Shown here: one piece after another, positions 1 through 64,000 of the stretch
How the letters are laid out: each line of letters starts with the position of its first letter
Position numbering within the stretch: position 1 is the first letter of the stretch
Source: Candidatus Nomurabacteria bacterium RIFCSPLOWO2_01_FULL_39_18
Lineage (GTDB): Bacteria; Patescibacteriota; Minisyncoccia; Phycocordibacterales; UBA9973
Assembly (NCBI GenBank): GCA_001787005.1
Contig: MFUV01000006.1
Coordinates: forward strand, 16,197 to 80,196
Direction: 5' to 3'
Length of the DNA stretch: 64,000 nucleotides
Notes under the pieces: model-generated
Told to the model about the DNA's origin: nothing
Databases searched by the model: none
Seen by the model: only the letters and a program-made list of their open reading frames with translations
Made by a program: the position numbers and the translations under genes

Positions 1-158
1 GAATGATGGTATCTTCTAGATCTTTTGCCTTTTTGCCGATGAAAAATCTTTTCAAACGTTTCTCTGTAGAGACAACCCAAACAACGAGAACCAAGATAAT
101 GATTCCAACCAAAACAAAAAAAGCCAATAAAAAAATGCTGTCGAGCTTTATATCCATG
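1..158 (-). CDS. Partial CDS running off the window start; the N-terminus (MDIKLDSIFLLAFFVLVGIIILVLVVW...) is a hydrophobic membrane anchor.
   Basis: The reverse complement of 156-158 is an ATG followed by an open frame to position 1. The ORF is short and truncated by the window edge. Confidence 0.3.
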
Positions 159-181
159 CAGAGATAATATATACTATTTTA

Positions 182-1492
182 ATGCTTAAATCAAATGATG
201 ATAACGACAAAAAGCGTAAAATTATATACCTTGATTACGCATCGAGCGCTTCCTATTTATCTGCGAATCCTGGAGCCATCCATGAATTGGGAGTAAAAGA
301 AAAAAAAAAATTAGAAAATGCAAGGGCAAAAATTGCTAAAATTTTAAACGCGCGCAGAGATGAAATAATTTTTACATCCGGAGCCACAGAGAGCAACAAT
401 TTGGCTATTTTAGGTGTTGTGAATGCTACAAAGGAGAAAGGTTTTTTCAGGTCCTCGGAAAAAATCCCCAGACCATTCAAAAACCTTTCTCCTTTTCCGC
501 ATATTGTGACAACAAATATCGAACATGCATCAGTCCTGGAAGTCTACAAACATCTAGAGAGAACAAAACAAGCGAGGGTGACTTATGTAGAAGTTGAATC
601 GAGTGGAATAGTGAATCCAAAAAAAATAAAAAAAGCTTTAACAAAAGATACAATACTTGTCTCTGTCATGTATGCAAACAACGAGATAGGCACGATTCAG
701 CCGATAGGGGAAATTGCAAAAGAGATTAGGCATTGGAAAAAAGGAAAAAATAGGTTTTTGGAGCACGGATATTTTTCTGCTGAAAAATTCCTCGTGCTCG
801 CGCCGTCGCGCTCCCAAGTCTCCAAAAACCTATTTTTTCCTTTTTTCCATACTGACGCTACCCAAGCAATAAATTATCTACCCATCAATGTTCAAAAATT
901 AGGCGTTGATTTGATGTCTTTTAACGGCGCTAAAATTTATGGACCAAAAGGGGTTGGCGCTTTGTATGTTAAAAAAAACACACCGATCAGTAAGATTATG
1001 TTTGGGGGAGACCAGGAGAAGGGGTTGCGGCCGGGAACAGAAAATGTTATAGGAGTAGCTAATCTGGCTCATTCTCTAGAAATTACAGAGAGAATAAAAG
1101 AAAAAGAAGTAAAACGTCTAAGCAGACTCCGGGATTATTTTTTTATAAGACTTCAAGAAATGTCAAAGACGGTCTTTGACACTCCATTGGTTATAAGTGG
1201 GGATTTAAAAAATAGATTACCAAACAATGTGAACATCACAATACCCGGCATCCCGAGCGATCTTTTAGTTATTGAGCTTTCCGGGAGGGGAATAATGGCT
1301 TCAGCAAAGAGCGCCTGTAAGGCAGGGGATGGCAAGGCTTCCCATGTAATACAAGCGATTCATCCAAAGACAAGCGAAACTGACGGTTCTCTGAGATTTT
1401 CTTTAGGGAGAGAGACAACAAAAAAAGATATTGATTATACGATTAAATCTCTTTCAAAAATCTTATTAAAATTAAAAAAATGGTACAATTAG
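182..1492 (+). CDS. Cysteine desulfurase, a class V aminotransferase (IscS/NifS-like).
   Basis: It has the SGATESNN and SFNGAKIYGPKGVGALYVKK PLP-lysine motifs and GLRPGTENV. It carries an in-frame ~25-aa insert (FLEHGYFSAEKFLVLAPSRSQVSKNLFF) that corresponds to a dispersed repeat element. Confidence 0.8.
   Translation: MLKSNDDNDKKRKIIYLDYASSASYLSANPGAIHELGVKEKKKLENARAKIAKILNARRDEIIFTSGATESNNLAILGVVNATKEKGFFRSSEKIPRPFKNLSPFPHIVTTNIEHASVLEVYKHLERTKQARVTYVEVESSGIVNPKKIKKALTKDTILVSVMYANNEIGTIQPIGEIAKEIRHWKKGKNRFLEHGYFSAEKFLVLAPSRSQVSKNLFFPFFHTDATQAINYLPINVQKLGVDLMSFNGAKIYGPKGVGALYVKKNTPISKIMFGGDQEKGLRPGTENVIGVANLAHSLEITERIKEKEVKRLSRLRDYFFIRLQEMSKTVFDTPLVISGDLKNRLPNNVNITIPGIPSDLLVIELSGRGIMASAKSACKAGDGKASHVIQAIHPKTSETDGSLRFSLGRETTKKDIDYTIKSLSKILLKLKKWYN
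763..838 (+). repeat. Intragenic, in-frame copy of the ~70-nt REP-like palindromic element (family copies at 14092, 15083 and 26558).
   Basis: It shares cgcgccgtcgcgctc and the ggatattttt...aaaaattcc hairpin with the other copies. Confidence 0.6.
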
Positions 1493-1495
1493 ATC

Positions 1496-1795
1496 ATGCT
1501 AGAATCAAATCCAGCTAACAAAAAATGGCAGCTTCGCGAAAAACCAAAACCGATCTCTTATATTTCAGAGAGTAGATTGAATTTTTTACGAGAAAGATTT
1601 AATAGAAGAACTTTTACTGTTAGTGATGCCTATGAAGCTTTATTGGAAATTGAAAAGAGCAGATCTTTTCTCGTTGATGAGCAAGCCATCCGCGCGTTTC
1701 TATCTCGGATGGTGGATATGGGTAGAATAAAGGTAATGACAAATCATGAAAGAAATTCTGAAAATCGTGCGCAAAAAATTTATCAGGTGATTTAA
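1496..1795 (+). CDS. Hypothetical protein.
   Basis: Called from the ORF only; no motif recognised. Confidence 0.35.
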   Translation: MLESNPANKKWQLREKPKPISYISESRLNFLRERFNRRTFTVSDAYEALLEIEKSRSFLVDEQAIRAFLSRMVDMGRIKVMTNHERNSENRAQKIYQVI

Positions 1796-1825
1796 TTTTC
1801 ATTCATGAATTGTTCCAAAAAAACT

Positions 1826-1852
1826 TTGACAAAAATAAAAAAGTGCTATAAT
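1826..1852 (+). promoter_or_regulatory. Sigma-70-like promoter, TTGACA-15nt-TATAAT, upstream of the 1859 ORF and clpB.
   Basis: ttgacaaaaataaaaaagtgctataat lies immediately 5' of the ATG at 1859. The spacer is short at 15 nt. Confidence 0.3.
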
Positions 1853-1858
1853 TAGGGC

Positions 1859-2413
1859 ATGGACATCAAGGATTTAAATAAATCACAACTTATATTGCTG
1901 GCTGTGCTCCTTTCCTTTGTAACTTCTATCGCGACTGGCATCACGACGGTAACACTGATGCAACAAGCGCCGGCGTCTGTAACCGTGCCAATTACTCGTA
2001 TTGTCAGGGAGACTGTTGAAAAAATTGTGCCAGCCAAAACTACTGACAATACTCCAGCTTTATCCAAAGATGAGAAAAAATTGCTTGAGGACCTAAAAGC
2101 CATCAAGCCACTTACGGTCACTTTGCTATTAAAAGGTTTACCTACGGAGACGGGAGAAACTGAAGATAAAATTTTAGGGACAGGATTATTTTTGGGCGAT
2201 AATAAAGTCGTGATAGCATCTATAATTACAGAACCCAAAGAAGGGGAAATTTATGTTGTCAAAAGTGTTTTAGGTGAACAAAAAGTTGCAAAGGTAACGG
2301 TAGAAAAAGATTTTACGATTATTGAATTAATTAAAACTGAAATAGAAACTCTTCCTAACCCAGACCCAAATACAAATACTATCCCAGAAGATAAAACTCC
2401 ACCAGTCCCATAA
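1859..2413 (+). CDS. Hypothetical protein with an N-terminal membrane anchor.
   Basis: There is a hydrophobic segment [24 protein letters not shown]. The overlapping antisense ORF 1852..2238 is judged spurious. Confidence 0.45.
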
Positions 2414-2447
2414 AACTTTCTACTTTTTAACTTTACACCCAACATAT

Positions 2448-5168
2448 ATGCCACCATTAAATAAATTTACAACTAAAGCCAAAGATGCCATCAAGAAAGC
2501 CCACGAGCTTGCGATAGAACGCGGGGTCAATCATGTTTCCTCCCTTCATTTACTGGCGGCATTACTTCTCCAGGAAGAGTCTATGGTCAATTCAATTTTA
2601 GATAAATTAGAAATTGACACGATGCTTCTGACTGATTCTGTTTTAGAATTGATTGAATTGCCAGAATCACATAATACTCTTTCTCCCTCATATCAGATTT
2701 ATCTCAATCCTGATTTAGCACAGGTGATAGAACAGTCTGCCAAGTTGGCAGAATCAATGAAAGACGACTTTGTTTCAACTGAGCATCTCTTTATTGCCAT
2801 ATTGGAAGTCACAAGCGAGGCGCGTGAGACCTTGGCGCGATTTAGAATTCAAAAAGATTCTGTTATAAAAGTCCTAGAAGAGCTACGTAGTCAGAATATT
2901 ACTGATGTGACAGAGCCCAAAAAATTTAAATTGCTTTTTAAATACACTCGCAATCTAACTAAGCTGGCAAAGGAAGACAAACTAGATCCTGTCATTGGTC
3001 GCGACAATGAAATAATGCGCATTATGCAAATACTTTCTCGCCGGACAAAAAACAACCCCATTTTGATAGGGGAGGCTGGCACTGGGAAAACAGCAGTAGT
3101 GGAGGGGCTGGCGCAAATGATCGTAAAAAGTAATGTTCCAGAATCCTTAAAAGATAAAGAACTCGTTTCCCTTGATTTAGGGATGCTTGTGGCTGGTACA
3201 AAATATCGCGGAGAATTTGAGGAGAGACTAAAAGGCATCATGAAAGAAATCGAGCGATCAGACGGCAGAATTATTCTTTTCATCGACGAAATTCACACGA
3301 TTGTTGGAGCGGGTGGCGCTGAAGGCACGATGGATGCTTCGAATATGTTAAAGCCGGCGCTTTCTCGCGGAGAACTGCGGGCTATCGGCGCAACGACATT
3401 GCGAGAATATCAAAAACATATTGAAAAAGATCCGGCTCTGGCGAGACGTTTCCAGCCAGTATATATCGATGAGCCTGGGATAGAAGATGCTATTGCGATA
3501 CTGCGGGGGTTAAAAGAAAAATATGAGCTTTTCCACGGTGTCCGTATTACTGATGATGCGATAGTTTCTGCGGTCAATCTGTCTGCTCGTTACATCACTA
3601 ATAGATTCTTGCCGGACAAGGCGGTGGATTTGATAGACGAAGCCTCTTCTTCTCTTAAAATAATGCTTGAAAATAAACCACCAGTTTTGGAGGATGCGCA
3701 TAGAAAAATAATGCGCTTAGAAATCGAAAAAGAAGCATTAAAAAAAGAGGTTAGTTCCTTTGCTCTAGAAAAAAACAAAGAAGAAAAGGAAAAAGAAAAA
3801 GAGATAAAAAATAGAATTAAAGAGGTAGATAAAGAAATAGGCAATTTATATGAAAAGACAAAAGAGCTTGAACTGAAGTGGAAGAATGAAAAATTAATCG
3901 TGGTTGAAATACGCTCGATTAAAAAGGAACTGGAAAGTATAAGACTGGAGGCAGAAGATGCGGAAATGAAATCAGATTTATCTCGCGCCGCGGAAATACG
4001 TTATGGTAAAATACCAGCGCTTAAAAAAGATCTTGAAGTCAAATTATTGCGTCTAAAGAAACTTCAGAAATCGCGCAGAATCCTAAAAGAAGAAATTACG
4101 ACCGAAGACATCGCGGAAGTGGTTGCTCGCTGGACAGGCATACCGCTTACCAAGATGCTTGAGGAAGAGCGTGTAAAGCTGGAGAAGATGGAAGTAGAAT
4201 TGAAGAAAAGGGTTATTGGTCAAGACGAGGCTATAATGCGCGTGGCGGATGTCATACGACGCAGTCGCGCTGGCATAGGAGACCCCAACAGGCCTATCGG
4301 ATCCTTCATCTTTCTGGGTCCGACGGGGGTTGGAAAAACCGAACTTACTAAAGCGCTCGGGCAGTTTATGTTCAACGATGATCGCGCGATTATCCGTGTG
4401 GACATGTCTGAATACATGGAAAGGCATTCAATGTCCAAACTCATCGGTTCTCCTCCGGGATACGTTGGTTATGATGAAGCGGGACAACTGACCGAATCCG
4501 TGCGGCACAGACCATATGCGGTGATACTCTTTGATGAAATTGAGAAAGCTCATCCGGAAGTTTTCAACGTGCTCCTCCAGGTTATTGATGAAGGAAGATT
4601 GACGGATGGAAAGGGGAGAGTAGTGAACTTCAAAAACACAATTATTATTCTTACTTCCAACATCGGCTCGCAATTCGTAGAAAAAATGGAATCAATCGGA
4701 TTTTCCAATAATTCCAATAAGCAAGACTACGGTAATATGAAAGAAAAAGTCATGGAAGCGCTGAAAGACAATTTCCGTCCGGAATTCCTAAATCGTCTTG
4801 ATGAAACTATTGTCTTCGACATCCTATCTCTGGAAGCCTTGAAAGAAATAGTAAACTTGAGGATAAAAGTGGTCAAAGATCGCTTAGCCGGGAAGGGCAT
4901 CAATTTTGAAATTACCGAAGAGGCCTTGTCTCATTTAGCAAAAGAGGGCTACGATCCGCATTTTGGCGCTAGGCCCTTGAATCGCTTGATTCAAAATAAA
5001 ATTTTGAATCCTGTTGCGTCATACATTATTGGGAATGGAGTGAAAAAAGGCGATACTGTCTCTGTCTCTGTAAAAAACGAAGAGCTTGTTATCGAGAAGA
5101 AAAAGAACCATTTAAGAGGAGGCAAAATAAAAAGTTCAATTAGCGTACGACCGAAGTCTGAGGTGTAA
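2448..5168 (+). CDS. clpB: ClpB, the AAA+ disaggregase chaperone.
   Basis: It has two NBDs ([16 protein letters not shown] and [16 protein letters not shown]), a long coiled-coil M-domain between them, and [19 protein letters not shown]. Confidence 0.9.
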
Positions 5169-5195
5169 AAAGTAAGAAAATAACAAAATTTAGAC

Positions 5196-5930
5196 ATGGA
5201 AAGCCCTCCCAAAATAATTCCATCTCTTTTGAAAAATTCTGTGGCTGAGTCCGGAGCGGTTCCAGAGCCGGCGCCAGAGCAACCAGCCGAGATTGCTTCT
5301 GAACAAGCAACTGCAACCACAAGAGACATGGTAAATGCAAAAGAAGCTCAAAAAGTTGCCAAAACATCTAGGGCTACTGAAGAAGATGTCGAACGATTGA
5401 GACAAAAAATAACTAGAATTTTCGAAGGTAGAAAAAATTATACAGAGAAAATTCATGAAATATTACAGAAACATGATGTTGCCACCCCATTTAACACTCT
5501 TAGAATTATATTGAATTCACGGGTGGAGCAAGGATTTAACCCGATTGTTAATCCAGATGCAATAAGTGCTTTGTCGACAGCAGTAGAAGGTTTAGAAAAA
5601 ATTATCCGACAATCTGAAATTACTATTGAGGATGTGAAAACAGAATTTTCAAGACATAGTGCTCTTTTAAGGTCTCTATTTGAAAATATACCAAGGATAA
5701 ATGTAATTAATGATAATACAGAAAGTCTACTATCAGTTGGTCAAGCCTTTGCGGGAATTCACAAGATGAATGAAGATCTCATTCGGGAATTTAGTGGGGC
5801 TGATGAGTCGGCCGAAAAAAAAGAAAGCGCGGAATTAAATGCAGTCTTACACGAAACAAACAATTATTTAGATAGAGCTGTCCGATATATAAACGAAAAG
5901 CTATCAGTGCTAGAAGATTACAGCAGATGA
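5196..5930 (+). CDS. Hypothetical protein.
   Basis: Called from the ORF only. Confidence 0.4.
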   Translation: MESPPKIIPSLLKNSVAESGAVPEPAPEQPAEIASEQATATTRDMVNAKEAQKVAKTSRATEEDVERLRQKITRIFEGRKNYTEKIHEILQKHDVATPFNTLRIILNSRVEQGFNPIVNPDAISALSTAVEGLEKIIRQSEITIEDVKTEFSRHSALLRSLFENIPRINVINDNTESLLSVGQAFAGIHKMNEDLIREFSGADESAEKKESAELNAVLHETNNYLDRAVRYINEKLSVLEDYSR

Positions 5931-5991
5931 AATTGCATAGGAATTTCCTGTGTAGTATTTCCTGTGTGGTGGGTGATAAGGATGCAAGAAA

Positions 5992-6708
5992 GTGTTTTTT
6001 GTGGATAACCCTATTGCAACAGGCGTAGGTATGATTTATAATGTGCATATGGCGCCCTTACCTGCTATATCAAAGAATAAATTGTCTCTGGTGCGAAATT
6101 TATATTTGAATAAAAAACTCTGCGTGAGAGAAATAGCAGAGCATTTGAAAGTTTCAGCAGATGCGGTTACTTCATTTTTTCGGAGACATAATATTCCGAA
6201 GAGATCATACAGCGAGGCTCAACAGGTGGAATTCAATAACAGGCCTTTATCATTTTCTAAACAGAAACTAAATTCGCATTATCTTAAAGAACTTTCACTT
6301 GTTGGCACCATGTTGTATTGGGCAGAGGGATATAAAGGAAAAATTTCCAACACAACAATAGATTTTGCAAACAGCGACCCCTTGATGATAAAACTTTTTC
6401 TTCAATTCTTTCGCCTTATATTTAAACCCGACGAGAAAAAGATAAGAATATATCTGTATTGCTATGCAAATCAAAATGTTAAAGAATTTACAAATTTTTG
6501 GAGCAAGCTCACCAGGGTTCCTAAAGCTCGATTTTTAAAACCCTATGTTCGATCTGATTTTAGGGAAGATGGTAGAAAAATGAAGCATGGTATGGTACAC
6601 GTACGTTATCATGATAAGAAACTTTTACTAGAGATAAAAAGTATGATAGAGTTATATGTGAAGAAATATATGCGCCGGTCGTATAGTGGCAATTACACGA
6701 CGCTGTAA
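5992..6708 (+). CDS. Hypothetical HTH-containing protein, possibly a degenerate LAGLIDADG-like domain. Its 3' end overlaps tRNA-Tyr.
   Basis: There is an HTH-like KKLCVREIAEHLKVSADAVTSFFRRHNIP and a segment LYWAEGYKG...IDFANSDPLMIKLFLQFF. The stop codon TAA falls inside the tRNA anticodon loop. Confidence 0.35.
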   Translation: MFFVDNPIATGVGMIYNVHMAPLPAISKNKLSLVRNLYLNKKLCVREIAEHLKVSADAVTSFFRRHNIPKRSYSEAQQVEFNNRPLSFSKQKLNSHYLKELSLVGTMLYWAEGYKGKISNTTIDFANSDPLMIKLFLQFFRLIFKPDEKKIRIYLYCYANQNVKEFTNFWSKLTRVPKARFLKPYVRSDFREDGRKMKHGMVHVRYHDKKLLLEIKSMIELYVKKYMRRSYSGNYTTL

Positions 6709-6758
6709 ACGTCGCGACCTTTTGGTCTTCGTTGGTTCGAGTCCAACCCGGCGCACCA
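6672..6758 (+). tRNA. tRNA-Tyr (GTA anticodon), type II with a long variable arm and encoded CCA.
   Basis: The acceptor stem GCGCCGG/CCGGCGC is 7 bp. The anticodon stem-loop is CGACG-CTGTAAA-CGTCG, the variable arm is GACC-TTTT-GGTC, and the T arm is GTTGG-TTCGAGT-CCAAC. Discriminator A plus CCA follow. Confidence 0.8.
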
Positions 6759-6764
6759 AAAAAT

Positions 6765-7070
6765 ATGGAACAAAACCCAGCACAGCAAGAAAAGAAAAAA
6801 AAGACTTATGAAGAAGCTCTTGCTTTGGCAAAAGCAGACAAAGAGTGGATAAAAACAAAGATCGTAGTTCTAGAAAATCATCTAGTAGAGACAGCCTCAA
6901 AAACTGTTGGTTTGGAAATGAGATCATTTGCCAGAAGAGTTCAGGGATTAAAAAGCCTAAAGAAGTTAACACAATTAGGTAACGACCATAGAATGCTCGA
7001 TGGCTTTGATTTAGAAAAGAAAGCAGTAATAGTTTTTTGTAGAAAAAATAACATAGAATTAATCGGCTAA
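6765..7070 (+). CDS. Hypothetical protein. The start was moved to the first ATG outside the tRNA.
   Basis: The tracked ORF starts at 6732, inside tRNA-Tyr. The in-frame ATG at 6765 gives MEQNPAQQEKKKK... Confidence 0.35.
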   Translation: MEQNPAQQEKKKKTYEEALALAKADKEWIKTKIVVLENHLVETASKTVGLEMRSFARRVQGLKSLKKLTQLGNDHRMLDGFDLEKKAVIVFCRKNNIELIG

Positions 7071-7178
7071 TAAGTTACGAGTCATTTGTTATTTCCCCAA
7101 ATCCATGTTATTATAAAGTAGATTTCAAAAGGGCCTTAGGGCTTTTTTGTTTCATCAACCCTATGGAAATACGAAACA

Positions 7179-7210
7179 TCGAACGAAAGCAAAGCTTCAT
7201 ACGGGGCAGG
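7179..7210 (+). promoter_or_regulatory. Conserved 32-nt motif tcgaacgaaagcaaRgcttcRtacggggcaRg upstream of typA; a second copy lies upstream of dnaJ.
   Basis: It is a near-identical copy of 46409-46440. Confidence 0.4.
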
Positions 7211-7245
7211 TATAGCAATCAATAAAGATATAATGAAAATTATTT

Positions 7246-9084
7246 ATGGAAATTAGAAATATCGCAATTATTGCGCACGTGGATCATGGCAAGACGACCC
7301 TGACCGATGCTCTGATGAAGCAAAATGGCGCTCTGCAAGATGAAGGAGTGTCAATGGATTCAAATGCTCTAGAAAAAGAGCGTGGTATTACTATCTACTC
7401 AAAAAACACCTCCATCTTTTATAAAGATACTAAGATAAACATTGTAGATACTCCCGGCCACGCGGACTTCGGCGGAGAAGTAGAACGTGTTTTGCGGGCT
7501 ATCGATTCTGTGCTTTTGCTTGTAGACGCAGTCGAGGGACCGATGCCTCAGACTAGATTTGTTTTGAAAAAGTCTTTAGAGCTTGGACTCAAACCCATCG
7601 TAGTTATAAATAAAATAGACAAGCCTGCTTCCGATCCACATCGAGTACATGATGAAATTTTGGGATTATTTTTTGAATTAGGCGCTTCCGAAGAGCAGGC
7701 CAATTTCGAAACGATTTACGCTATCTCGCGCGAGGGGAAAGCCTTCAAGAATCTTGGTGATGAATCCAAGGACCTTTCTCCATTGCTTGATTTAATATTA
7801 GAAAAAGTCGTACCAGCCTCAGGTCGAGAAGATGAAAAAATGTCGGCTCAGGTCTTCAACTTGGGTTATGATAATTTTTTAGGCAGGATGGCTGTTGCGC
7901 GAATTTACTCAGGAAAAATTTTGTCTGGAAGCACTATTTTTGTAAAAGGTCTGCCTGCGCAGGCAGGAGAAAACGGTACGCGAAAGGGGAAAATAACGAA
8001 ACTCTTCACATTCCTCGGAATAAATCGCAAAGAAGTAGAGACTGCTTCTTCAGGTGATATCGTGCTTTTAGCCGGGGTTCCAGACATATATATCGGAGAA
8101 ACTATATGCGAAGATGAAAATACAGAACCATTACCCGCTATCGCGATCGATGAGCCCACTTTATCTCTCAACTTTCTAGTGAACGATTCTCCATTTGCGG
8201 GTCGTGAAGGGAAGTTTGTTACCTCTAGGCAAATCAAAGAAAGATTAGAAAAAGAATTGGAGATAAATGTGGGTCTTAGAGTTGATTTTTCTCCGAACCA
8301 GGGAGATAAAAAATCAGGCCTGCCTGCGCAGACAGGACCGTCTTTTTTCAAAGTCTACGGTCGGGGAGAACTTCACGTAGCAATATTGCTCGAAAATATG
8401 CGCCGGGAAGGTTTTGAGATGCAGGTATCAGAGCCGGAAGTCATTATTAAAGAAAGTAACGGAATAAAAACAGAACCATATGAAGAATTAGTGATCGATG
8501 TTCCGATGGAATTCTCCGGTAGTGTCATAGAAAAGATCGGCAAACGAAGGGGGGTAATGAGGGATATGGTAGAAAAGCAAGGAATTGCAAGGATTATTTT
8601 CGATATACCAACCCGAGGCTTTCTGGGCTATCGTGGGGAATTTATCATAGACACAAAGGGGGAAGGAATAATGTCAGGAAGGGTTACCGGCTTTAAAGAA
8701 TATGCTGGAGAAATTAAAAAAAGAGAGTATGGATCTATGGTTTCTATGGTCTCCGGCAAAGCGGTAGCCTTTTCCCTTGCAAATCTTCAGGAACGTGGTA
8801 TATTGTATATTGAGCACGGAACTGAAGTGTACGAAGGGATGGTCATTGGCAATGTTTTAAAAGGAGATGACATGTCGGTGAATCCTACGAAAGGGAAACA
8901 GCTCACCAATATGCGGGCATCAGGCACTGACGAAGCTATTTCCTTGAATCCGGTTTTCATTTTAAGTATTGAACGAGGTCTTGAGGTTATGAGCGCAGAT
9001 GAGTATTTAGAAATCACTCCGAAATCCGTCAGGCTTCGCAAGAAGTATCTAACCGAAATTGACAGGAAAAAGTCCCGATTATAA
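7246..9084 (+). CDS. typA: TypA/BipA translational GTPase.
   Basis: It has [10 protein letters not shown] and [16 protein letters not shown], with EF-G-like domain order. Two in-frame 18-mer palindrome inserts encode GLPAQAG. Confidence 0.9.
7950..7967. repeat. 18-nt palindrome (t)CTGCCTGCGCAGGCAGG, in frame within typA (LPAQAG).
   Basis: Perfect palindrome; one of four copies. Confidence 0.8.
8319..8336. repeat. 18-nt palindrome copy CCTGCCTGCGCAGaCAGG, in frame within typA.
   Basis: One mismatch from the consensus; encodes LPAQTG. Confidence 0.75.
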
Positions 9085-9091
9085 TCGGGAC
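9072..9091. repeat. Hairpin GTCCCGA-ttataa-TCGGGAC overlapping the typA stop codon.
   Basis: The stem is 7 bp and the TAA lies in the loop. No 3' T-run follows, so a terminator role is uncertain. Confidence 0.35.
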
Positions 9092-9112
9092 AAAATAAAG
9101 AAAAAATTACCT

Positions 9113-9180
9113 GTCCCGTACTAAATTTTGATTACGGGGCATAAAGATAAAGGTTATTAGTAAAATTTTAGTACCGGGAT
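9113..9180 (+). repeat. Long hairpin element with ATCCCG...CGGGAT-like termini; the 3' arm ends in the start codon of the 9179 gene.
   Basis: gtcccgtactaaatttt ...35 nt... aaaattttagtaccgggATG. A near-identical element lies at 22352. Confidence 0.55.
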
Positions 9181-10207
9181 GCCAACAATATCTTTTAAAC
9201 CCAAAAAAGTCACGAAAAAAATAGTTTCCCATCTACAAAGTCGAGCCAGCGATGTTATTTTGAATCGTTTTGGTTTGACCTTGGATGGGACCAGGAAGAC
9301 TCTTGAAGAAATTGGCAAGAAATATAACATAACCAGAGAGCGAGTACGCCAAATTGAAAATGTAGCCATATCTTTGATTAAAAAGTCTCACGCATATAAA
9401 GGGGAGCAAGTGGCTTTCGACGAACTTAAACAATTGGTGCACAAATTAGGATCCATCGTAGCTGAACATGAGCTCTTGTCTCATATTTCGAAGGACAAAG
9501 CAATTCAAAATCATATCCATTTTTATTTAGTGTTGGGCGACGTGTTTAAAAAGCACCGAGAAGACGACCATTTCCATACTCGCTGGAGTGTGGATGATGA
9601 AATGGCAGAAAAAGTGCATGACTCTTTGAAAAAGCTTTATGCAAGTTTAAATGACGAAGATCTTATACCGGAAACGGAGATGATTAAAAAATTCTTTGAT
9701 CATATGAAGGATGTTGCCGAGCAATACAAGAATGAAGAGATGGCTCGAAGATGGCTTTCTATGTCAAAAACAGTTTCCAAAAATCCACTGGGCGAATGGG
9801 GCAAGACGACATCGCCCAACATTCGGACTCGCGGGGTGAAGGACTACGCGTTTCTCGTGATGAGACGCCACGGTTCGCCTATGCATTTTAAAGAAGTTGC
9901 AGATTCCATTTCCAAAACCTTTAATAAAAAAATCCATTATGCCACATGCCACAATGAACTTATTAAAGATTCTAGATTTGTTCTGGTCGGCAGGGGAATG
10001 TATGCTCTGGCTGAATGGGGCTACAAGAAAGGCATTGCCCGTGAAGTCATCCGCGATATTTTAAAAAGAGAAGGTCCGCTTCCTAAAGATGATATTGTTG
10101 CCAAGGTTAATAAAGAAAGGTATTTTAAAAAGAACACCATACTAGTCAATCTTGTTAACCCAAAATACTTCAAGAAAAATAAAAATGGGCTTTATACCGT
10201 GGTTTAA
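9179..10207 (+). CDS. Protein with an N-terminal sigma-70 region-4-like HTH and a C-terminal HARE-HTH/winged-helix-like domain.
   Basis: TLEEIGKKYNITRERVRQIENVAISLIKK matches the sigma r4 signature. The C-terminus reads FLVMRRHGSPMHFKEVADSISK...GRGMYALAEW. Regions 1-3 of a sigma factor are absent. Confidence 0.45.
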   Translation: MPTISFKPKKVTKKIVSHLQSRASDVILNRFGLTLDGTRKTLEEIGKKYNITRERVRQIENVAISLIKKSHAYKGEQVAFDELKQLVHKLGSIVAEHELLSHISKDKAIQNHIHFYLVLGDVFKKHREDDHFHTRWSVDDEMAEKVHDSLKKLYASLNDEDLIPETEMIKKFFDHMKDVAEQYKNEEMARRWLSMSKTVSKNPLGEWGKTTSPNIRTRGVKDYAFLVMRRHGSPMHFKEVADSISKTFNKKIHYATCHNELIKDSRFVLVGRGMYALAEWGYKKGIAREVIRDILKREGPLPKDDIVAKVNKERYFKKNTILVNLVNPKYFKKNKNGLYTVV

Positions 10208-10210
10208 CAC

Positions 10211-10235
10211 CAGATAGAGCTTTAGACTCTATCTG
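10211..10235. repeat. Palindrome CAGATAGAGCTTTAGACTCTATCTG (REP-like).
   Basis: One of four copies, at 10211, 10652, 11131 and 27288. Confidence 0.7.
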
Positions 10236-10246
10236 TAAAATAAATT

Positions 10247-10636
10247 ATGTCAAAACCAGATGAATTTCTAAAAGCTGACAACACAGAAAAAGGCAAAGAA
10301 GCTAGATTGGCAAAAGTATTAAAAAGCCAGAGAGAGAGAGAGTTATCTAGGGTCTTCGAAAAACTTTTTCCACTAAACCAAGAAAGGTACATGTTGGAGT
10401 TTTATGATTTTGAAGAATGGACTAATTTTTTCCGTAAGTTTGGCGAAACAATTAGGATTTTATTATCACTTGATCCATTTGTTGATAATTTGACGCTAAA
10501 AACTGAATGTCAGGAAGTCCTTGTTTTATTAGATGGTCAAGACAGGAATCAGGGTAAAAGATATTCAAGTTTAGTAGAAAAACTCTTTCAATTTTTTATT
10601 GACAATCAAATTTTTCCACCATCAAAGTTACCGTAG
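10247..10636 (+). CDS. Hypothetical protein bracketed by REP-like palindromes.
   Basis: Called from the ORF only; flanked by palindromes at 10211 and 10652. Confidence 0.35.
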   Translation: MSKPDEFLKADNTEKGKEARLAKVLKSQRERELSRVFEKLFPLNQERYMLEFYDFEEWTNFFRKFGETIRILLSLDPFVDNLTLKTECQEVLVLLDGQDRNQGKRYSSLVEKLFQFFIDNQIFPPSKLP

Positions 10637-10651
10637 AATAGAATTACATTA

Positions 10652-10676
10652 CAGATAGAGGTCTAGACTCTATCTG
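10652..10676. repeat. Palindrome CAGATAGAGgTCTAGACTCTATCTG.
   Basis: Member of the family; it closes the frame just upstream of the truncated RAYT. Confidence 0.7.
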
Positions 10677-10681
10677 AGCCC

Positions 10682-11146
10682 TTGGTTGCAATTATTGCTT
10701 ATTGTCTAAATCCAAACCATTTTCATTTTATCTTAAAACAATTAGTTGATGGTGGCATAGCTAAATTTATGCAAAAACTACAAGGAGGTTATACTTATTA
10801 TTTTAATGTAAAAAATTCCCGTACCGGATCGCTTTTTCAAGGAACTTTCAAGTCACATCTCATGAATAGTGAAAATTATTTTAATAAAATTCTTGGGTAT
10901 ACAAATAAAAACTATCAAGTTCACAATATTCCAAAAAATAAAATGGATCTTATTTTCGCTAGCGACTTCGAGTATGAAAATAATAATTTTAAGATTGTTT
11001 CCAAAAAAGAAGGAAAAAGAATTTTGGAAATTTTTAATGGTAGCAAAAATTTTAAGAAACACTGCGATGAGATTGTTTCAATTATTAGAAAAGAAAGAGG
11101 TAAAACTTCTCTTTTAGAAGAAGACAATCTCCCAGATAGAGTCTAA
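10682..11146 (+). pseudogene. N-terminally truncated IS200/IS605-like (RAYT/Y1 HUH) transposase fragment.
   Basis: AYCLNPNHFHFIL matches the HUH motif AYCLMPNHFHVL of the full RAYT at 51467-52105. The region is homologous through GxxxGxFKS, but the N-terminal YHLYNRG part is missing. It begins at a TTG right after a stop inside the palindrome. Confidence 0.6.
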
Positions 11147-11159
11147 AGCTCTATCTGGG
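11131..11159. repeat. Palindrome cCCAGATAGAGTCTAAAGCTCTATCTGGg.
   Basis: Member of the family; it supplies the last codons and the stop of the RAYT fragment. Confidence 0.7.
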
Positions 11160-11203
11160 TATTTTGCTTTGTTTTCTTTACTTTTTGTATTAAAATGTAG
11201 AGT

Positions 11204-12568
11204 ATGGTAGACACTGTGCTTTTCTTTATCTATAAAATTGCGATTGTATGGCTTTTGCCCTTGGCTGGCACAGGATTTGTCGGCTGGGTGGCATGGAAAA
11301 TCTGGGTTCATTACATACAGCAAGATTTTATTTCCGGCATAGATTTTGTTTTACTTGAGGTAATACCCCCGCGCGAAGTCTTGCGTAATCCAAAAGCAAT
11401 GGAACTTTTTATCTCGAACGCCCTATATCATTTCAGCTACAAAGGGGGAAAAGAAGAATATTGGCAAGGTGCTATTTGGTTCTGGTTTTCTTTGGAAATT
11501 GTCTCTCTTGAAGGACAAGTGCATTTTTATATTCGCACGCCGTCAAGAATCAAGGGTTTAATTGAGACGCAAATGTATGCTCAATATCCTCAATCTCAGG
11601 TCAAAGTAGTTGAGGATTATACTTTAGCAGTGGACGAAATAACGCCCGAGAGCGCTTGGAATGGCTGGGGATGCGAGTTTAGATTGCTGAAACCAGAAGC
11701 GTATCCGATTAAAACTTATATTGATTATGGATTAGACAAAGATCCGGATGAAGAATTAAAAGTTGACCCTATTTCTCCGATAATAGAATTTTTTGGCTCA
11801 CTTGGAAAAGGCGAGCAAGCCTGGGTGCAAATTGTGGTTACGCCTTCAAAGAAAATGTATCATACCAAGGGCACCTGGTTTGGAGAGCACGATTGGGTAG
11901 AAGAAGCCAAGCAACAGTTATTCAAATTATTATTACCCTATACTTCTAGAAGAGAAGATATGGGCGAAGGAGAAAAAGTTCTTAAGTTGGCTCGAATTGA
12001 AATTCGTACCCCATCTATTTTAGACAGAGCTACGAAAGCAATGAGCGCAAAAACTTCCAAGCTTGGTTTTGAGACTGGCATCAGGGTAATGTATATAGCC
12101 AAGAAAGAAGTTTATCCGCCCGGTTCGCGAACCAATAATTCTAGAGATATTCGTCTGATCTTTCGTCAATACACAGCTCCAGATGTTAACGGACTGGATC
12201 GAATAAATTCAGCTCAAGGGGACGCTCTTAATAGCAGCATACTTACTCTTTCTAAATATCAAATAATGATTCTGGCCAACCGGATGCTCCACGAATATCG
12301 AGAACGAGCATTTTTCCATCTTCCCCTAAGACATCATCTTTTTTCAATACATGTTTTTGAAAAAATATTCCCCAAACCTGTTATTCATGCAATATTCATG
12401 ACCGTAGTAAAGAAATTTTTCTTGCCTTATGTTCATCATCAGACTTATGTTTTAAACACTGAAGAGCTGGCGGCGCTGTGGCACTTCCCGGGCCAGATAT
12501 TAAAAGTTCCTACGCTTACTCGTATTGAATCTAAAGAAGCTTCTCCGCCTCCAAATTTGCCTATATAG
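11204..12568 (+). CDS. Hypothetical protein with an N-terminal transmembrane segment.
   Basis: Hydrophobic N-terminus IAIVWLLPLAGTGFVGWVAWKIWV. No recognised domain. Confidence 0.4.
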   Translation: MVDTVLFFIYKIAIVWLLPLAGTGFVGWVAWKIWVHYIQQDFISGIDFVLLEVIPPREVLRNPKAMELFISNALYHFSYKGGKEEYWQGAIWFWFSLEIVSLEGQVHFYIRTPSRIKGLIETQMYAQYPQSQVKVVEDYTLAVDEITPESAWNGWGCEFRLLKPEAYPIKTYIDYGLDKDPDEELKVDPISPIIEFFGSLGKGEQAWVQIVVTPSKKMYHTKGTWFGEHDWVEEAKQQLFKLLLPYTSRREDMGEGEKVLKLARIEIRTPSILDRATKAMSAKTSKLGFETGIRVMYIAKKEVYPPGSRTNNSRDIRLIFRQYTAPDVNGLDRINSAQGDALNSSILTLSKYQIMILANRMLHEYRERAFFHLPLRHHLFSIHVFEKIFPKPVIHAIFMTVVKKFFLPYVHHQTYVLNTEELAALWHFPGQILKVPTLTRIESKEASPPPNLPI

Positions 12569-12573
12569 GATGA

Positions 12574-12662
12574 ATCCCGTTAGAGATTACTATATGTTAA
12601 AAATTTTCATTAAAATAAATATGATTACGGAAATGCAAAGCATTTCATATCTCTAACGGGAT
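12574..12662 (+). repeat. Long hairpin element ATCCCGTTAGAGAT...ATCTCTAACGGGAT; its 3' arm abuts and overlaps the mltG start codon.
   Basis: The arms are 14 nt, perfect, with a 61-nt AT-rich spacer. It ends as ...cgggATGaat. Confidence 0.6.
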
Positions 12663-13527
12663 GAATAAATTCAAACTGGTTATTTTAATACTTTGCGCAG
12701 TTGGCTTTCTTTTTTTGTTAAATTCTCCCGTGGATTTTCCTGTTGAAACTATCATTAATATAGAAAAAGGGGAGAGTTTGCGGAGTGTGGCTTTAAAATT
12801 AAAAGAAAACAATGTCATACGTTCTCAAATAGCATTTGAAGCTTTTGTGATAATTTATGGCGGAGAAAAGCACCTAATGTCAGCTGACTATTTCTTTGAA
12901 AAAAAATTACCGGTTTATGAAGTTGCCAGACGTATATCAAAGGGAGAAAGGTATAAAGCGCCAGTAAAAGTAACCATCCCAGAAGGGTTTGATGCGTCCA
13001 TGATAGCAGAAGTTTTTTCCTCCAAGTTGTACGCTTTTGATAAAGAAAAATTCATTTTAGAAACAAAAGCACTGGAAGGTTATCTTTTTCCTGATACTTA
13101 TTTTTTCTTTTCTACTGACACCGAGGAAGAAGTAATCAAGTTGATGCGTGAGAATTTTGAAAATAAATTAGAGCCTCTTCGACCTCAAATTGTCTCAAGT
13201 GGCAGGAGTGAAAGAGAAATTATTGTTATGGCTTCCCTCGTTGAAGGAGAAGCAAAGGGTGACGATGATCGGGATACTATCTCTGGAATTTTATGGAAAA
13301 GGCTTGACATGAAAATGCCGCTTCAAGTGGACGTCGCGCCAGAGACCTATGACAAGGTTGGACTGCCCAAGAATCCAATTGGAAACCCAGGACTCGAAGC
13401 CATCAAAGCCGCGATAACTCCAGAAAAATCGCCTTATCTTTATTATTTGCACAACAAAGATGGCAATATCCACTATGCAAAAAACTTCGAAGAGCATAAA
13501 ATGAATAGACAAAAATATTTGAGATAA
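12661..13527 (+). CDS. mltG: MltG/YceG-like endolytic murein transglycosylase.
   Basis: There is an N-terminal TM segment and the PKNPIGNPGLEAIKAAITPEKSPYLYY region characteristic of the YceG family. Confidence 0.75.
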   Translation: MNKFKLVILILCAVGFLFLLNSPVDFPVETIINIEKGESLRSVALKLKENNVIRSQIAFEAFVIIYGGEKHLMSADYFFEKKLPVYEVARRISKGERYKAPVKVTIPEGFDASMIAEVFSSKLYAFDKEKFILETKALEGYLFPDTYFFFSTDTEEEVIKLMRENFENKLEPLRPQIVSSGRSEREIIVMASLVEGEAKGDDDRDTISGILWKRLDMKMPLQVDVAPETYDKVGLPKNPIGNPGLEAIKAAITPEKSPYLYYLHNKDGNIHYAKNFEEHKMNRQKYLR

Positions 13528-13534
13528 AACCCGG

Positions 13535-14062
13535 ATGAAGAAACACAAATTAGCTTTCATAGACATAGAGAGTACCGGACTCGATGTGATAAAACACGAG
13601 ATTGTTGAAATTGGGTGCGTCTTGACTACTCCCGACCTTAAGGTGATCGAAGAATTTGAATTAAAAATAAAACCGGAACACATAGAAAATTCCGACCCCG
13701 TTTCTTTGAAGATTAGTCATTACGATAAGGAAAGTTGGGAGAATGCTTTTACTTTAGAGAAAGCCATGAAAATTCTTTCTAAAAAAACGAAGGATGCCAT
13801 TATGGTCGGGCAAAATGTCGCTTTTGATTCTGGATTTCTAGAACATGCTTTTTCCAAAGTGGGGATTGCTAACAGCATGCATTACCACAAACTCGACACT
13901 ATCTCAATCGCTTGGGCAAAGTTGCACAAGGAGCCAGACTTAGAACATTTCTCCTTACGCGAAATGTGCGTGCGTTTCGGTATCAAAAATGAACATGCGC
14001 ATACAGCGCTCTCTGATGCTCGAGCGACTTTCGAGCTTTACAAAAAGCTGATGGAGCTGTAA
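13535..14062 (+). CDS. DEDDh 3'-5' exonuclease (DnaQ/epsilon-like).
   Basis: It has FIDIESTGLD (Exo I) and HTALSDARATFELY (Exo III). Confidence 0.7.
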   Translation: MKKHKLAFIDIESTGLDVIKHEIVEIGCVLTTPDLKVIEEFELKIKPEHIENSDPVSLKISHYDKESWENAFTLEKAMKILSKKTKDAIMVGQNVAFDSGFLEHAFSKVGIANSMHYHKLDTISIAWAKLHKEPDLEHFSLREMCVRFGIKNEHAHTALSDARATFELYKKLMEL

Positions 14063-14091
14063 AATCAAAAAACTATGAAATATACTTTTTA

Positions 14092-14162
14092 AGGGGTTTT
14101 GCGAGCGACGGCGAGCAAACTTCAGGATTTTTTAAGCTTCAAAAAATCCGTACCGGCAAAAA
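14092..14162 (-). repeat. Intergenic REP-like ~70-nt element, in inverted orientation relative to the copies at 763, 15083 and 26558.
   Basis: Its reverse complement matches ttccggtacggatttttcgaagcttaaaaaatcctgaagttttcgcgccgtcgcgctc. It contains an internal ggatttttt...aaaaaatcc hairpin. Confidence 0.65.
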
Positions 14163-14193
14163 GTTATATTTGATAGTTTTTTGAATATCATTT

Positions 14194-15393
14194 ATGAAAA
14201 AAAAAGTTGTTTTTGTCGGACTTTCGGGGGGCGTTGATTCTGCGGTTTCAGCAACCATACTAAAGAAGCAAGGTTTTGAAGTCGTGGGAGTTTTTATCAA
14301 AACCTGGCACCCAGATTTTTTAGAATGTAACGAAGAGGAAGAGCGTCGCGATGCCATGCGCGTGGCAGCATATTTGGATGTTCCTTTTTTAACATTTAAT
14401 TTAGAAAGTGTTTATAAAAAAGAAGTTGCAGATTACATGATTTCTGAATATAAAACTGGACGGACGCCGAATCCAGATGTGATGTGTAATAAAAAAGTGA
14501 AGTTTGGCGCGTTTCTCAAAAAAGCTATTTCCATGGGAGCTGATTTTGTGGCGACGGGGCACTATGCGCAAGTTGGCGAAGCTGGAAACTACTTTTTATC
14601 AGGTCCTCGGATTCCTGGGTCCCTCCCCCAGCCAGACCATGCTAAAAAGTATTTCCAGCTTCGCCAAGGTCCGGATAAGTCCAAAGACCAAAGCTATTTT
14701 CTTTGGACCCTTAAACAAGAGCAACTTTCGAAAATAATTTTTCCAGTTGGAGATTTAAAAAAGACAGAAGTGAGAAAATTGGCTAAAAAGTTTAGACTGC
14801 CTGTGGCAGAGAAGAAAGACAGTCAGGGAATATGTTTCCTGGGCGCGGTGGATTTAAAAGAGTTTTTAAAACATTATATAAAAGAAAAAAAGGGAAAAGT
14901 GCTGAATACCGAAGGTGAAATAATAGGGTGGCATAATGGCGCGGTTTTTAATACGCTTGGAGAGCGGCATGGTTTTACAATTACAAAAAAGGGTCCAAAT
15001 GACGGACGATATTATATTGTTGCTAAAGATGTTAAGAAAAATATTTTGATCGTGTCTCAAGAAAAAAATTATCTTACAAAGAGCACGGATATTTTTTTGC
15101 TAAAAAATTCCTCGTACTCGCGCCAGTCGCGCTCGCAAGTCTCTTTGCAAGACAATTTTTTTCTTTCGCTAGAAAATGTAAATTGGATTTCTAAAGTTCC
15201 AGATTCAAATAAAAATTATACCGCTCAAATTCGTTACCATGGAAAATTTTTATCATGCAAAGTAAAGGTCGTAGATCCCGAGCGGAAGCGAAGGGCTGAA
15301 ATAATTTTTAGAAAACCGATCATGGTTGCCTCCGGCCAGTCCTGCGTTGTTTATGATAAAGACGTCTGTCTGGGCGGAGGGGTGGTGAAATAA
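14194..15393 (+). CDS. mnmA: tRNA 2-thiouridylase MnmA.
   Basis: It has the PP-loop SGGVDSAVSA, GHYAQV and DQSYFLW. An in-frame REP-like insert sits at 15083-15150. Confidence 0.85.
   Translation: MKKKVVFVGLSGGVDSAVSATILKKQGFEVVGVFIKTWHPDFLECNEEEERRDAMRVAAYLDVPFLTFNLESVYKKEVADYMISEYKTGRTPNPDVMCNKKVKFGAFLKKAISMGADFVATGHYAQVGEAGNYFLSGPRIPGSLPQPDHAKKYFQLRQGPDKSKDQSYFLWTLKQEQLSKIIFPVGDLKKTEVRKLAKKFRLPVAEKKDSQGICFLGAVDLKEFLKHYIKEKKGKVLNTEGEIIGWHNGAVFNTLGERHGFTITKKGPNDGRYYIVAKDVKKNILIVSQEKNYLTKSTDIFLLKNSSYSRQSRSQVSLQDNFFLSLENVNWISKVPDSNKNYTAQIRYHGKFLSCKVKVVDPERKRRAEIIFRKPIMVASGQSCVVYDKDVCLGGGVVK
15083..15150 (+). repeat. Intragenic, in-frame REP-like element inside mnmA.
   Basis: gcacggatatttttttgctaaaaaattcctcgtactcgcgccagtcgcgctcgcaagtctc encodes ...SSYSRQSRSQVSLQ..., like the SRSQVS in the 763 copy. 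Confidence 0.6.
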
Positions 15394-15432
15394 AACCTTT
15401 TCTTTTACAGTCTTTTATAGTACAATTATTCC

Positions 15433-15903
15433 ATGTCTGAATTTTTAGCGCAAAATGGTGAAATTATTTTAAGATTAGTGGTGGCAGTAGGGCTGGGGAT
15501 GCTGATAGGAGCGGAGAGGCTCTTGGTGAGGGAAGCGGCGGGTATGAAAACTCACGCCCTGGTATCTCTTGGCTCGGCACTATTTATAATTGTTTCTGAA
15601 ATGCTTGCTATTAAATATGCGGGCGTTGGGGGTTTCGACCCGGCTAGAATTGCTTCACAGGTGATTGTCGGTATTGGATTTTTGGGCGCTGGTTCGATTA
15701 TCCTTCAGGGTTCTCGGCTGATTGGGCTGACAACTGCGGGCGGGTTATGGGTCACAGCTGGCATCGGCATGGCTGTTGGGTTCAGGCTTTTTTCTATGGC
15801 TATAATTGCGACGGTGCTTGTGCTTTTTATATTGGTTATTGGCAATCTCCTAGAGAAGCCTATTAGGAAAATTTCTGGGGAGATAGATCAGCCCAAAGGT
15901 TAA
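15433..15903 (+). CDS. MgtC/SapB family membrane protein.
   Basis: LRLVVAVGLGMLIGAERLLVREAAGMKTHALVSLGSALF matches the MgtC N-terminal domain. Confidence 0.65.
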   Translation: MSEFLAQNGEIILRLVVAVGLGMLIGAERLLVREAAGMKTHALVSLGSALFIIVSEMLAIKYAGVGGFDPARIASQVIVGIGFLGAGSIILQGSRLIGLTTAGGLWVTAGIGMAVGFRLFSMAIIATVLVLFILVIGNLLEKPIRKISGEIDQPKG

Positions 15904-15913
15904 ATAAAAAAAG

Positions 15914-17758
15914 ATGGATTCAAATGAGATTAGATCAAGATTTCTAAAATTTTTCGAAGCACGGGGGCATAAAATAATTCCTTCGGCTTCTCTCGTCCCA
16001 GAGAATGATCCATCGGTGCTTTTCAATACTGCTGGCATGCAGCCCTTGGTGCCATATTTGATGGGGCAGAAACACCCTGGGGGAACTCGCTTAGTAAATG
16101 TTCAGAAATGTGTACGAACCCAAGACATTGACGAAGTTGGGGATAAAACTCACGACACATTTTTCGAAATGATGGGCAACTGGTCTCTCGGGGATTATTT
16201 CAAAGAAGATGCCATAAAATGGAGCTATGAATTTCTAACCTCTAAGGAAGAAGGTTTGGGGCTTGATCCCAGGCGGCTGTATGTAACAGTCTTCGAAGGA
16301 GATGAAAACGCTCCAAGAGACGAAGAGTTGGCAGGTATTTGGCAAGAAATTTTTAAAAAAAATAATATTTCTGGCGAACGGATATATTTTCGCCCGGCAG
16401 ACAAGAATTGGTGGAGCGTGGGGGATAATGGTCCATGTGGCCCAGACACCGAAATGTTTTATGACCTGACAGGCAAACTGACTGAAGGCATGACTCTCGA
16501 AGAATACATGAAGGCCGACGACGAACAAAGAGTTGTGGAGATCTGGAACGATGTTTTCATGGAATATGAGAAAAAAGATGGAAAGGTGATCAGAAAATTA
16601 AAACAAAAAAACGTAGACACAGGGAGCGGGCTTGAGCGGGTGGTCATGGCGGTACAGGGGAAAGACAGTATTTTTGACACCGATTTATTCGCTCCAATTA
16701 TGGATTTAATAAAAGAAAAAAGTGTGAATTATGATCTACGTTCTGCTCGTATTATTGCCGATCATTTTCGTACGGCGGTATTTATGATTACTGATGGTGT
16801 TATCCCATCGAACACTGGCAGGGGATACATCTTGCGTCGGTTACTGCGCAGAATTTTTACCAAATCTTCTATTATTGAGCTCAGTAATTATACTTGTAAA
16901 GAGTTTGTTGATGTTCTGTATAAAATTTATAGTAAAAATTATCCCGAAATATATGAGAAACTCAACGACATCATTGCGATTTTTGGAGAAGAAGAAAAAA
17001 TATTTGAAAAGCCCCTTGATGGAGTTGAAACATACCGATTAGATCTTCTTGAGGCTATGAAATTTGGCGTGATTAAAAAAGTCGGTAACATTCCAATATT
17101 AAAAGATAAAAATACGGTTTCGGGCTTATATATACATGCATTATTTGCAATGCATGGAAACCCAATGGACCTAATGATTGGCGTTGCAAAAGAATTGGGA
17201 TTCAAAATAGACGAAAATGAGATTAATGAAGCTATTAAAAAACATCAAGAACTCTCTCGTAGCGCTTCTGCTGGAATGTTTAAAGGAGGACTTGCAAATC
17301 ATGACGAGAGAACAATAAAACTCCATACCGCACATCATTTACTTCTTGCGGCTCTAAAAGCTGTCGTAGGTGAAAATGTAAAGCAGAGGGGGAGTAACAT
17401 TACTGAAAGGCGTCTGAGAATTGATTTTCTTTGCGACCACAAGCTTACCGATGAGGAAAAGAAAAAAGTTGAAGACTGGGTAAATGATAAAATACAAAAA
17501 GGTTTGAGTGTTACGCGCCGGGAATTGCCGCTTCATCTTGCTAAAAAAATTGGAGCTGAAATGGAATTCGGAGCAAAATACCCCGATACAGTGTCAGTAT
17601 ACTTTATTGGTCCGGGCGAAGAAAAATATAGTGCTGTTAGTAAAGAATTCTGTGGCGGTCCACATGTTACGAATACTGGGGTACTGGGGACATTCAAAAT
17701 CCAAAAAGAAGAAGCTATAGCAGCTGGTATAAGACGCATAAAAGCTGTACTAGTTTAA
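15914..17758 (+). CDS. alaS: Alanyl-tRNA synthetase, a short form lacking the C-terminal C-Ala domain.
   Basis: The N-terminus reads FLKFFEARGHKIIPSASLVPENDPSVLFNTAGMQP. It has the editing-domain HxxxH (HTAHHLLLAAL) and CGGPHV motifs. It is 614 aa, against about 875 in E. coli. Confidence 0.85.
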   Translation: MDSNEIRSRFLKFFEARGHKIIPSASLVPENDPSVLFNTAGMQPLVPYLMGQKHPGGTRLVNVQKCVRTQDIDEVGDKTHDTFFEMMGNWSLGDYFKEDAIKWSYEFLTSKEEGLGLDPRRLYVTVFEGDENAPRDEELAGIWQEIFKKNNISGERIYFRPADKNWWSVGDNGPCGPDTEMFYDLTGKLTEGMTLEEYMKADDEQRVVEIWNDVFMEYEKKDGKVIRKLKQKNVDTGSGLERVVMAVQGKDSIFDTDLFAPIMDLIKEKSVNYDLRSARIIADHFRTAVFMITDGVIPSNTGRGYILRRLLRRIFTKSSIIELSNYTCKEFVDVLYKIYSKNYPEIYEKLNDIIAIFGEEEKIFEKPLDGVETYRLDLLEAMKFGVIKKVGNIPILKDKNTVSGLYIHALFAMHGNPMDLMIGVAKELGFKIDENEINEAIKKHQELSRSASAGMFKGGLANHDERTIKLHTAHHLLLAALKAVVGENVKQRGSNITERRLRIDFLCDHKLTDEEKKKVEDWVNDKIQKGLSVTRRELPLHLAKKIGAEMEFGAKYPDTVSVYFIGPGEEKYSAVSKEFCGGPHVTNTGVLGTFKIQKEEAIAAGIRRIKAVLV

Positions 17759-17763
17759 TAAAG

Positions 17764-18651
17764 TTGAATGATATCTCGTTCAGTATAAAAATTATGGATG
17801 ATAGAACATTTATACCAGGGAATAATCTAGAAGGTCGGGCGATAGAGGAAGAGCCGTCTTGGGAATTAATACCTAACCAAGAGTATTTGGATTTTCAAAA
17901 AATAGAAGTAACTGAGGTAGACGAAACTAAGCCCTATAGACCCGCTAAAAAAGTAAAAGTGACAAAAAAAGAAGGAGAAGTCCTAGAGGTTGATGCAGTA
18001 ACAATCTTTTTTGTTTTAAGAAATAAACATGGGAAAGAATTAACTGTTTCCGCAGCGGCAGCAGGGCATATCGATAATTTACACATAAAGGGCGCTGATG
18101 CTGGGAGTCTTTTTGATGAGCCATCATTTCAAGCACTTATGCAAGATGTAGCTAAAAAAATTCCCGAAGACGTTGCAACACAACCTGGTGTTTTAGTGAT
18201 TGAAGTAAAAATGGGGAAAAATATAGGACAAGAAGGTATAGCTGGTTTGGAAGAATTACAAGATTCGGGAATACTTACGAAAGATGATGTTCAAAAAGCA
18301 CTAGCTTTCAAAGAGGAGGTGATACGATTGAATCGCCTAGGAACAAAAGATGAGAAAGAAATTTTTGTTAAAAATCATTCAGATGGCAAAATCAAGTTTC
18401 AGTTAATTAGGGACGATGTGCTTGTGCCAGTCGTTGATACCCCCAGAAGACCGACTACAAAATTATACATGGTATTTGTCCCAACCGAACAAGGTGATAA
18501 AAAAACATTATATACAATGGCACCGGGTCGCAGTATGCCCATGCATCCCAATCCAAGAGAGCATATGAGCGCTGACGGCATGATTAACGAAAAAACTTTT
18601 CAAGATTCAGCAAATGCGTGGTTTTATACGGTAATGTTAGTTGGAAAATAA
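17764..18651 (+). CDS. Hypothetical protein.
   Basis: Called from the ORF only. Confidence 0.35.
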   Translation: MNDISFSIKIMDDRTFIPGNNLEGRAIEEEPSWELIPNQEYLDFQKIEVTEVDETKPYRPAKKVKVTKKEGEVLEVDAVTIFFVLRNKHGKELTVSAAAAGHIDNLHIKGADAGSLFDEPSFQALMQDVAKKIPEDVATQPGVLVIEVKMGKNIGQEGIAGLEELQDSGILTKDDVQKALAFKEEVIRLNRLGTKDEKEIFVKNHSDGKIKFQLIRDDVLVPVVDTPRRPTTKLYMVFVPTEQGDKKTLYTMAPGRSMPMHPNPREHMSADGMINEKTFQDSANAWFYTVMLVGK

Positions 18652-18684
18652 TCATTATAAATACATTATGTTATAATCAACCAG

Positions 18685-19878
18685 ATGGGTATTTTTACTA
18701 AAGCAGAAAAGGAAGGCGAGCTAGTAGCCTTATTTGACATCAGGTCTTCTTCTGTAGGAGGAGCGCTTTTTAGAGTGCAAAAATCTGGAATTCCCAAAAT
18801 AATTTTATCTTTCCGTGAGCCGATAATCTTTAAAAAGACAATAGATATCAATCGATTTGTGCTCTCAATTATAAAACCCCTTAATATTATCGCTGATAAA
18901 ATCTCAACTGCGGGTATTGGCGTGCCAGAGCGGATTTTTTGCATTCTTTCTTCTCCCTGGTTTGTCTCTCAAACACGAATAATAAATCTTAAAAAAAATA
19001 CGCCCTTTACTGTTACCACCAAGCTCATTGATGATTTAATTAAAAAGGAGATAAATATTTTTGAAGAAGAACATTTAGCAAAATATACAGAAAAAGGTAA
19101 TAAAATCAGATTAATTGAACTTAAAAACATTAAAACAATGTTGAATGGTTATGAAACAGCCAACCCCTTAGATCAAAAGTCAAAAGAACTTGAGATAACC
19201 GTGTTCATTTCCATGAGTCCCGAGCAAGTTTTGTCCAAAATAGAAGAAGCGGTCAAAAGATATTTTCACCGCGGGAACATCAAGTTTGTTTCTTTCGCCC
19301 TGTCTTCTTTTGCCGTAGTGCGCGACATGTTTATAAACCAGGAAAATTTCCTTTTAATTGATGTCGGAGGGGAGGTGACGGATATTTCCATGATAAAAAA
19401 GAATGTACTGCGTGAGTCAATTTCTTTTCCCCTGGGTCAGAATTTTATTATACGTGGAGTTGCCTCTGCCTTGGGCTCTACGCTTGGCGAAGCTGAATCT
19501 CTCATATCTTTGCTACAAGATGAGCATGGAGATGCATCTACGGAGAAAAAACTCAACCCAATTATAGATAAATTAAAAATGGAATGGTTAAAGAAGTTTC
19601 AAGAAGCTCTGGCTAATATTTCTAGGGATATTTCCATTCCCGCTACTATCTTTTTGTCTACAGAGATGGGTTTTGCAGATTTTTTTGGCAAAACAATCAA
19701 GACTGAACAATTCAACCAGTACACTCTGACGGAGTCCAAATTCGAGATTACTTTCTTAGATACGGAAACTCTGCATGGCATTGCCACATTTGATAAAAGT
19801 GCAATTCGAGACCCGTTTATTATTATTGATTCTGTTTATATTAATCGGTTTTTAATTCACTCTGCTTCACCACGCTGA
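18685..19878 (+). CDS. Actin-like ATPase, PilM/FtsA-like.
   Basis: FDIRSSSVGGALF and LIDVGGEVTDISMI resemble the phosphate-1 and phosphate-2 motifs of PilM/FtsA. A membrane protein follows downstream. Confidence 0.4.
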   Translation: MGIFTKAEKEGELVALFDIRSSSVGGALFRVQKSGIPKIILSFREPIIFKKTIDINRFVLSIIKPLNIIADKISTAGIGVPERIFCILSSPWFVSQTRIINLKKNTPFTVTTKLIDDLIKKEINIFEEEHLAKYTEKGNKIRLIELKNIKTMLNGYETANPLDQKSKELEITVFISMSPEQVLSKIEEAVKRYFHRGNIKFVSFALSSFAVVRDMFINQENFLLIDVGGEVTDISMIKKNVLRESISFPLGQNFIIRGVASALGSTLGEAESLISLLQDEHGDASTEKKLNPIIDKLKMEWLKKFQEALANISRDISIPATIFLSTEMGFADFFGKTIKTEQFNQYTLTESKFEITFLDTETLHGIATFDKSAIRDPFIIIDSVYINRFLIHSASPR

Positions 19879-19895
19879 GCGGGGAAAATAAAATT

Positions 19896-27339: not shown

Positions 27340-28995
27340 ATGAACCAAGAGACTAAAAACTGTATTGATTGCAAAAATGAATTTGAAATAGATTCCGGTG
27401 ATTTGGTTTTGTATGAAAAAATTGGCTTAAAAATTCCGGAGCAGTGCTTCTTTTGTCGGATAAAACAGTATTCTGCTTTTTGGGTTTTTGGAAAATTCAG
27501 GAAGGGGGTCTCAAATTTATCAGGAGAAAGTTTGATTACTGTTTTGCCCTCTAGTCCGAGATATCCTATTTACACATCACATGAATGGTGGGGAGATGCG
27601 TGGGACCCGATGACTTTTGGGCAAGATTATAATTCATCTAGACCCTTTTTTGACCAATTAAAAGAACTTCAAGAAAAAATTCCCCGACCACACCAAGTTA
27701 GTTCAAAGAGTACCAACTGCGACTGGTGTGACGATTCTTGGGATTCAAAGAATTGTTATCTTTGCAGGTCTATTTTAAAATGTGAAAATACAAGTTATGG
27801 TTATCGGATTATAGAAACGAAAGATTCTTTTGATATAGTTTATTCTTTTAATTTACAAAATTCTTACAATTGTTTATTGTGTTACAATTCTTTCAATTTA
27901 AATTTTTCAGAGAATTCCAAAGATTGCATAGACTCGTATTTTCTTTTCGATTGTCGAAATTGTCAGAATTGCTTTATGTGCTGGAATTTACGCAATAAAC
28001 AGTATTGTATTCGAAATAAGCAGTACACAAAAGAAGCATATGAACAAGAACTTAAAAATATTAAATTAGATTCTTATGAAAATGTTGAAAATCTAAAGAA
28101 TGAACTTGAAAATATGTTAAAAAACGAAGCTGTGCATCGCGAGAATTTTAATTTGAAAACTACCAATTCTATTGGGAATTACATGACTAATTGCGACAAG
28201 TGTGTAAATGTTTTTTCTTGGGAAAATTCACAAAATTCACGCAATTCATTAAGGGGTTTAAATACCAAAGATTGTATAGATCAATTAGGTTGTTGGAATA
28301 ATGAAATTTCAGGAGACAATAGCTGTGTCACGGGTGGTTACGAAATAAAGCATTCGTCTTGGTCTGACGGCCGATATTCAGAGTACATCGATCTGTGTAT
28401 TGAAGTTGAACATTGCTTTGGTTGTGTCGGTCTTCGTAAAAAGAAATATTGTATCCTGAATAAACAATATGAGAAAGAAGAATATGAAATTCTGAAAGAT
28501 AAAATTATAAAGGATATGGAAAAAAGGGGAGAATATGGAAAATACTTACCATATTCTATGGGTATATGTGATTATAATTTGTCTAATGGTTTTGTTTATT
28601 TTCCCCAAACTACTAAAGAAGAAATAATAAAAAAAGGTGGCTACTGGTCAGAAGAAAACTTGTCTTCTAAGGATGGGATTTCTTCCGCAAAGCTTCCGGA
28701 TAGTATTCTAGACACAAAACCAGAAATTACTTCACAAGCTCTTATCTGTCCGGAAACTCACTACAGATTTAACATCTCACAAGATGAGTATGAATTTCAC
28801 AAAAATAAAAATTTTGCTTTACCCCGAATACATTTTGATTTAAGAATATTAAAAAAAGTAAAGAAAATTACCGCACTTAGGGGTTATCCCTACCAATGTA
28901 TTTATTGCTCAAAAAACATCAATGCCTATTATCCGCCAGAATGGGGATACCAAAAAATCGCCTGCGAAGATTGTTATAAAAAAAATATCGCCTAA
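27340..28995 (+). CDS. Large cysteine-rich protein, paralog 1 of 5. It has an N-terminal CxxC-17-CxxC zinc ribbon, a central Cys-repeat region and two C-terminal zinc ribbons.
   Basis: The N-terminus reads KNCIDCKNEFEIDSGDLVLYEKIGLKIPEQCFFCR. Repeated NCxxC...CxNCxNCFxCxNLRNKQYCIxNKQYTKEAY units follow. The C-terminus contains two CxxC pairs (CIYCSKN...CEDCYKKNIA); the YAPERPEIVYCEKCYQQEVY tail of paralogs 2-5 is absent. Confidence 0.55.
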   Translation: MNQETKNCIDCKNEFEIDSGDLVLYEKIGLKIPEQCFFCRIKQYSAFWVFGKFRKGVSNLSGESLITVLPSSPRYPIYTSHEWWGDAWDPMTFGQDYNSSRPFFDQLKELQEKIPRPHQVSSKSTNCDWCDDSWDSKNCYLCRSILKCENTSYGYRIIETKDSFDIVYSFNLQNSYNCLLCYNSFNLNFSENSKDCIDSYFLFDCRNCQNCFMCWNLRNKQYCIRNKQYTKEAYEQELKNIKLDSYENVENLKNELENMLKNEAVHRENFNLKTTNSIGNYMTNCDKCVNVFSWENSQNSRNSLRGLNTKDCIDQLGCWNNEISGDNSCVTGGYEIKHSSWSDGRYSEYIDLCIEVEHCFGCVGLRKKKYCILNKQYEKEEYEILKDKIIKDMEKRGEYGKYLPYSMGICDYNLSNGFVYFPQTTKEEIIKKGGYWSEENLSSKDGISSAKLPDSILDTKPEITSQALICPETHYRFNISQDEYEFHKNKNFALPRIHFDLRILKKVKKITALRGYPYQCIYCSKNINAYYPPEWGYQKIACEDCYKKNIA

Positions 28996-29084
28996 AAATT
29001 AAAAAAGCATAATAGTACAATAAACGCTACCGCTACCATTGTACTATTATTGTTTTTTTTATTATAAAATGATAAAATATTTTC

Positions 29085-30794
29085 ATGAATAGAGAAACTC
29101 ATAAATGTCAAAACTGCAAAAAAGATTTCATCATCGAGCCGGACGATTTTTCTTTTTATGAAAAAATAAAAGTTCCTCCGCCGACTTTTTGCCCGGAGTG
29201 CCGCATGATCCGACGTTTGTACTGGCGTAATGAACATTCTCTCTTTCGTAGACCCAACAGCACCCCAGGGTTCTCAGGGGAACACATTTCTATCTATCAT
29301 CCAGATGCGAAAATTACTTCTTATGATAAAGAAATGTGGTGGAGTGACAAATGGGACCCTTGCGACTATGGCGCGGATTATGATTTCGACAGACCATTTT
29401 TTGAACAATTCAAGGAGCTTTTAGAGAGGGTTCCGCATGTATCGTTTTTTGAGGGTAAATCAATAAATGCAAAATTTTGTAACTATGTTGTTGAGTTGAA
29501 AAATTGTTATTTAGTGACTGCTACTTGGAGATGCGAGGATTCAATGTATGGCAATCGTCTTTTTGAATGTAAATTTACCCACGATTCCTACATTTGTTCT
29601 CATACTGAATTTTGTTATGAAAATGTATATTGTAGCGACTCAAACCGACTATTTTTCTCCAGAGAAAGCGAGAATTGTTTGGATTCTTACTTTTTATATG
29701 ACTGTCGCAATTGCTCTAATTGCATTTTGAGTACAAACTTAAGAAACAAAAGTTACTGCATAGAGAATGTACAATACTCAAAAGAAGAATATTTTAAAAA
29801 GAAAAAAGAATTAGAGTTGAATACTAGATCAGGCATTAAAAAAGCAAATAAAAAATTTGAAAAACTATGGCAGAATGCATTCCATAAACACCTCAAGCTC
29901 ATTAACACCAATAATGTGGTCGGAGATCATGTTTCTAATTCACGCAATGCATACTACATTTTTGATTTCAGAGACGATGCGGAAAATGTGAAATATGCGC
30001 ATTGGGGTAATGGAGGATTAAAAGATTCCTATGATACAGGTCCGGGCTGTGGATATAAATCAGAAATGGGTTATGAAGGTGTGAGTACTGGTGATAAAAA
30101 TTATAAAACTTACTTTTGTGTCACGGTGTGGTATTCGAGGGATATCTACTATAGCCTTATGCTGAGTGATTGCCATGATTGCTTCGGGTGTGCCGAAATG
30201 CACAACAAGCAGTATTGTATTTTGAATAAGCAGTATACTAAAGAAGAATATCAAAATTTGTTACCTAGAATAATCAAACACATGAAGGAAATGCCATATG
30301 TTGACAAGGTGGGCAGGTCATATGAATTTGGAGAATTTTTTCCGGGAGAATTATCCCCGTTCGCTTATAATGAAACTGTAGCTCAAGATTATTTTCCAAT
30401 TGGGAAAGAAGATGCAGAATCAAGAGGATATTTATGGCGTGAATATATTCCCAATACTTACAAGACTACCGTAAAAGGGAACGAACTCCCCCAAACGATT
30501 TCCGAAGTTGATGATTCCATTCTTCATCAAGTAATTGAATGCGAAATAACTAAAAAGCCTTTTAAAATTACAGAACAAGAGTTGAGTTTTTATAGGAGGT
30601 TGGATTTGCCATTACCCTCTACTCATCCTGATGAACGACATAATCAAAGATTGAAATTAAGAAATCCGATGACTCTAAGGAAAAGGATGTGTTATTTTGG
30701 CGATAAAGAAGTTGATACAACTTATTTATTGGAAGAAGAAGGTGGTCCTCAAAAAGTAGTTTGCACAGAACATTATAATAAAGAGGTATATTAA
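29085..30794 (+). CDS. Large cysteine-rich protein, paralog 2.
   Basis: The N-terminus is MNRETHKCQNCKKDFIIEPDDFSFYEKIKVPPPTFCPECR and it has the same Cys-repeat architecture. Confidence 0.55.
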   Translation: MNRETHKCQNCKKDFIIEPDDFSFYEKIKVPPPTFCPECRMIRRLYWRNEHSLFRRPNSTPGFSGEHISIYHPDAKITSYDKEMWWSDKWDPCDYGADYDFDRPFFEQFKELLERVPHVSFFEGKSINAKFCNYVVELKNCYLVTATWRCEDSMYGNRLFECKFTHDSYICSHTEFCYENVYCSDSNRLFFSRESENCLDSYFLYDCRNCSNCILSTNLRNKSYCIENVQYSKEEYFKKKKELELNTRSGIKKANKKFEKLWQNAFHKHLKLINTNNVVGDHVSNSRNAYYIFDFRDDAENVKYAHWGNGGLKDSYDTGPGCGYKSEMGYEGVSTGDKNYKTYFCVTVWYSRDIYYSLMLSDCHDCFGCAEMHNKQYCILNKQYTKEEYQNLLPRIIKHMKEMPYVDKVGRSYEFGEFFPGELSPFAYNETVAQDYFPIGKEDAESRGYLWREYIPNTYKTTVKGNELPQTISEVDDSILHQVIECEITKKPFKITEQELSFYRRLDLPLPSTHPDERHNQRLKLRNPMTLRKRMCYFGDKEVDTTYLLEEEGGPQKVVCTEHYNKEVY

Positions 30795-30821
30795 AAATGA
30801 CATTATGTCATTTTACAAAAT

Positions 30822-32553
30822 GTTAGAATGAATAATCAAAGCGAAAAAAGAATATGCCAGAATTGCAAAAAGGACTTCACCATCGAGCCGGATGATTTTG
30901 GATTTTATGGAAAATAAAAGTTCCACCACCGACGTTTTGTCCGGAATGCAGACTTCAGAGAAGATTTGCCTGGCGGAACGAGCGGGCGCTTTACAAGCGC
31001 AAATGTGACTTATGCAAGAAAGATATTATTGCCATGTACCATGATTCTGTTTCATTCCCAGTATATTGTAGGGAGTGTTGGTGGGGAGATGGATGGGATG
31101 CTTCTTCTTACGCACGAGATTACGATTTTAATAAAAGTTTTTTTGAACAATTTAGTGAACTCTTAAAAGTTGTTCCGCGGCTCGCCCTTTTTCAAAGAAA
31201 TATAGTTAATTCAGATTATAGCAATATGGTTGTGGAATCAAAGAATGTTTATCTTTCTCATTCAGTAACCCAAAAATCTGAAAATGTTTTTTATTCGAAA
31301 AGCGTTGATGCCTCTCGAGACATATTTGATTCTCTGAATATTATTAACGGGTCGGAAAATTTATATGAAAATGTCGAGGCGCAGGGGAATTATAATTCGC
31401 AATACCTTTTACTCTGTCGTGGTGTGCTTGACTCTTATTATTGTGTGGATTGCATCAATTGTAGCAGTTGTTTTATGTCTTACAATTTGCGTAATAAACA
31501 GTTTAATATTCGCAATAAGCAATATACACGAGAAGGATATTTAAAAGAGCTTGAAAAATTAAATTTTAAAAGTCACCAAGCAAGGGAGGCTCTGCAGGGG
31601 GAATTCGAGGAAATAAAGAAGAAAGCTATTTATCGTTTCGGCAACATTACAAAATGTGTAGATGTTACTGGTAATAATCTGCTTAATGTTAAGAACGCCA
31701 AGGATTGTTTCGAGATATATGAGGCAGAGAACTGTAAATTTTGTTACAGGGCTCTATATGTCAAAGACTGTATGGATTTTACTTTTGGTGGCTGGTCGGA
31801 ATTGTGTTATGAGTATGTTACCGGTTCCATAAACAATTACAATGTTAAATTTTCCTCCAATGCTTTTAGTGTTCGTGATGCAGACTATGCTGATTATTGC
31901 ATGGACTGCAACAGTATTTTCGGATGTATTGGTCTCAAAAAGAAAGAAAATGCAATTTTGAATTGAATAGAGTTTATTCTAAAGAAGAATTTATAAAGTT
32001 AAGAGAAGAAATTATCAAGCAGATGAAAAAAATACCTTATGTGGATAAAAAAGGAAATGTTTATGAATACGGAGAATTTTATCCAACAGAGCTATCTACC
32101 TGGGCTTACAATGAAACCCTAGCACAGGAAATTTTCCCCTTAAGTAAAGAAAAAGCGGAGAAAAATGGTTATTCGTGGTGCGAACCAGCCGTAAAAAATT
32201 TCGATATAACTATGCCAGCAGAGAAAATTCCTGATAATATAGATAATGCAGGGGAGGAGATTCTGAAAGAAATTTTGGGTTGTGCGCACAAAGGGGACTG
32301 CGATCATCAATGTAGCACGGCTTTTCGATTAACTGACTATGAATTAAAATTTTATAAAAAACACGACATACCGCTTCCTATTCTTTGTTCCAACTGCCGT
32401 TATTACGAAAGAGTCAAAGTCATGCCCGCATTGAAACTTTGGCATCGAAAATGTATGAAAAGCGGATGTCCAAATGAATTCGAAACAGCGTACGCGCCAG
32501 AACGTCCGGAAATAATTTACTGTGAGAAGTGCTATCAGCAGGAAGTATATTAA
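30822..32553 (+). pseudogene. Cysteine-rich family paralog 3, disrupted by at least two frameshifts.
   Basis: The N-terminal fragment MNNQSEKRICQNCKKDFTIEPDDFGFYGK* stops at an A-run near 30913 (ggaaaataaaag against gaaaaaataaaag in paralog 2). The sequence continues in another frame (31034..31966). A second break near 31960 precedes the C-terminal part (31897..32553), which ends YAPERPEIIYCEKCYQQEVY. Confidence 0.6.
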
Positions 32554-32618
32554 AAAACAAAAACCATGATAACACCATGATAACACAATAACAGCGGTAG
32601 CGTCCATTGTGTTATTAT

Positions 32619-33125
32619 CTAGTTCTTAAAACTTTCAAAAAATATTTTCTTCGATATTTCGTCAATGTTGTTTGTGGTAAAAATTACCATCTCTGTTGTG
32701 AGTCCGAGATCCCTTTTTATATTTGTGAAAAGATATTCGTAAGGGTAAGGAGAAATCCAAGCGGAATTTTTAAGACAAACAAAACCAGCTTTTTTCAGAA
32801 GATAGCGCAGAGACTCACGTTCACTTTTTCTCTCTTCTGGTAAGTCGAGCAGAATTATTCTCCAGAATCCGTCCCAAGCTTGGGGGACTAGCGCATCTTC
32901 GCTTCCAAGTGTCATTGTGTTTAATCTACTTTTTCCATGAGCTGTGATTTTGGCATAATTTTGCCTTTCCGTTTTGTGAATCTCGGCGTAGCCACCTTCT
33001 ACCAAGTTTTTGAGCGCGCGAGATATAGCATAGGAGGTTTTTATGTCCCCATCCTTTAATTCTTCGACAGAGATTGCAGGTTTTTCGGAAAGTTTTTTGA
33101 GTATTTTCCTCGAATGACTTGACAT
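32619..33125 (-). CDS. PaaX-like winged-helix transcriptional regulator.
   Basis: There is an N-terminal wHTH, and the C-terminal WDGFWRIILLDLPEERKSERESLRYLLKKAGFVCLKNSAWISP matches the PaaX_C WDGxW...LPE...G(F/W) pattern. Confidence 0.5.
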   Translation of the reverse strand: MSSHSRKILKKLSEKPAISVEELKDGDIKTSYAISRALKNLVEGGYAEIHKTERQNYAKITAHGKSRLNTMTLGSEDALVPQAWDGFWRIILLDLPEERKSERESLRYLLKKAGFVCLKNSAWISPYPYEYLFTNIKRDLGLTTEMVIFTTNNIDEISKKIFFESFKN

Positions 33126-33223
33126 ACTTATAGCCTATCATATATACTCTCATTATACAAGTTTTTAGCGGTCGCAAATTAAATGTTCAAAAAATTATTA
33201 GTATAAAATAACCATATAAAACA

Positions 33224-35161
33224 ATGTCAAAAATCATAGGTATAGATTTGGGTACAACAAATTCAGCAGTAGCCGTCATAGAAGGAGGCGCACCGAAGAT
33301 TATAGAAAATGCAGAGGGAAATCGTACGACCCCCTCTGTGGTTTCGGTCGCCAAGAATGGCGACAGGCTTGTCGGACTTCTTGCTAAAAGGCAGGCAGTT
33401 ACCAACCCGGAAAATACAATTTACGGGATCAAGCGTTTCATGGGTCATAATTTTGAAGACCCGGAGGTGCAGAAAGATTTGAAAAATGCGTCATTCAAAG
33501 TTCAGAAAGGAGCCACCGGCGGAGTGGAAGTAAAAATTGGTGATAAATGGATGCGCCCAGAAGAAATCTCCGCGATGATTCTGTCAAAAATAAAATCTGA
33601 TGTGGAAGCGAAATTGGGAGTGAAAATTACTGAAGCGGTCATAACTGTGCCGGCATACTTCAACGATGCGCAAAGAAAAGCAACCAAAGATGCGGGGCAA
33701 ATTGCCGGGCTTGATGTGAAGCGTATCATCAATGAGCCGACAGCCGCCGCTCTCGCCTATGGATTCAATAAAAAGAAAAATGAAAAGATCGTAGTGTTTG
33801 ATTTCGGCGGGGGAACATTTGATGTGTCTGTGCTCGAGATTGGTGATGATGTAGTTGAAGTTAAGTCCACTGATGGCGACAGCCACCTCGGAGGCCGCGA
33901 TATTGATCACAAGATAATCAACTGGATTGCAGAAGAATTTAAAAAAACTTCTGGCGTGGATGTGCGTTCTGACAAGCTTGCTCTACAACGTCTGGACGAA
34001 GCGGCAGAAAAAGCGAAAATCGAGCTCTCAACCGCCATTGAAACAGAAATTAATATTCCATTCATCACTTCTACGGCGCAAGGCCCGCAACACTTACTTC
34101 TTAAAATGACTCGAGCCCAGCTCGAATCTATCGCTGATGAATATATAGCTCGTTCGATAGAGATAACGAAGCGCGCGATGGCTTCTTCTGGTTTTAAGAT
34201 TGAAGATATGAATGAAATAGTGATGGTGGGTGGGCAGACCAGAATGCCGAAGATCGTTGAGGAAGTGAAAAAGGTTTTCAATAAGACCCCAAACTTAACT
34301 ATCAACCCGGATGAAGTCGTGGCTCTCGGCGCCGCTGTGCAGGCGGGGGTATTGCAAGGAGATGTGCGAGATGTTCTACTCCTTGACGTGATACCACTTT
34401 CGCTTGGCATTGAGACATTGGGCGGAGTGGCCACTAAATTAGTTGAAAGAAATACGACTATTCCTTCAAATAAGTCGCAAGTGTTTTCTACTGCGGCTGA
34501 CAACCAGACTTCCGTAGAAATTCACATTACTCAAGGCGAGCGTCCAATGGCGAGCGACAATAAATCTTTGGGACGATTTATACTAGATGGTGTACCACCA
34601 GCACCGAGGGGCATGCCCCAAATAGAAGTGTCCTTTGATGTGGATGCCAATGGAATTCTAAATGTTACGGCAAAAGACAAAGCCAGTGGCAAGACCCAGT
34701 CCATTAAAATTGAAGCAAGTTCAGGACTCAAAGAAGAAGATATTAAAAAGATGCAAGCCGACGCGGAGCTTCATGCTGAAGAAGACAAAAAGAAAAAAGA
34801 CGTTGTGGATACAAAAAATACCGCAGAGATGATTATTTACACTGCTGAGAAAGCGCTGAAGGACAACGAAGCGAAAATTCCGGCAGAATTAAAAGATAAC
34901 GTGAATGCTAAGATCACAGCACTGCGAACCGCAAAAGACCTGCCTGCGCAGGCAGGTGGCACGGATTCAGATGCAATCAAAAAAGCGACCGAGGAACTTT
35001 CAACCGAAATGTCTAAAATTGGAGAAGCGATTCAGAAAAATTCACCCGAATCCGCAGGAGGCGGGCAGGCCAAGGCTCCCGAAGAACAGCCGACAGAAGT
35101 CAAAGACGCAGAATTCAAAGAAAAAAAAGAAGGGGAAGAAGGTGAATCTCCAAAAGCGTAA
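33224..35161 (+). CDS. dnaK: Chaperone DnaK (Hsp70).
   Basis: [24 protein letters not shown] and [15 protein letters not shown] are present. There is an in-frame 18-mer palindrome insert (DLPAQAGGT) near the C-terminus. Confidence 0.95.
34939..34956. repeat. Perfect 18-nt palindrome CCTGCCTGCGCAGGCAGG, in frame within dnaK.
   Basis: Encodes LPAQAG. Confidence 0.8.
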
Positions 35162-35180
35162 TTAAAAATAAAAAAATATC

Positions 35181-35798
35181 ATGGACTACAACACACTAGC
35201 TACAAAAGAATCTATAGAAAAAGTTGTCGAGGCACTTAGTGCAAGGAATGTTGAAGCACTAGTGGTAGAGTCTGGCAGTGATGCGCTTCTTAAAATAAAA
35301 GAGCTTATCCCGCAGGGCGCATCGGTTATGAACGGAGCCTCGGTTACGCTCGAGCAGATTGGCTTCGTAGATTATCTTAAAGGGGGAGAGCATGGTTGGA
35401 ACAATCTACATGAGGGAATAATTGCAGAAAAAGATTCTGCTAAGCAAGCACAACTGAGGAAGCTTGGCGTGCTGTCTGATTATTATCTGGGCAGTGTACA
35501 TGCACTCGCAGAGACGGGTCAGTTCGTTATTGCGTCCAATACCGGCAGCCAATTGCCGCATGTAGTATATTCTTCCCGCAACCTTATTTTCGTAGTGAGC
35601 ACCAAGAAAATTGTCCCGACTTTGCCGGATGCTATGACTCGCCTCATGGAGCATGTGATACCGCTCGAAGAAAAACACATGCAAGAAAAATATGGCGTCG
35701 GCACGGCGCCGAACAAGATTGTTACTTGGAATGGCGAGAGCGCTTACAATGGCAGAAAAATAAAAATGATCTTAGTAAATGAAGATCTCGGGTTTTAG
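35181..35798 (+). CDS. LUD-domain protein (LutC/YkgG family).
   Basis: It is about 205 aa, with GASVTLEQIGF...VIASNTGSQL...KIVTWNGESAYNGRKIKMILVNEDLG typical of DUF162/LUD. Confidence 0.55.
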   Translation: MDYNTLATKESIEKVVEALSARNVEALVVESGSDALLKIKELIPQGASVMNGASVTLEQIGFVDYLKGGEHGWNNLHEGIIAEKDSAKQAQLRKLGVLSDYYLGSVHALAETGQFVIASNTGSQLPHVVYSSRNLIFVVSTKKIVPTLPDAMTRLMEHVIPLEEKHMQEKYGVGTAPNKIVTWNGESAYNGRKIKMILVNEDLGF

Positions 35799-35935
35799 AA
35801 TTTTTTTGTTATAAATCAGAAAACCACCAAAGAACGGGGTTCCATGGTGGTTGATTTTCTCACGAATTATTTTACTGTCCTCTGCGGACGAGACCCCGTG
35901 AGAATGGATCCCGCCCGCTTGCGTCGAGGTTTCTC

Positions 35936-36481
35936 CTACGCGACGACGCTCTGCTTCTGCATGATGCGCGATACGAGCGCAGGGGTCGGGAAGAACACGT
36001 CATCCTCTCCGTCTCGAACTTGCAGGAGCATCTCCCTCTCGACTAGTTCTTGGACGCCGACGAAGACATGCTGGGGTCCGAACATGAAGATCCCGCTGAA
36101 CGGGATCTCAGGGATCTCATGCATTTGCGCCACCGGTTTCGCAACGAAGAGCGCATAGATCCCGATCGTGAGAATGGAGAGGATGTAGTACTTCCACATC
36201 GCACGCTGGATGCGCTCGCGCTCGTTGAAGTTGTGCTCCTGCGCCTTTTCGGCGCGCTGACACAACTCGTAATCTCCCTGCATCATCTCGACAAGACGGT
36301 GCCAGCTCACGCCGACCCACTGGTCGAGTTGTAGAGAGAAAGAGAGGATGCGTGCCGCAGCCTCCTCCCGTTCTGCCTTTTCGAGCGTTGCTATCAGGCT
36401 GTACTTACCGACGCGAATTGCTCTGGGGGAGCAGGGCATCTCTCCCTCAACTTTAAATAATCCTCTTCCCACTAACTTCAT
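35936..36481 (-). CDS. Hypothetical protein encoded in a GC-rich (~55-60% GC) islet; it has one predicted TM segment.
   Basis: It is the longest ORF in a region whose base composition departs sharply from the flanks. It is preceded by a ggaaaag RBS. Confidence 0.4.
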   Translation of the reverse strand: MKLVGRGLFKVEGEMPCSPRAIRVGKYSLIATLEKAEREEAAARILSFSLQLDQWVGVSWHRLVEMMQGDYELCQRAEKAQEHNFNERERIQRAMWKYYILSILTIGIYALFVAKPVAQMHEIPEIPFSGIFMFGPQHVFVGVQELVEREMLLQVRDGEDDVFFPTPALVSRIMQKQSVVA

Positions 36482-36617
36482 TTTTCTTTTCCTTTCTTGT
36501 CAAGGCGCCGGGGCCATCTAGATGTGGGCGGCGCGAACTTGTTCCTTATAAATATAGCACATTTTGAGTAAAAAGTCAATAGAACATAGGTATTTAGTTT
36601 GAAAAATCGAGCTAGTA

Positions 36618-38771
36618 ATGTATAATCTAATAATGGATTCCCCGGAAATACCCTTTAATAAAGAACTTACTTATCTCGGTATTACTACTTATCGGGACAA
36701 AAATACTCTTTTTGGCATCAAGCGCAAAGACAGACGTCAGCATGTTTACATGCTCGGAAAGTCCGGTACTGGTAAATCGGTATTGATGTTTAATATGATT
36801 ATTCAGAACATCCAGAACGGCGAGGGGGTCTGTTTGGTTGATCCGCATGGAGAAAATGTCGAAGGAGTTTTGTCTGCCATTCCGCCGCACCGCATGAAGG
36901 ATGTGGTTTATTTCAATCCCGCTGATGCCGACTATCATATCGGTTTTAATGTTTTAGAGTTGGTTGACCCTCAATATAAGCACTTGGTGGCTTCTGGACT
37001 AATGGGAATATTTACGAAGATTTGGGCGAATGCCTGGAGCGCTCGAATGGAATATATTCTAAACAATTGTATTCTGGCGCTCCTCGATACTCCAGGGACG
37101 ACGCTTCTCGGAATTCCTCGAATGCTGGTGGACAAGGACTATCGTCAGAAAATAATTTCCAATTTAAAAGATCCGGTGATTAAGGCTTTCTGGGTGCACG
37201 AATACGAAGCTTGGCAGGACAAATTTAGAAATGAAGCGATTGCTCCGATTCAAAACAAAGTCGGGCAGTTTCTTTCTACTTCTATTATCCGAAATGTCGT
37301 TGGTCAATCCAAAAGTACGATCAATATTTTTGACATGATGAATAACGGCAAGATCTTTTTAGTAAATGTTTCCAAAGGGCGTATTGGCGAGGACAATTCC
37401 GCGCTTCTCGGGGGCATGATTATTACCAAGATTCAGCTTGCCGCCATGGAGCGTGTGCGCATTCCCGAAGAGTCGCGTAAAGACTTCTATCTCTATGTGG
37501 ACGAATTTCAAAACTTTGTGACGGACGCTTTCGCCGGCATTCTTTCAGAGGCTCGCAAATATCGATTAAATTTGACCGTAGCTCATCAATACACTGCCCA
37601 GCTTATTTCAGACAAAAGCTCGGCGGTGCGCGATGCCATATTTGGCAACGTCGGTACGATGATAATCTTTCGCGTGGGGGCGGACGATGCGGAATTTCTA
37701 GAAAAAGAATTTGAACCGGAGTTTACTCCGCAGGATATTGTGAATCTGCCGAATTATAAAATTTATTTGAAATTGATGATTGACGGCGTGACCTCTCGTC
37801 CTTTCTCCGCGAAAACAATGCCCCAGATGGTGAAATCGGGGAATAAAGAAGTTGAACAAGAAGTAATAAGATCTTCTCGCGAGCTTTATTGCCGGCCGAA
37901 AGATGTTGTGGAAAGAGAAATTAATAATTGGAGCGGAATGTCGCTTGGCAATGATAGCGATGGAGGCAGTAGTGCGCTAGAAAAATTCCCCGTCATCTGC
38001 TCGCTTTGCAAGAAGGAGACGACAGTGCCTTTCAAGCCAGAAAAGGGCAGGGCAGTATATTGCAAAGATTGTATTGCGAAAATAAAATCCGGAGAAGTCA
38101 AAGTGGAGAAAGGGTCAGAGAATCAGATCAAGCACGATGAAACAAAATTTTATAAACCGCTGGCTGACCTCGGAATAGAATTTGAGCGGAAAGACGCTGG
38201 ACACGTTGAAGAAGAAAACAGGCATCCCGAAAGGACTGATACGCATACTACCAAAACCACTCTTCCACCGCACAAATCAAGCGTTCTTGGAGCTATTAAA
38301 AAACCTGCCCGACCAGATGACCCTGGTCGTTCGAGCGGGGTTTTTCATCATGATGATGAAAGTAAAAAAACAAAAGACAATGTAGCCTTGAGAGAAGTTT
38401 TAAACAAAACGCTTACGGCGCCTACTCCGAAACCAGAGCCCCAGGCTAGTCAGCCCAGAGAGGAAGTTTCACTTGATGCTTTGAAAAATAAAGTTAAAGA
38501 TATTGCTGCTACTTCCAAACCTGCTCACAATGCTGCGGTAGGTACTACAGGCAAAGACCGTGCCGCAGGTCCAGAAGAAATGGGTAAATTGAAGGATTTA
38601 ATCGCGGCTAAATCCAGCGAAACTGTACCGCCCGAAGTTGAGAAAAAACCAGAACCTACTCCTATTCCAACTCCTCCACCTGCACCAGAAAAGAAAGTTG
38701 TAGAGCCCCCACTGACCAAGGGCAATATAAAAGAAGTGCCAGAAGATGTGTTAATGAAAATTCTAGAGTAA
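36618..38771 (+). CDS. FtsK/HerA/VirD4(TraG)-like P-loop ATPase with a C-terminal zinc ribbon and a low-complexity tail; no transmembrane anchor.
   Basis: Walker A is HVYMLGKSGTGKS and Walker B is FYLYVDEFQNF. EARKYRLNLTVAHQYTAQL is coupling-protein-like. The zinc ribbon is CSLCKKETTVPFKPEKGRAVYCKDCIAK. There is a paralog at 44842. Confidence 0.6.
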   Translation: MYNLIMDSPEIPFNKELTYLGITTYRDKNTLFGIKRKDRRQHVYMLGKSGTGKSVLMFNMIIQNIQNGEGVCLVDPHGENVEGVLSAIPPHRMKDVVYFNPADADYHIGFNVLELVDPQYKHLVASGLMGIFTKIWANAWSARMEYILNNCILALLDTPGTTLLGIPRMLVDKDYRQKIISNLKDPVIKAFWVHEYEAWQDKFRNEAIAPIQNKVGQFLSTSIIRNVVGQSKSTINIFDMMNNGKIFLVNVSKGRIGEDNSALLGGMIITKIQLAAMERVRIPEESRKDFYLYVDEFQNFVTDAFAGILSEARKYRLNLTVAHQYTAQLISDKSSAVRDAIFGNVGTMIIFRVGADDAEFLEKEFEPEFTPQDIVNLPNYKIYLKLMIDGVTSRPFSAKTMPQMVKSGNKEVEQEVIRSSRELYCRPKDVVEREINNWSGMSLGNDSDGGSSALEKFPVICSLCKKETTVPFKPEKGRAVYCKDCIAKIKSGEVKVEKGSENQIKHDETKFYKPLADLGIEFERKDAGHVEEENRHPERTDTHTTKTTLPPHKSSVLGAIKKPARPDDPGRSSGVFHHDDESKKTKDNVALREVLNKTLTAPTPKPEPQASQPREEVSLDALKNKVKDIAATSKPAHNAAVGTTGKDRAAGPEEMGKLKDLIAAKSSETVPPEVEKKPEPTPIPTPPPAPEKKVVEPPLTKGNIKEVPEDVLMKILE

Positions 38772-38894
38772 GGATGTCATTCTAACATTCTATAATTAGC
38801 AGTGAGAGAGAAATAATAAGTTTACTTAATTATTACGAACGAATGAACTAATTATATTGTATCCAGTTATATAGAACATTAGAATAAGAATAAA

Positions 38895-39239
38895 ATGAAT
38901 ATAAAAATTGTAAAAAGTAAAATGTCAGAAGAAGAACTTCGTGAAATTGCTAAGGATTTTTACAGCACTATGGTAAAAGGCGTTGTTGATGTTGAAAATG
39001 AAACTCTAGCTCTCGGTGGAGAATATCATATGGATGCGAATGCTGTGCTTCTGGAGAATGGCTCAGTCCAGCGAAATATCTGGGGTTTTAATTGGTATTT
39101 CGACAAGCCAAAAGAAGAACAGCTTGAATATGTCTCGCTTATAAATATTCGTCCGATGCAAGGTAATAGAATGATGGAAGTGCAAGATTCGATTTTACGC
39201 GACAAGATGAAAAAAATAATATTAAAATATCTGTCATGA
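38895..39239 (+). CDS. Hypothetical protein.
   Basis: Called from the ORF; it is translationally coupled (ATGA) to the next ORF. Confidence 0.35.
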   Translation: MNIKIVKSKMSEEELREIAKDFYSTMVKGVVDVENETLALGGEYHMDANAVLLENGSVQRNIWGFNWYFDKPKEEQLEYVSLINIRPMQGNRMMEVQDSILRDKMKKIILKYLS

Positions 39240-39526
39240 ATACTGCCCGTACCCCACTTTTTTATATGGCGAATCTTGGAAGCGAAATTTCTCGGGCTAT
39301 TTCAGAGTACCAAAAAGACGATTTTATAAACATGCATAATTCAATACTTCGTGCACAAAATATAATACAAAAAATCAAAGAATTTTCGGAGATGAAAGGG
39401 AGAACGAGCGAGCTTGAGATCTTAGAATCTATAATAGGAGATTTAGACCAAAAAAAACTTGAAGTGGATAAAAATCAACTTCTTGATTATTTTTCTCCAT
39501 TTGCAATTAGGTTAATGGCAATGTGA
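39236..39526 (+). CDS. Hypothetical protein.
   Basis: Called from the ORF; its stop overlaps the ABC transporter start. Confidence 0.35.
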   Translation: MNTARTPLFYMANLGSEISRAISEYQKDDFINMHNSILRAQNIIQKIKEFSEMKGRTSELEILESIIGDLDQKKLEVDKNQLLDYFSPFAIRLMAM

Positions 39527-41313
39527 TGCAAAGCGAAACAAAAACACAATCACAAACCTCTACGGCGAATTTTTCCTGGCTAGATATACCTAAGTCAATT
39601 TGGTATTTTTTGGATGAGGATAAGCCGAGATTTCTTTTTTATTCTATTTGTCTTTTATTAATTTTATTTTATGATCTTGTTCCACCATATCTCGTTGGTA
39701 AAATAATTGATTTTCTTTCTACTTATAATACAGGACAATCACTACACTCGTTTTACTTTTATATAATTTTTATTACTGTCAGTTTTCTCTTAGCTTCACT
39801 CGTTAGGCTAAAAAGTAGAAATGCTATAGCTATTATGGCAGTCAAGGCTCGAGCCAGAGCTAGGATCTGGGGTTTTGAAAGATTGACTGAATTTTCACTT
39901 GAATGGCATCGCAAAGAAAATACTGGTAATAAGTTAGAAAGAATTTTTACTGGAGCTGAGGCTATTTCAAGGTGGCTTAGGATGTTTCGATCAGATTTAT
40001 TAAAAATTTTTGTAAACACCATAGGTATGTCTATAGCTTTTGGTTTTACTGATTTCAAAATTGTTTCCTTGGTAATTATATACGTAGCATTTTTTTTGTT
40101 TATTGAATTTTATTTTGGTAAAAAAGTTTTTAGTTTAAGTAATCAATTTAACAGTCTAAATCAGAAAGCAGGAGGTACGTATGTTGAATCCGCAAGCAAC
40201 ATGCTTTCTATAAAAGCGCTAGGGAGTGAATCTGGGATGAATGAACGTGTTTTTGGCCGAGAAACATTATCGCGTAATATAGCTATTAAAAAACATAATA
40301 CTATTAATAAAAAATGGCGCTTACTTCATTTTTTAAATAGTGGGGCACTAGGTCTGTTTATTTATTTTTCGGGTATGTCAGTCATATCTCAGGCTATTAC
40401 CATAGGAACAGTTTTAGTATTTTTTACTTATTTTTATAAGCTACAGGGATATATGGCTGATATTAGTGAATTACATTTAGACCTTATTGATTCTAAATCC
40501 GATCTAGGGAACATGATGCCAATATTTAGAGAAACGGAATTTATTAAAACGGGCAACGATCCTTTTCCTAAGAATTGGCAGAACATTGAAATTAAAAATG
40601 CTTCCATGGACTATGGATCCGGGCAGATGGGACTGAATGATTTTAATTTAACTTTACAGAGGAATACGAAAACGGGAATTGCTGGGTTGTCAGGTTCGGG
40701 TAAATCTACTCTGGCAAAAATTATCTTAGGGTTATACGCGCTCCGGTCCGGAGAGTTTAAGATTGGCAATAAAAATTATTATTCTATTTCTCACAATGAA
40801 ACATTAAGCCATCTTACTGTGGTATTGCAAGAAACTGAACTTTTCAATCTTTCTTTGCGAGAAAATATCACGATGATGCGTGAAGAAAATAAAGAACTCA
40901 TGGATATGGCGGTAGAGATTTCTCAATTGGGAGAAGTAATTGATCGCTTACCCGAGAAGCTTGACTCATTGATAGGAGAAAAAGGATACATGCTCTCGGG
41001 CGGAGAGCGTCAGCGTCTCGGCATCGCTCGGGCAATTTACAAAAATGCGTCCATTGTGATATTGGATGAAGCTACTTCATCGCTTGATTCTGAAACAGAA
41101 GGAAAAATTATGGAGAAGCTTTTAGGAGAATACGGTAAAGATAAAACATTTTTAATAATTGCGCATCGTTTGGGAACTTTGAGGTATACCGACAATATTG
41201 CGGTAATGGAAAGGGGACAGGTTGTTGAAGAGGGCAGTTATGATAAATTAATGAATGATCCCAATTCGGTTTTCCATAGAATGAATAAAGAACAAAAGAA
41301 AAATGATAAATAG
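39523..41313 (+). CDS. ABC exporter with fused permease and ATPase (MsbA/MdlB-like half transporter).
   Basis: Six predicted TM helices precede the NBD. Walker A is GLSGSGKSTLAKII, the signature is LSGGERQRLGIARA and Walker B is IVILDEATSSLD. There is no C39 peptidase domain. Confidence 0.85.
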   Translation: MMQSETKTQSQTSTANFSWLDIPKSIWYFLDEDKPRFLFYSICLLLILFYDLVPPYLVGKIIDFLSTYNTGQSLHSFYFYIIFITVSFLLASLVRLKSRNAIAIMAVKARARARIWGFERLTEFSLEWHRKENTGNKLERIFTGAEAISRWLRMFRSDLLKIFVNTIGMSIAFGFTDFKIVSLVIIYVAFFLFIEFYFGKKVFSLSNQFNSLNQKAGGTYVESASNMLSIKALGSESGMNERVFGRETLSRNIAIKKHNTINKKWRLLHFLNSGALGLFIYFSGMSVISQAITIGTVLVFFTYFYKLQGYMADISELHLDLIDSKSDLGNMMPIFRETEFIKTGNDPFPKNWQNIEIKNASMDYGSGQMGLNDFNLTLQRNTKTGIAGLSGSGKSTLAKIILGLYALRSGEFKIGNKNYYSISHNETLSHLTVVLQETELFNLSLRENITMMREENKELMDMAVEISQLGEVIDRLPEKLDSLIGEKGYMLSGGERQRLGIARAIYKNASIVILDEATSSLDSETEGKIMEKLLGEYGKDKTFLIIAHRLGTLRYTDNIAVMERGQVVEEGSYDKLMNDPNSVFHRMNKEQKKNDK

Positions 41314-42979
41314 TGAAACCAAAACCTGTAAAAAATGCAAGCAAGAATTCATAATTGAACCGGACGATTTTTCTTTTTATGAGAAAATGAAAGTTCCGGT
41401 GCCGGAGATATGCCCTGACTGCCGTTTCAAGATGCGGGCAGTTTTTCGCAACGAGCGGACGCTTTACAAAAGGACTTGCGGTCTATGCAATCGCTCTATC
41501 ATCACAATGTACAGTCCGAATTCTCCCTATATTGTGTATTGTAATGACTGCTTTATTTCTGATAAATGGGATCCGTATTCTTATGCGATGGATTACGAGC
41601 CGTCTAAGTCATTTTTTGAGCAATTAAAAGAACTTACCATAAAAGTTCCAAAATCCGCCACCTACAGCAGCACGTCTACGGGTGTAAATATCAACAGCGA
41701 GTATTCTAACTTTGCCGGAGGCAATAAAGATGGTTATTTGATTTTTAATTCCGGTCCGGGAAATGAAAACTGCGCGTATTCTCGTGGCATCATTGGGGCT
41801 CGAGATGTTTTCGATGTTTATTATGGCGATGAAATTGAAAATACATATGAATGTGTGAATGTCCACAAGAACAACGGGGTGATTTATGGGCAAAACATAT
41901 CTGACTCTATAGATTCTCGTTTTGTCTCAAATTGCTTTGGTTGTACAAATTGTTTCGGATGCGTGAATCTTCGCCATAAATCCTATTATTTTTTTAATGA
42001 ACCGATGAAAAGAGATGAATGGCTCGAGCGTGTTAAAGAATTTTCTGGGAGTTACGCAAAAACAGAAGAGATGAAACGGAAATTTTCAGAATTTTCTCTG
42101 AAGTTCCCTCGTCGTGAGAATAATAATTTAAAAACTACAAATTGTTTCGGAGACTATATTTTTGAATCAAAAAATTGCCATCAATGCTTCGAGGTTTCCT
42201 TTTGTGAAGATATGCGATATTCCTTCTCTGTAAAACGGGGCAAAGATTGCGCTGATATGATCGGGCATTGTCGCAGTTCAGAGCTATTATACAACGGCGT
42301 CGGCGTCGGGGCTGGTGCAAGGAATGTTATTTGCTCGTGGTGGGTTGAAAGTTCCCAAGATGTTCTATATTCATTTGTGACTCGCCAAAGCAGTAATTGC
42401 ATCGGCTGCGATGGTGTTAAAGGCGGGAGTTTCGTTATTTTAAACAAGCGCTATAATGAAGACGAATACATAAAAATTAGATCTCAAATCACAGAAGAAT
42501 TGAAGGCGGAAGGTGTCTACGGAGACTTTTTTCCAGCCGAGCTTTCTTTTTTTGCTTATAATGAAACTATCGGGCAGGACAACAGACCCCTTACGCGCGA
42601 GGAAGCTCTTTCAGAAGGTTTCAGGTGGGAAGATGAAATTCAGAAAACAGAAGGGAAAGGAACCCTGAAGACTGAAGACATTCCAGACAAAATAAAAGAT
42701 GTGGAAGATAGTATTCTGGAAGAAGTGCTAACCTGCACCAAATGTTCCAGGAATTATCGTTTGATCAGACGTGAGTTGGAGTTTTACAGGAAAATGCTGA
42801 TTCCTATTCCTCGAGAATGTTGGAATTGTCGATTTACTGACCGCATCCTCCGCCGAGGTCCGTATAAATTCTGGGATCGCACTTGCGCAAAATGTAATAA
42901 AGAAATTATTACCAATTATGCCCCCGACAGACCGGAGATAGTGTACTGTGAAAAGTGTTACCAGCAGGAGGTGTATTGA
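41303..42979 (+). CDS. Large cysteine-rich protein, paralog 4.
   Basis: The N-terminus is KTCKKCKQEFIIEPDDFSFYEKMKVPVPEICPDCR and the C-terminus is YAPDRPEIVYCEKCYQQEVY. Confidence 0.55.
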   Translation: MINSETKTCKKCKQEFIIEPDDFSFYEKMKVPVPEICPDCRFKMRAVFRNERTLYKRTCGLCNRSIITMYSPNSPYIVYCNDCFISDKWDPYSYAMDYEPSKSFFEQLKELTIKVPKSATYSSTSTGVNINSEYSNFAGGNKDGYLIFNSGPGNENCAYSRGIIGARDVFDVYYGDEIENTYECVNVHKNNGVIYGQNISDSIDSRFVSNCFGCTNCFGCVNLRHKSYYFFNEPMKRDEWLERVKEFSGSYAKTEEMKRKFSEFSLKFPRRENNNLKTTNCFGDYIFESKNCHQCFEVSFCEDMRYSFSVKRGKDCADMIGHCRSSELLYNGVGVGAGARNVICSWWVESSQDVLYSFVTRQSSNCIGCDGVKGGSFVILNKRYNEDEYIKIRSQITEELKAEGVYGDFFPAELSFFAYNETIGQDNRPLTREEALSEGFRWEDEIQKTEGKGTLKTEDIPDKIKDVEDSILEEVLTCTKCSRNYRLIRRELEFYRKMLIPIPRECWNCRFTDRILRRGPYKFWDRTCAKCNKEIITNYAPDRPEIVYCEKCYQQEVY

Positions 42980-43015
42980 TTGTCTTATTCGTACGAATAG
43001 GTAAATAGAAAAAGT

Positions 43016-44758
43016 ATGAAAAGCGAAACTAAAAAATGTCAAAATTGCAAAAAAGATTTCACCATCGAACCGGAGGATTTTAATTTCTACCAAAAAATCA
43101 AAGTCCCACCACCGACTTTTTGCCCGGAGTGCCGGATGCAGAGGCGGATGGCTTGGCGTAATGAGCGCACACTTCATAGAAACAAATGCGCGAAGACAGG
43201 CAAGAGCCTGGTGAGCTGTTTTGCGGCTGATTCTCCTTTTACAATCTTTGAGCGGGACATTTGGTGGGGTGATGAATGGGATCCACGCGACTATGGACAG
43301 GACTATGATTTCAACAAACCGTTTTTTGCCCAATTTCGGGAGCTTATGGAGCGAACACCTCAACCCAACCTCTTTATAGGCAAATGCGTGAATACTTTTT
43401 ATGGTAATTATATTGGCGAGTTTAAGAATTCTTATCTTGTTTCTGCTTCCTGGGGCGGGGAGGATGTGTATTATTCTTCTCGAGTTCAAAATTCGAAAAA
43501 CTGTATGGATATGTTTACCTCAGGGGATTGTCAATTCTGCTACGACGACATCTCTTCCTCTAAGTGCTACGAAACATTTTTTTCCCAATATGCGGAGGCT
43601 TGCACGAGCTCCTATTTTCTTTACGATTGCAAAAATTGCATAAATTGTTTTGGCTGTACTAATTTACGCAACAAATCTAATTGTATGTGGAATGAACAAC
43701 TTACTAAAGAAGCATATGACAAGCAACTCAAAGAATTAAATTTGAATAGTTTCAAAAATTTAATGCTAGCCAAAGAAAAGTTTGAGAATTTAAAAATGAA
43801 AGCCATCAGACGATATGCCAACATAATTCGGTCTACAAATGTTTCTGGTGATAACATTATAAATTCAGACAATTGCCAGAATTGCTTTGATCTCTTCGGT
43901 GAAGTTAAGGACTGCAAATTTATCACCAACTGTGCGATTAAATTCTATACAAGTTATGATGGTTATGGCGTAGGAGCGAATTCTGAGCTCGTATATGAAG
44001 CCATGGATTCTGGAGTGGATGCCTCTCGGCTCCTTTTTACTCTGACTGCCTGGGAGTGTCTTAATACTGAATATTGTATAAATTGCCACGGCTCCAACAA
44101 TCTCTTTGGTTGTGTAGGTCTACGTAATAAAAGTTACTGTATTTTGAATAAACAATACACCAAGGAAGAATTTTTGAAACTGCGAGAGGAAATCATGAAG
44201 CACATGATGGAGATGCCATATTCCGACAAAAGGGGAAATGTGTACAGGTATGGAGAATATTTCCCGGCAGAGATTTCACCCTTCGGCTACAACGAGACTG
44301 TGGCACGGGATTATTTTCCAATAAATAAAAACGATATCATCAAAAATGGCTATAAATACATTGAGAAAGAGAAGCCAGAATACCAAGCCACTCGTATGGC
44401 AAAATATCTGCCTGACAATATCAAAGATACCGATGAACAGATTCTAAAGGAGGTTATTGAGTGTGAATCCTGTAGGAGACCTTTCAAGATTATCGAAAAT
44501 GAACTTATTTTCTTAAAAAGATTTAATCTTGCGTTGCCGAGGAAATGTTTTGAGTGTCGTCACCAAGAAAGATTTAAAAAAGTTAATCCTCCCAAACTCT
44601 ATCACCGGCAGTGCATGTGTGGCGGTGCAGAGTCACCAAGAACGACAGTGGAGCATAGCCACTCTGGTCAATGCACGAACGAATTCGAGACCTCTTATGC
44701 CCCCGAACGACCAGAAATAGTGTACTGCGAGAAATGCTTCCAGCAGGAAGTTTACTGA
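43016..44758 (+). CDS. Large cysteine-rich protein, paralog 5.
   Basis: The N-terminus is KKCQNCKKDFTIEPEDFNFYQKIKVPPPTFCPECR and the C-terminus is YAPERPEIVYCEKCFQQEVY. Confidence 0.55.
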   Translation: MKSETKKCQNCKKDFTIEPEDFNFYQKIKVPPPTFCPECRMQRRMAWRNERTLHRNKCAKTGKSLVSCFAADSPFTIFERDIWWGDEWDPRDYGQDYDFNKPFFAQFRELMERTPQPNLFIGKCVNTFYGNYIGEFKNSYLVSASWGGEDVYYSSRVQNSKNCMDMFTSGDCQFCYDDISSSKCYETFFSQYAEACTSSYFLYDCKNCINCFGCTNLRNKSNCMWNEQLTKEAYDKQLKELNLNSFKNLMLAKEKFENLKMKAIRRYANIIRSTNVSGDNIINSDNCQNCFDLFGEVKDCKFITNCAIKFYTSYDGYGVGANSELVYEAMDSGVDASRLLFTLTAWECLNTEYCINCHGSNNLFGCVGLRNKSYCILNKQYTKEEFLKLREEIMKHMMEMPYSDKRGNVYRYGEYFPAEISPFGYNETVARDYFPINKNDIIKNGYKYIEKEKPEYQATRMAKYLPDNIKDTDEQILKEVIECESCRRPFKIIENELIFLKRFNLALPRKCFECRHQERFKKVNPPKLYHRQCMCGGAESPRTTVEHSHSGQCTNEFETSYAPERPEIVYCEKCFQQEVY

Positions 44759-44841
44759 CCTCACCCCCAGCCCCTCTCCTTGCCAAGGAGAGGGTGGCCG
44801 AAGGTCGGGTGAGGTGAATTATGTTATAATACTAAGACATT

Positions 44842-46353
44842 ATGCCGAAACCCAATCGAGTTCAAATAATCAAATATGGTCCGCCACCGCCAGAGTTACC
44901 CGTCTTCGGAAAAGTTAAACCCGAGGATGTTTCTTTTATTGGACGGACGAATTATGTAGCGTCGCTCGAAGAAAAGAAATTTATTTTCGGCATTAAGAGG
45001 ATAGATAGGCGCAGGCATTTGTATATTATTGGAAAATCCGGCGTGGGTAAATCAAAGCTTCTAGAACTTATGGTCAGACAGGATATAAGCTATGGACATG
45101 GATTGTGTTTTATCGATCCTCACGGCGATGAGTTTAAGAACATACTGGATTTTGTTCCAAAGGAGCGGATAGAAGATGTATGCATTATTGACCCCACGGA
45201 TAAAGAATTTCCGGTGTCATTTAATCCTCTTGCTAATGTTGATCCTGCTTTTAAATTCATTTTGACCCAAGGATTGATTGAAGTTTTTCAGAAACAATTC
45301 GGAGCTAATTGGACACCACGCCTAGAGCACGTCTTTCGTTTTACCTGTCTTGCGTTGCTTGACTACCCGCATGCGACCATGCGTGGAATGATTTCAATGT
45401 TGACGGACAGAAATTATAGGCAAAAAGTGGTGGAGTACATCACGGACGACATGGTAAAAAGATTCTTCGCTATAGAATTCGCCGACTGGTCGGAGAAGTT
45501 TGATACTGACGCCATTATTCCGCTTGTCAACAAGCTCGGGCAGTTCCTTTCTGACCCGCTACTCCGTAATATTTTCGGCCAGAAAGAAAACAAGGTTGAT
45601 ATTAGCTCGCTCATGAATGAAAAGAAAATTGTACTTATAAACATTTCCAAAGGTCAGTTGGGGGAAGAAAATTCCTCATTTCTTGGCTCTATATTTCTGA
45701 CCAAAATAAAACAAGCCGGAATGGAGCGTGCCTCAATGGACGAGTCCGCGCGTACCGACTTTTATCTTTATGTAGACGAGTTTCAAAATGTGGTTACGCA
45801 AACATTTGAAAATATTCTCTCTGAAGCTCGCAAATACGGACTGAACCTGACCATTGCGCACCAATACGTTGGCCAGATTATCACCAAAGTTCATCAAGCA
45901 GTTTTGGGAAATGTCGGGTCCGTGATAACTTTCCGCGTGGGTGGTGAGGATGCGGTGAAATTAAAGCCGGAATTCGCGCCGCTGTTTGATGTGAAAGATA
46001 TGATCAACCTCGCAGTCACAGAATTTTATATCAAAATGACAATAGACGGGGAGTCTTATGATCCTTTTTCTGCCGAGACTCTTCGTGTCTTGCCTCCGAC
46101 GCATCCATCATATCGGGAAGAAATTACTGCCGCATCTCGGCAAAAATATTCTATTCCGAAAGATGCTGCTGCAAAATTAATTGCCGAAGAAGAAACAACA
46201 ATCATCCGAAGCGCGGAGGAAAAAGCAATTATTGAAGGAAAATCCAAGAAAAAAACAAAGGGCGGGAAAGTGGTGGGCGAAGAGGAAGCGGGTGAGACTG
46301 AGACAGAAAACCCAAAGGCGAAGGCTTCACAGGAAGCCGAGCCCATGATTTAA
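44842..46353 (+). CDS. FtsK/HerA/VirD4(TraG)-like P-loop ATPase, a paralog of 36618-38771 without the zinc-ribbon tail.
   Basis: HLYIIGKSGVGKS, FYLYVDEFQNV and EARKYGLNLTIAHQYVGQI are present; it is collinear with the 717-aa paralog. Confidence 0.6.
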   Translation: MPKPNRVQIIKYGPPPPELPVFGKVKPEDVSFIGRTNYVASLEEKKFIFGIKRIDRRRHLYIIGKSGVGKSKLLELMVRQDISYGHGLCFIDPHGDEFKNILDFVPKERIEDVCIIDPTDKEFPVSFNPLANVDPAFKFILTQGLIEVFQKQFGANWTPRLEHVFRFTCLALLDYPHATMRGMISMLTDRNYRQKVVEYITDDMVKRFFAIEFADWSEKFDTDAIIPLVNKLGQFLSDPLLRNIFGQKENKVDISSLMNEKKIVLINISKGQLGEENSSFLGSIFLTKIKQAGMERASMDESARTDFYLYVDEFQNVVTQTFENILSEARKYGLNLTIAHQYVGQIITKVHQAVLGNVGSVITFRVGGEDAVKLKPEFAPLFDVKDMINLAVTEFYIKMTIDGESYDPFSAETLRVLPPTHPSYREEITAASRQKYSIPKDAAAKLIAEEETTIIRSAEEKAIIEGKSKKKTKGGKVVGEEEAGETETENPKAKASQEAEPMI

Positions 46354-46408
46354 GGAAACGCTTGACCAAGAGTTGTTTGCGAGTATAATATCACTATGTC
46401 AAAAGACC

Positions 46409-46440
46409 CCGAACGAAAGCAAGGCTTCGTACGGGGCAAG
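46409..46440 (+). promoter_or_regulatory. Conserved 32-nt motif (second copy) 14 nt upstream of dnaJ; it can form a CCCCG...CGGGG hairpin.
   Basis: ccgaacgaaagcaaggcttcgtacggggcaag is near-identical to 7179-7210. Confidence 0.4.
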
Positions 46441-46454
46441 CTATTATTCAAGAT

Positions 46455-47552
46455 ATGAACAAAGATTATTACAATATATTGGGTATAAACAAAGATGCAA
46501 GTAAGGAAGAAATTAAAAAAGCTTTCTACAAGCTGGCGCATAAATACCATCCTGACAAAAAAGAAGGCAATGAAGCAAAATTCAAACAAGTAAACGAGGC
46601 GTATCAAGTGCTCTCTGATGACAGCAAGCGTTCAAAATATGATCAATTTGGCGCAGGATTTGAAAATATGGGGCAGGGATATGCGAGGGGTCAGGGAGGA
46701 TTTGGCGGTTTTGAAGGGTTTGATTTTGGAGGTTTTCAAAATGGCGGTACAGAATTTGATTTCGGCAATCTGAATGATATTTTCAGTGATTTCTTCACAG
46801 GAGGAATGGGCGGAGGAAGGGGGGAAGCGCGCAGAGGCCGGGACATTTCGACCGAAGTGCAGATTTCTTTCCAGGATTCTATTTTTGGCACGAGCAGAAA
46901 AATTTTAATTACGAAAACATCTTCATGTCTCACTTGCAATGGTTCCGGCGCGAAAGCTGGGTCGGGAATGATGACCTGTAAGAAATGTAACGGTCAAGGT
47001 AAGATACATGAAACTAAGAAATCTTTCCTCGGGACTATTTCTAGCACAAAGCTTTGCGAAGAATGCTTCGGTGCCGGCGAAGTGCCGAAAGAATTGTGTG
47101 AAAAGTGTAAAGGGAAAGGTGTCATGCGTCGCGAAGAAGAAATATCGATTTTAATCCCAGCTGGTATTCGCGACGGAGAGATGATTCGCATGACGGGCAT
47201 GGGAGAAGCGGTATCCAAAGGAACAACCGGGGACCTTTATATCAAAATAAACATCACGCCGCATCCCGTGTTTAAACGCGACGGACACGACTTGGTTATG
47301 AATTTAAATTTGAAACTCTCCGATGCGTTACTCGGTACCAAGTATCCAATAGAAACCCTTGATGGCGAGATTGAGGTTACCATCCCCGAAGGCGTCTCCA
47401 TAAATGAAGTTCTGCGAGTGCGCGGCAAGGGCGTGCCGATCGGGAAAAATAAGCGTGGAGATTTACTAATCAAACTCAACATAAAACTTCCTAATAAACT
47501 TTCTCGCAAAGAACGAGATCTCATAGAACAACTCAAAAAGGAGGGGATCTAA
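46455..47552 (+). CDS. dnaJ: Chaperone DnaJ.
   Basis: It has a J-domain with HPD (YHPDKK), a G/F region, four CxxCxGxG repeats and a C-terminal domain. Confidence 0.9.
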
Positions 47553-47556
47553 TTAA

Positions 47557-48135
47557 ATGTTGCCAGAAAACATTGTATTTGTTGGCCTCTTTCTACAGTT
47601 AACAGGACAGATATCTTACATAATGAGTATGTTTAGAGGGCATGCCAAACCCAACCTAGTGTCATGGTTTATTTGGATGTTGGCGCCACTTTTTGGTTTC
47701 TTTTTTCTAATCAAAGCTGGAGCAGGTTTTTCTGCCTTTCCGATATTTATGGCTGGCTTCGGACCTTTTCTTGTTATTCTTTTTTCAATTCTTATAAAAA
47801 ATGGGTATTGGAAAGTAAATGCTTTTGATTTATATTGCGGAGCGCTTGCTCTTCTTGCTTTAATATTTTACGTATTCACTCATAGTCTGGGCATATCAAT
47901 TATTTTCGCAGTATTAAGTGATAGTCTAGCGGCTGTCCCAACCATTATAAAATCATGGAAATTTCCTGAAACAGAAAGCGGCTTAATTTACTTTTTGGCG
48001 ATGGTATCTAATATTCTTGGACTGCTAACAATCAAAGTTTGGTCATTCTCAATTTCTTTATTTGGTATTTTGGTGATAATTCAATGTATTGTAATATTAT
48101 TTTGTATTTACAGAAAAAAGATTTTTAAATCATAG
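47557..48135 (+). CDS. Hypothetical polytopic membrane protein.
   Basis: It has five to six hydrophobic helices. Confidence 0.4.
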   Translation: MLPENIVFVGLFLQLTGQISYIMSMFRGHAKPNLVSWFIWMLAPLFGFFFLIKAGAGFSAFPIFMAGFGPFLVILFSILIKNGYWKVNAFDLYCGALALLALIFYVFTHSLGISIIFAVLSDSLAAVPTIIKSWKFPETESGLIYFLAMVSNILGLLTIKVWSFSISLFGILVIIQCIVILFCIYRKKIFKS

Positions 48136-48204
48136 AAATTTTATTTTGTCCACCATCTTTTACATATGTTCGAGATAGTAGAATAAAAAAATATTTTTGG
48201 AACA

Positions 48205-49620
48205 CTAAATTTTCGAGATTTTTTGTCCTTGATCAGTATCTTTAATTTCATAACCCAGGGAATTTATTTTTTTTCTTAAATCATCAGATTTTTTGAAATC
48301 CTTATCTTTTCGCGCTTGCTCGCGTTCTTCCGCTAGCTCGAGAATTTCTTCCGGAATTGCCTCAATTTTTAGATTTTCCAATCCCAATCCTAGCACTTTA
48401 TCAAAGTCCAAAACAGTAGTCTTTTTGTCCGCAAGGGAGATATTTTCGTCCTTTAAAATATCCCATAGCACTGTCAGTGCCCGAGGAGTGTCTAGGTCGT
48501 CTTCTAGGTAGCTTTTGAACTTTTTTTGGTATTTCGGGCTTATGGCTCCTAGTTCGCTGTCAGTCTTGCTTGTTGCTAGCTCATTGTAGAGTCCGTAGAG
48601 CCTTTTTAGGGCTATTTCTGCGCCTTCCAATGCTTCCCAATTGAAATTGACCTTAGTACGATAGCTAGACATTAGAAGCCAAAAACGGTAGGCTACCGCG
48701 CTTATTCCTTTTTCTGTGATGTTTCCTAACTTCAAAAAATCTCCCGACGACTTGGCCATTTTGGTGCCGCCAAAATCCACAAATTCATTATGCATCCAAA
48801 ATTTTACAAAAGGTTTTTTGCTAGTTGCGCATTCTGATTGAGCGATCTCATTGGTGTGGTGTGTGGGCATGAGGTCAATGCCTCCTGTATGAATATCAAA
48901 CTGCTCGCCAAGAAATTTCATGCTCATGGCTGAGCATTCTATATGCCAACCAGGAAACCCTACACCCCATGGGGATTCGAAGCCAAGAACATTTCCGCCA
49001 GAGGCGGATCCGCCTTTGGCGGAAAATTTCCACAGAGCAAAATCTTCTGGATTTTTCTTTTCTGGATTTTCAGTAATCCTAGCGTGGTCTTTATCTCGAG
49101 TTGTTTTTCCGCCCCAAAGTATTCCGTAGTCGGGCATTTTGGAAGTTTCAAAATAAATTCCATCACTCGTTTTGTACGTATAACCTTTTTCCTCCAGTTT
49201 CTTTACGAGCTCTATGTCTTCTTTTACAAAATCACTTGCAAAGTGGAGTTCTTCCGGTATTTCAATGTTAAGCGCTCGAAGATCGCTTTTAAATTTTTCC
49301 GTATAAAATTCTGCCAGCCCGCGCATATTTTTTAAGGTCAATTCTTTTCTTTCCCGCAGAAGCCCCTTGGTCATTTTATCCTCACCTGAATCCGCATCGC
49401 TCGACAAGTGTCCGATGTCGGTGATATTCATAACCCTTTTAACTTTGTATCCAGCGTATTCCAAAGTTTTTTGCAAAATATCCGCAAAAACAAAAGCTCT
49501 CAAATTGCCGATATGGGCATAATCATACACCGTCGGTCCGCATGAATATATTCTGACACGACCTTCTTCGATTGGCACAAATTCTTCTTTTTTCCGCGTT
49601 AGCGTGTTATACAATTGCAT
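48205..49620 (-). CDS. cysS: Cysteinyl-tRNA synthetase.
   Basis: RIYSCGPTVYDYAHIGNLR (HIGH) and KMAKSSGDF (KMSKS) are present. Confidence 0.9.
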   Translation of the reverse strand: MQLYNTLTRKKEEFVPIEEGRVRIYSCGPTVYDYAHIGNLRAFVFADILQKTLEYAGYKVKRVMNITDIGHLSSDADSGEDKMTKGLLRERKELTLKNMRGLAEFYTEKFKSDLRALNIEIPEELHFASDFVKEDIELVKKLEEKGYTYKTSDGIYFETSKMPDYGILWGGKTTRDKDHARITENPEKKNPEDFALWKFSAKGGSASGGNVLGFESPWGVGFPGWHIECSAMSMKFLGEQFDIHTGGIDLMPTHHTNEIAQSECATSKKPFVKFWMHNEFVDFGGTKMAKSSGDFLKLGNITEKGISAVAYRFWLLMSSYRTKVNFNWEALEGAEIALKRLYGLYNELATSKTDSELGAISPKYQKKFKSYLEDDLDTPRALTVLWDILKDENISLADKKTTVLDFDKVLGLGLENLKIEAIPEEILELAEEREQARKDKDFKKSDDLRKKINSLGYEIKDTDQGQKISKI

Positions 49621-49631
49621 TTTACCTGAAG

Positions 49632-50684
49632 TTATGTGGTTTGATTGAATTCATTTCGGTAAATTGAAATCAAAGTATAGAACAAACTTATTGCGAGCGG
49701 TCCGATTAGAATGCCGACTGGACCCAAGAATGAGATTCCGCCAAGCACTGAAAATAATATTAAAAGGGGAGAGATATTCGTTTGCTTGCTGATAATAAAT
49801 GGACTCAAGAAATTGTCAACCAATCCGACAATAATCACTGCCCAGATCAAAAGGCCGATAGCCGATGCATTATTACCGATAGCGAAGAGAAAAATAATTG
49901 CCGGTACAGAAACAAGCGCGGTTCCGACCGTCGGTAGAAGGGAAGTCACGGCGGCCACTACGCCCCAAAGAGCCGGATTGGGAACATTGAAAAGCCAGAG
50001 TCCGAAGCCCAAGAGCACCCCCTGTATAAGGGCGATAAAGAGGTATCCTTTTATTATGGCATTTACGGAGAGTGTCAATCTGTCCAGTATTTTTTCATCA
50101 TCTTTATCTTCAAGCGGACTTAAAGAAACCAAGGATCTTTTCCATCCTTCGCCGTCTTTCAAAAAATAAAAAATAATCAAAAGCATTAAGATAAATGAGA
50201 AAAAAGCGGAAACAGTAGTGCTGAATATATTTGCTATATTGTTCGATATATATGAAACAAGGTCTGTTAATTTATTTTTTACATCGAAAACAATGCTGTC
50301 AGGCAGTATTTTGTTCACGGTGCGATTTATCGAATTAAGCAAGGGCCCGATATTCCCGTTGTCTGTAACCACTTCATAAACATTCTGGCTCTGATTGAAG
50401 ACTATTGCGCCGATGCCTAGAAGCGGCCCGCAAAGAACCAAGGTAAAAAGGATTACAGTCAAAAAAGCGGAAAGCGAACTTGGCAAACGTCTTGCGTAGA
50501 GCCACTTATAAATGGGATATAAAACTATTGAAAAAGAAACTCCTAGAACAAGCACTACCCAGAAGGGTCGAAAGATCAGAAAACTAAAAATGAAGGTGGC
50601 TATCAAAAGTCCAAAGAAAAAATACCTTTCAATAATTTTTGTTTGCATATACAAGAGTATAACAAAAACCGTGCCATGCACCAA
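49632..50684 (-). CDS. AI-2E family transporter (PerM/UPF0118).
   Basis: It has eight TM helices, with KGYLFIALIQGVLLGFGLWLFNVPNPALWGVVAAVTSLLPTVG typical of the family. Confidence 0.6.
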   Translation of the reverse strand: MVHGTVFVILLYMQTKIIERYFFFGLLIATFIFSFLIFRPFWVVLVLGVSFSIVLYPIYKWLYARRLPSSLSAFLTVILFTLVLCGPLLGIGAIVFNQSQNVYEVVTDNGNIGPLLNSINRTVNKILPDSIVFDVKNKLTDLVSYISNNIANIFSTTVSAFFSFILMLLIIFYFLKDGEGWKRSLVSLSPLEDKDDEKILDRLTLSVNAIIKGYLFIALIQGVLLGFGLWLFNVPNPALWGVVAAVTSLLPTVGTALVSVPAIIFLFAIGNNASAIGLLIWAVIIVGLVDNFLSPFIISKQTNISPLLILFSVLGGISFLGPVGILIGPLAISLFYTLISIYRNEFNQTT

Positions 50685-50759
50685 GTGCCCTTTAGTTACC
50701 CTTCAAGGGTGACACTGTGGAGTTGCCTTTTTGTGGAATATCCTGTAATATAAACCCAT

Positions 50760-51098
50760 ATGGACAAAGGAGAATTTGCAGTAATACAAACAGGAGGGAA
50801 GCAGTACAAAGTCTCTAAGGGGGGCTTTCTTTCTGTTGAAAAGATCAAGGGGGGCAGTAAGGGGGAGTACAAAAAGGGGGACAAGCTTGTTTTTGATAAA
50901 GTTCTACTCCTAGATGATGGGAAAAATGCTACTATCGGCGCACCCTATATAACAGGCGCAAAAGTGGACGCGGAAATTACCGAAATCGGCAGAGCTCGCA
51001 AAATCCTAGTCGTAAAATATAAACAAAAATCCCGCTACCTCCGCAGAAACGGTCACCGCCAGCCATTTTTCAAAGTAAAAATAACTTCGATAAAATAA
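50760..51098 (+). CDS. rplU: Ribosomal protein L21.
   Basis: FAVIQTGGKQYKVSKG...RRNGHRQPFFKVKITSI. Confidence 0.85.
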   Translation: MDKGEFAVIQTGGKQYKVSKGGFLSVEKIKGGSKGEYKKGDKLVFDKVLLLDDGKNATIGAPYITGAKVDAEITEIGRARKILVVKYKQKSRYLRRNGHRQPFFKVKITSIK

Positions 51099-51126
51099 CA
51101 GAAAAATATCTATCTACAAAATCTAT

Positions 51127-51378
51127 ATGGAAGATGTACCAGAATCCAAAAATAAAGTAGAAGAAAAATTAGCTGCGATTCAAAAATTTAAGCATTCGCC
51201 AGAAGTTATTAGACAAATGATAGATGATTTAGATTTCTATCTTTCCCTTAGAATAGCAAAAACACAATTACCTTTTAATGTTAAGGTTTTTTTCAATGCA
51301 ATACATAAACAGTATAGTACATTTACTCCAGCAGAGATTAGACAATTGATAACACAACTACAGTCATATGTAAAATAA
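51127..51378 (+). CDS. Hypothetical protein.
   Basis: Called from the ORF only; it is not L27. Confidence 0.3.
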   Translation: MEDVPESKNKVEEKLAAIQKFKHSPEVIRQMIDDLDFYLSLRIAKTQLPFNVKVFFNAIHKQYSTFTPAEIRQLITQLQSYVK

Positions 51379-51433
51379 TTTGCTCACTGCTTTTTTTTTA
51401 AAGAGTGTTTTTTAGGGTGTCGTTGCCAGAATA

Positions 51434-52158
51434 TTAAGAAATACACAGGCGTTGCCTGTGTATTTCTTAAGAGCTATTGAAAAAACTAAGCCATTCGAAC
51501 AATTCATTCTGATGATCAATCAGTTTTTTGAAATAAGAAGGAAATCGCACAGGATTTAAAATTTTGAATTTTTCTTCAACATATTCTTTTGTACTTGAAT
51601 ATGGATAAGTAAAAACATATTTTAGTAAATTTTTAGTATTTCTACTTTTATTTTCCTTCCAATTTTTATCTATCAATTTTGCTGGATTCAGATGAATATA
51701 CGAATAAAGATATTTTAGATATGTGTCCTTATTCGCATGGATTGATTTAAATACACCCTCATATAATTTCCCAGTTCGTTTGTATTTTTTATTAAAATAC
51801 ATCGAATATCCAGTCATTAGTTTAAGCATATATTTAGAAATTCCATTTTTTACTTTTTCACGAACAAGGACATGAAAATGATTAGGCATTAAACAATATG
51901 CACCAATATCAATTATAGTTTCTTCGCGATCAAAAGTTTTGCCAATATCTCTTAATTTAATACTTTTCACCGTATTGCAAATATACATTAAAAACAAAAA
52001 ATAATCATAATCATTTTTATCCAAAAAGATCAGTCTTTTTTCTGTGCCACGATTATATAAATGATAATATTCATCCACAGCGAAAGATTGTTTTCTTAAA
52101 GCCATGTTTTTAAGTATAGCATAATTAAACAAATACACAGGCAACGCCTGTGTATTTG
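51434..52158 (-). mobile_element. IS200/IS605-like RAYT locus: a Y1 HUH transposase flanked by inverted copies of a ~30-37-nt palindrome.
   Basis: The palindromes TTAAGAAATACACAGGC-gtt-GCCTGTGTATTTCTTAA (51434-51470) and CAAATACACAGGC-aac-GCCTGTGTATTTG (52130-52158) bracket the transposase CDS. Confidence 0.7.
51467..52105 (-). CDS. REP-associated tyrosine transposase (RAYT, IS200-like Y1 HUH).
   Basis: It has YHLYNRG, the HUH motif AYCLMPNHFHVLV, and GKLYEGVFKS...YIHLNP. The start was moved to the internal ATG (the tracked ORF begins at a TTG at 52144). Confidence 0.75.
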   Translation of the reverse strand: MALRKQSFAVDEYYHLYNRGTEKRLIFLDKNDYDYFLFLMYICNTVKSIKLRDIGKTFDREETIIDIGAYCLMPNHFHVLVREKVKNGISKYMLKLMTGYSMYFNKKYKRTGKLYEGVFKSIHANKDTYLKYLYSYIHLNPAKLIDKNWKENKSRNTKNLLKYVFTYPYSSTKEYVEEKFKILNPVRFPSYFKKLIDHQNELFEWLSFFNSS

Positions 52159-52185
52159 TGATATCAGCTTTTATATATCATGTAT

Positions 52186-52575
52186 TTAAGATAAAAATAA
52201 CTTCGATTTCATAGAATTTCTTAAAATTGTTCCGATTCTAACAATTTTCTCACTATTTATTTTTCTTCTTGGTAAATGTCCAGCATCGTTTCTCCTATTG
52301 ATTGGTATAAGGTGTATATGAACATGTTTTATCTGACGTCCTTTTACAAAAAGGTAAATATGTTTAGATTTTAGAATCTTTCCAAGATGAAGAGCTATCT
52401 TTCTAGCAATTTTTAATAAAGATATATATTCTTTCTCATTTAAATTGAATAAAAAATCAGTATGCTTTTTGGGTACGACAAGAATGTGACCGTAATTTGT
52501 AGGATTTGTATCTAAAAATGCTATGTGATTTTTATCAACAAAAATAATTTCATTGGGGGTTGTTCTCTCTGACAA
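52186..52575 (-). CDS. HIT-family (histidine triad) protein.
   Basis: GHILVVPKKHTDFLFNL and the HVHIHLIP triad are present. Confidence 0.75.
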   Translation of the reverse strand: MSERTTPNEIIFVDKNHIAFLDTNPTNYGHILVVPKKHTDFLFNLNEKEYISLLKIARKIALHLGKILKSKHIYLFVKGRQIKHVHIHLIPINRRNDAGHLPRRKINSEKIVRIGTILRNSMKSKLFLS

Positions 52576-52614
52576 CTGAACAAAAAATACATTTTTTCAT
52601 AGAAATAAAAAATA

Positions 52615-53325
52615 TTACTGCCTATTTTTCAATGCGTTTTTGAGGGTGTCGTTGTCGGAATATTCTAGCTCAGTGCCAGTGGAGAGGCCCTTGCCCAGGG
52701 AGGAGATTTTAATATTTTGTTTATCCGCGACATTTTTAATCTGTTCTCTAACATAGGAATCTGTATGGTTACCCTGTGGGCTGACAGAAAAAGCAAGAAT
52801 TATTTCTTGAAGTGCGTTGCGTGAGGCAAGACCTAACGCGTTAGCGTTAGGTCTTGCCTCACGCATGATTTTTTCTTTTAATTCTTCAATTCGTATCTTG
52901 CTCTTGGTGTTTTTCTCAACTATCGGTACAAGCCCGCCTAGGATAAAATATTTACCATTATAAACCCGGCTTTTCTTAACAGATTCTAAATCGGAATCCT
53001 TTTCCACAACCATTAGAACAGAAGAGTCTGTACTTGTGTTGCCGCAGATGTCACACGTTTTATTTATCCCGCCATTGACGGGGTTTTTACCATTTTTCCC
53101 GCCTGCAGGAGCTATGCTTTCAGCATTGCGGGCGGGAACGATAAAAAATCGAAAACATTCTCCGCACTGCGCTACTTCTTTTTTTAGATCTGTTATCAAG
53201 AGAGCCAAATTTTCCGCATAACTTCCGTTTTTGGACATTAAAAAATAAACAAATCGTTTTGCCTGGCGCTCTCCAATGCCGGGAAATTCTTTAAAAATTT
53301 CTGTTAGTTTATCTACAATATCCAT
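52615..53325 (-). CDS. recR: Recombination protein RecR.
   Basis: It has the HhH FPGIGERQAKRFVYFL, the C4 zinc finger CGECFRFF and a Toprim domain. It also carries an in-frame 48-nt perfect palindrome insert and a C-terminal extension. Confidence 0.85.
   Translation of the reverse strand: MDIVDKLTEIFKEFPGIGERQAKRFVYFLMSKNGSYAENLALLITDLKKEVAQCGECFRFFIVPARNAESIAPAGGKNGKNPVNGGINKTCDICGNTSTDSSVLMVVEKDSDLESVKKSRVYNGKYFILGGLVPIVEKNTKSKIRIEELKEKIMREARPNANALGLASRNALQEIILAFSVSPQGNHTDSYVREQIKNVADKQNIKISSLGKGLSTGTELEYSDNDTLKNALKNRQ
52818..52865. repeat. Perfect 22-bp-stem hairpin (48 nt) inserted in frame in recR.
   Basis: TGCGTGAGGCAAGACCTAACGC-gtta-GCGTTAGGTCTTGCCTCACGCA encodes MREARPNANALGLASR. 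Confidence 0.8.
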
Positions 53326-53328
53326 AAT

Positions 53329-54756
53329 TTAAAATTCATCCAAATCTCCCTTAACTTTTGACGGGGCGAATTCGCTGATGTTGCTTTTTTCAAGGTTTAG
53401 AAATGTCGTGGTTTTTTCGTCAAAATAAAGTTCAACTTTTCCCACCGGGCCATTGCGGTGTTTTTCGATTAAAATTTCAGCGATATTTGTTTTTTCGGAT
53501 TCATCTTTCCCTTTATCGTCCCGGTGGATGAACATGACAACGTCTGCATCTTGTTCAATAGACCCAGAGTCGCGTAGGTCAGAGAGGCGAGGCTTGCCTC
53601 CGCGCGATTCTACTGCACGAGAGAGTTGAGAGAGCGCAAGTACAGGCACGTCCAGTTCTTTTGCCAAACTTTTTAATGATCTTGAAATTTCTGTCACTTG
53701 ATTAACCATTGAATCGTAATTTTTTGAAGTCGTCATTAACTGCAAATAATCCACCACGATAAGATCGAGCCCCTTTTCAGCTTTTAGCCTTCTGGAAAGC
53801 GCTTTCATTCTGACTATTGAATTACCCGGCTGGTCATCAATGTAAATTTTAGCCTTTGCCAGCTTATCCAGCGAATCTCTGAGCTTAGAAAACTCTCTAT
53901 CTGAAGACAGGCGACCCGTGCGCAAATTCCAAGCGTTGACTCGGCTTTCAGCAGAAAGCATTCTATCCACCAATTGCTGAGAAGACATTTCGAGAGAAAA
54001 AATTACCACCGATTTTTCGTGCACCACAGAAGTCATGCGCGCAATGTCTAAAGCCAAGGTGGTTTTGCCCATGGAAGGTCTAGCCGCAATAATAACCAAG
54101 TCAGACTTTTGCAAGCCCGAGAGCATAGTATCCAAATCTCGGAAACCGGTCGGAAGCCCGCGAAGCATTCCTTTGTGTTCGTGTAATTTCTCTAGGCGCT
54201 CATATGCTTCAGGCAAGGCATCTTTTAAATTTATGTATTTTTGATTTTTTGGAGACGAGACTACCGTAAAGATTTTCTTTTCTGCCATATCCAATATGTC
54301 ATCCATGTGGTCGTCACCCTCTTCAAAAGCAAGTTCAGAAACATAATCTGCTGCCTCGATTAAACTTCGGAGAACATATTTTTTCTGCACAATATCAGCA
54401 TAATGTTTAACATTGGTGCTGGAAGGGACGACGTTGACTATTTCTGCCAGATATTGGTTGCCCCCGATCGCTTCCAGTAATTTTTGTTCGGCAAGTTTTG
54501 TGGAAAGGGAAAGCATGTCTATCGGTTCATTCTTCACCGAGAGATTAAGCATTGCTCGAAAAATTATCTTATGTTTCTCGACATAAAAAGAATCAGGGCT
54601 TACCATATCTTCCACTTCGTGCATTGCGTCTTTGCGAAGCATTATTGAGCCCAATACTGCCTGTTCTGATTCTATGCTTTGTGGGGGAATACGGAGATTG
54701 CTCGATTTATTTTTTAGAACCTTAGGCATAAACTCATTCTCTACCATGCTAGCCAT
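53329..54756 (-). CDS. dnaB: Replicative DNA helicase DnaB.
   Basis: The N-terminal domain reads PQSIESEQAVLGSIM. Walker A is AARPSMGKTTLALDIA and the RecA-like motifs are present. Confidence 0.9.
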   Translation of the reverse strand: MASMVENEFMPKVLKNKSSNLRIPPQSIESEQAVLGSIMLRKDAMHEVEDMVSPDSFYVEKHKIIFRAMLNLSVKNEPIDMLSLSTKLAEQKLLEAIGGNQYLAEIVNVVPSSTNVKHYADIVQKKYVLRSLIEAADYVSELAFEEGDDHMDDILDMAEKKIFTVVSSPKNQKYINLKDALPEAYERLEKLHEHKGMLRGLPTGFRDLDTMLSGLQKSDLVIIAARPSMGKTTLALDIARMTSVVHEKSVVIFSLEMSSQQLVDRMLSAESRVNAWNLRTGRLSSDREFSKLRDSLDKLAKAKIYIDDQPGNSIVRMKALSRRLKAEKGLDLIVVDYLQLMTTSKNYDSMVNQVTEISRSLKSLAKELDVPVLALSQLSRAVESRGGKPRLSDLRDSGSIEQDADVVMFIHRDDKGKDESEKTNIAEILIEKHRNGPVGKVELYFDEKTTTFLNLEKSNISEFAPSKVKGDLDEF

Positions 54757-54810
54757 GTTGTCAAAGCTCCAAGTTGATAAGATTGTTATTAAAATGTTAA
54801 TATATAAAAC

Positions 54811-55770
54811 ATGGCTAAAAAGATATTATTATCGGGTATCCAGCCCTCCGGTAAGCCCCATATTGGAAACTACTTCGGACTTATGAAAAGAATCGTGGAG
54901 TATCAGGACGAGTACCAGGTTTATTTTTTTATTGCTGATTATCATGCGCTAAATTCATTCAAAGACAAGGAAACATTGAAAAGTAACATTATTAATATTG
55001 TTATTGATTATTTGGCAATTGGTTTAGATCCAAAAAAATCGACCATATTCAAGCAATCTGATGTTTCGGAACACGCAGAACTTGCGTGGATTTTTGATAC
55101 TATTACCACAATGCCATATCTCGAACGAGCGCATGCCTACAAAGATGCGCAGGCAAAAGGAAAAGAAATAAGTGTTGGCTTATTTAATTATCCTATGCTC
55201 ATGGCGGCAGATATTTTACTCTATGGCACAGAGCTTGTGCCGGTTGGCAAGGACCAAGAGCAACATGTGGAGATTGCGCGCGATACCGCCGAAAAATTTA
55301 ATAATAAATTTGGAGAAACTTTTACATTACCTAAGTCAAAAATTGCAGAAATTCCAGTTATACATGGGACAGATGGTCGGAAGATGTCTAAGAGCTACGA
55401 CAATACCATCCCGCTTTTTTCTGAATATGAGGATATAAAAAAGATAGTAATGAGCATAGTGACAGATTCAGGGGAGGGCAAAGGAGAAGGTAAGCCGAAA
55501 AATGTCTATGCGATACACAACTTAATTCGTCCATCTTCCGATCTCGATCCTATTTATGAGAGCAAGAAAGGTAAATATAAAGAGTTGAAGGAATTATTAA
55601 TAGAAGATTTGGAGAAATTTATTGCACCACTGCGTGAAAAGCGAAAAGAATTTGAGAAAGACATCCCTCGTGCCCTGGCTATTCTAAAAGAAGGTGGCGA
55701 TAAAGCCAAAAAAATTGCCTCTGCCAAAATGGACGAAGTACGAGAAAAAATCGGAGTGAAGGTTTACTAA
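54811..55770 (+). CDS. trpS: Tryptophanyl-tRNA synthetase.
   Basis: GIQPSGKPHIGNYFG (HIGH) and KMSKSYDN are present; it is 319 aa. Confidence 0.85.
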   Translation: MAKKILLSGIQPSGKPHIGNYFGLMKRIVEYQDEYQVYFFIADYHALNSFKDKETLKSNIINIVIDYLAIGLDPKKSTIFKQSDVSEHAELAWIFDTITTMPYLERAHAYKDAQAKGKEISVGLFNYPMLMAADILLYGTELVPVGKDQEQHVEIARDTAEKFNNKFGETFTLPKSKIAEIPVIHGTDGRKMSKSYDNTIPLFSEYEDIKKIVMSIVTDSGEGKGEGKPKNVYAIHNLIRPSSDLDPIYESKKGKYKELKELLIEDLEKFIAPLREKRKEFEKDIPRALAILKEGGDKAKKIASAKMDEVREKIGVKVY

Positions 55771-55803
55771 AAATATTTTAATTTTTATGTTAAAGTAAAA
55801 TAT

Positions 55804-57120
55804 ATGCAAAATCGGATATTATCAAGTGGAATAAAGAACCATATTGGGAAAGAAGTCTTAATGCAAGGGTGGCTTCATAAGAAGCGCCTGCTGGGCGGGC
55901 TTGTCTTTATTTTATTGCGTGATCGCGGGGGAGTCACGCAGGTTTTAATAGAAGACAAAGATGAAGCGCAAAAATTGGATGGACTTCAGCTAGGAACGGT
56001 CTTGGAAATTACGGGTACCGTGGTGGCCGAGGAGCGAGCCCCAGAAGGTACAGAAATTCACAGTCCAAAGATTACGATAATGCTGCCCGTAACGGAAACT
56101 TCTCCCATTGAGATTGATAAACCATTAAGTCATAAATCTGAAAATTTAGACACGCTTTTTGAATACAGAGTCGTAGGAGTGCGAAATATTAATGAGGGAA
56201 AAGTTTTTAAAATCAGAAGCGCTCTCAATCGTTACATCAGGGAATTCTTGCATAAAAACGAATTCGTGGAAATCCAAACGCCAAAAATTCTTGCGGGTGC
56301 CACAGAGGGCGGAGCAGAAGTTTTTAAGTTTGATTATTTTGGTAAAGAAGCAACTCTGGCGCAGAGTCCGCAATTTTATAAACAGATTATGGTCGGTGCT
56401 TTTGAGCGAGTCTTTGAAATAGGTCCAACATTCCGCGCAGAACCCAGCACCACCTCGAGGCATGTGAGCGAGATTACGATGCTTGATATTGAAATGGGTT
56501 TTATCGAGTCGCATGACGATGTTTTAAAAATGACGGAAAATTTGGTTTTTAATGTTTTGAATAGAGTTTATGAAGAACATGCCGAAGAGCTAAAAAGCCT
56601 GAATGCTCCAGAATTAGTGTTGAAGGCATCTTTTCCGAGATATACTCTCAAAACAATACATGAAATGTACACCAAGGCGACAGGCATTAACACCGTTGGC
56701 GAGAAGGATATGCGTCCAGAGGAAGAAAAATGGATTTGTGATTATTCAAAAAAAGAAAATGAATGCGAAGCAATTTTCGTTACCGAATTTCCGGTGGAGA
56801 GTATGAAATTCTATCACATGATTAATCCTAAAGATCCTACAACTGTTTGTTGGGCGGATCTTCTTTTCAGGGGACTCGAAATCGCTACATGTCCAATGCG
56901 AGAACATCATTATGATAAGCTTGTTGTTCAAATGAAGAAAGCAGGGATTGACCCAGAACATCCGGGATATAAATATTATTTGCAAGCCTTTAAATTTGGT
57001 TTGCCCCCGCATGGAGGATTTGGTTTCGGCATAGATCGTTTAGTGGAAAAGACGATTGGCCTTGAGAATGTAAAAGAAGCGATTCTTTTCCCGAGAGACA
57101 TGAATAGGCTTACTCCGTAG
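55804..57120 (+). CDS. aspS: Aspartyl-tRNA synthetase, archaeal/short type (possibly non-discriminating).
   Basis: There is an OB anticodon-binding domain. QSPQFYKQIMVGAFERVFEIGPTFRAE (motif 2 region) and GFGIDRLVEKTIG...FPRDMNRLTP (motif 3) are present. It is 438 aa. Confidence 0.6.
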   Translation: MQNRILSSGIKNHIGKEVLMQGWLHKKRLLGGLVFILLRDRGGVTQVLIEDKDEAQKLDGLQLGTVLEITGTVVAEERAPEGTEIHSPKITIMLPVTETSPIEIDKPLSHKSENLDTLFEYRVVGVRNINEGKVFKIRSALNRYIREFLHKNEFVEIQTPKILAGATEGGAEVFKFDYFGKEATLAQSPQFYKQIMVGAFERVFEIGPTFRAEPSTTSRHVSEITMLDIEMGFIESHDDVLKMTENLVFNVLNRVYEEHAEELKSLNAPELVLKASFPRYTLKTIHEMYTKATGINTVGEKDMRPEEEKWICDYSKKENECEAIFVTEFPVESMKFYHMINPKDPTTVCWADLLFRGLEIATCPMREHHYDKLVVQMKKAGIDPEHPGYKYYLQAFKFGLPPHGGFGFGIDRLVEKTIGLENVKEAILFPRDMNRLTP

Positions 57121-57128
57121 TTTTTAAA

Positions 57129-57467
57129 ATGAACTATAAAATTTCCGGCAAGGTAGTAAGAGGCGACGGATATGGAAAAAAGTTGGGGTTTCCTACTGTG
57201 AATTTAGAAACCAAGCAACAAAAGACAAAAGAATTTCCCAAAGATGGAGTGCATGCTGGAGTGGCAGTTTTGGATGGTAGGGAATATAGGGCGGGAATTG
57301 TTATTGGCCCCAAGGGTAAGGTTGAAGCGCATTTGATAGGGTACAGCGGAGATGCATACGGGAAAGAAGTAACTCTCCAAGTGGGTGAATTCATAAGAGA
57401 ATATAAAAAATTTAATACTGAAGAAGAATTGATTGAACAAATAGGGAAAGACCTAGAAAAGTGCTAG
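57129..57467 (+). CDS. Riboflavin kinase (monofunctional, RibF C-terminal-like).
   Basis: GKVVRGDGYGKKLGFPTVNLE...GVHAGVAV...EAHLIGYSGDAYGKEVTLQVGEFIREYKKFNTEEEL. Confidence 0.55.
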   Translation: MNYKISGKVVRGDGYGKKLGFPTVNLETKQQKTKEFPKDGVHAGVAVLDGREYRAGIVIGPKGKVEAHLIGYSGDAYGKEVTLQVGEFIREYKKFNTEEELIEQIGKDLEKC

Positions 57468-57477
57468 ACTTAAAAAT

Positions 57478-58401
57478 ATGCAAAATTCTACCGGTCCCAT
57501 TTTAATTATTATTGCGGCGTTTCTCTGGGCTTTCGACGGGCTGATTCGTCAGCACTTATACACGTTGCCGCCGATTACGATTATTTTCTTTGAACATTTA
57601 ATAGGGCTTATAATTTTATCTCCATTTATTTTTAAATATGTACGGGAGACAAAGCTAGAAAAAAGAGAATGGTGGCTTCTTGTCCTGGTGGCAGTTTTAA
57701 GCGGACTTCTGGGTACACTCTGGTTTACCACAGCGCTCGGTAAGGTGCACTTCATTTCTATTTCAGTTGTGTTTCTTTTGCAAAAGCTTCAGCCGATCTT
57801 TGCCATCACCACTGCACGTATTTTCTTGAAAGAAAAACTAGACAGTCGCTACATCAAATGGGCTCTGCTCGCTCTTGTTTCAGCTTATTTTGTGACTTTC
57901 CCCAACGGCGTGGTCAATTTTGAGACAGGCGAAGGCACAATCATCGCCGCCTTATATGCGCTTGGCGCCGCTTTTGCCTGGGGGTCATCCACCACATTTT
58001 CTAAAATGCTTTTGGGACGTGTTCGCGCAGAAGTTAGTACATTTTACAGATTTTTGTTTACCATAATAGTGTCCCTGCCAGTCCTTTTTATTTTTGGACG
58101 TGTGTATATTTCAGGGTTTGAAAAGGGTACTGCGCTTGCCATACCCACAATGCCTCAATTTGGATTCTTGGCGTTAATTGCTCTATCTACCGGGATGGTT
58201 GCGTTACTTATTTATTATAAAGGACTTGCCAGAACGCCAGTACACATTTCCACAATTTTGGAATTGACCTTTCCGTTTGTTGCTATTTTACTAGATTTTA
58301 TCGTTAACCATACAGTGCTAACTCCACTACAATGGATCTCTGCGCTGGCGCTTGTCTTTAGTATTTATCAGATTGCGAAGTTAAGAGAAAGTATTACATA
58401 A
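57478..58401 (+). CDS. DMT/EamA-family transporter.
   Basis: About 10 TM helices in two EamA-like repeats. Confidence 0.45.
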   Translation: MQNSTGPILIIIAAFLWAFDGLIRQHLYTLPPITIIFFEHLIGLIILSPFIFKYVRETKLEKREWWLLVLVAVLSGLLGTLWFTTALGKVHFISISVVFLLQKLQPIFAITTARIFLKEKLDSRYIKWALLALVSAYFVTFPNGVVNFETGEGTIIAALYALGAAFAWGSSTTFSKMLLGRVRAEVSTFYRFLFTIIVSLPVLFIFGRVYISGFEKGTALAIPTMPQFGFLALIALSTGMVALLIYYKGLARTPVHISTILELTFPFVAILLDFIVNHTVLTPLQWISALALVFSIYQIAKLRESIT

Positions 58402-58435
58402 TGTATTATATAATAAGTTATATAATAAAATTAAA

Positions 58436-58777
58436 ATGATATACAATGATTTATTAAAAAAAACTTGCATTTCGTGCGAAGGGAAGGGGATTAAGCCTTT
58501 CGATCGTAGGCAAGCAGAAGAATATATGGCCCAAGTCACGGGCTGGACTTTGAGCGAAGACATTAAAAAGATCTCTAGAGAGTATAAATTCAAAGATTTT
58601 ATCGGCGCAATGAATTTCGTCAACAACGTGGCTGACATCGCGGAGTCAGAAGGGCACCATCCAGACATACATGTGCACTACAATAAAGTTCTGCTCGAAC
58701 TCTGGACCCACGCCATCGGCGGACTCTCCGAGAACGACTTCATCGTTGCCGCTAAAATGGATGCGATGAAACAGTAA
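58436..58777 (+). CDS. Pterin-4a-carbinolamine dehydratase (PCD/DCoH).
   Basis: EGHHPDIHVHYNKVLLELWTHAIGGLSENDFIVAAKMD. Confidence 0.75.
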   Translation: MIYNDLLKKTCISCEGKGIKPFDRRQAEEYMAQVTGWTLSEDIKKISREYKFKDFIGAMNFVNNVADIAESEGHHPDIHVHYNKVLLELWTHAIGGLSENDFIVAAKMDAMKQ

Positions 58778-58782
58778 TTTGT

Positions 58783-59406
58783 ATGAAATTTTACCTGTCT
58801 TCTTATAAACTGGGGAATGAAACTGAGAAATTAAAAAACTTAATTCCAAATAAAAAAATTGGGTATATTCCCAATGCACGAGATTTTTCTGGAACAGATC
58901 CAGAGAAAAAGAGAGAAAGAACAGAAAGGGACGTTACCCTGTTAGCTGAATTAGGAATAAAAGCTGAGGTAATTGATCTAAAAAATTATTTTAATAAGAA
59001 AGATAAACTACAGAAAAAGCTCGAAGAGTTAGGAGCTATATTTATCAGCGGCGGGAATGTTTTTGTGTTGCGTCAAGCCATGAAGTTGAGCGGTCTCGAT
59101 GAAATTCTCACGGAATTCAGAAATAATAATCAAGATTTTCTTTACGCTGGTTATAGTGCCGGTGGTTGTGTTTTGTCGCCCAATCTTAGAGCATATGCAA
59201 TCGTAGATGATGCGACAGATATACCCTATGAAGAATTGAAAGAAGTTATCTGGGAAGGTTTGGGTTTTATTGATTTTGCTTTTATGCCCCACTTTAATTC
59301 TGACCACCCTGAATCTGCAAAAATTGGTGAAGAAATCGAATTTTGCCAGAAAAATAATATACCATACAAAGCCATCAAGGATGGGGGAGTGGTTATTATT
59401 GAATAG
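58783..59406 (+). CDS. Peptidase S51 (PepE-like) / class-I glutamine amidotransferase-like protein.
   Basis: IGYIPNA, FISGGNVFVL and YAGYSAGGCV are present. Confidence 0.55.
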   Translation: MKFYLSSYKLGNETEKLKNLIPNKKIGYIPNARDFSGTDPEKKRERTERDVTLLAELGIKAEVIDLKNYFNKKDKLQKKLEELGAIFISGGNVFVLRQAMKLSGLDEILTEFRNNNQDFLYAGYSAGGCVLSPNLRAYAIVDDATDIPYEELKEVIWEGLGFIDFAFMPHFNSDHPESAKIGEEIEFCQKNNIPYKAIKDGGVVIIE

Positions 59407-59429
59407 GGGAAACAAGCGAATTTTTCTTA

Positions 59430-60545
59430 TTAAATATTCCCTATAAATTTCTTAAACACTTGTTTTGTGTCTTTTATAGATTGAAGACTAACCCATTCAT
59501 CTGCTCCGTGATTACCTTCTCCGTAGGGACCAAAGTTAAAAAATGGTATACCTGTTTTTGCGCTTATCATTGCCACGTCATTGTAGCCACTAAGCCCAGG
59601 ATCCGATAATTCAATTTCAAACCCTACTTGTTTAGCAGATTCTAAAAATAGTTTCAAATCTTTTTCTCCGGTCATTACACTAGGAGATCTCAACTGTTGT
59701 ACATTTACAGAGAAGCTTAATTTATGTGTTTTTTTGATTTCGTTCTCAAATAAAGTTTTTAATTTCTGCCTTGATATATTTTTCGATAAACGAACAGAAA
59801 AAATAGCTTCCGTGTAATCTGGAACAGAATTATTTTGTGTTTGAATCTTACCATTAACCAATACACCAAGATTCATAGATACCAGAGTAGCCGAAGTTTT
59901 TCCTAATCTTGTTTCAATAGATTGCAAATTATCTTTTAATTTTTTGTACACATCAAAAAGCACCTCGCCTGCGTTTATGCCTTGCTGTGATCTGGAAGCA
60001 TGCGCTCTCTTTCCATAGATAATTACTTTTACTTTCGCACATCCGCGGCATCCGTAGCCAAGCTTAAAACTAGACTCTGGACTTACAAAATATCTGACAG
60101 ATTTTGGTATTCTACTGCTGTTTTTTACCATAACCTCCATTCCTTTTTGTCCATGCTCCTCATCACAGTAAAATAAAAAACCAACTTTATCTTGAAGCCT
60201 TTTCGGTAGCTCCAAAGCAGCAAAAATAGCAGACACAGTTCCACCTTTCATGTCTTTTGTACCTAGCCCATATAATTTATTTTCCTTTGTTATTATTTTT
60301 GTATGATTCTTTTTACTTGGCAAAACTGTATCTAAATGACAGCAGAAAATAATCTTTGGTTTCTTTGGAATTATCAATAAATTTTCTCTTCCACGTTCAA
60401 TTTGAATCTTTTTTATTTTATATTTTTTAAAATTCTTCCGAAAAAATTTCTGAATAAAATCACAATACCTCCGCTCTGAAGAACCCCTTTTCTTATCGAG
60501 GTAACTTGGAATTTCTATAAGTTTTTTTAATAATTCTTTTTCCAT
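59430..60545 (-). CDS. M20-family metallopeptidase (ArgE/DapE-like).
   Basis: LIEIPSY, CCHLDTV (HxDTV) and a dimerisation domain are present. Confidence 0.6.
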   Translation of the reverse strand: MEKELLKKLIEIPSYLDKKRGSSERRYCDFIQKFFRKNFKKYKIKKIQIERGRENLLIIPKKPKIIFCCHLDTVLPSKKNHTKIITKENKLYGLGTKDMKGGTVSAIFAALELPKRLQDKVGFLFYCDEEHGQKGMEVMVKNSSRIPKSVRYFVSPESSFKLGYGCRGCAKVKVIIYGKRAHASRSQQGINAGEVLFDVYKKLKDNLQSIETRLGKTSATLVSMNLGVLVNGKIQTQNNSVPDYTEAIFSVRLSKNISRQKLKTLFENEIKKTHKLSFSVNVQQLRSPSVMTGEKDLKLFLESAKQVGFEIELSDPGLSGYNDVAMISAKTGIPFFNFGPYGEGNHGADEWVSLQSIKDTKQVFKKFIGNI

Positions 60546-60616
60546 AATTTTTATATTATATATTAAAATTCCCCAGGCCGCCCATCATCGACAGACGGCC
60601 TCAGGAATTGATCACC

Positions 60617-61930
60617 CTACAGAACAAGGTAGGATATCTTGGCATGGGTTCCCCCATGCGAAAGGAGTTGCTCTGCCGGCACTCGGGTCACTTCGGACCC
60701 GTAGTGCTCGCCTTTGTTCGGGCCCAGGTAACTCGATACGCGAACCCGCTCTCCGTCGATGAGGCATGGCAGAGCGGGTTGGAGGAGGAAATAGGTGGGA
60801 AGGCTGAGTTTACTGTAAACAGCCTTGTAAACCTCCTTTTGCTTGAAGCCTGAGAAGGTAACCTGGCGGCAACCTGACGTCGCCAGGCACTTGAGGAAGA
60901 CCCTCTCCGAAGGAGATCCCCACCTAGAGGATATGAAATCCTCGAAGCTTACCCATTGGATCTGACCCCGACTAAAGCCAAGGCCGACCTCCAAGGAGCC
61001 CTCGTGCAACCTCACGAGATAGGTTGCCACGCAGTTTGCACGATGAAGGGCAACATCTGCGTTAAATCCGAAGAACTCTGGAAGGCCTGTGATGTTCAAC
61101 AGGGCATTCCAAACCTGGGATTCAAAAAGACGAATACCAGGAGCGCCAACGGTCGCCCTTCCTCCCCTGATCTCCTTCCTTGAGAGCCGAACAACGTTGT
61201 CGGCGCCCGAGAATTCGTCGGAGAAGGCGAAGCTTGCTCGCACTCGATCGGTGAGCCACCGGAGCGAATGGGCAGAGCCGTGAGCACGGTCGCTCACCCA
61301 AGTCGGAGAGAACTCGGTGAGTTTTTCCAAGTAAGGCTCTTGGGTTTTCAACCCGAGAAGCTCTTGGGCCGCAACCATTGGCGTAACGCCGTAGGGCATC
61401 ACATTCGGGTCGATGATAACCAGACGGTTTTCAGCAGTCAAGCCAAAATCGATCCTGGTGACATGCGGGCTAGGAAAATACTCTTGCCCTGCCGTAAACC
61501 ATTCAATCTCCGATCTTTTGCGGGTTCCCCATCCGCTAGTTTCCGGGGCAGAGTTTCCTGAAGCGAAGTATTCTTCTGGAAAAAACTGGGAGACGAAGGT
61601 TCTGCCTTCTGGCTTCGACATTATTCCATTCACAAACTTCTTCCACTGTTTCCAAGTAGAAGAAATTTGTCCCAGTGCCACCTTACTCAAGAAATACTTC
61701 GACCCTGGAAGGGTGGGGTTAACATCGTCCACCGGAAAAGGAAGAAATTCTTCTCCTTTTCGGAAACTTATCCTAAGCCGAAACAGCTCTTCAGAAATTC
61801 TCACCATCTTCTCCTTTTCAAGAACAATTCCACACCTCAATATTTCGAGGCTGGTGGATATGTTCTTTCTTAAAAAATAAAAAGCATAATCAACAACCCC
61901 CAAATATTTTCTGGATTGTAGTGATGCCAA
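60617..61930 (-). CDS. Hypothetical protein in a GC-rich (~50% GC) islet; a faint resemblance to a circularly permuted ATP-grasp, low confidence.
   Basis: It is a 437-aa ORF with composition unlike its neighbours. A GC-rich hairpin (ggccg...cggcc) sits 3' of it at 60560-60585. Confidence 0.4.
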   Translation of the reverse strand: MASLQSRKYLGVVDYAFYFLRKNISTSLEILRCGIVLEKEKMVRISEELFRLRISFRKGEEFLPFPVDDVNPTLPGSKYFLSKVALGQISSTWKQWKKFVNGIMSKPEGRTFVSQFFPEEYFASGNSAPETSGWGTRKRSEIEWFTAGQEYFPSPHVTRIDFGLTAENRLVIIDPNVMPYGVTPMVAAQELLGLKTQEPYLEKLTEFSPTWVSDRAHGSAHSLRWLTDRVRASFAFSDEFSGADNVVRLSRKEIRGGRATVGAPGIRLFESQVWNALLNITGLPEFFGFNADVALHRANCVATYLVRLHEGSLEVGLGFSRGQIQWVSFEDFISSRWGSPSERVFLKCLATSGCRQVTFSGFKQKEVYKAVYSKLSLPTYFLLQPALPCLIDGERVRVSSYLGPNKGEHYGSEVTRVPAEQLLSHGGTHAKISYLVL

Positions 61931-61998
61931 TAATAATTAAATTTTAATTTTTGGTTATTCATATAATTTTAAAATTTCCCTTAATTCTTATGAAATTT

Positions 61999-62544
61999 TC
62001 ATAATTTTTTGTAAATTAATTTCAGAGCTTTCTTCACAGCTTCTTTTGGCGTTTTTGCTTTCCCAATTTTAATTCTTTTTCTTTCATCAAGATATGTACC
62101 CGACAATTTTTTACTCCAACCACCTGTATTGTACAAAGAAATAATGGGTATATTTGCCTGATAAGCAATTGCCATTTCTGTCAGTGTTCCGGAACCTCCT
62201 CCTATAGTAATTATAGCGTCACAACTTAAAACGAGAGTAAGTTCTCTTCCGCCACCACGCTCAAGTCCGTTTGCAATAATCACATCAACATTTTTCTTTT
62301 CAAAAATGTTCAAACCCTTACCATAAGTTATGCCAACAGTAAGGCCCCCGGCTTTTTTGGCTCCGCGACAAGCGGCAGTTGAAAGGGAATCAAAATCTTT
62401 TTCTGCGCCGAAAATTAGGGTCGCTTGGTTTTCAGCAATCTGATATCCAAGTTCTTCCGCGATTTTCTTAATTTTTTTTGAGTATTTTAAATCAGCGGTA
62501 GAACCCATTACTCCTATTTGTATTTTTCTTGATAATTTTTTCAT
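61999..62544 (-). CDS. LOG-family / TIGR00725 Rossmann-fold protein (cytokinin-riboside-phosphohydrolase-like).
   Basis: IQIGVMGS...ITIGGGSGTLTEMAIAYQANIPIISL. Confidence 0.55.
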   Translation of the reverse strand: MKKLSRKIQIGVMGSTADLKYSKKIKKIAEELGYQIAENQATLIFGAEKDFDSLSTAACRGAKKAGGLTVGITYGKGLNIFEKKNVDVIIANGLERGGGRELTLVLSCDAIITIGGGSGTLTEMAIAYQANIPIISLYNTGGWSKKLSGTYLDERKRIKIGKAKTPKEAVKKALKLIYKKL

Positions 62545-62895
62545 ATTTTTATTAGATTAGGGGTAAAAAACAAAAAACCGTCCTTGTGGGGCGGCCGTTT
62601 GCTTAAATAGTGAAATTAATTAGCAAAAAGAAGACCGTCCCACTGGGCGGGTGTGATAGTTAACAGAAAATTTAATTAAAAAACCCATAGCTAGATAATA
62701 GCATAAAATATATATCTGTGTCAATCCGGTGTACAGTTACCCTTATGAGGTTACAGAAAAGGAAAATTGGGGTGACAAAGGGTAACCGTACACAGGGGTG
62801 TGCCAACACCTGACATATTACTTGTCGATGTACCTGAATTGTCTCCCTCATAACCTAAAAAGCTAATAATCGTAGGGACGTAATAGCTAAGGATT

Positions 62896-63840
62896 TTACC
62901 TCCACTCGAATCCTCTGCCGAAATGCCCATAGAGAGATGTGTCGGCAAATTTTACTTTGTCTAATTTTAAATATTCGCGGATTCCCTTCGGGCTTAAATC
63001 ATAGCCCGTAATTTCCTCTTCCCTGCCATCTACTACAGCCACAGCCATCACTGGCTCACTCTTGCCTATTGCATAGGCAAGCTTGGTGTGGACTTCCCTC
63101 GCACCTCGACTCCCTAAGAGCTCCACAGCAATTCGACGCGCCATATACGCCCCAGACCTGTCCACCTTGGTGCAGTCCTTGCCAGAAAATGAACCCCCGC
63201 CGATTGGTATTTCCGGTCCATAGTTGTCTATGACTAATTTTCTCCCCGACAAGCCCGTATCCGAATCAAATCCACCCACTGTCCATTCGCCAGCAGGATT
63301 TATCAAATATTCTTTTGCCTGTATCAAACTTTTTACCAATTTAAAAAGTTCATCATTTTTTGTATTTTGGAAGCTAGCAACGACTGTCGCTACTGCGCCA
63401 TCTTCTATCGTCACCTGCACCTTCCCGTCAAATGGATACACTGCATAAATATTTTTACAAAGGTCTCGCGCGAGAACATATTCAAGTGGTAAATATTCCG
63501 GAGTTTCGCTCGTCGCATATCCTTTCATAATTCCCTGATCTCCCGCGCCTCCAGCATCGACTCCCCTCGCAATTTCTGGACTTTGCGCCACAATATTAGA
63601 AATAATTTTAAAATTCCCATTCCCCTTGCCAACGATATTTTTAACCAGATTTTCTATATCAGGTTTAGCAAGAGATGTGACTTCGCCATTTATAGTAATT
63701 AAATTATGCCCGCCCATCACCTCGACTGCCACCCGGCTTTCAGGATCGCCCTCGAGATACGCATCTAAAATACTATCCGCAATAAAATCACAGATTTTAT
63801 CTGGATGTTTTGGACTCACGAATTCTGCTGTTTTTTTCAT
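62896..63840 (-). CDS. metK: S-adenosylmethionine synthetase, a short form.
   Basis: GHPDKICDFIADSILDA, GAGDQGIMKGYA and GGGSFSGKDCTKVDRSGAYMAR are present. It is 314 aa, against about 384 in E. coli. Confidence 0.85.
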   Translation of the reverse strand: MKKTAEFVSPKHPDKICDFIADSILDAYLEGDPESRVAVEVMGGHNLITINGEVTSLAKPDIENLVKNIVGKGNGNFKIISNIVAQSPEIARGVDAGGAGDQGIMKGYATSETPEYLPLEYVLARDLCKNIYAVYPFDGKVQVTIEDGAVATVVASFQNTKNDELFKLVKSLIQAKEYLINPAGEWTVGGFDSDTGLSGRKLVIDNYGPEIPIGGGSFSGKDCTKVDRSGAYMARRIAVELLGSRGAREVHTKLAYAIGKSEPVMAVAVVDGREEEITGYDLSPKGIREYLKLDKVKFADTSLYGHFGRGFEWR

Positions 63841-63879
63841 AAATTACTATTCGCCTATTCGCGCGAATTAGAGATATGT

Positions 63880-64000
63880 TTTATAAATAAAAAATCCTCA
63901 TAAAGAGGAAAGAGACGGACTATGTATCTTTCCCCAACTTAAACCAAGTTTGGGCTGGATTTGGCACCCGTTCGAGAATTTCTCAGGGTTGCCGGTGGGT
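63880..64000 (-). ncRNA. Partial SAM-I (S-box) riboswitch in the metK leader; the 5' part lies beyond the window end.
   Basis: The minus-strand RNA contains CACCGGCAACCC (SAM-I core CCCGGCAACC) and GGGUGCCAAAUCCAGC (core GGUGCYAAUUCCUGC). A CCUC-UUUAU-GAGG hairpin plus a U-run terminator (+63886-63908) follows, about 45 nt before the metK ATG. Confidence 0.5.

Follow-up and report, generated by a model that had tools for sequence, protein, structure and literature searches.

How did one short palindrome come to stand, in the same reading frame, at four places in three genes of Candidatus Nomurabacteria, an ultra-small groundwater bacterium? The 18-nt sequence CCTGCCTGCGCAGGCAGG (PAL) has exactly four matches with three or fewer mismatches in the 64-kb stretch of DNA that was analyzed (the window), at positions 7950, 8319, 27215 and 34939, whereas 100 dinucleotide shuffles of the window contain none, and PAL-like sites with two to five mismatches are absent from the window itself. 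The four copies reported in the initial annotation, two in typA and one each in grpE and dnaK, were recovered exactly. The description of them as a perfect palindrome applies to the copy at 34939, in which the symmetry extends to 20 nt (34938-34957); each of the other three carries one transition. All four begin at codon offset 1 of the host ORF, as expected from the single frame and the peptide L-(P/S)-A-Q-(A/T)-G that had been assigned to them, and they encode LPAQAG (7950), LPAQTG (8319), LSAQAG (27215) and LPAQAG (34939). The unit spans six codons and is free of stop codons in all six frames. The host genes and the copies are as follows.

7246..9084, + strand: typA/bipA, 612 aa (598-604 aa in relatives without PAL).
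7950..7967: PAL copy 1, TCTGCCTGCGCAGGCAGG, C1T; in TypA domain II, read as G-LPAQAG.
8319..8336: PAL copy 2, G14A; in a loop of TypA domain III, read as G-LPAQTG.
26676..27302, + strand: grpE, 208 aa.
27215..27232: PAL copy 3, C5T; in the turn of the GrpE C-terminal beta-hairpin, read as D-LSAQAG.
33224..35161, + strand: dnaK, 645 aa.
34939..34956: PAL copy 4, perfect; in the DnaK C-terminal region, at a site that we take to be the helical lid, read as D-LPAQAG.

The proposal that these residues are insertions agrees with comparisons of both protein and DNA. Against solved homologues, the GrpE and DnaK copies each correspond to an exact 6-residue gap (seen with three solved GrpE structures and with E. 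coli DnaK, respectively), TypA site 1 corresponds to a 5-residue gap, and TypA site 2 lies inside a 13-residue gap against E. coli BipA. At the DNA level, close relatives reveal an exact 18-bp insertion at all four sites, with no target bases missing and no target-site duplication in any of the four filled/empty comparisons. The closest TypA relative (L277), which is syntenic and 95.5% identical in protein and 86% identical in DNA, has neither copy; it reads AAA GGC GAA at site 1, where the window has AAA GG[tCTG...CAGG]A GAA, and TCA GGA CCA at site 2, against TCA GG[PAL]A CCG in the window, an exact insertion of 18 bp at GG^A. The GrpE site is GGC GAA CGC in a relative that is 87% identical (L124) and GGC GA[PAL]A CGC in the window, and the DnaK site is AAG GAC GGC in two relatives (L126 and L128) and AAA GA[PAL]T GGC in the window. 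The insertion points are GG^A, GG^A, GA^R and GA^T, all within a G-R^N codon. Insertion is deduced here from the comparison of filled and empty sites.

The inserts had been expected to occupy surface loops. In the AlphaFold model of TypA, residues 236-241 lie between strands 230-234 and 245-249 with pLDDT below 50, and in the GrpE model strands 175-178 and 187-190 enclose the insert, a loop at 181-186 whose residues 181-183 have pLDDT below 50; these two inserts are predicted surface hairpin loops of low-confidence model regions. The TypA model is of low confidence past residue 300, a part that includes site 2, and for this copy and the DnaK copy it is alignment gaps that suggest a tolerated position. 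The expectation is thus upheld by predicted loops at two sites and by gaps at the other two. The insertions of PAL in loops of essential genes are precise and recent.

Two independent collection scans found PAL in at least 119 genome stretches and at least 120 metagenome stretches, which belong to many Patescibacteria lineages and to at least one genuine Bacteroidota contig (Sphingobacteriales). Copies occur in housekeeping genes with no relation to one another, as well as in tRNA-like fragments and intergenic spacers, a distribution that removes the suggested link to heat shock or stress; hosts elsewhere, named by eye from translations, include TopA, PolA, RecJ, UvrA, UvrD, GatB, several aminoacyl-tRNA synthetases, Mur ligases, FtsW, TrmD and L15. 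Some intergenic copies in other genomes are followed by T-runs. A scan of viral contigs gave 25 stretches with matches, mostly of 58-67% GC, where chance matches are expected, and phage was dropped as a vector for lack of a clear signal in that scan.

PAL is found in 6 of 121 TypA sequences, at four sites and with the nearest neighbors of each carrier empty, and in two separate tip lineages among 120 GrpE sequences. Over both families its occurrence is sporadic and at the tip level, with the same sites used again, and the copies are polymorphic among sister genomes; scattered tips with empty nearest neighbors point to recurrent insertion or loss, and not to an ancestral stretch of residues. 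The initial annotation had held that LPAQAG at these positions in orthologues from unrelated lineages would speak against an insertion; a few relatives do carry it at the TypA and GrpE positions of the window, but encoded by the same DNA palindrome and at scattered tips. The only other PAL-like insert at the GrpE codon is DLPAGKAG. The inserts DPSTGSGHG and DPRQGGAG were rejected as kin, because their DNA is not palindromic, and are either ordinary loop-length variants or heavily decayed inserts.

On contigs below 50% GC, about 70% of the genic copies are in the LPAQAG frame (frame 1), with 22 of 31 (p = 2e-5) and 38 of 53 (p = 1e-8) among the matches listed in two scans, and ORFs of at least 150 aa contain about two thirds of the low-GC copies among the matches listed. 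The same DNA is read elsewhere as PACAGR or CLRRQ, in the two remaining frames, and occurs in non-coding DNA. Position -1 is a purine on both sides, non-coding copies included, PAL being usually flanked R...Y. The bias for G at -2 is restricted to the upstream side of frame-1 copies, as codon-level selection predicts. The flanks contain no fixed tetranucleotide, and the target reduces to R^Y over all copies and to G-R^N for those in genes. Length variants comprise a 12-mer, a 16-mer and a 20-mer perfect palindrome (CCTGCCTGCCGGCAGGCAGG), and within GrpE of a relative the 20-mer type occurs only as a 21-nt version, a multiple of three.

PAL is very probably a recurrently inserting selfish palindrome whose copies are filtered by selection, and it is probably a miniature, non-autonomous mobile DNA element of palindromic form that selection confines to harmless in-frame loops. 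Selection would sieve the insertions after entry. Since PAL splits the codon after position 2, the Gly, Asp or Ser codon stays conservative, and the peptide from one frame, LPAQAG, would be small and flexible; these properties, together with the lack of stop codons, can explain why surviving genic copies are mostly in frame 1 at indel-tolerant positions. Copies would then decay through C-to-T transitions and be quickly lost. PAL occurs repeatedly at one and the same codon (TypA site 235 and the GrpE turn), a pattern that could also come from target specificity or precise loss, rather than from selection.

The most speculative step is mobilization, which may occur in trans on single-stranded DNA folded into a hairpin of 7 bp and a GCGC loop. 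A hairpin-recognizing enzyme of HUH/Y1 type could be responsible, either RAYT or IS200-like 'peel and paste', which likewise leaves no duplication; we regard this HUH route as possible but tentative. A single perfect hairpin without conserved flanks is not known to be a substrate of IS200/IS605 or REP systems. Two candidate units lie in the window.

51434..52159, - strand: RAYT-1, a putative RAYT-like Y1/HUH transposase unit (Pfam PF01797) with the gene at 51467-52105; candidate enzyme.
10197..11166, + strand: RAYT-2, a second putative RAYT-like unit, with an ORF at 10247-10636 and a Y1-like ORF at 10682-11146.

RAYT-1 contains the HUH motif NHFHVLV and the tyrosine motif YIHLNP, scores 32.7 bits against NCBIfam REP_Tyr_transpos (under the cutoff of 80), and is bracketed by inverted hairpins, ACACAGGC-N3-GCCTGTGT, at 51434-51470 and 52129-52159. 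RAYT-2 is 37% identical to it by tblastn and has hairpins of the form AGATAGAG-N7-CTCTATCT at 10212, 10653 and 11134, with a fourth copy at 27309, just 3′ of grpE; the whole 970-bp block is missing from the syntenic relative L277. A RAYT gene in another locus (L066) is flanked by CTTAGAGGTG-N-CACCTCTAAG hairpins. PAL is absent as a flanking hairpin at both window genes and at L066, and was ruled out as the cognate repeat of the window genes because their flanking hairpins are different sequences; for the same reason, any link between RAYT-1 and PAL is conjectural. PAL lies within 200 nt of the RAYT gene in both of the genome loci that hold one (L060 and L066), but at 0.6-4.9 kb in four metagenome loci, and tight adjacency was dropped as evidence when the genome pattern was not repeated. 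Two further searches were set aside: a second, 48-nt palindrome was rejected as a shared family, its core having no match in 153 loci, and a scan of GC-rich islands for more inserts was noisy, with 53 peaks that are mostly conserved motifs.

A bolder form of the proposal, in which PAL is a currently active 'nano-transposon' of 18 bp and fixed sequence, spreads across bacterial phyla by a new mechanism and is the smallest mobile DNA described, is rather doubtful. Its hairpin might hijack an HUH or GIY-YIG nuclease, either of the host or acquired horizontally, or replication and repair might mobilize it without a dedicated transposase. Searches of the literature gave no account of this 18-mer, of LPAQAG or of RAYT/REPIN in Patescibacteria, and PAL is apparently an undescribed and unusually small mobile element.

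It is improbable that PAL is instead a functional DNA site under selection for protein binding, uptake or self-recognition, such as parS, DUS/USS or HIP1, with its genic position incidental. A site of this kind would account for the identity of the 18-mer in distant lineages, the genuine Sphingobacteriales contig included, and for several orthologous copies that are perfect although their flanks are only 77-80% identical; this conservation is biased, however, because the loci were chosen for carrying PAL. Two loci (L062 and L081) share the G14A variant. Decayed copies are few (135, 24, 7, 6 and 6 copies with 0 to 4 mismatches, among the matches listed, so that those with two to four are rare), but in the window only one copy of the four is still unmutated, and two of the others have a weakened DNA hairpin. 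The tested copies are all insertions, unlike uptake sequences and HIP1, which are generated by substitution; the distribution of PAL on the TypA and GrpE trees is sporadic; and its density is low, with four copies in the 64-kb window, compared with zero over about 67 kb of loci from relatives.

Equally improbable is the reading of PAL as a footprint or solo remnant, in which two 9-bp termini (CCTGCCTGC|GCAGGCAGG) were left by excision of a larger element or by PAL-PAL recombination around a cassette, for example one with a GIY-YIG gene. Consistent with such an origin, 45-nt direct repeats with PAL inside them stand on either side of a GIY-YIG plus tRNA-Leu cassette in L180, and of the six GIY-YIG homologues identified across about 2 Mb of loci, five have a PAL within 450 nt; these cassettes, however, are in scarce non-coding DNA, where PAL can persist anyway, and the window contains no GIY-YIG genes. 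In L071, 91-nt inverted repeats with PAL at their inner end enclose a 2.25-kb segment, but that segment contains ordinary housekeeping genes. Separated half-sites (CCTGCCTGC ... GCAGGCAGG) are not above chance in the window, and the loci hold only short length variants and no split element. Furthermore, typA, grpE and dnaK are essential, and a cassette in any of them would have abolished the function of the gene until it was excised.

The initial annotation had also offered an RNA-level hairpin with a regulatory role, and it is very unlikely that PAL regulates translation or stability of stress-gene mRNAs. The perfect copy does fold as RNA at -11 kcal/mol, and the three window hosts are chaperone or translation factors, but the 8319 copy folds at only -4.6 kcal/mol, and PAL elsewhere lies in general housekeeping genes and in non-coding DNA. 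Mismatches in two of the four window copies weaken the DNA hairpin, and one of these two also weakens the RNA hairpin. Among low-GC copies there are no compensatory double changes, the variants being single transitions that break pairing, and sense-strand variants, tallied by eye, do not clearly favor U-G-compatible changes over C-A (about 12 against 7). The insert is missing from close relatives, and the strong codon-frame bias, which implies that the insert is translated, would be needless for an RNA element.

Still less credit is due to selection for the peptide LPAQAG itself as a sortase-like LPxTG or protease motif, with the palindrome secondary. Frame 1 dominates and one copy (8319) encodes LPAQTG, which fits LPxTG, but the codons are invariant over hundreds of copies with no synonymous variation, the same DNA occurs in the other frames and in non-coding DNA, and the window hosts TypA, GrpE and DnaK are cytoplasmic by their known function. 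An assembly, adapter or amplification artefact, which a perfect GC-rich palindrome in an AT-rich genome might suggest, is scarcely conceivable, because many unrelated projects supply copies, individual copies have their own point mutations and keep the reading frame of conserved genes, and an identical PAL-bearing GrpE occurs on 16 contigs, of which the four looked at come from four different JGI and ENA samples.

If the selfish palindrome is active, it would set a new lower size limit for mobile DNA and raise the question of which enzyme inserts a bare hairpin exactly, without duplication, in Patescibacteria and Bacteroidota alike; in the 'nano-transposon' form, loops of essential Patescibacteria proteins would be remodeled continuously. 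PAL sites provide a natural map of insertion-tolerant positions in DnaK, GrpE, TypA, TopA, PolA and aminoacyl-tRNA synthetases, and PAL is a source of rapid loop variation in minimal-genome organisms. Whether PAL is present or absent could be used to mark strains in groundwater metagenomes, and its inserts disturb the alignment and annotation of Patescibacteria proteins.

Intrinsic terminators and regulatory RNA hairpins lie at the ends of transcription units or have conserved pairing, whereas the window copies are in the middle of ORFs and variants break the pairing. HIP1 of cyanobacteria and DUS/USS are products of substitution, and orthologues align with them without a gap. They share with PAL a short intragenic motif and a frame bias towards tolerable peptides, but each tested PAL copy is an 18-bp insertion. 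DDE-derived MITEs have terminal inverted repeats and a target-site duplication, and PAL has no duplication. The GC clusters of yeast mitochondria are mobile GC-rich palindromes that create short target duplications. Palindromic elements are also present in Volvox organelles (PMC2670323), and coding palindromes in organelles of Nematomorpha (PMC6649704). Organelle palindromes are, like PAL, GC-rich, spread in AT-rich genomes and sometimes frame-keeping inside coding sequence, but they are organellar, longer and lineage-specific.

Elements of the IS200/IS605 type require DNA hairpins, left and right ends that differ and that come with guide sequences, and a fixed target of 4-5 nt; they insert without target duplication. 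PAL also inserts without duplication, but is one symmetric hairpin with a weak R^Y or G-R preference and no fixed tetranucleotide. REP-type repeats are species-specific, whereas PAL is the same across phyla, an identity that is unusual for such a repeat. REP/BIME/REPIN sequences and PAL are both short GC-rich hairpins with many copies per genome, and RAYT-like genes with inverted hairpins are present in the PAL window. REPs are extragenic, imperfect, 20-40 nt long and tagged with GTAG or CGTC (PMC3733652); PAL is mostly intragenic (four of four in the window), perfect and untagged. REPs flank their RAYT gene in inverted orientation, whereas PAL flanks none of the RAYT genes seen.

Rickettsia palindromic elements (RPEs; Ogata et al. 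2000) are reportedly tolerated as an added surface segment and also found in RNA genes and spacers. They are about 100-150 bp (30-50 residues) and restricted to Rickettsia, whereas PAL has 18 bp (6 residues) and occurs in Patescibacteria and at least one Bacteroidota genome; length alone excludes it from the RPE families, to which it is not known to be related in sequence. What PAL and RPEs have in common is in-frame insertion in protein genes at tolerated surface positions, and, with copies that are inserted in one frame, polymorphic and far above chance, a tiny mobile palindrome comparable to intragenic RPEs, as first proposed for this locus, is the best reading.

The 18-nt palindrome CCTGCCTGCGCAGGCAGG (PAL) is most readily understood as a tiny non-autonomous insertion element, palindromic in sequence, whose entry into DNA is precise and widespread. 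A search of the window allowing up to three mismatches located it at exactly four sites (7950, 8319, 27215 and 34939), with no match in 100 dinucleotide-preserving shuffles of the window and no window copy with two to five mismatches. The initial annotation had described a perfect palindrome, which is true of the copy at 34939, but the other three carry one transition each (C1T at 7950, G14A at 8319 and C5T at 27215). The host genes, assigned by comparison with solved structures and from precomputed Pfam matches, are as follows.

7246-9084, TypA/BipA open reading frame, with PAL at 7950 and 8319
26676-27302, GrpE open reading frame, with PAL at 27215
33224-35161, DnaK open reading frame, with PAL at 34939

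All four copies begin at codon offset 1 (frame 1) and are translated, in window order, as LPAQAG, LPAQTG, LSAQAG and LPAQAG, so that the positions and the single reading frame first proposed are confirmed by mismatch search and translation. Direct reading of the other two frames gives PACAGR and CLRRQ, and PAL contains no stop codon in any frame of either strand. An assembly artefact is ruled out, because an identical PAL-bearing GrpE protein is found on 16 contigs, of which the four shown come from four different JGI/ENA samples.

The encoded residues are insertions, as had been proposed, because they correspond to gaps against solved homologues (exactly 6 residues in GrpE and DnaK, 5 residues at TypA site 1 and 13 at TypA site 2) and because relatives retain the empty sites in their DNA. 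In grpE, L124 (87% identical; L numbers denote loci of other genomes or metagenome contigs, and P numbers proteins of relatives) has GGC GAA CGC where the window has GGC GA[PAL]A CGC, and in dnaK, L126 and L128 have AAG GAC GGC against AAA GA[PAL]T GGC. The closest TypA relative, P0121 on the syntenic L277 (protein identity 95.5%, DNA identity 86%), is shorter than the window TypA by exactly 12 residues; L277 has AAA GGC GAA against AAA GG[PAL]A GAA at site 1, and TCA GGA CCA against TCA GG[PAL]A CCG at site 2. At all four window sites the 18-mer thus splits a G-R-N codon after its second base, and comparison of filled with empty DNA reveals neither target-site duplication nor lost target bases.

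Most of 120 GrpE relatives (71-100% identical) have an empty GYKLG[ED]RV, in agreement with the claim that orthologs lack the grpE insert. PAL is carried in this set only by the window's species and by P0006, which lies on a distant branch of a rough neighbour-joining GrpE tree. LPAQAG already present in unrelated orthologs had been named as evidence against insertion; P0006 does carry it, but as perfect PAL DNA in the same codon, and most GrpE relatives are empty. The same turn bears further inserts in scattered lineages, namely DLPAGKAG, whose DNA (CCTGCCTGCCGGCAAGGCAGG) has PAL-like arms, and DPS[TKM]GSG[HQ]G and DP[RH]QGG[AT]G, whose DNA is not palindromic. These other inserts occur in P0015, P0016, P0019, P0040, P0054, P0059, P0063, P0082, P0088 and P0102 and at L126-L128. 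Because at least three insert types besides PAL are scattered over the tree, each beside empty relatives, this codon is an indel hotspot. Among 121 TypA sequences (85-95% identical), PAL is present in six, at four sites; site 235 has been used four times, once as a decayed LPAQSG, and the SG^PSFF site twice, and none of the six has a PAL-bearing nearest neighbour. A different insert of four residues (GNVD or GDIE) recurs at site 235 in about 25 relatives. The few carriers, their empty nearest neighbours and the repeated sites indicate that PAL is sporadic, lies at the tips of the tree and reuses positions; the presence/absence polymorphism anticipated among relatives is seen in GrpE, DnaK and TypA.

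The proposal that the inserts occupy surface loops holds for the predicted models of GrpE and TypA site 1, but for TypA site 2 and DnaK the placement is given by an alignment gap only. In the AlphaFold model of GrpE (55 sequences, mean pLDDT 80), the insert (residues 181-186) is the turn that joins strand 175-178 to strand 187-190, and pLDDT drops below 50 for residues 181-183. The TypA site 1 insert is placed in domain II, after strand 230-234 and before strand 245-249, also with pLDDT below 50; the TypA model is unreliable past residue 300, where site 2 is located by alignment. The DnaK site aligns with a gap of six residues towards the C terminus of E. coli DnaK, in a region that we take to be the helical lid.

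Outside the window, the pattern CTGYCTGCGCAGRCAG, in which the outer C and G were left unspecified, was sought in one genome per species and gave at least 119 stretches, and most of the matches listed have the full 18-mer although the outer bases were free. An independent scan of metagenome contigs gave at least 120 stretches with the exact 18-mer; two thirds of those listed are on contigs below 50% GC, and many are from groundwater projects. From base composition, the 18-mer is expected at 40% GC less than once in hundreds of Gb, and the motif thus exceeds chance, as had been supposed. Matches in high-GC DNA could be due to chance, and 25 stretches in a viral collection, mostly high-GC, are uninformative. 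Among the genome matches listed, about 40% of loci are, by record title, Patescibacteria from many classes (WWE3, Microgenomates, Parcubacteria, Saccharibacteria and Dojkabacteria), and other titles include Saprospiraceae, Sphingobacteriales, Cytophagales and "uncultured Gammaproteobacteria". Some of the last may be mislabelled, because they have short pilin-like genes of what seems to be Patescibacteria type. In the one non-Patescibacteria case checked, L071, PAL adjoins a CoaD gene that shares 75-78% identity with its counterparts in cultured Pedobacter and Mucilaginibacter, which identifies the contig as genuine Bacteroidota. On this Sphingobacteriales contig, PAL is the inner end of 91-nt inverted repeats that are 88% complementary, and the enclosed segment codes for an unknown protein, an RsmD-like methyltransferase and CoaD.

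L071 3390-3480 and 5735-5825, inverted repeats around a 2.25-kb segment

Frame usage was counted on contigs below 50% GC, in reading frames of at least 150 aa and with duplicate contexts removed. Among the matches listed, frame 1 accounts for 22 of 31 genic PALs in the genome set (p = 2e-5) and 38 of 53 in the metagenome set (p = 1e-8), so that one frame is dominant. The host proteins, identified by eye from translations, include TruB, FtsW, TopA, MurD, MurE, NifS, TrmD, GatB (at two different sites), PolA, RecJ, UvrD, UvrA, RNase H, ScpB, Obg, L15, PheT, CysS, IleS, ArgS, a pilin, and GrpE at another site. Because these genes are unrelated, the suggested link of PAL to stress or heat-shock genes is not borne out. 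At L051 (4709) and L169 (8602), PAL directly precedes a pilin-like hydrophobic N-terminal segment (…REAG-LPAQAG-WTLAELLIV…), and its glycine, immediately before that segment, presumably occupies the position preceding the prepilin cleavage site of type IV pilins.

Roughly one quarter to one third of the low-GC copies among the matches listed are non-coding. They lie between tRNA genes, on either side of a 5S rRNA gene, in the loop of a larger hairpin, before terminator-like T-runs, and within tRNA-Gln-like and tRNA-Leu-like fragments. At L184, a 20-nt PAL variant (1480-1499) lies 46 nt upstream of the 5S rRNA gene and PAL (1800-1817) 150 nt downstream; the 23S match there extends only to model position 2632 of 2925, a possible sign that the 3′ region of 23S carries an insertion. 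L200 has, at 9466-9802, a weak RNase P RNA-like match (23 bits, E = 4.6e-5) in which PAL occupies the terminal loop of a helix; towards its 3′ end the match overlaps a GIY-YIG reading frame. Reading towards PAL from either side, the adjoining base is a purine in 56-87% of copies, depending on the category and with non-coding copies included; an excess of G at -2 is confined to the upstream side of frame-1 copies (62%). We attribute the flanking purine (position -1, R-PAL-Y) to the element itself or to its target, and G at -2 to codon-level selection, because a split GGN, GAN or AGY codon keeps Gly, Asp or Ser before the insert; the preceding residues are indeed mostly G, D and S.

In 1.24 Mb of low-GC loci, 135, 24, 7, 6 and 6 18-mers lie at 0, 1, 2, 3 and 4 mismatches from PAL, and shuffles of these loci have essentially none within three. 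Many of the perfect copies are those by which the loci were chosen, but the spectrum is steep even allowing for this, so that copies are either young or removed soon after decay starts. The variants are single transitions, and the low-GC copies include no compensatory double changes. Some orthologous pairs, chosen for having PAL and hence biased, keep it perfect between flanks that are 77-80% identical, and L062 and L081 have the G14A variant in common, so that some copies are inherited.

PAL had alternatively been proposed to mark a regulatory RNA hairpin. It forms a hairpin with a 7-bp stem and the loop GCGC, at -6.5 kcal/mol for DNA and -11 for RNA, but two of the mutated copies fold weakly (as DNA, only -2.8 at 8319 and -3.3 at 27215; as RNA, only -4.6 at 8319). 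This weak folding, the preference for one frame and the unspecialised hosts all speak against such a role. PAL has the structure (CCTG)2-CG-(CAGG)2, and several loci have same-arm variants nearby, namely the 12-mer CCTGCCGGCAGG, CCTGCC-N4-GGCAGG and a 20-nt perfect palindrome CCTGCCTGCCGGCAGGCAGG, deduced as the consensus of copies that are themselves imperfect; in L254, three PAL-like units fall within 80 nt. The sole intragenic member of the 20-nt type found, in GrpE of L126, is 21 nt long, which fits a length filter for multiples of three.

The mobilising mechanism of PAL is one that we infer. Hairpin-dependent HUH transposition of IS200/IS605 elements leaves no duplication, and PAL likewise leaves none. 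The window has two genes resembling RAYT, the Y1/HUH transposase type linked to REP repeats.

51467-52105, minus strand, RAYT-1, RAYT-like Y1/HUH gene (Pfam PF01797; HUH motif NHFHVLV, tyrosine motif YIHLNP)
51434-52159, RAYT-1 with two flanking inverted hairpin copies AAATACACAGGC-N3-GCCTGTGTATTT
10682-11146, RAYT-2, Y1-like reading frame between AGATAGAG-N7-CTCTATCT hairpins
10197-11166, 970-bp RAYT-2 block, a 129-aa reading frame, the Y1-like reading frame and three AGATAGAG-N7-CTCTATCT hairpins, one at 10212

RAYT-1 scores 32.7 bits with NCBIfam REP_Tyr_transpos, under the cutoff, and has inverted hairpins ACACAGGC-N3-GCCTGTGT on both sides, a classic RAYT/REP or IS200-like layout, here in a Patescibacteria genome; a literature search gave no publication that connects RAYT or REPIN to Patescibacteria. 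The RAYT-2 block is absent in the syntenic L277, and a fourth hairpin of its type, at 27309, lies in a 47-nt palindrome (27287-27333) immediately past the grpE stop codon. At none of the RAYT genes examined is PAL the flanking hairpin; it adjoins a RAYT gene in L060 and L066, but four metagenome loci showed no such adjacency.

About 700 nt from RAYT-1, recR (52615-53325, minus strand) contains in frame a perfect 48-nt palindrome (52818-52865; 22-bp arms, 4-nt loop) coding for about 16 residues (MREARPNANALGLASR), with a 13-residue gap against solved RecR; about 28 additional residues (query 60-88) separate two stretches that align to solved RecR. In cysS (48205-49620, minus strand), a 34-nt GC-rich near-palindrome (48992-49025) codes for FSAKGGSASGGN, in a loop 4 residues longer than in solved CysS. 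The window further has a toxin-antitoxin-like pair of a PIN-domain gene and a small upstream reading frame (21337-21932) and, downstream of dnaK, a 717-aa TraG/TrwB-like coupling-protein homologue (36618-38771).

A small GIY-YIG nuclease is another candidate for the enzyme; in about 2 Mb of loci, five of six of its homologues lie within 450 nt of PAL. These reading frames (about 75-90 aa) belong to cassettes in which an intact tRNA-Leu or tRNA-Gln is accompanied by a duplicated tRNA fragment bearing PAL.

L180 11340-11830, GIY-YIG/tRNA/PAL cassette
L058 1725-2105, GIY-YIG/tRNA/PAL cassette
L078 6730-7175, GIY-YIG/tRNA/PAL cassette

In tRNA-Gln, PAL lies between G10 and T11, and the L180 cassette is enclosed by 45-nt direct repeats that include PAL. 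Such a cassette may be mobile and target tRNA genes; because several of the contexts are mutually homologous and lie in rare non-coding DNA, the association with PAL may be passive.

Intragenic PAL is best explained as surviving mainly where LPAQAG lands at indel-tolerant positions, the two modellable sites being predicted surface loops. No description of PAL was found in the literature. Of the initial comparison with Rickettsia palindromic elements (RPEs), the in-frame palindromic insertion stands. PAL is alike in kind to RPEs and to REP-type repeats but falls outside both by the tests that define them; what sets it apart is how small it is, how exactly it inserts, and that its sequence is the same from one phylum to another.

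Follow-up and report, generated by a model that had tools for sequence, protein, structure and literature searches.

A REP/RAYT-like unit in a Nomurabacteria genome that probably lost the start of its transposase gene by deletion between its own hairpins

The palindrome cluster at 10211-11159 is most probably (about 85%) a decayed REP/RAYT unit whose transposase gene lost its start through a deletion between two of the unit's own hairpins, with the other palindrome copies in the window (the whole stretch of 64,000 nucleotides that was analyzed) being dispersed REPs. Taken by itself the element is an ordinary dead transposase gene.

To locate all copies of the 25-nt palindrome CAGATAGAG-N7-CTCTATCTG the window was searched by pattern with up to 3 mismatches allowed. 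The search recovered the copies that the original prediction had placed at 10211, 10652 and 11131, the last being the start of an extended stem whose core begins at 11133. No matches were obtained in 100 dinucleotide-preserving shuffles (chance expectation 0). The hairpin h1 (10211-10235, + strand) was an exact match, CAGATAGAG-CTTTAGA-CTCTATCTG, with a DNA fold of -6.9 kcal/mol (z = -5.3), and begins 3 nt past the stop codon (10205-10207) of a sigma70_r4/HARE-HTH gene (9179-10207). The second site, here called h2/3 (10652-10676, + strand), reads CAGATAGAG-GTCTAGA-CTCTATCTG and carries 2 loop mismatches. The hairpin h4 (11131-11159, core 11133-11157, - strand) was again exact, with the loop TCTAAAG in the opposite orientation and a 12-bp extended stem, CCCAGATAGAG...CTCTATCTGGG, that spans 11131-11159 and folds at -11.3 kcal/mol. 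The transposase remnant is flanked on either side by the identical palindrome (h1 and h4), with 10210-10235 matching 11133-11158 perfectly as an inverted repeat of 26 nt. Beyond this locus the only further palindrome site in the window was a doublet at 27288-27332. A search of 9000-12500 for known RNA families returned none, the sole match being a sub-threshold snoRNA.

The remnant occupies 10667-11146 on the + strand and corresponds to approximately residues 57-220 of a protein of ~220 aa. The frame is open from 10667, the earliest possible start is a TTG at 10682 (ORF 10682-11146) and gene callers choose an ATG at 10769. The remnant matched the Pfam family Y1_Tnp with 25.4 bits (gathering cut-off 23, E = 1.6e-5) over profile positions 41-116 of 121, the first third of the profile being absent, and was 86-89% identical to RAYT-like proteins of ~220 aa from Nomurabacteria and other Paceibacteria (932 matches). 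It keeps the HUH motif (NHFHF, in which HFH is the HUH) and the conserved Tyr and has lost residues 1 to ~57, that is beta1/alpha1 including the YHxYNRG strand. The Pfam match and the alignment with full-length homologues bear out the claim of an N-terminally truncated RAYT with HUH kept and YxxNRG lost. This is a genuine Y1/HUH transposase remnant and not a functional member of the family; with its head missing and the remainder intact, it is very probably inactive.

Both ends of the remnant lie in hairpins. As predicted, the fragment opens directly after a stop borne by the palindrome, namely the loop TAG of the copy at 10652. In the RAYT frame this hairpin gives Q I E V stop T L S E. The 3' arm of this hairpin together with the downstream bases encodes (A)LSEPLVAI, which is conserved in full-length homologues. 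The remnant ends CCA GAT AGA GTC TAA inside the 11133 hairpin, so that h4 covers P-D-R-V and the TAA (11144-11146). Full-length homologues end likewise (LPDRV-stop, LPDSA-stop and similar) as the native position of the 3' hairpin is across their last codons. The idea that the fragment took its C-terminus and stop from a palindrome was therefore correct as to where the end lies but not as to its origin, as this ending is native to the whole family and not a product of the truncation. The remnant contained no stops or frameshifts and retained all family-invariant residues, and dN/dS against a syntenic orthologue (L182) was 0.04 with no excess dN. No relaxation of constraint is thus visible in the remnant, suggesting that the deletion is recent or that the fragment is still in use. 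Used as a clock for the deletion, dN/dS gave no signal, dS to the nearest orthologue being already ~1.1. A second, intact RAYT of this clade may be present elsewhere in the source genome, outside the window.

Comparison with related genomes identified the missing piece. The locus order typA, sigma-like gene, RAYT, DUF8128 was held across genomes in which the neighbouring genes are only ~80% identical. In relatives the order is sigma-like gene, hairpin, ORF129, hairpin, full RAYT with an internal hairpin (QIESKALS) and a hairpin over the stop codon. DNA alignments showed this intact arrangement at the syntenic loci L097/L098, L179 and L180, and in L182-184 the same two genes, sigma-like and DUF8128, enclose an orthologue of full length. 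The orthologous h1 in L097, L179 and L180 overlaps the stop of the sigma-like gene (QIAP and stop). When aligned with L097, the ~211 bp that separate two hairpins there are absent from the window. A reading of the 10652 palindrome as an inserted element that cut the gene does not hold: intact relatives have an in-frame hairpin at the same codon position, and the ~211-bp deletion fused two hairpins. On the alignments, the 10652 copy reads as the fused junction of this deletion, made from the 5'-flank and internal hairpins. A mirror-image remnant was found at L075, where only residues 1-65 are left and the gene ends directly after the internal hairpin.

These comparisons suggest the following history. 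The intact unit, as found in relatives at this chromosomal position, consists of a 5' hairpin, ~20-40 bp, a HUH/Y1 gene of ~220 aa with an internal hairpin, and a 3' hairpin over the stop. The two upstream hairpins would have served as 25-bp direct repeats, which is feasible because their arms are identical regardless of loop orientation, and the ~211 bp in between were lost, taking with them the ribosome-binding region, the start codon, codons 1 to ~57, the YHxYNRG strand and helix alpha1. A single fused hairpin remains at 10652, with its loop setting a TAG in the RAYT frame. For the mechanism, which we infer, we favor replication slippage or short-homology recombination at the hairpins; cleavage and rejoining at the two REPs catalyzed by the RAYT itself is the alternative. 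Loop orientation was considered as a way to tell which hairpin the fused copy derives from, and was rejected. Same and flipped orientations occur ~50:50 across loci, and the loop of the fused hairpin is therefore no proof of the crossover point.

Internal hairpins were surveyed in 89 RAYT loci with full-length genes, of which all or nearly all belong to bacteria of the candidate phyla radiation (CPR). A 5' hairpin was present in 76 of the 89 and a 3' hairpin at or over the stop in 71, while 52 carried their own locus-specific hairpin inside the ORF. This internal copy always matched the flanking copies and was in frame at one or two conserved loop positions. Site 1 lies at codons ~57-65, in a predicted surface loop between helix 50-56 and the strand preceding the HUH strand; site 2 was measured for 12 internal hairpins located downstream of HUH, and in 9 of these it lies 106 nt past the LFQGxFKS motif. 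Loci with a flank hairpin had a matching internal hairpin in 52 of 82 cases as compared to 16 of 1640 codon-shuffled genes. A 12-mer was common to the gene interior and the flanks in 55/88 loci; no 10-mer was common to the gene and flanks of E. coli K-12 rayT. The in-gene copy also followed the flanks through sequence change. All four orthologous hairpins differ in concert, with GAG/CTC in the window as against GCG(C)/(G)CGC in L097, and six stem variants in the close clade each matched their own flanks. In L083 the stems are GGG at the RAYT locus, whereas the dispersed copies there have GAG. The covariation score was 0.188 versus 0.058 for shuffles and was reached by none of 500 shuffles. More than 70 of the 89 loci paired each RAYT with its own hairpin sequence, which makes mobilization in trans, as the original prediction had suggested, unlikely. 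No report of an in-frame cognate hairpin within a RAYT ORF was found in the literature searched, and we consider it probable that this pattern in CPR RAYT-like genes, with the cognate REP hairpin as a built-in part of the gene that concerted evolution keeps matched to the flanks, is real and undescribed. That the internal hairpin is functional is a tentative and rather doubtful extension. If functional, the enzyme would recognize its own gene as single-stranded DNA or mRNA, giving autoregulation or a self-limiting circuit with predetermined breakpoints, and the headless (window) and tailless (L075) remnants would be outputs of this circuit.

The palindrome was also dispersed away from its transposase. 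The census scanned the contigs of related genomes; the source, a groundwater Nomurabacteria genome, was covered by the 64-kb window only. The hairpin was present at 82 loci in Paceibacteria genomes, with 70 copies outside RAYT loci. Related genomes carried about 5-15 exact copies each, and 2 extra copies were found in 205 kb of flanks. Gene ends elsewhere do derive from the palindrome, as had been proposed: in 15 of the 70 dispersed copies (21%, as compared to 3.1% of random windows) an ORF of 100 aa or more has its stop codon within the hairpin. Another 26 (37% versus 3.5% at random) lay no more than 30 nt after a stop, so that 58% were on or shortly after stops as compared to 7% at random. 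A further 12 of the 70 were in frame within ORFs of at least 100 aa, where they read QIESKALS. Most dispersed copies were single hairpins, spacerless doublets (grpE, L060 and L031) being in the minority. A position-frequency table of 98 oriented copies revealed no conserved cleavage or guide motif beside the hairpin and no conserved bases outside the 25 nt. By analogy with the biochemistry of E. coli TnpA-REP, the enzyme while active would have bound single-stranded DNA at the hairpin and spread copies of it to other sites. In these gene-dense genomes copies survive directly after stops, over last codons or in frame in tolerant protein loops. Copies can lie over last codons because, whichever way the hairpin is oriented, two of its three frames contain stops; the single open frame reads QIESKALS or DRALDSI. 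The window copies at 10211 and at the end of grpE are on this account ordinary dispersed REPs.

At grpE the dispersed copy is a doublet (27288-27332) in which a 20-nt partial copy on the + strand (27288-27307) abuts a full copy on the - strand with 2 end mismatches (27308-27332). The doublet folds into a 21-bp hairpin (-21.8 kcal/mol, z = -10.6), occupies most of the spacer between grpE and the next gene, and resembles a back-to-back doublet in L060. The claim that it supplies the last four codons and the stop of grpE was confirmed: the gene (26676-27302) ends CCA GAG ATA GAG CTT TAG, and EIEL with the stop consists of palindrome bases. The GrpE tail after the RPARV-type motif had a modal length of 15 aa (62 of 113 motif-bearing homologues among the matches listed), and the window protein has a tail of 19 aa, 4 aa beyond this mode.

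The window contains a second RAYT, an intact unit of another subfamily at 51439-52157 on the - strand (gene 51467-52105). Its own hairpin, TACACAGGC-N3-GCCTGTGTA, lies before the start and over the stop, with no internal copy, and these are the only two copies in the window. The two proteins are 37% identical and their hairpins differ, in agreement with the earlier view that the 25-nt palindrome is a REP-like family distinct from that of the intact RAYT. Against the NCBIfam model REP_Tyr_transpos (NF047646) the remnant, its full-length homologue P0016 and the second RAYT scored 24-33 bits, with a cut-off of 80. These scores indicate that the RAYT-like proteins are a distinct clade and not orthologues of the proteobacterial type; the clade of the decayed unit is confined to Nomurabacteria and other Paceibacteria. 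When the full-length family was compared as a profile with PDB sequences, none matched at E <= 0.01, and the fold was therefore assigned from an AF2 model of P0016 using Foldseek, which gave IS608 TnpA, ISDra2 TnpA and TnpA-REP (4er8) as best PDB matches. Across RAYT comparisons dN/dS was 0.04-0.15.

Between h1 and h2/3 lies ORF129 (10247-10636, + strand), a hypothetical protein predicted to form a four-helix bundle. It had no match in Pfam, NCBIfam or PHROGs, and its AF2 model (pLDDT 75) gave only generic four-helix bundle matches with E > 0.6. Five homologues (60-100% identity) were found, each adjoining a RAYT, in two different arrangements; tblastn detected none beside the other 80 metagenome RAYT loci. 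The gene is upstream of an intact RAYT in some relatives and absent in others, being missing between the same flanking genes in L182-184. It is a conserved neighbouring gene, neither part of the transposase nor cargo of the palindrome cluster. An integron-cassette (attC) reading of the bracketed ORF was also considered and rejected, given hairpins of 25 nt, the lack of an integrase and the fact that this same hairpin is the one that goes with the RAYT. The position of ORF129 bears on whether the palindrome, alone or with ORF129, was inserted into an intact RAYT, splitting off the N-terminus and donating a stop and a C-terminus. Two copies in the same orientation bracket ORF129, its absence at the same intergenic position in L182-184 makes it an indel bounded by hairpins, and the fragment frame opens right after the TAG of one palindrome and closes in another, all of which would fit an insertion. 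However, there is no N-terminal RAYT coding sequence upstream of 10211 or elsewhere in the window, relatives bearing ORF129 have a complete RAYT downstream, and intact genes already have the internal hairpin and the hairpin-encoded C-terminus. We therefore regard an insertion as exceedingly improbable.

The deletion in a REP/RAYT unit was also weighed against two readings of the hairpins themselves. If these were autonomous IS200/IS605-type insertion sequences, the hairpins would be subterminal ends and the solo hairpins leftovers of copies that had been excised or had decayed. The layout, with tnpA between two hairpins, is like IS200, and the structural matches to IS608 and ISDra2 TnpA, the low copy number of the hairpin families, the two RAYT-like genes within one 64-kb window and the weak scores against the RAYT equivalog model are consistent with this reading. 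It is nevertheless improbable, given the same chromosomal position in genomes with diverged neighbours (~80% identity) and the low dN/dS range (0.04-0.15). Moreover, the two RAYTs of the window, 37% identical and each with its own hairpin, are not copies of one insertion sequence; no near-identical paralogues occur in the window and no tnpB lies nearby, the neighbours being ORF129 and DUF8128. The 70 solo 25-nt hairpins have neither IS remnants around them nor a conserved flanking cleavage motif. Host regulatory hairpins at gene ends, either terminators or mRNA-stabilizing stem-loops with an incidental transposase association, would account for the 58% of dispersed copies that overlap a stop codon or follow one by at most 30 nt and for the 11131-11159 copy, which is followed by TATTTTGCTT, a T-rich tail that fits a terminator pattern. 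That copy is the only one that fits, as those at 10211, 10652 and 27308 have no T-run, and terminator-like sites were not enriched (4 found versus 2.9 expected). Copies also lie in frame inside ORFs, and at ~80 loci the hairpin sequence co-varies with the adjacent transposase lineage, which is not expected of a generic terminator. This explanation is very improbable. Some hairpin copies may have a secondary terminator role.

As a decayed REP/RAYT unit, the element resembles the REPtron, a tnpA-REP/RAYT gene flanked by REP/BIME, of E. coli, Pseudomonas and Stenotrophomonas (Nunvar 2010, PMC2817692; Bertels & Rainey 2011, PMC3116915; Ton-Hoang 2012, PMC3333891; Quentin 2018, PMC6006769). In both, a HUH/Y1 transposase gene has its cognate palindrome on both sides, there is one hairpin type per transposase lineage with several lineages per genome, and the gene is syntenic, under strong purifying selection and without signs of transposing together with its hairpins. 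REPtron palindromes are also dispersed elsewhere in the genome, as is the CPR hairpin in the related genomes. A REP can also directly follow the rayt stop (PMC2817692). Unlike in the REPtron, the CPR hairpin is found in frame inside the ORF (52/89 loci) and routinely over the last codons, and many copies are not extragenic. Copy number is about 5-15 per genome, far below the hundreds of classical REPs. On their 5' side REPs carry a conserved guide tetranucleotide, either GTAG or CGTC (Di Nocera 2013, PMC3733652; Ton-Hoang 2012), whereas the CPR repeat lacks a GTAG/CGTC tag and consists of the 25-nt hairpin alone. It mostly occurs singly and not as a BIME or REPIN; REPINs are mostly doublets of two inverted REPs with a spacer, and the CPR doublets are spacerless. 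The CPR protein (~220 aa with a C-terminal extension) also falls below the NCBIfam equivalog cut-off, and the hosts are CPR/Patescibacteria.

Two published cases come close to the events at this locus. Some E. coli strains lost tnpA-REP by precise deletion with the flanking BIMEs kept (Ton-Hoang 2012, PMC3333891), a RAYT deletion that likewise has the unit's own REPs as end-points. In the window, however, one end-point REP was in coding sequence, and therefore only the first ~57 codons were lost and a headless ORF was left. Four rayt genes have their 3' end integrated into a BIME and were described as exceptions (Nunvar 2010, PMC2817692), indicating as here that REP-generating processes reach into the rayt gene. 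The gene end in those cases is an inter-REP spacer, unlike in the window, and no in-frame REP within the ORF was reported there. With IS200/IS605 elements the unit shares the Y1 HUH fold and subterminal hairpins that, by analogy, would be recognized as single-stranded DNA; it differs in showing no evidence of whole-unit transposition, no tnpB and solo hairpins dispersed alone. Rickettsia palindromic elements (RPEs) are said, in work by Ogata and colleagues from 2000, to be palindromic repeats that sit within protein-coding genes without disrupting the reading frame. Their length is ~100-150 bp, and to our knowledge they have no cognate transposase. They share with the CPR hairpins the toleration of short palindromes in frame in ORFs, adding a surface-region peptide (QIESKALS in CPR), although the CPR hairpins measure 25 nt, go with a Y1 transposase and lie mostly at gene 3' ends. 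RPEs are mentioned in a MITE review (PMC10969869).

REP/RAYT systems are widespread in CPR/Patescibacteria, bacteria with tiny, gene-dense genomes, and no study of them in this group was found in the literature searched. Two features were likewise undescribed in that literature: 'extragenic' palindromes that in CPR often make the last codons and stop or sit in frame within genes, and an in-gene hairpin that stays matched to the flanking copies even where the hairpin sequence has changed completely. The second of these offers a handle on RAYT-REP co-evolution, whether by local gene conversion or selection, and on whether RAYT activity is self-limited. At a practical level, gene callers mis-start and mis-end genes near these hairpins. 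The 125-aa 'hypothetical protein' that they report at this locus is the RAYT remnant.

The window derives from a Rifle aquifer Candidatus Nomurabacteria genome of the candidate phyla radiation (CPR) and contains the 25-nt palindrome CAGATAGAG-N7-CTCTATCTG at four sites. Copies lie at 10211-10235 (loop CTTTAGA), 10652-10676 (loop GTCTAGA), 11133-11157 (loop TCTAAAG, opposite orientation) and 27308-27332, the last abutted by a 20-nt partial copy at 27288-27307. All palindromes of the original prediction (10211, 10652, 11131 and a doubled copy at 27288-27332) were recovered, and chance would supply none, with 0 matches across 100 shuffles. Folding energies of the copies as single-stranded DNA range from -6.9 to -11.3 kcal/mol, and the doublet at grpE forms a 21-bp hairpin (-21.8 kcal/mol). 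Only the copy at 11131-11159 resembles a terminator.

The ORF at 10682-11146 (plus strand) had been described as an N-terminally truncated RAYT, the Y1/HUH transposase tied to REP palindromes, and this was borne out. It scored above the gathering cut-off of Pfam Y1_Tnp with a match beginning at profile position 41 of 121, and full-length relatives are ~220 aa long. The database held 932 relatives of this remnant, several named RayT by JGI, and the best 120 of the 932 were 78-99% identical and nearly all full length. The family to which the remnant belongs is large and conserved, and its intact members account for all the oddities of the fragment. In the alignment, full-length homologues end in LPDRV, as the remnant does, or in LPDSA, LPDRG or similar, each followed by the stop. 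These ends are translations of CCAGATAGAGTCTAA and CCAGATAGCGCCTAA, indicating that the 3' hairpin overlaps the gene end natively. The proposed palindrome-derived C-terminus and stop therefore hold as a hairpin overlap but not as a peculiarity of the fragment. Full-length homologues also carry a linker, QIESKALSE or QIAPKALSE, directly ahead of the strand leading into HUH, and this linker is the palindrome translated in its sole open frame.

The missing N-terminus was evaluated against syntenic loci from Hainich groundwater and another data set (L097/L098, L179 and L180). The gene order in these relatives is a sigma70_r4/HARE-HTH gene, hairpin 1, a homologue of the hypothetical gene ORF129 (78-81% identical), hairpin 2, RAYT and hairpin 4, with DUF8128 and then YceG following. 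Hairpin 1 supplies the QIAP-stop end of the sigma70_r4/HARE-HTH gene, the RAYT is complete with hairpin 3 in frame inside it, and hairpin 4 covers its 3' end. Hairpins are spaced by 453, 211 and 484 bp in L097 and by 441 and 481 bp in the window, which is without the middle interval (211 bp in L097) and has one hairpin at the junction. These relatives show a deletion and contradict truncation by insertion. We consider it highly probable (about 85%) that the window element is a RAYT that lost its start to a deletion running from one hairpin to another. In the RAYT frame the fused hairpin reads CAG ATA GAG GTC TAG; the palindrome-borne stop claimed ahead of the fragment is present as the TAG in the hairpin at 10652, with this hairpin now read as the deletion junction. 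The deletion could have occurred by slippage or by an enzyme-mediated route. In E. coli, tnpA-REP was lost through precise deletion between flanking BIMEs (PMC3333891); there the end-points are the flanking BIMEs, whereas here one end-point lies inside the gene, which is new. A mirror image of the window was seen in locus L075, where residues 1-65 are kept and the ORF stops right past the internal hairpin, followed by unrelated DNA.

The remnant contains no frameshifts or internal stops, all family-invariant residues in the alignment are retained, and dN/dS against the syntenic orthologue was 0.04 with no non-synonymous excess (0.04-0.15 among intact genes), suggesting either that the deletion is recent relative to species divergence or that the fragment is still constrained. 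We infer that the remnant, without strand beta1 and helix alpha1, is inactive. The deletion allele was present in 21 of 21 Rifle contigs carrying ORF129 and also in a second MAG, as a 154-aa protein (P0006). Another Rifle Nomurabacteria genome (L182-184) has a full-length RAYT orthologue (89% identical) between the same neighbour genes without ORF129, making ORF129 plus one hairpin an indel bounded by hairpins.

ORF129 (10247-10636, plus strand) had no match in Pfam, NCBIfam or PHROGs. Its known homologues form five clusters and every one adjoins a RAYT, either in tandem with a RAYT of the P0008 type (window, L097, L179) or divergently (L093-L096), with a RAYT 35% identical, a different hairpin (TGTTAAACAC...) and PPDK and glutaredoxin genes as its unrelated surroundings. 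This adjacency could reflect linkage or coincidence. In L097 the sigma-like gene now terminates within hairpin 1, and a ~65-nt diverged duplicate of its 3' end (...NSKYFKKGKNGFYVLA, then a stop) lies 3' of hairpin 4 at ~2975-3050, which suggests that the ORF130-RAYT block bounded by hairpins inserted into, or recombined at, the 3' end of this gene. A 955-bp contig from another sample (L009) aligns to 9833-10787 and is ~80% identical upstream of ~10103 and 100% identical from there on, a stretch that takes in the final 105 bp of the sigma-like gene and continues through hairpin 1, ORF129 and the fusion hairpin into the beginning of the remnant; this step could mark a sharp recombination boundary or stem from an assembly chimera. 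In a further locus (L010) mismatches were bunched at 10903-11007.

Hairpins with a common 8-mer were located by script around and inside each RAYT gene, pooling the genome loci with 80 further metagenome RAYT loci whose identity to the family is 33-78%. A hairpin was found 12-55 nt 5' of the start in 76 of 89 full-length loci and at or over the stop in 71 of 89. The ORF itself contained the same hairpin at site 1 (nt ~157-226) in 44 of 89 and at site 2 (nt ~433-494) in 20 of 89, and 52 of 89 had at least one internal copy. The hairpins are wholly different between loci (ACTTGGAGG..., ACTTAGAAAC..., TTCGGACGT..., TGTTAAACAC..., GACAAGAG..., CAGATAGNG...) and identical within a locus. A matching internal hairpin was detected in 52/82 real genes compared to 16/1640 codon-shuffled genes. 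With no hairpin criterion applied, gene interior and flanks had a 12-mer in common in 55 of 88 loci; for E. coli K-12 rayT no common 10-mer was found. Site 1 lies 41-59 nt ahead of PNHxH in most loci; for site 2, 12 internal hairpins were measured downstream of HUH, and 9 of these lie 106 nt past the LFQGxFKS motif. An AF2 model of the full-length homologue P0016 (pLDDT 62) places site 1 in the loop that joins helix 50-56 to strand 68-76, and site 2 would map to a poorly ordered stretch past the Tyr helix. Carrying a cognate hairpin in frame is a general feature of these RAYT genes.

The hairpins of a locus also change together. Orthologous hairpins are all GAG...CTC in the window and all GCG(C)...(G)CGC in L097, L179 and L180, and for each of the six stem variants in the close clade (GAG, GCG, GGG, GAGG, GGGG, GTGAGAG) the internal copy matched its own flanks. 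In the site-1 alignment of 17 loci 88% of cells pair (24-47% in slid controls), compensatory changes occur at four pairs, and the covariation score was 0.188 versus 0.058 for shuffles, a value reached in 0 of 500 shuffles. We read this as an old in-frame REP that is overwritten again and again as the three or four hairpins of the locus undergo local conversion. On one contig (L083, hairpins at 2026, 4314, 6455 and 6671) the 5' flank and internal RAYT hairpins are GGG/CCC versus GAG/CTC in two dispersed copies, hinting at homogenisation confined to the RAYT locus and not genome-wide. The internal copy has decayed in L020/L028, L031, L054 and L182 with flanks and gene intact, indicating that it is not essential; a function is possible.

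A census of related genomes, as an exact-stem scan with one genome per species, returned 82 loci, nearly all in Nomurabacteria, Paceibacteria or other Patescibacteria, at up to ~15 copies per genome. That gene ends elsewhere derive from the palindrome was also upheld: of 70 copies outside RAYT loci, 15 (21%) include the stop of an ORF 100 aa or longer, compared to 3.1% of random windows, and 26 (37%) lie at most 30 nt past such a stop (random 3.5%). Copies in frame inside an ORF numbered 12 (17%; random 64%) and always read QIESKALS, or DRALDS-QIESKALS for the doublet. This follows from the palindrome itself, which in either orientation has stops in two frames (a 5'-arm TAG and a loop TAG or TAA) and leaves the third open. 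Past its RPARV-type motif the window GrpE has a tail of 19 aa (...KEKEPEIEL) versus a modal 15 aa in homologues, consistent with the native grpE end having been replaced by the hairpin. We found no conserved motif outside the 25-nt hairpin and no GTAG/CGTC tag. The palindrome acts like a REP of low copy number and shapes gene ends. In a Candidatus Taylorbacteria locus (L090, 1600-2200) the same hairpin lies at the end of a tandem unit of ~218 bp (...GGTGATGAGTCGGCGAACCGGGGCGGTTGTGTATCAGATAGAGTCTAAAGCTCTATCT), which recurs together with other G+C-rich stem-loops and has no RAYT inside.

The system works like a REPtron, a RAYT with its cognate REPs, in its Y1/HUH fold, cognate flanking palindromes, palindrome dispersal and synteny under purifying selection. 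It differs from the classical REPtron in scoring below the NCBIfam equivalog score and in having no GTAG/CGTC tag. REPs and REPINs are described in the extragenic space flanking RAYTs; REPs immediately 3' of the rayt stop, and four rayt 3' ends absorbed into a BIME, have been reported (PMC2817692). The literature searched yielded nothing on REPs in frame within RAYT ORFs and no REP/RAYT studies in CPR bacteria. In-frame palindromes as such are known in Rickettsia. As far as can be told, the REP/RAYT architecture seen here in CPR genomes, with cognate hairpins forming part of both the transposase ORF and gene ends, is a new one.

An intact second RAYT of another subfamily (51467-52105, minus strand) is 37% identical and has its own hairpin, TACACAGGC-N3-GCCTGTGTA, at both ends, in agreement with the proposal of two distinct REP families. 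In the 64-kb window this hairpin occurs only as the two copies flanking the gene (51439-52157), and no internal copy was found in the gene.

Other repeats were also observed. A perfect, G+C-rich palindrome, CCTGCCTGCGCAGGCAGG, occurs at 7950-7967, 8319-8336, 27215-27232 and 34939-34956, with a weaker copy at 2131-2154, only within coding sequences and with a chance expectation of 0. Its hosts are typA/bipA (twice), grpE (once, as DLSAQAGR) and the ORF at 33224-35161 (once). Against the L182 orthologue, the first of the two typA copies stands out as a clean insertion of 6 codons, and the grpE insert is absent from some GrpE homologues among those listed, e.g. KGYKLGERVIRP...; the palindrome appears to represent a family of repeats placed in frame within genes, with no obvious transposase. 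Long inverted arms that match almost perfectly characterise intergenic elements of ~90-120 nt at 734-849 (30-nt arms at 734/820, 100% complementary), 14065-14184, 15059-15165 and 26546-26634. The segment 14085-14173 matches 26546-26634 over 89 nt (87%), and the elements fall into two or more MITE-like families that have no relation to the RAYT hairpin. Two arrays of paralogous Cys-rich genes (~550-600 aa) with blocks of 60-80% DNA identity lie at 27340-32553 and 41303-44758, the former opening directly 3' of the grpE hairpin doublet.

Follow-up and report, generated by a model that had tools for sequence, protein, structure and literature searches.

In Patescibacteria, genes for a family of large cysteine-rich proteins usually stand beside those for two "orphan" secretion-type motor ATPases. 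A survey of 2,918 genomes of this group counted 5,713 VirD4-like coupling-protein homologs, only 148 of which lie close to virB4, and leaves room for another, exapted function (PMC12102498). The window analysed here, a stretch of 64,000 nucleotides, comes from Candidatus Nomurabacteria RIFCSPLOWO2_01_FULL_39_18, a tiny-genome groundwater bacterium of the candidate phyla radiation. An earlier note on this DNA had described five homologous ORFs that form a paralogous family with zinc-ribbon termini. All five were located (Table 1), four of them intact (p1, p2, p4 and p5) and one (p3) carrying two frameshifts, and the family is upheld.

Table 1. Positions of the features in the window (R1 to R4, zinc ribbons).
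Feature	Position	Strand	Description
TM466 homolog	11204..12568	+	454 aa, no Pfam match
grpE	26676..27302	+	Chaperone frame around arrays and ATPases
p1	27340..28995	+	551 aa, 32 Cys
p1 R1	27361-27456	+	Intact, x24
p1 R2 and R3			Degenerate
p1 cap motifs	27988-28041 and 28432-28485	+	
p1 R4	28897-28974	+	Intact, x18 spacer
p2	29085..30794	+	569 aa, 26 Cys
p2 R1	29106-29201	+	Sole intact ribbon of p2
p3	about 30828..32553	+	Reconstructed 576 aa, 33 Cys
p3 frameshifts	about 30911-30919 and about 31937-31950	+	Both in A-rich runs
PaaX_M-domain regulator	32619..33125	-	Divergent, between first array and dnaK
dnaK	33224-35161		Chaperone frame
ATP1z	36618..38771	+	717 aa, soluble VirD4/TrwB/TraD-like P-loop ATPase
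ATP1z zinc ribbon	37998..38072	+	aa 461-485, CSLCKKETTVPFKPEKGRAVYCKDC; R2/R4 type
ABC exporter	39523..41313	+	TMD fused to NBD; immediately 5' of p4, overlapping
p4	41303..42979	+	558 aa, 31 Cys; canonical member
p4 R1	41327-41422	+	x24
p4 R2	41477-41551	+	x17
p4 R3	42734-42829	+	x24
p4 R4	42884-42958	+	x17
p5	43016..44758	+	580 aa, 35 Cys
p5 R1	43037-43132	+	
p5 R2			Degenerate
p5 cap motifs	43664-43717 and 44120-44173	+	
p5 R3	44462-44557	+	
p5 R4	about 44612-44737	+	17-aa His-rich insertion
ATP2	44842..46353	+	503 aa, second soluble VirD4/HerA-like ATPase, without ribbon
dnaJ	46455-47552		Chaperone frame

Family size and protein architecture

With 7,961 database relatives, and no fewer than 2,299 sequence clusters (50% identity, E ≤ 1e-30), the family is real, far beyond chance. 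Its named sources are almost all Patescibacteria of the Parcubacteria/Paceibacteria type. Nothing was found that covers the family core, whether a Pfam or NCBIfam model, a solved structure or a paper, nor was a phage homolog found, and a confident match to a known enzyme family, which by the earlier note would refute the description, was not obtained. The window ORFs belong to a very large, hitherto undescribed protein family. A typical member is ~560 aa long and 5-6% Cys (median 34 Cys, range 24-49). Tandem arrays reach up to 9 copies, and 30 of 83 family-anchored loci are single-copy. The window paralogs share ~30-35% mutual identity, and their Cys counts are all lower than the more than 40 each that had been reported for them.

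From the N-terminus, the proteins open with a first ribbon pair, in which R1 (CxxC-x24-CxxC) leads into a basic helix and R2 has the form CxxC-x17-CxxC. An aromatic, acidic linker (WWxDxWDP...PFFxQF) connects this pair to two narrow beta-solenoids with ~12 residues per turn, which are related by internal duplication. Next come the conserved YGEFFP...YNET middle domain and a second ribbon pair, R3 (x24) and R4 (x17). Inward solenoid positions hold small residues such as Cys and Ser, and a helix together with an LRNKxYCIxNKQYTKEEY cap closes each solenoid. The cap unit does occur twice per protein, as previously described, and the internal duplication is seen both in the solenoid halves (BLASTP, E 2e-11) and in the ribbon pairs (E 4e-8), with hhalign equating R1 with R3 at 99.3% and R2 with R4 at 97.4%. 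Two AF2 models reached pLDDT 81 and 87, the p4 model having pLDDT 87.0 and pTM 0.88. The strand period is 12 residues; in autocorrelation, Cys/Ser recur at all multiples of 3, and Asn/Asp show a peak at lag 12. The choice posed in the earlier note between a beta-solenoid and a treble-clef array therefore dissolves into both, as two beta-solenoids combine with four treble-clef/ribbon modules.

The narrow beta-solenoids used for comparison were ice-binding proteins of insects and plants (1m8n, 3ult), curli CsgA (8c50, 8enq) and left-handed beta-helix acyltransferases. The closest analogues in structure, curli and antifreeze proteins, are solenoids that lie outside the cell. Insect-type antifreeze beta-helices have coils of 12-15 residues bearing a Cys ladder, are secreted and present a Thr-x-Thr face for ice binding. 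Membership of the left-handed beta-helix (hexapeptide-repeat) class was considered and set aside, as the combination of a hexapeptide-repeat HMM match and 18-residue coils was not found. In agreement with the cytoplasmic look and missing signal peptide noted earlier, the paralogs have no hydrophobic N-terminus or TM segment (maximum 19-residue hydropathy ≤0.8).

Ribbons, cysteines and predicted metal sites

A CxxC...CxxC ribbon is present at the start of all five paralogs, as claimed. Its spacing had been given as 17 and is in fact x24 in all five, as is that of R3 in p4 and p5; x17 belongs to the second ribbon type. Across the family, R1 is intact in 179 of 179 members, R3 in 160 of 181, R4 in ~97% and R2 in 79 of 180, and the C-terminal module is near-invariant in family alignments. 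The C-terminus of p1, earlier called divergent, is not aberrant: it consists of an intact ribbon of x18 spacing and finishes in ...IA, and an ending of this type also occurs in a family member from locus L016. An invariant tail with further ribbons had been ascribed to paralogs 2-5; the exception is p2, which ends in GGPQKVVCTEHYNKEVY (tail given as VVCTEHYNKEVY) and has lost the Cys ligands of R2 and of both C-terminal ribbons, R3 and R4. Since R4 is so widely intact in the family, p2 is atypical. The reconstructed p3 product ends in YAPERPEIIYCEKCYQQEVY and has recognisable R1, R2 (read as x17) and R4, with an insertion in R3.

Most solenoid Cys lie on a 3-residue register and are only 20-45% conserved, swapping with Ser, Thr, Ala, Gly or Val; in p4, Val, Ile or Ser stand in their place. 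Freely replaced in this way, the solenoid Cys appear to behave as small core residues rather than ligands. Conserved Cys are limited to those of the ribbons and a few in the caps (C196/205/208/211/214 in p5), so the idea that 40-plus Cys serve as metal sites is not supported. The metal sites are probably the ribbons, with 1-4 Zn predicted per paralog: one site is expected in p2, two in p1, three in p5 and four each in p3 and p4. For the x17 ribbon class, ICP-MS showed zinc binding in small proteins of Methanosarcina mazei (PMC12704099). A CxxCxxCxxC motif ends solenoid 1; of its four Cys, a single one reaches ≥90% conservation across the family, and two are missing from the duplicated copy. 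A ferredoxin-type 4Fe-4S protein (CxxCxxCxxxCP with four conserved Cys) was rejected, as the motif differs, one Cys is conserved and no Fe-S Pfam match was obtained.

The two ribbon types resemble two different domain models. R1 and R3 share the F-x-I...FY...P-x-P...CxxCR pattern of PF13451 zf_Tbcl ("probable treble clef domain", formerly zf-trcl), for which no paper was found. The resemblance to zf-trcl suggested earlier thus holds, at a weak and sub-threshold level: p2 and p4 score 15.0 and 16.2 bits against a cut-off of 24 bits, p1 and p5 have no match, 10 of 67 family members match at E<0.01, and the domain is flagged in a few database family members. R2, R4 and the ATPase ribbon share their spacing and the ...P..RP.VYC..C signature with PF23477 zf_Tbcl_2 and TIGR04272; that domain includes the M. 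mazei small proteins, whereas in the present family it makes up one module out of four within a chain of 560 aa. While p4 falls below both cut-offs (21.9 vs 27 bits for PF23477, 17.2 vs 36 bits for TIGR04272) and p5 matches neither, about a quarter of listed p4 orthologs have a precomputed PF23477 match.

The ATPases and their gene neighbourhood

Both ATPases score above the 20.5-bit cut-off of TrwB_AAD_bind, ATP1z at 40 bits and ATP2 at 23 bits, and also match TraG-D_C and T4SS-DNA_transf. ATP1z matches the TrwB structure 1e9r (E 6.9e-5), and Walker A (GKSGTGKS) and Walker B (LYVDEF) motifs are read in the ATPase sequence. ATP1z and ATP2 share with type IV coupling proteins a P-loop domain homologous to TrwB, but unlike them have neither an N-terminal membrane domain nor channel or relaxase genes nearby. 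No TM anchor was found in either (maximum 19-residue hydropathy 1.13-1.14, N-termini not hydrophobic), and no VirB4 channel or relaxase was found in the window or among the recurrent neighbours of 83 + 80 loci. In standing away from virB4 they resemble most coupling-protein homologs surveyed (PMC12102498). ATP2 is 82-90% identical across syntenic genomes, a conservation about that of DnaK, which suggests a housekeeping role.

ATP1z also has a long low-complexity tail and a CxxC-x17-CxxC ribbon that scores 46.8 bits with zf_Tbcl_2 and 49.5 bits with TIGR04272, passing the curated cut-offs of PF23477 (27) and TIGR04272 (36). The domain link that had been drawn from this ribbon to the paralogs is real, although it runs to R2/R4 and not to the N-terminal ribbon type: hhalign gave 97.0% for R2 (E 8e-11) and 86% for R4 (E 5e-6), against 11% and 5% probability for R1 and R3, and the HMM matches with R2/R4 are reciprocal. 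In the loci examined, ATP1 alone beyond the family has the R2/R4 ribbon; 22 of 28 ATP1 orthologs carry it, and none of 26 ATP2 orthologs does.

In unbiased neighbour clustering, the ATPase cluster lies near the family in 35 of 83 family-anchored loci, and the next real neighbour occurs in at most 18 loci, all of one syntenic lineage. Where both ATPases are present, the arrays lie between them in 18 of 19 loci, in either gene order, and each of the syntenic genomes examined has a p5 ortholog immediately before ATP2. Since these genomes crowd their genes onto one strand, adjacency by itself carries little weight. The reverse association is weak: among ATP1-anchored metagenome loci, a family member lies within 8 kb in 13 of 80, all among closer ATP1 relatives; since most such loci are without one, an adjacent family gene is dispensable for the ATPase. 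ATP1 homologs without a family neighbour usually keep the ribbon and are paired instead with an upstream TM466 gene. The latter is directly upstream of ATP1z in many other lineages and 24 kb away in the window, and the hydrophobic N-terminal stretch of its product is likely a membrane anchor.

Possible functions

In our tentative reading, the family proteins would work in the cytoplasm, serving the ATPase pair as rigid adaptors or as its cargo. They would dock by way of the ribbon module common to both sides, binding either the ATPases themselves or a nucleic-acid or protein ligand that the ATPases also bind. By analogy with coupling proteins, paralogs with a conserved terminal module beside such a protein could be its clients; Xanthomonas effectors, for comparison, carry a conserved VirD4-binding C-terminal domain.

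It is unlikely, though with several observations in its favour, that the family comprises free-standing RNA- or DNA-binding structural proteins whose ribbon pairs would clamp nucleic acid on a rigid solenoid spacer and whose adjacency to the ATPases would be synteny inherited in one clade, without functional coupling. The helices after R1 and R3 are basic (segment pI 9.4-9.6) on an acidic body, and both the zf_Tbcl-class and the x17 ribbon classes are reported at the C-termini of DEAD-box helicases. Most ATP1 homologs elsewhere are without adjacent family genes, and an ATPase within 10 kb is absent at many family-anchored loci. However, several lineages (L010, L022, L027, L068 and L079 versus L001 and L012) place family genes between the ATPases, in one gene order or the other, so inheritance alone fits poorly, and the sharing of the R2/R4 ribbon with ATP1 alone, within the loci examined, also argues against it.

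Somewhat less likely still is a role of the family proteins as translocated cargo or effectors, in which a Patescibacteria T4SS or the neighbouring ABC exporter would deliver them into or onto the host cell. The ATPases would then recognise the conserved termini, TM466 may anchor them, and DnaK, DnaJ and GrpE would keep the cargo export-competent. The near-invariant C-terminal module would fit such a role, as would arrays directly beside the ATPase genes and embedded in the grpE-dnaK-dnaJ cluster, and structural analogues (curli, antifreeze) that are extracellular. Substrate recruitment is, moreover, the canonical role of VirD4-type ATPases (PMC12857230). The start of p4 overlaps the ABC exporter gene upstream by 11 nt, an exporter that fills the same position in L018 and L021, and TM466 adjoins the module in L002, L022, L027, L038, L041, L048 and L077. 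Against export stand the lack of a TM domain in the ATPases, of virB4 or channel genes among recurrent neighbours and of a signal peptide, as well as zinc ribbons at both ends, which are typical of intracellular proteins. The conservation of ATP2 again suggests housekeeping. In addition, dN/dS, which the earlier note proposed to measure among paralogs, came to about 0.07 (dN 0.072, dS 0.99) for the one close ortholog pair tested, p4 and its closest ortholog; this pair is under purifying selection, and the value is more conservative than for typical host-interaction proteins.

Chaperone-linked redox or metal sensors or holdases (Hsp33- or DnaJ-like), whose Cys-zinc centres would answer to oxidative or metal stress, or Fe-S/zinc storage proteins, are improbable; of the alternatives, this comes nearest to the cytoplasmic metal-binding proteins of the earlier note. 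They would suit the Cys-rich composition, the terminal CxxCxxCxxC motif of solenoid 1 and the placement of arrays inside grpE-...-dnaK-...-dnaJ in the window and about 15 loci, but this DnaK/DnaJ linkage occurs in a single syntenic lineage (15 of 83 loci), the motif is poorly kept in both copies, the solenoid Cys can be replaced by Ser, Val or Gly, and p2 retains one ribbon alone. An anti-phage defence or mobile-element module, in which a HerA-like ATPase serves variable effector paralogs, is very improbable: beyond the paralog arrays and weak PADLOC matches of the ATPases to mad8 (E 1e-14, 6e-12) and HerA, it is contradicted by the absence of PADLOC matches for p1, p4 and p5 and of phage homologs, by a core, syntenic setting among ribosomal, chaperone and tRNA-synthetase genes, and by strong purifying selection together with the DnaK-like conservation of ATP2.

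Under the adaptor or cargo reading, each paralog would bring a specificity of its own. Position-specific ortholog clades recur across genomes, and the paralogs are therefore old. Orthologs of p1 with 55-57% identity hold the post-grpE position in L001 and L067 too, and the same two loci contain intact p3 orthologs. The PaaX_M-domain regulator is likewise conserved at its position in 12 loci.

Architecture and predicted metal sites of the ribbon-ended family

The five cysteine-rich proteins of the window (paralogs p1 to p5) belong to a family of proteins of about 560 amino acids that carry zinc ribbons at both ends and two beta-solenoids. All four ribbons (R1 to R4) are present in the canonical member p4, and profile-profile comparison divides the ribbons into two types and shows that the pair is duplicated. 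R1 groups with R3 (99.3% probability, E 3e-20) and R2 with R4 (97.4%), while comparisons of R1 or R3 with R2 or R4 reach at most 16% probability. BLASTP of one half of p5 against the other shows that the central repeat region is duplicated (E 2e-11), as is the ribbon pair (E 4e-8). The N-terminal ribbon, to which an earlier note on this DNA had assigned a spacer of 17 residues, is in fact CxxC-x24-CxxC.

Features of the window and of related proteins (nucleotide positions in the window unless stated otherwise)
Feature	Position	Strand	Details
p1	27340-28995	+	551 aa, 32 Cys; predicted zinc sites: 2
p2	29085-30794	+	569 aa, 26 Cys; predicted zinc sites: 1
p3	about 30828-32553	+	576 aa reconstructed, 33 Cys; predicted zinc sites: 4
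p4	41303-42979	+	558 aa, 31 Cys; predicted zinc sites: 4
p5	43016-44758	+	580 aa, 35 Cys; predicted zinc sites: 3
R1 of p4	residues 9-40		spacer x24; R1 intact in 179/179 family ORFs
R2 of p4	residues 59-83		spacer x17; R2 intact in 79/180 family ORFs
R3 of p4	residues 478-509		spacer x24; R3 intact in 160/181 family ORFs
R4 of p4	residues 528-552		spacer x17; R4 intact in about 97% of family ORFs
ATP1z	36618-38771		ribbon-bearing VirD4/TrwB-like ATPase
PLADLGIEFE motif	about 38151-38183		ATP1z aa 512-522
ATP2	44842-46353		ribbonless VirD4/TrwB-like ATPase
TM466 homolog	11204-12568		24 kb from ATP1z
TM466 in locus L002	6325-7719 of L002		
Sigma70_r4+HARE-HTH protein	9179-10207		likewise 24 kb off
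Transposase-like ORF	10682-11146		154 aa
PaaX_M-domain regulator	32619-33125	-	
DUF4234-like ORF	35936-36481	-	181 aa
ABC exporter	39523-41313		fused membrane and ATPase domains
Hairpin before p1	27287-27333		21 nt, 5-nt loop
Hairpin in p1-p2 spacer	29001-29058		21-nt arms, 16-nt loop

Several details of the individual paralogs differ from their first description. More than 40 cysteines had been attributed to each, a number that exceeds the counts in the window (26-35) as well as the median of 34 (range 24-49) among 182 family ORFs. Paralog p2 had been listed among those ending in the conserved tail and ribbons; it lacks the tail, and the cysteines of both C-terminal ribbons are gone, which is unusual because the last ribbon is intact in nearly the whole family. 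The C-terminus of p1, previously regarded as divergent, ends in an intact x18 ribbon, and the same type of ending occurs in another member, from the comparison locus L016 (...CYQKEIA). Pairwise identity between p1 and the other paralogs is 30-34%. The p3 gene is interrupted by two frameshifts, each in an A-rich homopolymeric run (near 30911-30919 and 31937-31950). Since its orthologs are intact in two comparison loci (L001 and L067), p3 is either a recent pseudogene in decay or the result of slippage or assembly error.

AlphaFold2 models, a step that the earlier note had proposed for one paralog, are confident overall for both p5 (pLDDT 81.2, pTM 0.83) and p4 (pLDDT 87.0, pTM 0.88). Local scores exceed 90 in the ribbons, linker and middle domain, and are only about 65-76 in the two repeat regions. 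At the end of the second repeat region, the p4 model has four strands at an exact 12-residue spacing. In the family alignment, the occupancy of Cys/Ser is autocorrelated at all multiples of three residues, and that of Asn/Asp peaks at a lag of 12. A Foldseek search of the PDB gave no structural match for the family, and a sequence-profile search of the PDB gave nothing beyond a chance LIM-like match (E 0.86); thus, the architecture of the whole protein is without a solved counterpart.

Within the solenoids, only two positions are Cys in at least 90% of the family (211 and 366, p5 numbering). The adjoining cysteines of the caps, the motifs that close each solenoid, are 60-90% conserved (196, 205, 208, 214, 357 and 375), and the remaining solenoid cysteines are 20-45% conserved and are swapped with Ser, Thr, Ala, Gly or Val. 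In p4, most of these are replaced by Val, Ile or Ser. This pattern of substitution suggests that the replaceable cysteines serve as small residues packed inside a tight solenoid core, rather than as metal ligands. The ribbons, on the other hand, probably bind zinc, as has been shown experimentally for the x17 ribbon class in small proteins of Methanosarcina mazei (PMC12704099).

A check against Pfam, also proposed earlier, found the core of the family without any covering Pfam or NCBIfam model. The sole recurrent matches are those of the ribbons to zf_Tbcl (PF13451) and zf_Tbcl_2 (PF23477/TIGR04272), below threshold. Database names of members are nearly all "hypothetical" or "uncharacterized": p5 is identical (100%) to hypothetical protein A3A95_01100 of Candidatus Nomurabacteria bacterium RIFCSPLOWO2_01_FULL_39_18, while p4 is named "Zinc-binding domain-containing protein" in UniProt and one JGI entry reads "YbaR (Trm112 family)". 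A literature search on the Pfam/TIGR accessions and on cysteine-rich Parcubacteria families did not find a description of the family, and the preprint of Meheust et al. mentions Parcubacteria-enriched hypothetical families and nothing more specific. The family and its architecture are rated as new.

Distribution and divergence

At least 7,961 relatives were found by a word-indexed search, and among 1.84 billion representatives, searched exhaustively with a profile, at least 2,299 clusters reached E<=1e-30, the best 150 matches being 444-625 amino acids long. When each species was represented by a single genome, matches came from more than 592 loci. The family is nearly restricted to Parcubacteria/Paceibacteria-type records, and the named sources are Nomura-, Giovannoni-, Staskawicz-, Lipton-, Sung-, Jorgensen- and Niyogibacteria, Paceibacterota and Minisyncoccia. 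Many SPIRE-type records with the family are labelled "uncultured Candidatus Saccharibacteria", which are suspected to be automated labels. A 2.2-kb contig with a full family member (L066, CAYZAZ010000094.1) is labelled "uncultured Gammaproteobacteria", probably through a binning error.

The window itself is ordinary core chromosome, encoding ClpB, tRNA synthetases, ribosomal proteins, RpoA and the GrpE/DnaK/DnaJ chaperones. When the copies of nine syntenic genomes are placed in a neighbour-joining tree, grouping follows genomic position. The gene directly upstream of ATP2 forms a single clade with a member in every one of the nine, and orthologs of p1, p3 and p4 are present in only part of them. 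Grouping by position indicates that the paralogs are old, with some birth and death. Because synonymous sites are saturated between paralogs at 30-35% amino acid identity, selection was assessed from p4 and its closest ortholog (87% amino acid identity; dN 0.072, dS 0.99), and in this one ortholog pair purifying selection is strong in every domain. Divergence among family orthologs outpaces that of the ATPases and chaperones, with 47-70% identity for p5 in comparison to 72-90%.

Soluble VirD4-like ATPases and their neighbours

Two or more copies of the family gene are found in 53 of the 83 family-anchored loci, with a maximum of nine in tandem (L040). Unbiased clustering of all adjoining ORFs in these loci revealed one neighbour extending past a single lineage, the VirD4/TrwB-like ATPases (35/83 loci). 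The next neighbours, namely an AI-2E-family permease, DnaK, DnaJ, L21, a PaaX-like protein and CysS, each appear in at most 18 of the 83, and every occurrence lies in the Nomurabacteria-like syntenic block. Of the 19 loci with both ATPases, 18 have the family genes between the two, in either order (ATP1-FAMx4-ATP2 in L022; ATP2-FAMx7-ATP1 in L068, FAM being the family gene). In the lineage of the window, the genes keep the order grpE, family gene(s), paaX-like (reverse strand), dnaK, ATP1z, family gene(s), ATP2 and dnaJ. In locus L088, the order is dnaK-ATP1z-ATP2-dnaJ without a family gene between the ATPases, so the ATPase pair is itself embedded in the chaperone cluster.

Both ATP1z and ATP2 match TrwB_AAD_bind, TraG-D_C, DUF87 and the TrwB crystal structure, and no membrane segment was found in either. 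ATP2 is 82-90% identical across the syntenic genomes, comparable to DnaK (81-90%). The CxxC-x17-CxxC ribbon of ATP1z scores above curated cut-offs, and plain HMMs of the ATP1z and family ribbons cross-match both ways. The earlier note had linked the ATPase to the family by a common ribbon, and this holds for one of the two ribbon types: the ATP1z ribbon matches R2 (97%, E 8e-11) and R4 (86%), but R1 and R3, the N-terminal type invoked in the note, only at 11% and 5%. HMM searches found the R2/R4-ATP1z type in no other protein of the loci. It is carried by 22 of 28 ATP1 orthologs and by none of 26 ATP2 orthologs; of the six ATP1 orthologs without it, three are cut by contig ends. The tail of ATP1z is variable and of low complexity apart from a PLADLGIEFE motif, in which five residues are invariant in 14 orthologs, and a conserved extreme C-terminus (EVPEDxLxKxL); both could be docking motifs.

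The association was also examined reciprocally, in 80 metagenome loci anchored on ATP1 homologs of 48-87% identity. A family member lies within 8 kb in only 13 of these, all closer relatives, and the more distant loci usually keep the ATPase ribbon. Furthermore, TM466, a protein of about 460 amino acids without a Pfam match, is encoded in 42 of the 80, in 37 of them directly upstream of the ATPase on the same strand. It adjoins the family module in seven loci (L002, L022, L027, L038, L041, L048 and L077). Its hydrophobic N-terminal stretch is likely a membrane anchor, and TM466 may be the missing anchor of the soluble VirD4-like ATPases. As the distant loci keep the ribbon and TM466 without the family, TM466-ATP1z looks like the more widespread unit, and the family arrays seem to have been added to it in a clade-specific manner. 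This lowers confidence in the family as an obligate partner of the ATPases.

A Sigma70_r4+HARE-HTH protein is often encoded further upstream of TM466. Between the window's copies of these two genes, the 154-aa ORF has a weak match to an IS200-like Y1 transposase (E 1.6e-5) and might be tied to a local rearrangement. The 181-aa ORF, located between a LUD-domain gene and ATP1z, has a weak DUF4234 match only. G+C content is 0.46 at 34000-38000, in comparison to 0.33-0.40 in the flanking family genes. The ABC exporter gene overlaps the start of p4 by 11 nt and occupies the same place, between ATP1z and a family gene, in L018 and L021; in L083, the gene preceding the p4 ortholog does not align to it.

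Candidate roles and upstream signals

The family is enriched next to the ATPase pair, and one ribbon type is common to both. The proteins, presumably cytoplasmic, would serve as cargo or rigid adaptors, docking through their ribbon modules, either onto the ATPase pair or onto a common ligand. Among Patescibacteria, a survey of 2,918 genomes found 5,713 VirD4-like coupling-protein homologs, only 148 of them near virB4; its authors left open whether these were exapted for another function, and the role of the soluble forms is an acknowledged open question (PMC12102498).

One alternative draws on the same resemblance to coupling proteins, through which the family proteins would be exported as effectors. 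[quoted passage not shown] That the paralog arrays are such clients of orphan VirD4-like ATPases is improbable. If true, they would give episymbiotic candidate-phyla-radiation bacteria their first candidate effector family, and thousands of coupling-protein genes far from virB4 would be accounted for. Alternatively, the proteins might be free-standing nucleic-acid binders; the ribbon type that, within the loci, the family shares with ATP1z alone speaks against this reading. The neighbouring dnaK and dnaJ genes would suit chaperone-linked redox or metal sensors, and these neighbours are confined to the one syntenic block. A defence module is the least probable of these readings; PADLOC gave no match for family members, and tblastn against phages no family homologs.

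In genomes well under 1 Mb (contigs to about 0.8 Mb), the 1.7-kb family gene is nevertheless retained in 5-9 copies, by our own estimate roughly 1-2% of the whole. The models, structures and papers found say nothing about a family protein past "zinc-binding". With a defined architecture, predicted metal-binding cysteines and a specific genomic partner, experiments become feasible; novelty lies at the level of the family and its architecture, and the mechanism is inferred.

Within the window, Rfam matched nothing, and a scan for sigma-70 promoters found 58, without enrichment over shuffled sequences (50.3 ± 7.3). The PaaX_M-domain regulator, encoded divergently just upstream of dnaK at a spot conserved in 12 loci, is a possible stand-in for HrcA. 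A perfect inverted repeat, unique in the window, lies 7 nt ahead of the p1 ATG and overlaps the stop codon of grpE; the core, TTAGACTC-N7-GAGTCTAA, resembles the CIRCE heat-shock operator. The hairpin recurs neither at the corresponding position in L019, L060 and L067 nor in any of the 82 loci compared, and was thus rejected as a feature of the family. A second hairpin, with arms 90% complementary, lies in the spacer between p1 and p2.

Follow-up and report, generated by a model that had tools for sequence, protein, structure and literature searches.

A RAYT-like transposase module with perfect hairpins at the recR/rplU junction of a Candidate Phyla Radiation bacterium

What is known of REP/RAYT systems comes mainly from Proteobacteria. 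Rickettsia palindromic elements (RPEs), which are about 100-150 nt in length, insert in-frame into protein-coding genes, and the integrative islands targeting tRNA or tmRNA genes use the 3′ end of the target gene and carry a replacement tail. A full-text literature search returned no paper linking RAYT or REPIN terms to Patescibacteria, and the sole paper in that search to use 'REP-associated tyrosine transposase' alongside 'candidate phyla radiation' concerns an archaeal locus. Here we describe a RAYT-like module from Candidatus Nomurabacteria (Patescibacteria; Candidate Phyla Radiation, CPR), which belongs with the known REP/RAYT type. The module lies between recR and rplU in the window, by which we mean the whole 64-kb stretch of DNA analysed.

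With the RAYT/TnpA-REP systems (E. coli YafM, PDB 4ER8; Pseudomonas RAYTs; Bertels et al. 2017, PMC5581495) the locus shares a Y1 HUH transposase whose best fold match is 4ER8, short inverted palindromes on both sides of the gene, which also occur solo and as inverted doublets, and a single full gene copy in the available sequence, with a divergence similar to that of housekeeping genes. Unlike the known RAYTs, the protein of the window is far from the curated model (NCBIfam NF047646, the RAYT equivalog, which represents proteobacterial RAYTs: 32.7 bits against a cut-off of 80), it has about 60 extra C-terminal residues, and its host is a CPR bacterium. Unlike REPs, the palindromes are perfect, with an AT-rich foot and no GTAG/CGTC-type tag seen, their copy number is very low here (no further copy in the 64-kb window beyond the two flanking the transposase), and some copies are in-frame within genes instead of extragenic. 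The Y1 HUH fold, the hairpins at both ends and the lack of classical inverted terminal repeats are also found in IS200/IS605 elements (IS608, ISDra2, IS200 TnpA). In these elements, however, the hairpins are distinct and imperfect LE and RE structures on one strand, whereas those of the window are identical perfect palindromes, and here neither a conserved target tetra- or pentanucleotide, nor multiple identical copies, nor a tnpB gene were seen. As in RPEs, short palindromes occur in-frame in conserved genes, namely the RAYT-type hairpin in RNase H genes and other GC-rich palindromes in recR and cysS of the window. The elements here differ from RPEs in being 25-50 nt long and, for one family, in having an associated transposase.

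The transposase gene (51467-52105, minus strand) is intact and encodes a RAYT-like Y1 HUH protein of 212 aa. This protein scored 33.3 bits against Pfam Y1_Tnp PF01797 (E 5.7e-8), above the gathering threshold of 23 bits. The motifs YHLYNRG, HFH and YSYIHLNP were invariant among its homologues, and H77-F78-H79, Y133/Y135/Y137 and H139-L140-N141-P142 showed little or no variation when 21 close and 45 diverse homologues were compared. Judged from these sequences, the protein has the HUH motif and a candidate catalytic tyrosine (Y133, Y135 or Y137) on the C-terminal helix. The AlphaFold model had a pLDDT of 93.8 when the 45 diverse sequences were used as input (with the 21 close homologues the pLDDT was 43). 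The best PDB match of this model in Foldseek was 4ER8, the E. coli TnpA-REP, a RAYT bound to a REP hairpin (E 5e-6, TM 0.69 on the target, 190 columns), followed by IS200/IS605 TnpAs with E of at least 3e-4 and about 130 columns. The Foldseek probability was 1.00 for 4ER8, 2XO6, 2XM3, 2A6M, 2F4F and 2VJV, so the protein has the HUH fold. PDB sequence searches with the single protein or a shallow profile gave no match, and those with a diverse profile gave weak Y1 matches (E 0.016-0.05). The sequence-only reading of this DNA had called the protein a Y1 HUH transposase of the RAYT type, and the Pfam match, the motifs, the cognate inverted palindromes and the fold match to 4ER8 bear this out. An extended -10-like box, TGCTATACT (52113-52121, minus strand), is located 7 nt upstream of the ATG. 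Of the 18 upstream regions with a hairpin that were listed, most have a TGnTATA(C/A)T box at this distance. We regard TGCTATACT as a candidate promoter, which would give a leaderless transposase transcript; a simple -35/-10 scan did not pick up this box.

The palindrome AAATACACAGGC-NNN-GCCTGTGTATTT is present in exactly two copies in the window, with 0.00 expected from shuffles. The copies are located at 51439-51465 (loop GTT) and at 52131-52157 (loop AAC), their loops being inverted. The earlier claim that two palindromes in opposite orientation flank the transposase was thus confirmed, and the perfect stems are longer than had been noted. In gene orientation, the upstream hairpin (52129-52159) has a 14-bp perfect stem and the loop GTT (DNA dG -14.7 kcal/mol, z -8.8), and the downstream hairpin (51434-51470) has a 17-bp perfect stem, which takes in the stop codon of the transposase, and the loop AAC (DNA dG -17 kcal/mol, z -11.8). 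The two hairpins are about 660-665 nt apart with the gene between them, hence they are not a strict REPIN, to which they had been likened; true inverted hairpin doublets were found in relatives (L011, L023, L028, L066 and L095). The 64 kb also hold a diverged and truncated Y1 gene with different hairpins.

REP palindromes on both sides of the gene, by which RAYTs are recognised, were found in the window and among the orthologous transposase loci, of which there are 17 distinct ones: in 15 of them a hairpin precedes the start codon by 9-41 nt, and in 14 a downstream hairpin is found no more than about 20 nt from the stop codon. The homology of the window to three of the related loci (L094, L098 and L001) ends at the hairpins. 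The stems fall into two classes with compensatory changes, ACACAGGC/GCCTGTGT and ACATAGGA/TCCTATGT, and outer stem positions that had not been selected for co-vary too. A RAYT is also expected to have a flanking palindrome that is over-represented, by 16-mer frequency, across the same genome (PMC5581495). In an exact-core scan of metagenomes we found 35 loci, in 18 of which the hairpin adjoins the transposase and in 17 of which it is solo; 8 of the 17 solo hairpins are within an RNase H ORF, some of them in-frame. Only one solo doublet was present in about 690 kb from 80 species. The few hairpin copies in the 64 kb make the REP status weak for this genome. A conserved target motif beside the hairpins was sought in 20 loci and none was found; AATATT adjoins the hairpin in the window, in L102 and in some of the RNase H copies, and is inconsistent elsewhere.

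The cassette might instead be an autonomous and currently mobile insertion sequence of the IS200/IS605 type, with the hairpins as its ends, and not a host-maintained RAYT. A Y1 transposase with subterminal hairpins and few solo hairpins nearby would agree with this, as would the genomic position of the gene, which varies among genomes (beside maf in L001, beside an HD_4 gene in L006), and the ten assemblies that break inside it. Moreover, the gene is a mosaic, in which stretches of 60 and 300 nt match the L001 copy with 100% identity, against about 75% for the remainder of the gene, and a strain variant (L128) carries an L001-type patch in the same gene. Identical blocks shared with a transposase in another genomic context suggest a recent exchange, which agrees better with a mobile element than with a domesticated gene passed on purely vertically. 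We nevertheless consider this explanation unlikely, given that a set of 5.8 billion proteins contained no near-identical full copy in another context: leaving aside the 100% self-match (P0001, from Ca. Nomurabacteria RIFCSPLOWO2_01_FULL_39_18), identities were 70-86% for the best 120 of 4649 matches, and the 90% cluster consisted of 2 sequences on 3 contigs. The window itself has one full transposase copy. The divergence of the protein parallels that of the neighbouring housekeeping genes (in L005 76%, against 77% for L21 and 71% for TrpS), RAYT is the best structural match, and the hairpin alone is dispersed, in-frame gene copies included. Finally, distinct imperfect LE and RE hairpins with a target motif 5′ of LE, which would mark an IS200/IS605 element, were not found: on either side of the gene the hairpin is a perfect palindrome, and the loops are often inverted, unlike the asymmetric LE/RE of IS608 and ISDra2, and the flanks of the 20 loci have no conserved target motif. 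It has also to be considered that the hairpins could serve only to terminate transcription or to insulate the gene inserted between them, with no specific relation to the transposase. The upstream hairpin with its T-rich run was indeed flagged as terminator-like on the minus strand, and hairpins are located at gene ends, one of them (in L102) directly after a tRNA-Leu gene. However, the same 23-nt core is found on both sides of the gene across species with diverged flanks, the stem variants co-vary with the transposase lineage, divergent transposases (42-45% identity) each have their own different palindromes, and some copies are in-frame within RNase H ORFs, a place in which a terminator would do harm. 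As a main reading this is very unlikely; a secondary terminator role for the hairpins is possible.

The junction in which the module is located was compared among related genomes. The gene order trpS-dnaB-recR><L21-AI2E-cysS is kept in 80 related species. The genes recR and rplU (50760-51098, plus strand; ribosomal protein L21, assigned by Pfam Ribosomal_L21p, E 1.8e-32, and by synteny) are convergent, rplU being the second wall of the junction, and their usual tail-to-tail spacing in the Nomurabacteria group is 2-50 nt. Of 73 related species, 40 have the two genes directly adjacent, with at most 150 nt between them (15 nt in the closest relative, L009), and in 29 the gap is longer than 400 nt, with varied cargo. 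On these comparisons the recR/L21 junction is a hot spot, at which small accessory genes are repeatedly gained and lost. In the window, the junction reads, in recR orientation, HIT, L21-tail relic, hairpin-transposase-hairpin, recR-tail relic and ORF83. The latter (51127-51378, plus strand), located between the recR relic and L21, is an orphan: it had no Pfam or NCBIfam match, its sole match in 5.8 billion proteins was itself, and tblastn matches were found in 0 of the 80 related loci. We also sought a pre-insertion allele bearing ORF83 and any circular or empty-site allele of this strain, and all same-strain contigs recovered had the full, identical arrangement. An Rfam scan of 50500-53500 (E-value threshold 1) gave no credible RNA family. 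An integrase-mediated island was rejected because no integrase or recombinase was found in or beside the insert.

The recR gene (52615-53325, minus strand; Pfam RecR_HhH, Toprim_4 and RecR_C) encodes a protein of 236 aa instead of the usual 203 or so. The unusual length is due to two lineage-specific, in-frame, GC-rich internal insertions, visible in the alignment. It had been claimed that a 29-nt direct repeat, whose second copy is inside the 3′ end of recR, adds a C-terminal extension to RecR. This was not the case: the protein ends in ...ELEYSDNDTLKNALKNRQ*, identically in 80 of 80 orthologues examined, and Pfam RecR_C aligns over its full length (1-24 of 24) with the final 24 residues, so that there is no C-terminal extension. 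As for the repeat itself (51407-51435 and 52636-52664), the coordinates stood, with 26 of 29 positions identical, and the variable positions had to be corrected to 7, 20 and 22. Shuffles give 0.00 expected pairs of this kind. The homology extends beyond the 29-mer to about 52 nt, pairing about 51384-51435 with 52614-52664 across a 2-nt indel, and the recR stop falls within it. Judged by alignment, the repeat is the recR tail plus a decayed spare copy, i.e. a pseudo-tail. The functional copy (52614-52664, minus strand), made of the second 29-mer, the remaining tail and the stop, encodes EYSDNDTLKNALKNRQ, and the duplicated tail sequence is EYSGNDTLKNTL. The decayed duplicate (51385-51435, minus strand), made of the first 29-mer and about 22 nt, reads YSGNDTLKNTL* in the recR frame and abuts the foot of the downstream hairpin. 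Its alignment score was 49, against 20 for the reverse-strand control and a shuffle maximum of 26. The repeat is hence a real duplication of the insertion target, as had been suspected, and not a chance match. To see whether the recR tail of the window might have been imported, its final 75 nt were compared with relatives: identity is 93% with L094 and 80% with L009, whereas the remainder of recR is closest to L009. In a sample of 75 nt from a tail that is highly conserved everywhere, import is no more than a possibility.

Relics of the recR tail were also found at other inserts, with all shuffle and reverse-strand controls at or below 30. The scores were 75 (39 of 40 nt) for L025 and 48 for L098, where the insert has the transposase only, and 51 (L036), 42 (L044), 41 (L116) and 36 (L010) where it has no transposase. 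The inserts with PaaX/Cas2-like genes (L036, L044, L059 and L116) have the relic to the right, and so does that with a HEPN/nucleotidyltransferase pair (L010). An apparent relic in L005 and L073 (ACACCCTTAAAAAC) was not above the shuffle controls and was not counted. For L025, the loci retrieved did not include a close relative with an empty site, the best of them having 80% nt identity.

A second direct-repeat pair, which the sequence-only reading did not report, is formed by the tail of L21. The relic of the rplU 3′ tail (52185-52214, plus strand) encodes the final 10 codons, FKIKITSIS*, and is a partial repeat of 51069-51098, with a 16-nt exact core in common with 51069-51091; its local alignment score was 33, against a shuffle maximum of 27. 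It lies between the HIT gene and the transposase and, being on the strand opposite to HIT, overlaps the 3′ end of that gene. The same tail-to-tail overlap of HIT and L21, with L21 intact, is present in the metagenome contig L127. The HIT-family gene (52186-52600, minus strand; Pfam HIT E 5.3e-15) has a frameshift, likewise absent from that reading, at a C5 run (52555-52559): the ATG at 52600 yields MKKCIFCSVVRENNPQ*, and the main ORF restarts at the TTG at 52575. The intact homologues (P0122-P0124) have 133 aa and start with MKKC(I/E/L)FC. A strain contig (L128) has the identical C run. The HIT gene is probably a pseudogene.

The transposase and the HIT gene had been thought to have inserted as one segment of roughly 1.2 kb, with the 29-nt repeats as a duplicated target or a duplication carried along. 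Both genes do lie between the two recR-tail copies, which are 1229 nt from each other, and only 14 nt separate recR from HIT, with a junction common to L127. However, L127 reads recR-HIT-L21, with an intact HIT gene (73% identical) and with no transposase, hairpins or repeat, which is the very arrangement that had been named as refuting a common insertion. HIT was found in 0 of 80 related species loci, and the transposase occurs at the junction with no HIT in 6 of 80 species representatives and at further metagenome loci (ten loci in all: L023, L025, L028, L063, L066, L073, L094, L098, L109 and L117). In relatives, the position of HIT is taken by HD domain, Ppnp-like and DUF3750 genes. The L21-tail relic separates HIT from the cassette, and the repeat of L025 encloses only the transposase. 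Nor is the repeat tied to the RAYT, given the relics at the PaaX/Cas2-like and HEPN/nucleotidyltransferase inserts. From the separate occurrence of HIT and transposase, and from the relics at other inserts, we conclude that the insertions were separate and that the recR-tail repeat is probably a recombination scar and not a transposition footprint. A target-site duplication around the cassette was not found, the left recR tail being split from it by HIT and the L21 relic. Insertion of the two genes as one unit is therefore extremely unlikely.

The best explanation, which we hold to be probable, is that of a hot-spot junction that received a RAYT-type module, with gene tails duplicated by recombination and with HIT and transposase arriving independently. 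The cassette would be a REP/RAYT-type module consisting of a hairpin, its own promoter, the Y1 HUH transposase and a second hairpin, and the enzyme, like the E. coli TnpA-REP, may bind its cognate hairpin, a perfect palindrome, on single-stranded DNA and cut it there. Copies of this hairpin without the gene occur elsewhere. For the tail duplications we infer the following mechanism. DNA would have recombined into the tail-to-tail junction, probably through homologous recombination for which the flanking genes, being highly conserved, would have served as anchor; the other side of the insert would have been closed by an illegitimate join or a single crossover. The junction would thereby have been partly duplicated, which gave the recR and L21 relics. 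The intact gene tails may have been brought by the incoming DNA or regenerated by the event, so that both essential ORFs (recR and rplU) would have stayed whole, and the displaced tails would then have decayed. Later recombination between the repeats could remove the insert scarlessly. As in 3′-end islands and in homology-facilitated illegitimate recombination, a functional tail and a displaced partial copy bracket the insert, the ORF is kept and recombination between the repeats allows scarless loss. The locus differs from 3′-end islands in that no integrase is in or near the insert, the relic starts vary and both convergent tails are duplicated.

Some observations go against this explanation. 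The recR relic is beside or near the downstream hairpin in the window, L025 and L098, and at several loci the upstream hairpin begins 0-6 nt past the recR stop, which a hairpin-directed, site-specific insertion would fit too. The weak REP status in this genome, the score of 32.7 bits against the RAYT equivalog and the identical blocks shared with a transposase gene in another context count against it as well. As a rival reading, the transposase might itself insert the cassette site-specifically in the recR tail, with a 40-52 nt target duplication that regenerates the ORF. In L025 a 39/40-identical repeat of the recR tail brackets precisely the hairpin-RAYT-hairpin, the relics of the window and L098 both begin at the palindromic octamer GAATATTC, and the upstream hairpin is at the above distance from the recR stop in L023, L025, L063 and L098. 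To our knowledge, however, the known Y1 HUH transposases of IS200/IS605 elements make no target duplication. In addition, inserts that lack the transposase are flanked by the same relic, about half of the recR-linked transposase loci have no relic, the relic starts vary by locus (positions 14-16, 24-25 and 38 of the recR-tail query) and, in the window, the left repeat does not adjoin the cassette. This is why we consider such an insertion quite unlikely. We hold as equally doubtful the more general idea that hairpin/RAYT cassettes, and perhaps other small ones, insert into the last 40-50 nt of a conserved gene by an undescribed mechanism, the target of which might be the palindrome GAATATTC or the stop codon. 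If this were true, the tail would be copied, with the ORF regenerated on one side and a spare tail left on the other, and a long ORF-preserving target duplication would be linked to a Y1 HUH enzyme, with scarlessly reversible insertion.

For annotation, the lessons of this locus are that the repeat is a recR pseudo-tail, that RecR is not extended and that HIT is probably a pseudogene. The presence of a hairpin-RAYT module in streamlined CPR genomes widens the host range of these elements to tiny genomes with almost no intergenic space, and such genomes tolerate hairpin copies in-frame inside genes. The recR/L21 junction is a natural example of how a compact genome takes up cargo between convergent essential genes: the duplicated gene tails would let both ORFs survive and the repeats could permit the scarless loss of the insert.

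In the window, dnaB (54756-53329), recR (53325-52615), a HIT-family gene (52600/52575-52186) and a Y1 HUH transposase gene (52105-51467) follow one another on the minus strand, the last between two perfect hairpins (minus-strand reading; upstream 52159-52129, downstream 51470-51434). On the plus strand, rplU/L21 (50760-51098) and ORF83 (51127-51378, 83 aa) converge on them. We considered as a relic any decayed partial copy of the 3' tail of either recR or L21. In the orientation of recR, the order is recR, HIT gene, L21-tail relic, hairpin, transposase, hairpin, recR-tail relic, ORF83 and L21; part of each of the two convergent gene tails is thus present twice, and the hairpin-transposase-hairpin cassette sits at the novel joint. 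ORF83, which contains an imperfect internal repeat (PEVIRQMI / PAEIRQLI), had no homologue but itself in a search among 5.8 billion proteins; it may have arisen recently, or not be a true gene at all. A short contig (L131, 1-1371) carries ORF83, the recR relic, a hairpin and the transposase at 99.5% identity, fused at the L21 stop to unrelated GC-rich DNA encoding an HTH protein; either this assembly is chimeric, or the ORF83-to-transposase segment occurs in a second context.

The transposase matches a protein of Candidatus Nomurabacteria bacterium RIFCSPLOWO2_01_FULL_39_18 at 100% identity, which places the window in a Patescibacteria/CPR genome. The protein passes Pfam Y1_Tnp and stays below the NCBIfam RAYT equivalog cut-off (32.7 bits vs 80); sequence searches of the PDB with it were nearly blind. 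An AlphaFold model (pLDDT 93.8) was built on a diverse alignment from a representative search, and among solved structures it was matched best by 4ER8, a complex of the E. coli REP-associated tyrosine transposase with a REP hairpin (E 5e-6 over 190 aligned columns), the IS200/IS605 TnpAs ranking after it with about 130 aligned columns. Since the homology of the window with the metagenome contigs L094 and L098 and with L001, from another Nomurabacteria bin, stops at the hairpins, the conserved unit is hairpin-gene-hairpin. A TGnTATA(C/A)T box found 7-9 nt 5' of the ATG in nearly all loci suggests a dedicated promoter and a leaderless mRNA.

The transposase gene is a mosaic. When window 51647-52105 was compared with L001 4103-4560, where the copy adjoins maf, blocks of 60 nt (52105-52047) and 300 nt (51948-51647) were 100% identical and the rest about 75%. 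The strain contig L128 differs from the window solely by 24 substitutions in the 98 nt at 51949-52046, all L001-like, and ten assemblies end at 51948, within the gene. Such a pattern points to transposase copies that exchanged sequence or underwent gene conversion, or else to mixed strains. A second gene for a Y1 transposase in the window (10682-11146; Pfam Y1_Tnp E 1.6e-5) is truncated at the N-terminus and 37% identical; it has its own hairpin family, CAGATAGAG-N7-CTCTATCTG, at 10211, 10652 and 11131 (window 10211-11159); a 129-aa ORF separates the first two hairpins, and an inverted doublet lies 16 kb off (27287-27333).

The flanking palindromes described in the sequence-only reading were recovered exactly twice in the 64 kb, at the places it named and with inverted loops (GTT/AAC), where shuffles expect none. 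The stems actually measure 17 and 14 bp, and as single-stranded DNA they are highly stable (z -11.8 and -8.8). Among 17 distinct orthologous loci, the upstream hairpin lies 9-41 nt before the start in 15, and in 14 the downstream hairpin is no more than about 20 nt from the stop. Two stem classes are related by compensatory changes, and the unselected outer stem positions co-vary too; only these outer pairs serve as co-variation evidence, because the core positions were chosen as palindromic. More distant transposases (42-45% identity) are accompanied by different palindromes. In many cassettes (L003, L005, L094, L099, L109) an extra copy of the outer arm stands outside each hairpin, as [arm][arm-loop-arm] gene [arm-loop-arm][arm]; for instance, GCGACTACGGAGGC occurs twice upstream in L003. 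Cleavage and rejoining at the foot of the hairpin may have left these arms behind.

No further copy of the hairpin was found in the 64-kb window, and 80 species loci (about 690 kb) contained one solo inverted doublet (L011). A scan of JGI metagenomes for the exact core, blind by design to the decay rate of solo copies, returned 35 loci, 18 with an adjoining transposase and 17 without; several of the latter are near contig ends, which leaves at least a dozen clearly solo. One solo copy, in L095, is an inverted doublet. Eight solo hairpins with the core ATACACAGGC-N3-GCCTGTGTAT lie in-frame within an ORF identified by Pfam as RNase H (L092, L096, L103, L106, L110, L114, L121 and L122; in L106 the hairpin is at 5408-5432 inside ORF 5193-5696). 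These hairpins are identical while the flanking codons have diverged, in several diverged genomes with a GC content of 35-48%, an identity subject to the ascertainment bias of an exact-core search. Another solo copy, on contig L102 (117-268), is a RAYT-type hairpin directly 3' of tRNA-Leu(CAA); the spacer and the last 8 nt of the tRNA recur there in inverted orientation and lengthen its stem to about 30 bp. GC-rich perfect palindromes, in sequence unrelated to the RAYT hairpin, are also present in-frame in essential genes of the window, in recR (52818-52865 and about 53075-53135) and in cysS (48987-49030), and recall the in-frame palindromic elements of Rickettsia. One of those in recR (22-bp stem, dG -30 kcal/mol) is missing from five orthologues and present only in same-strain contigs.

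The 29-nt direct repeat of the sequence-only reading holds as two copies in the window (26/29 identity, none expected by chance), but its homology extends by alignment to about 52 nt and takes in the recR stop codon. The copy inside recR encodes EYSDNDTLKNALKNRQ and the stop, and the other reads YSGNDTLKNTL and a stop in the recR frame, decaying afterwards: it is a spare, degenerating recR tail. The repeat had been taken to contribute to a C-terminal extension of RecR, which is incorrect: RecR_C (Pfam) spans the final 24 residues end-to-end, and ELEYSDN(D/E)TLKNALKNRQ plus stop, or a near-identical variant, ends 80/80 orthologues from species-representative genomes; the length of 236 aa, vs about 203, is due to two in-frame GC-rich insertions within the gene. 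A second, shorter repeat pair had been overlooked: the final 10 codons of L21 recur at 52185-52214, reading FKIKITSIS and a stop, antisense to the HIT 3' end.

Across 80 Nomurabacteria-like species the synteny trpS-dnaB-recR><L21-AI2E permease-cysS is kept. The distance between the recR and L21 stops is <=150 nt in 40/73 species and >400 nt in 29/73; in the closest relative, L009 (DnaB 94%, L21 95% identical), it is 15 nt. The cargo of the larger gaps is varied (PaaX/Cas2-like regulator, HEPN plus nucleotidyltransferase pair, DUF3750, HD-domain and Ppnp-like genes) and is the transposase in six species, with further transposase-bearing junctions on metagenome contigs L094, L098, L109, L113, L117 and L120. 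In L025 a recR-tail repeat, 39/40 identical, brackets hairpin-transposase-hairpin alone, and in L098, which has the transposase and a relic, the relic starts with GAATATTC, as it does in the window. recR-tail relics are likewise present on the right-hand side of transposase-free inserts, namely the PaaX/Cas2-like cassette (L036 4931-5502, L044 5255-5813, L059 5066-5619, L116 4436-5058) and a toxin-antitoxin-like pair (L010), scoring well beyond the reverse-strand and shuffle controls. Accordingly, the repeat is a scar that insertion at the recR/L21 junction leaves repeatedly, not a transposase signature. The PaaX/Cas2-like gene has a conserved palindromic operator-like upstream region and always a recR-tail relic directly 3'; in L116, a transposase-free genome, a solo RAYT-type hairpin follows that relic at the junction.

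The HIT gene was found in none of the 80 species loci. The few close homologues it has are intact, 133 aa long and begin with MKKC(I/E/L)FC, which shows that the window copy is one base short in a C-run (52555-59): on the minus strand (52550-52600), the ATG at 52600 opens MKKCIFCSVVRENNPQ and a stop, the main ORF continuing in a different frame; intact homologues read ...RKNEPPHEIIF. The same C-run is present in the independent strain contig L128, and the gene is either a pseudogene or carries a shared homopolymer error.

The proposal that RAYT and HIT gene were inserted as a unit is contradicted by comparison locus L127, where a 73%-identical HIT homologue lies 15 nt from the recR tail and overlaps L21 tail-to-tail, followed by AI2E, with no transposase, hairpin or relic, and by the many loci with a transposase and no HIT gene. 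L127 is exactly the kind of locus that the sequence-only reading had named as refuting its proposal, and the HIT gene is thereby shown to be independent of the transposase. We consider an autonomous IS200/IS605-type element unlikely: the differing contexts of the gene, the blocks shared with L001, the L001-like substitutions of L128 and the common end of ten assemblies would agree with it, but a very large protein collection held no identical full copy elsewhere, the hairpins are symmetric perfect palindromes that spread on their own, and no target motif is conserved. It is more doubtful still that the transposase itself makes a long target duplication, and the co-variation and the in-frame copies make it unlikely that the hairpins act purely as terminators.

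The relics probably go back to recombination with DNA of a related locus, which the high nucleotide conservation of the recR tail would permit: recombination takes place through one flank, and the other flank is joined illegitimately or in a single crossover. A functional tail and, beside it, a displaced tail would remain. The double relic of the window would fit two such events, or alternatively a single event in which alleles of the recR-HIT-L21 type and of the RAYT-relic-ORF83-L21 type were joined. By recombination between the repeats the insert would be lost scarlessly, in keeping with the patchy distribution and with L009, whose site is empty. E. coli TnpA-REP binds and cuts its hairpin in single-stranded DNA, spreading copies; by analogy, the enzyme described here probably acts likewise on its own hairpin.

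The genomic traits of the RAYT family have been reported (PMC5581495). A full-text literature search found no description of RAYT/REPIN in Patescibacteria or the candidate phyla radiation. Duplicated gene tails as a signature at a hot spot between convergent genes make a tidy and moderately interesting observation. RAYT/REP systems are well known, and compared with them the unusual traits here are the very low copy number, the perfect palindromes, the in-frame copies in genes and the long C-terminal region.
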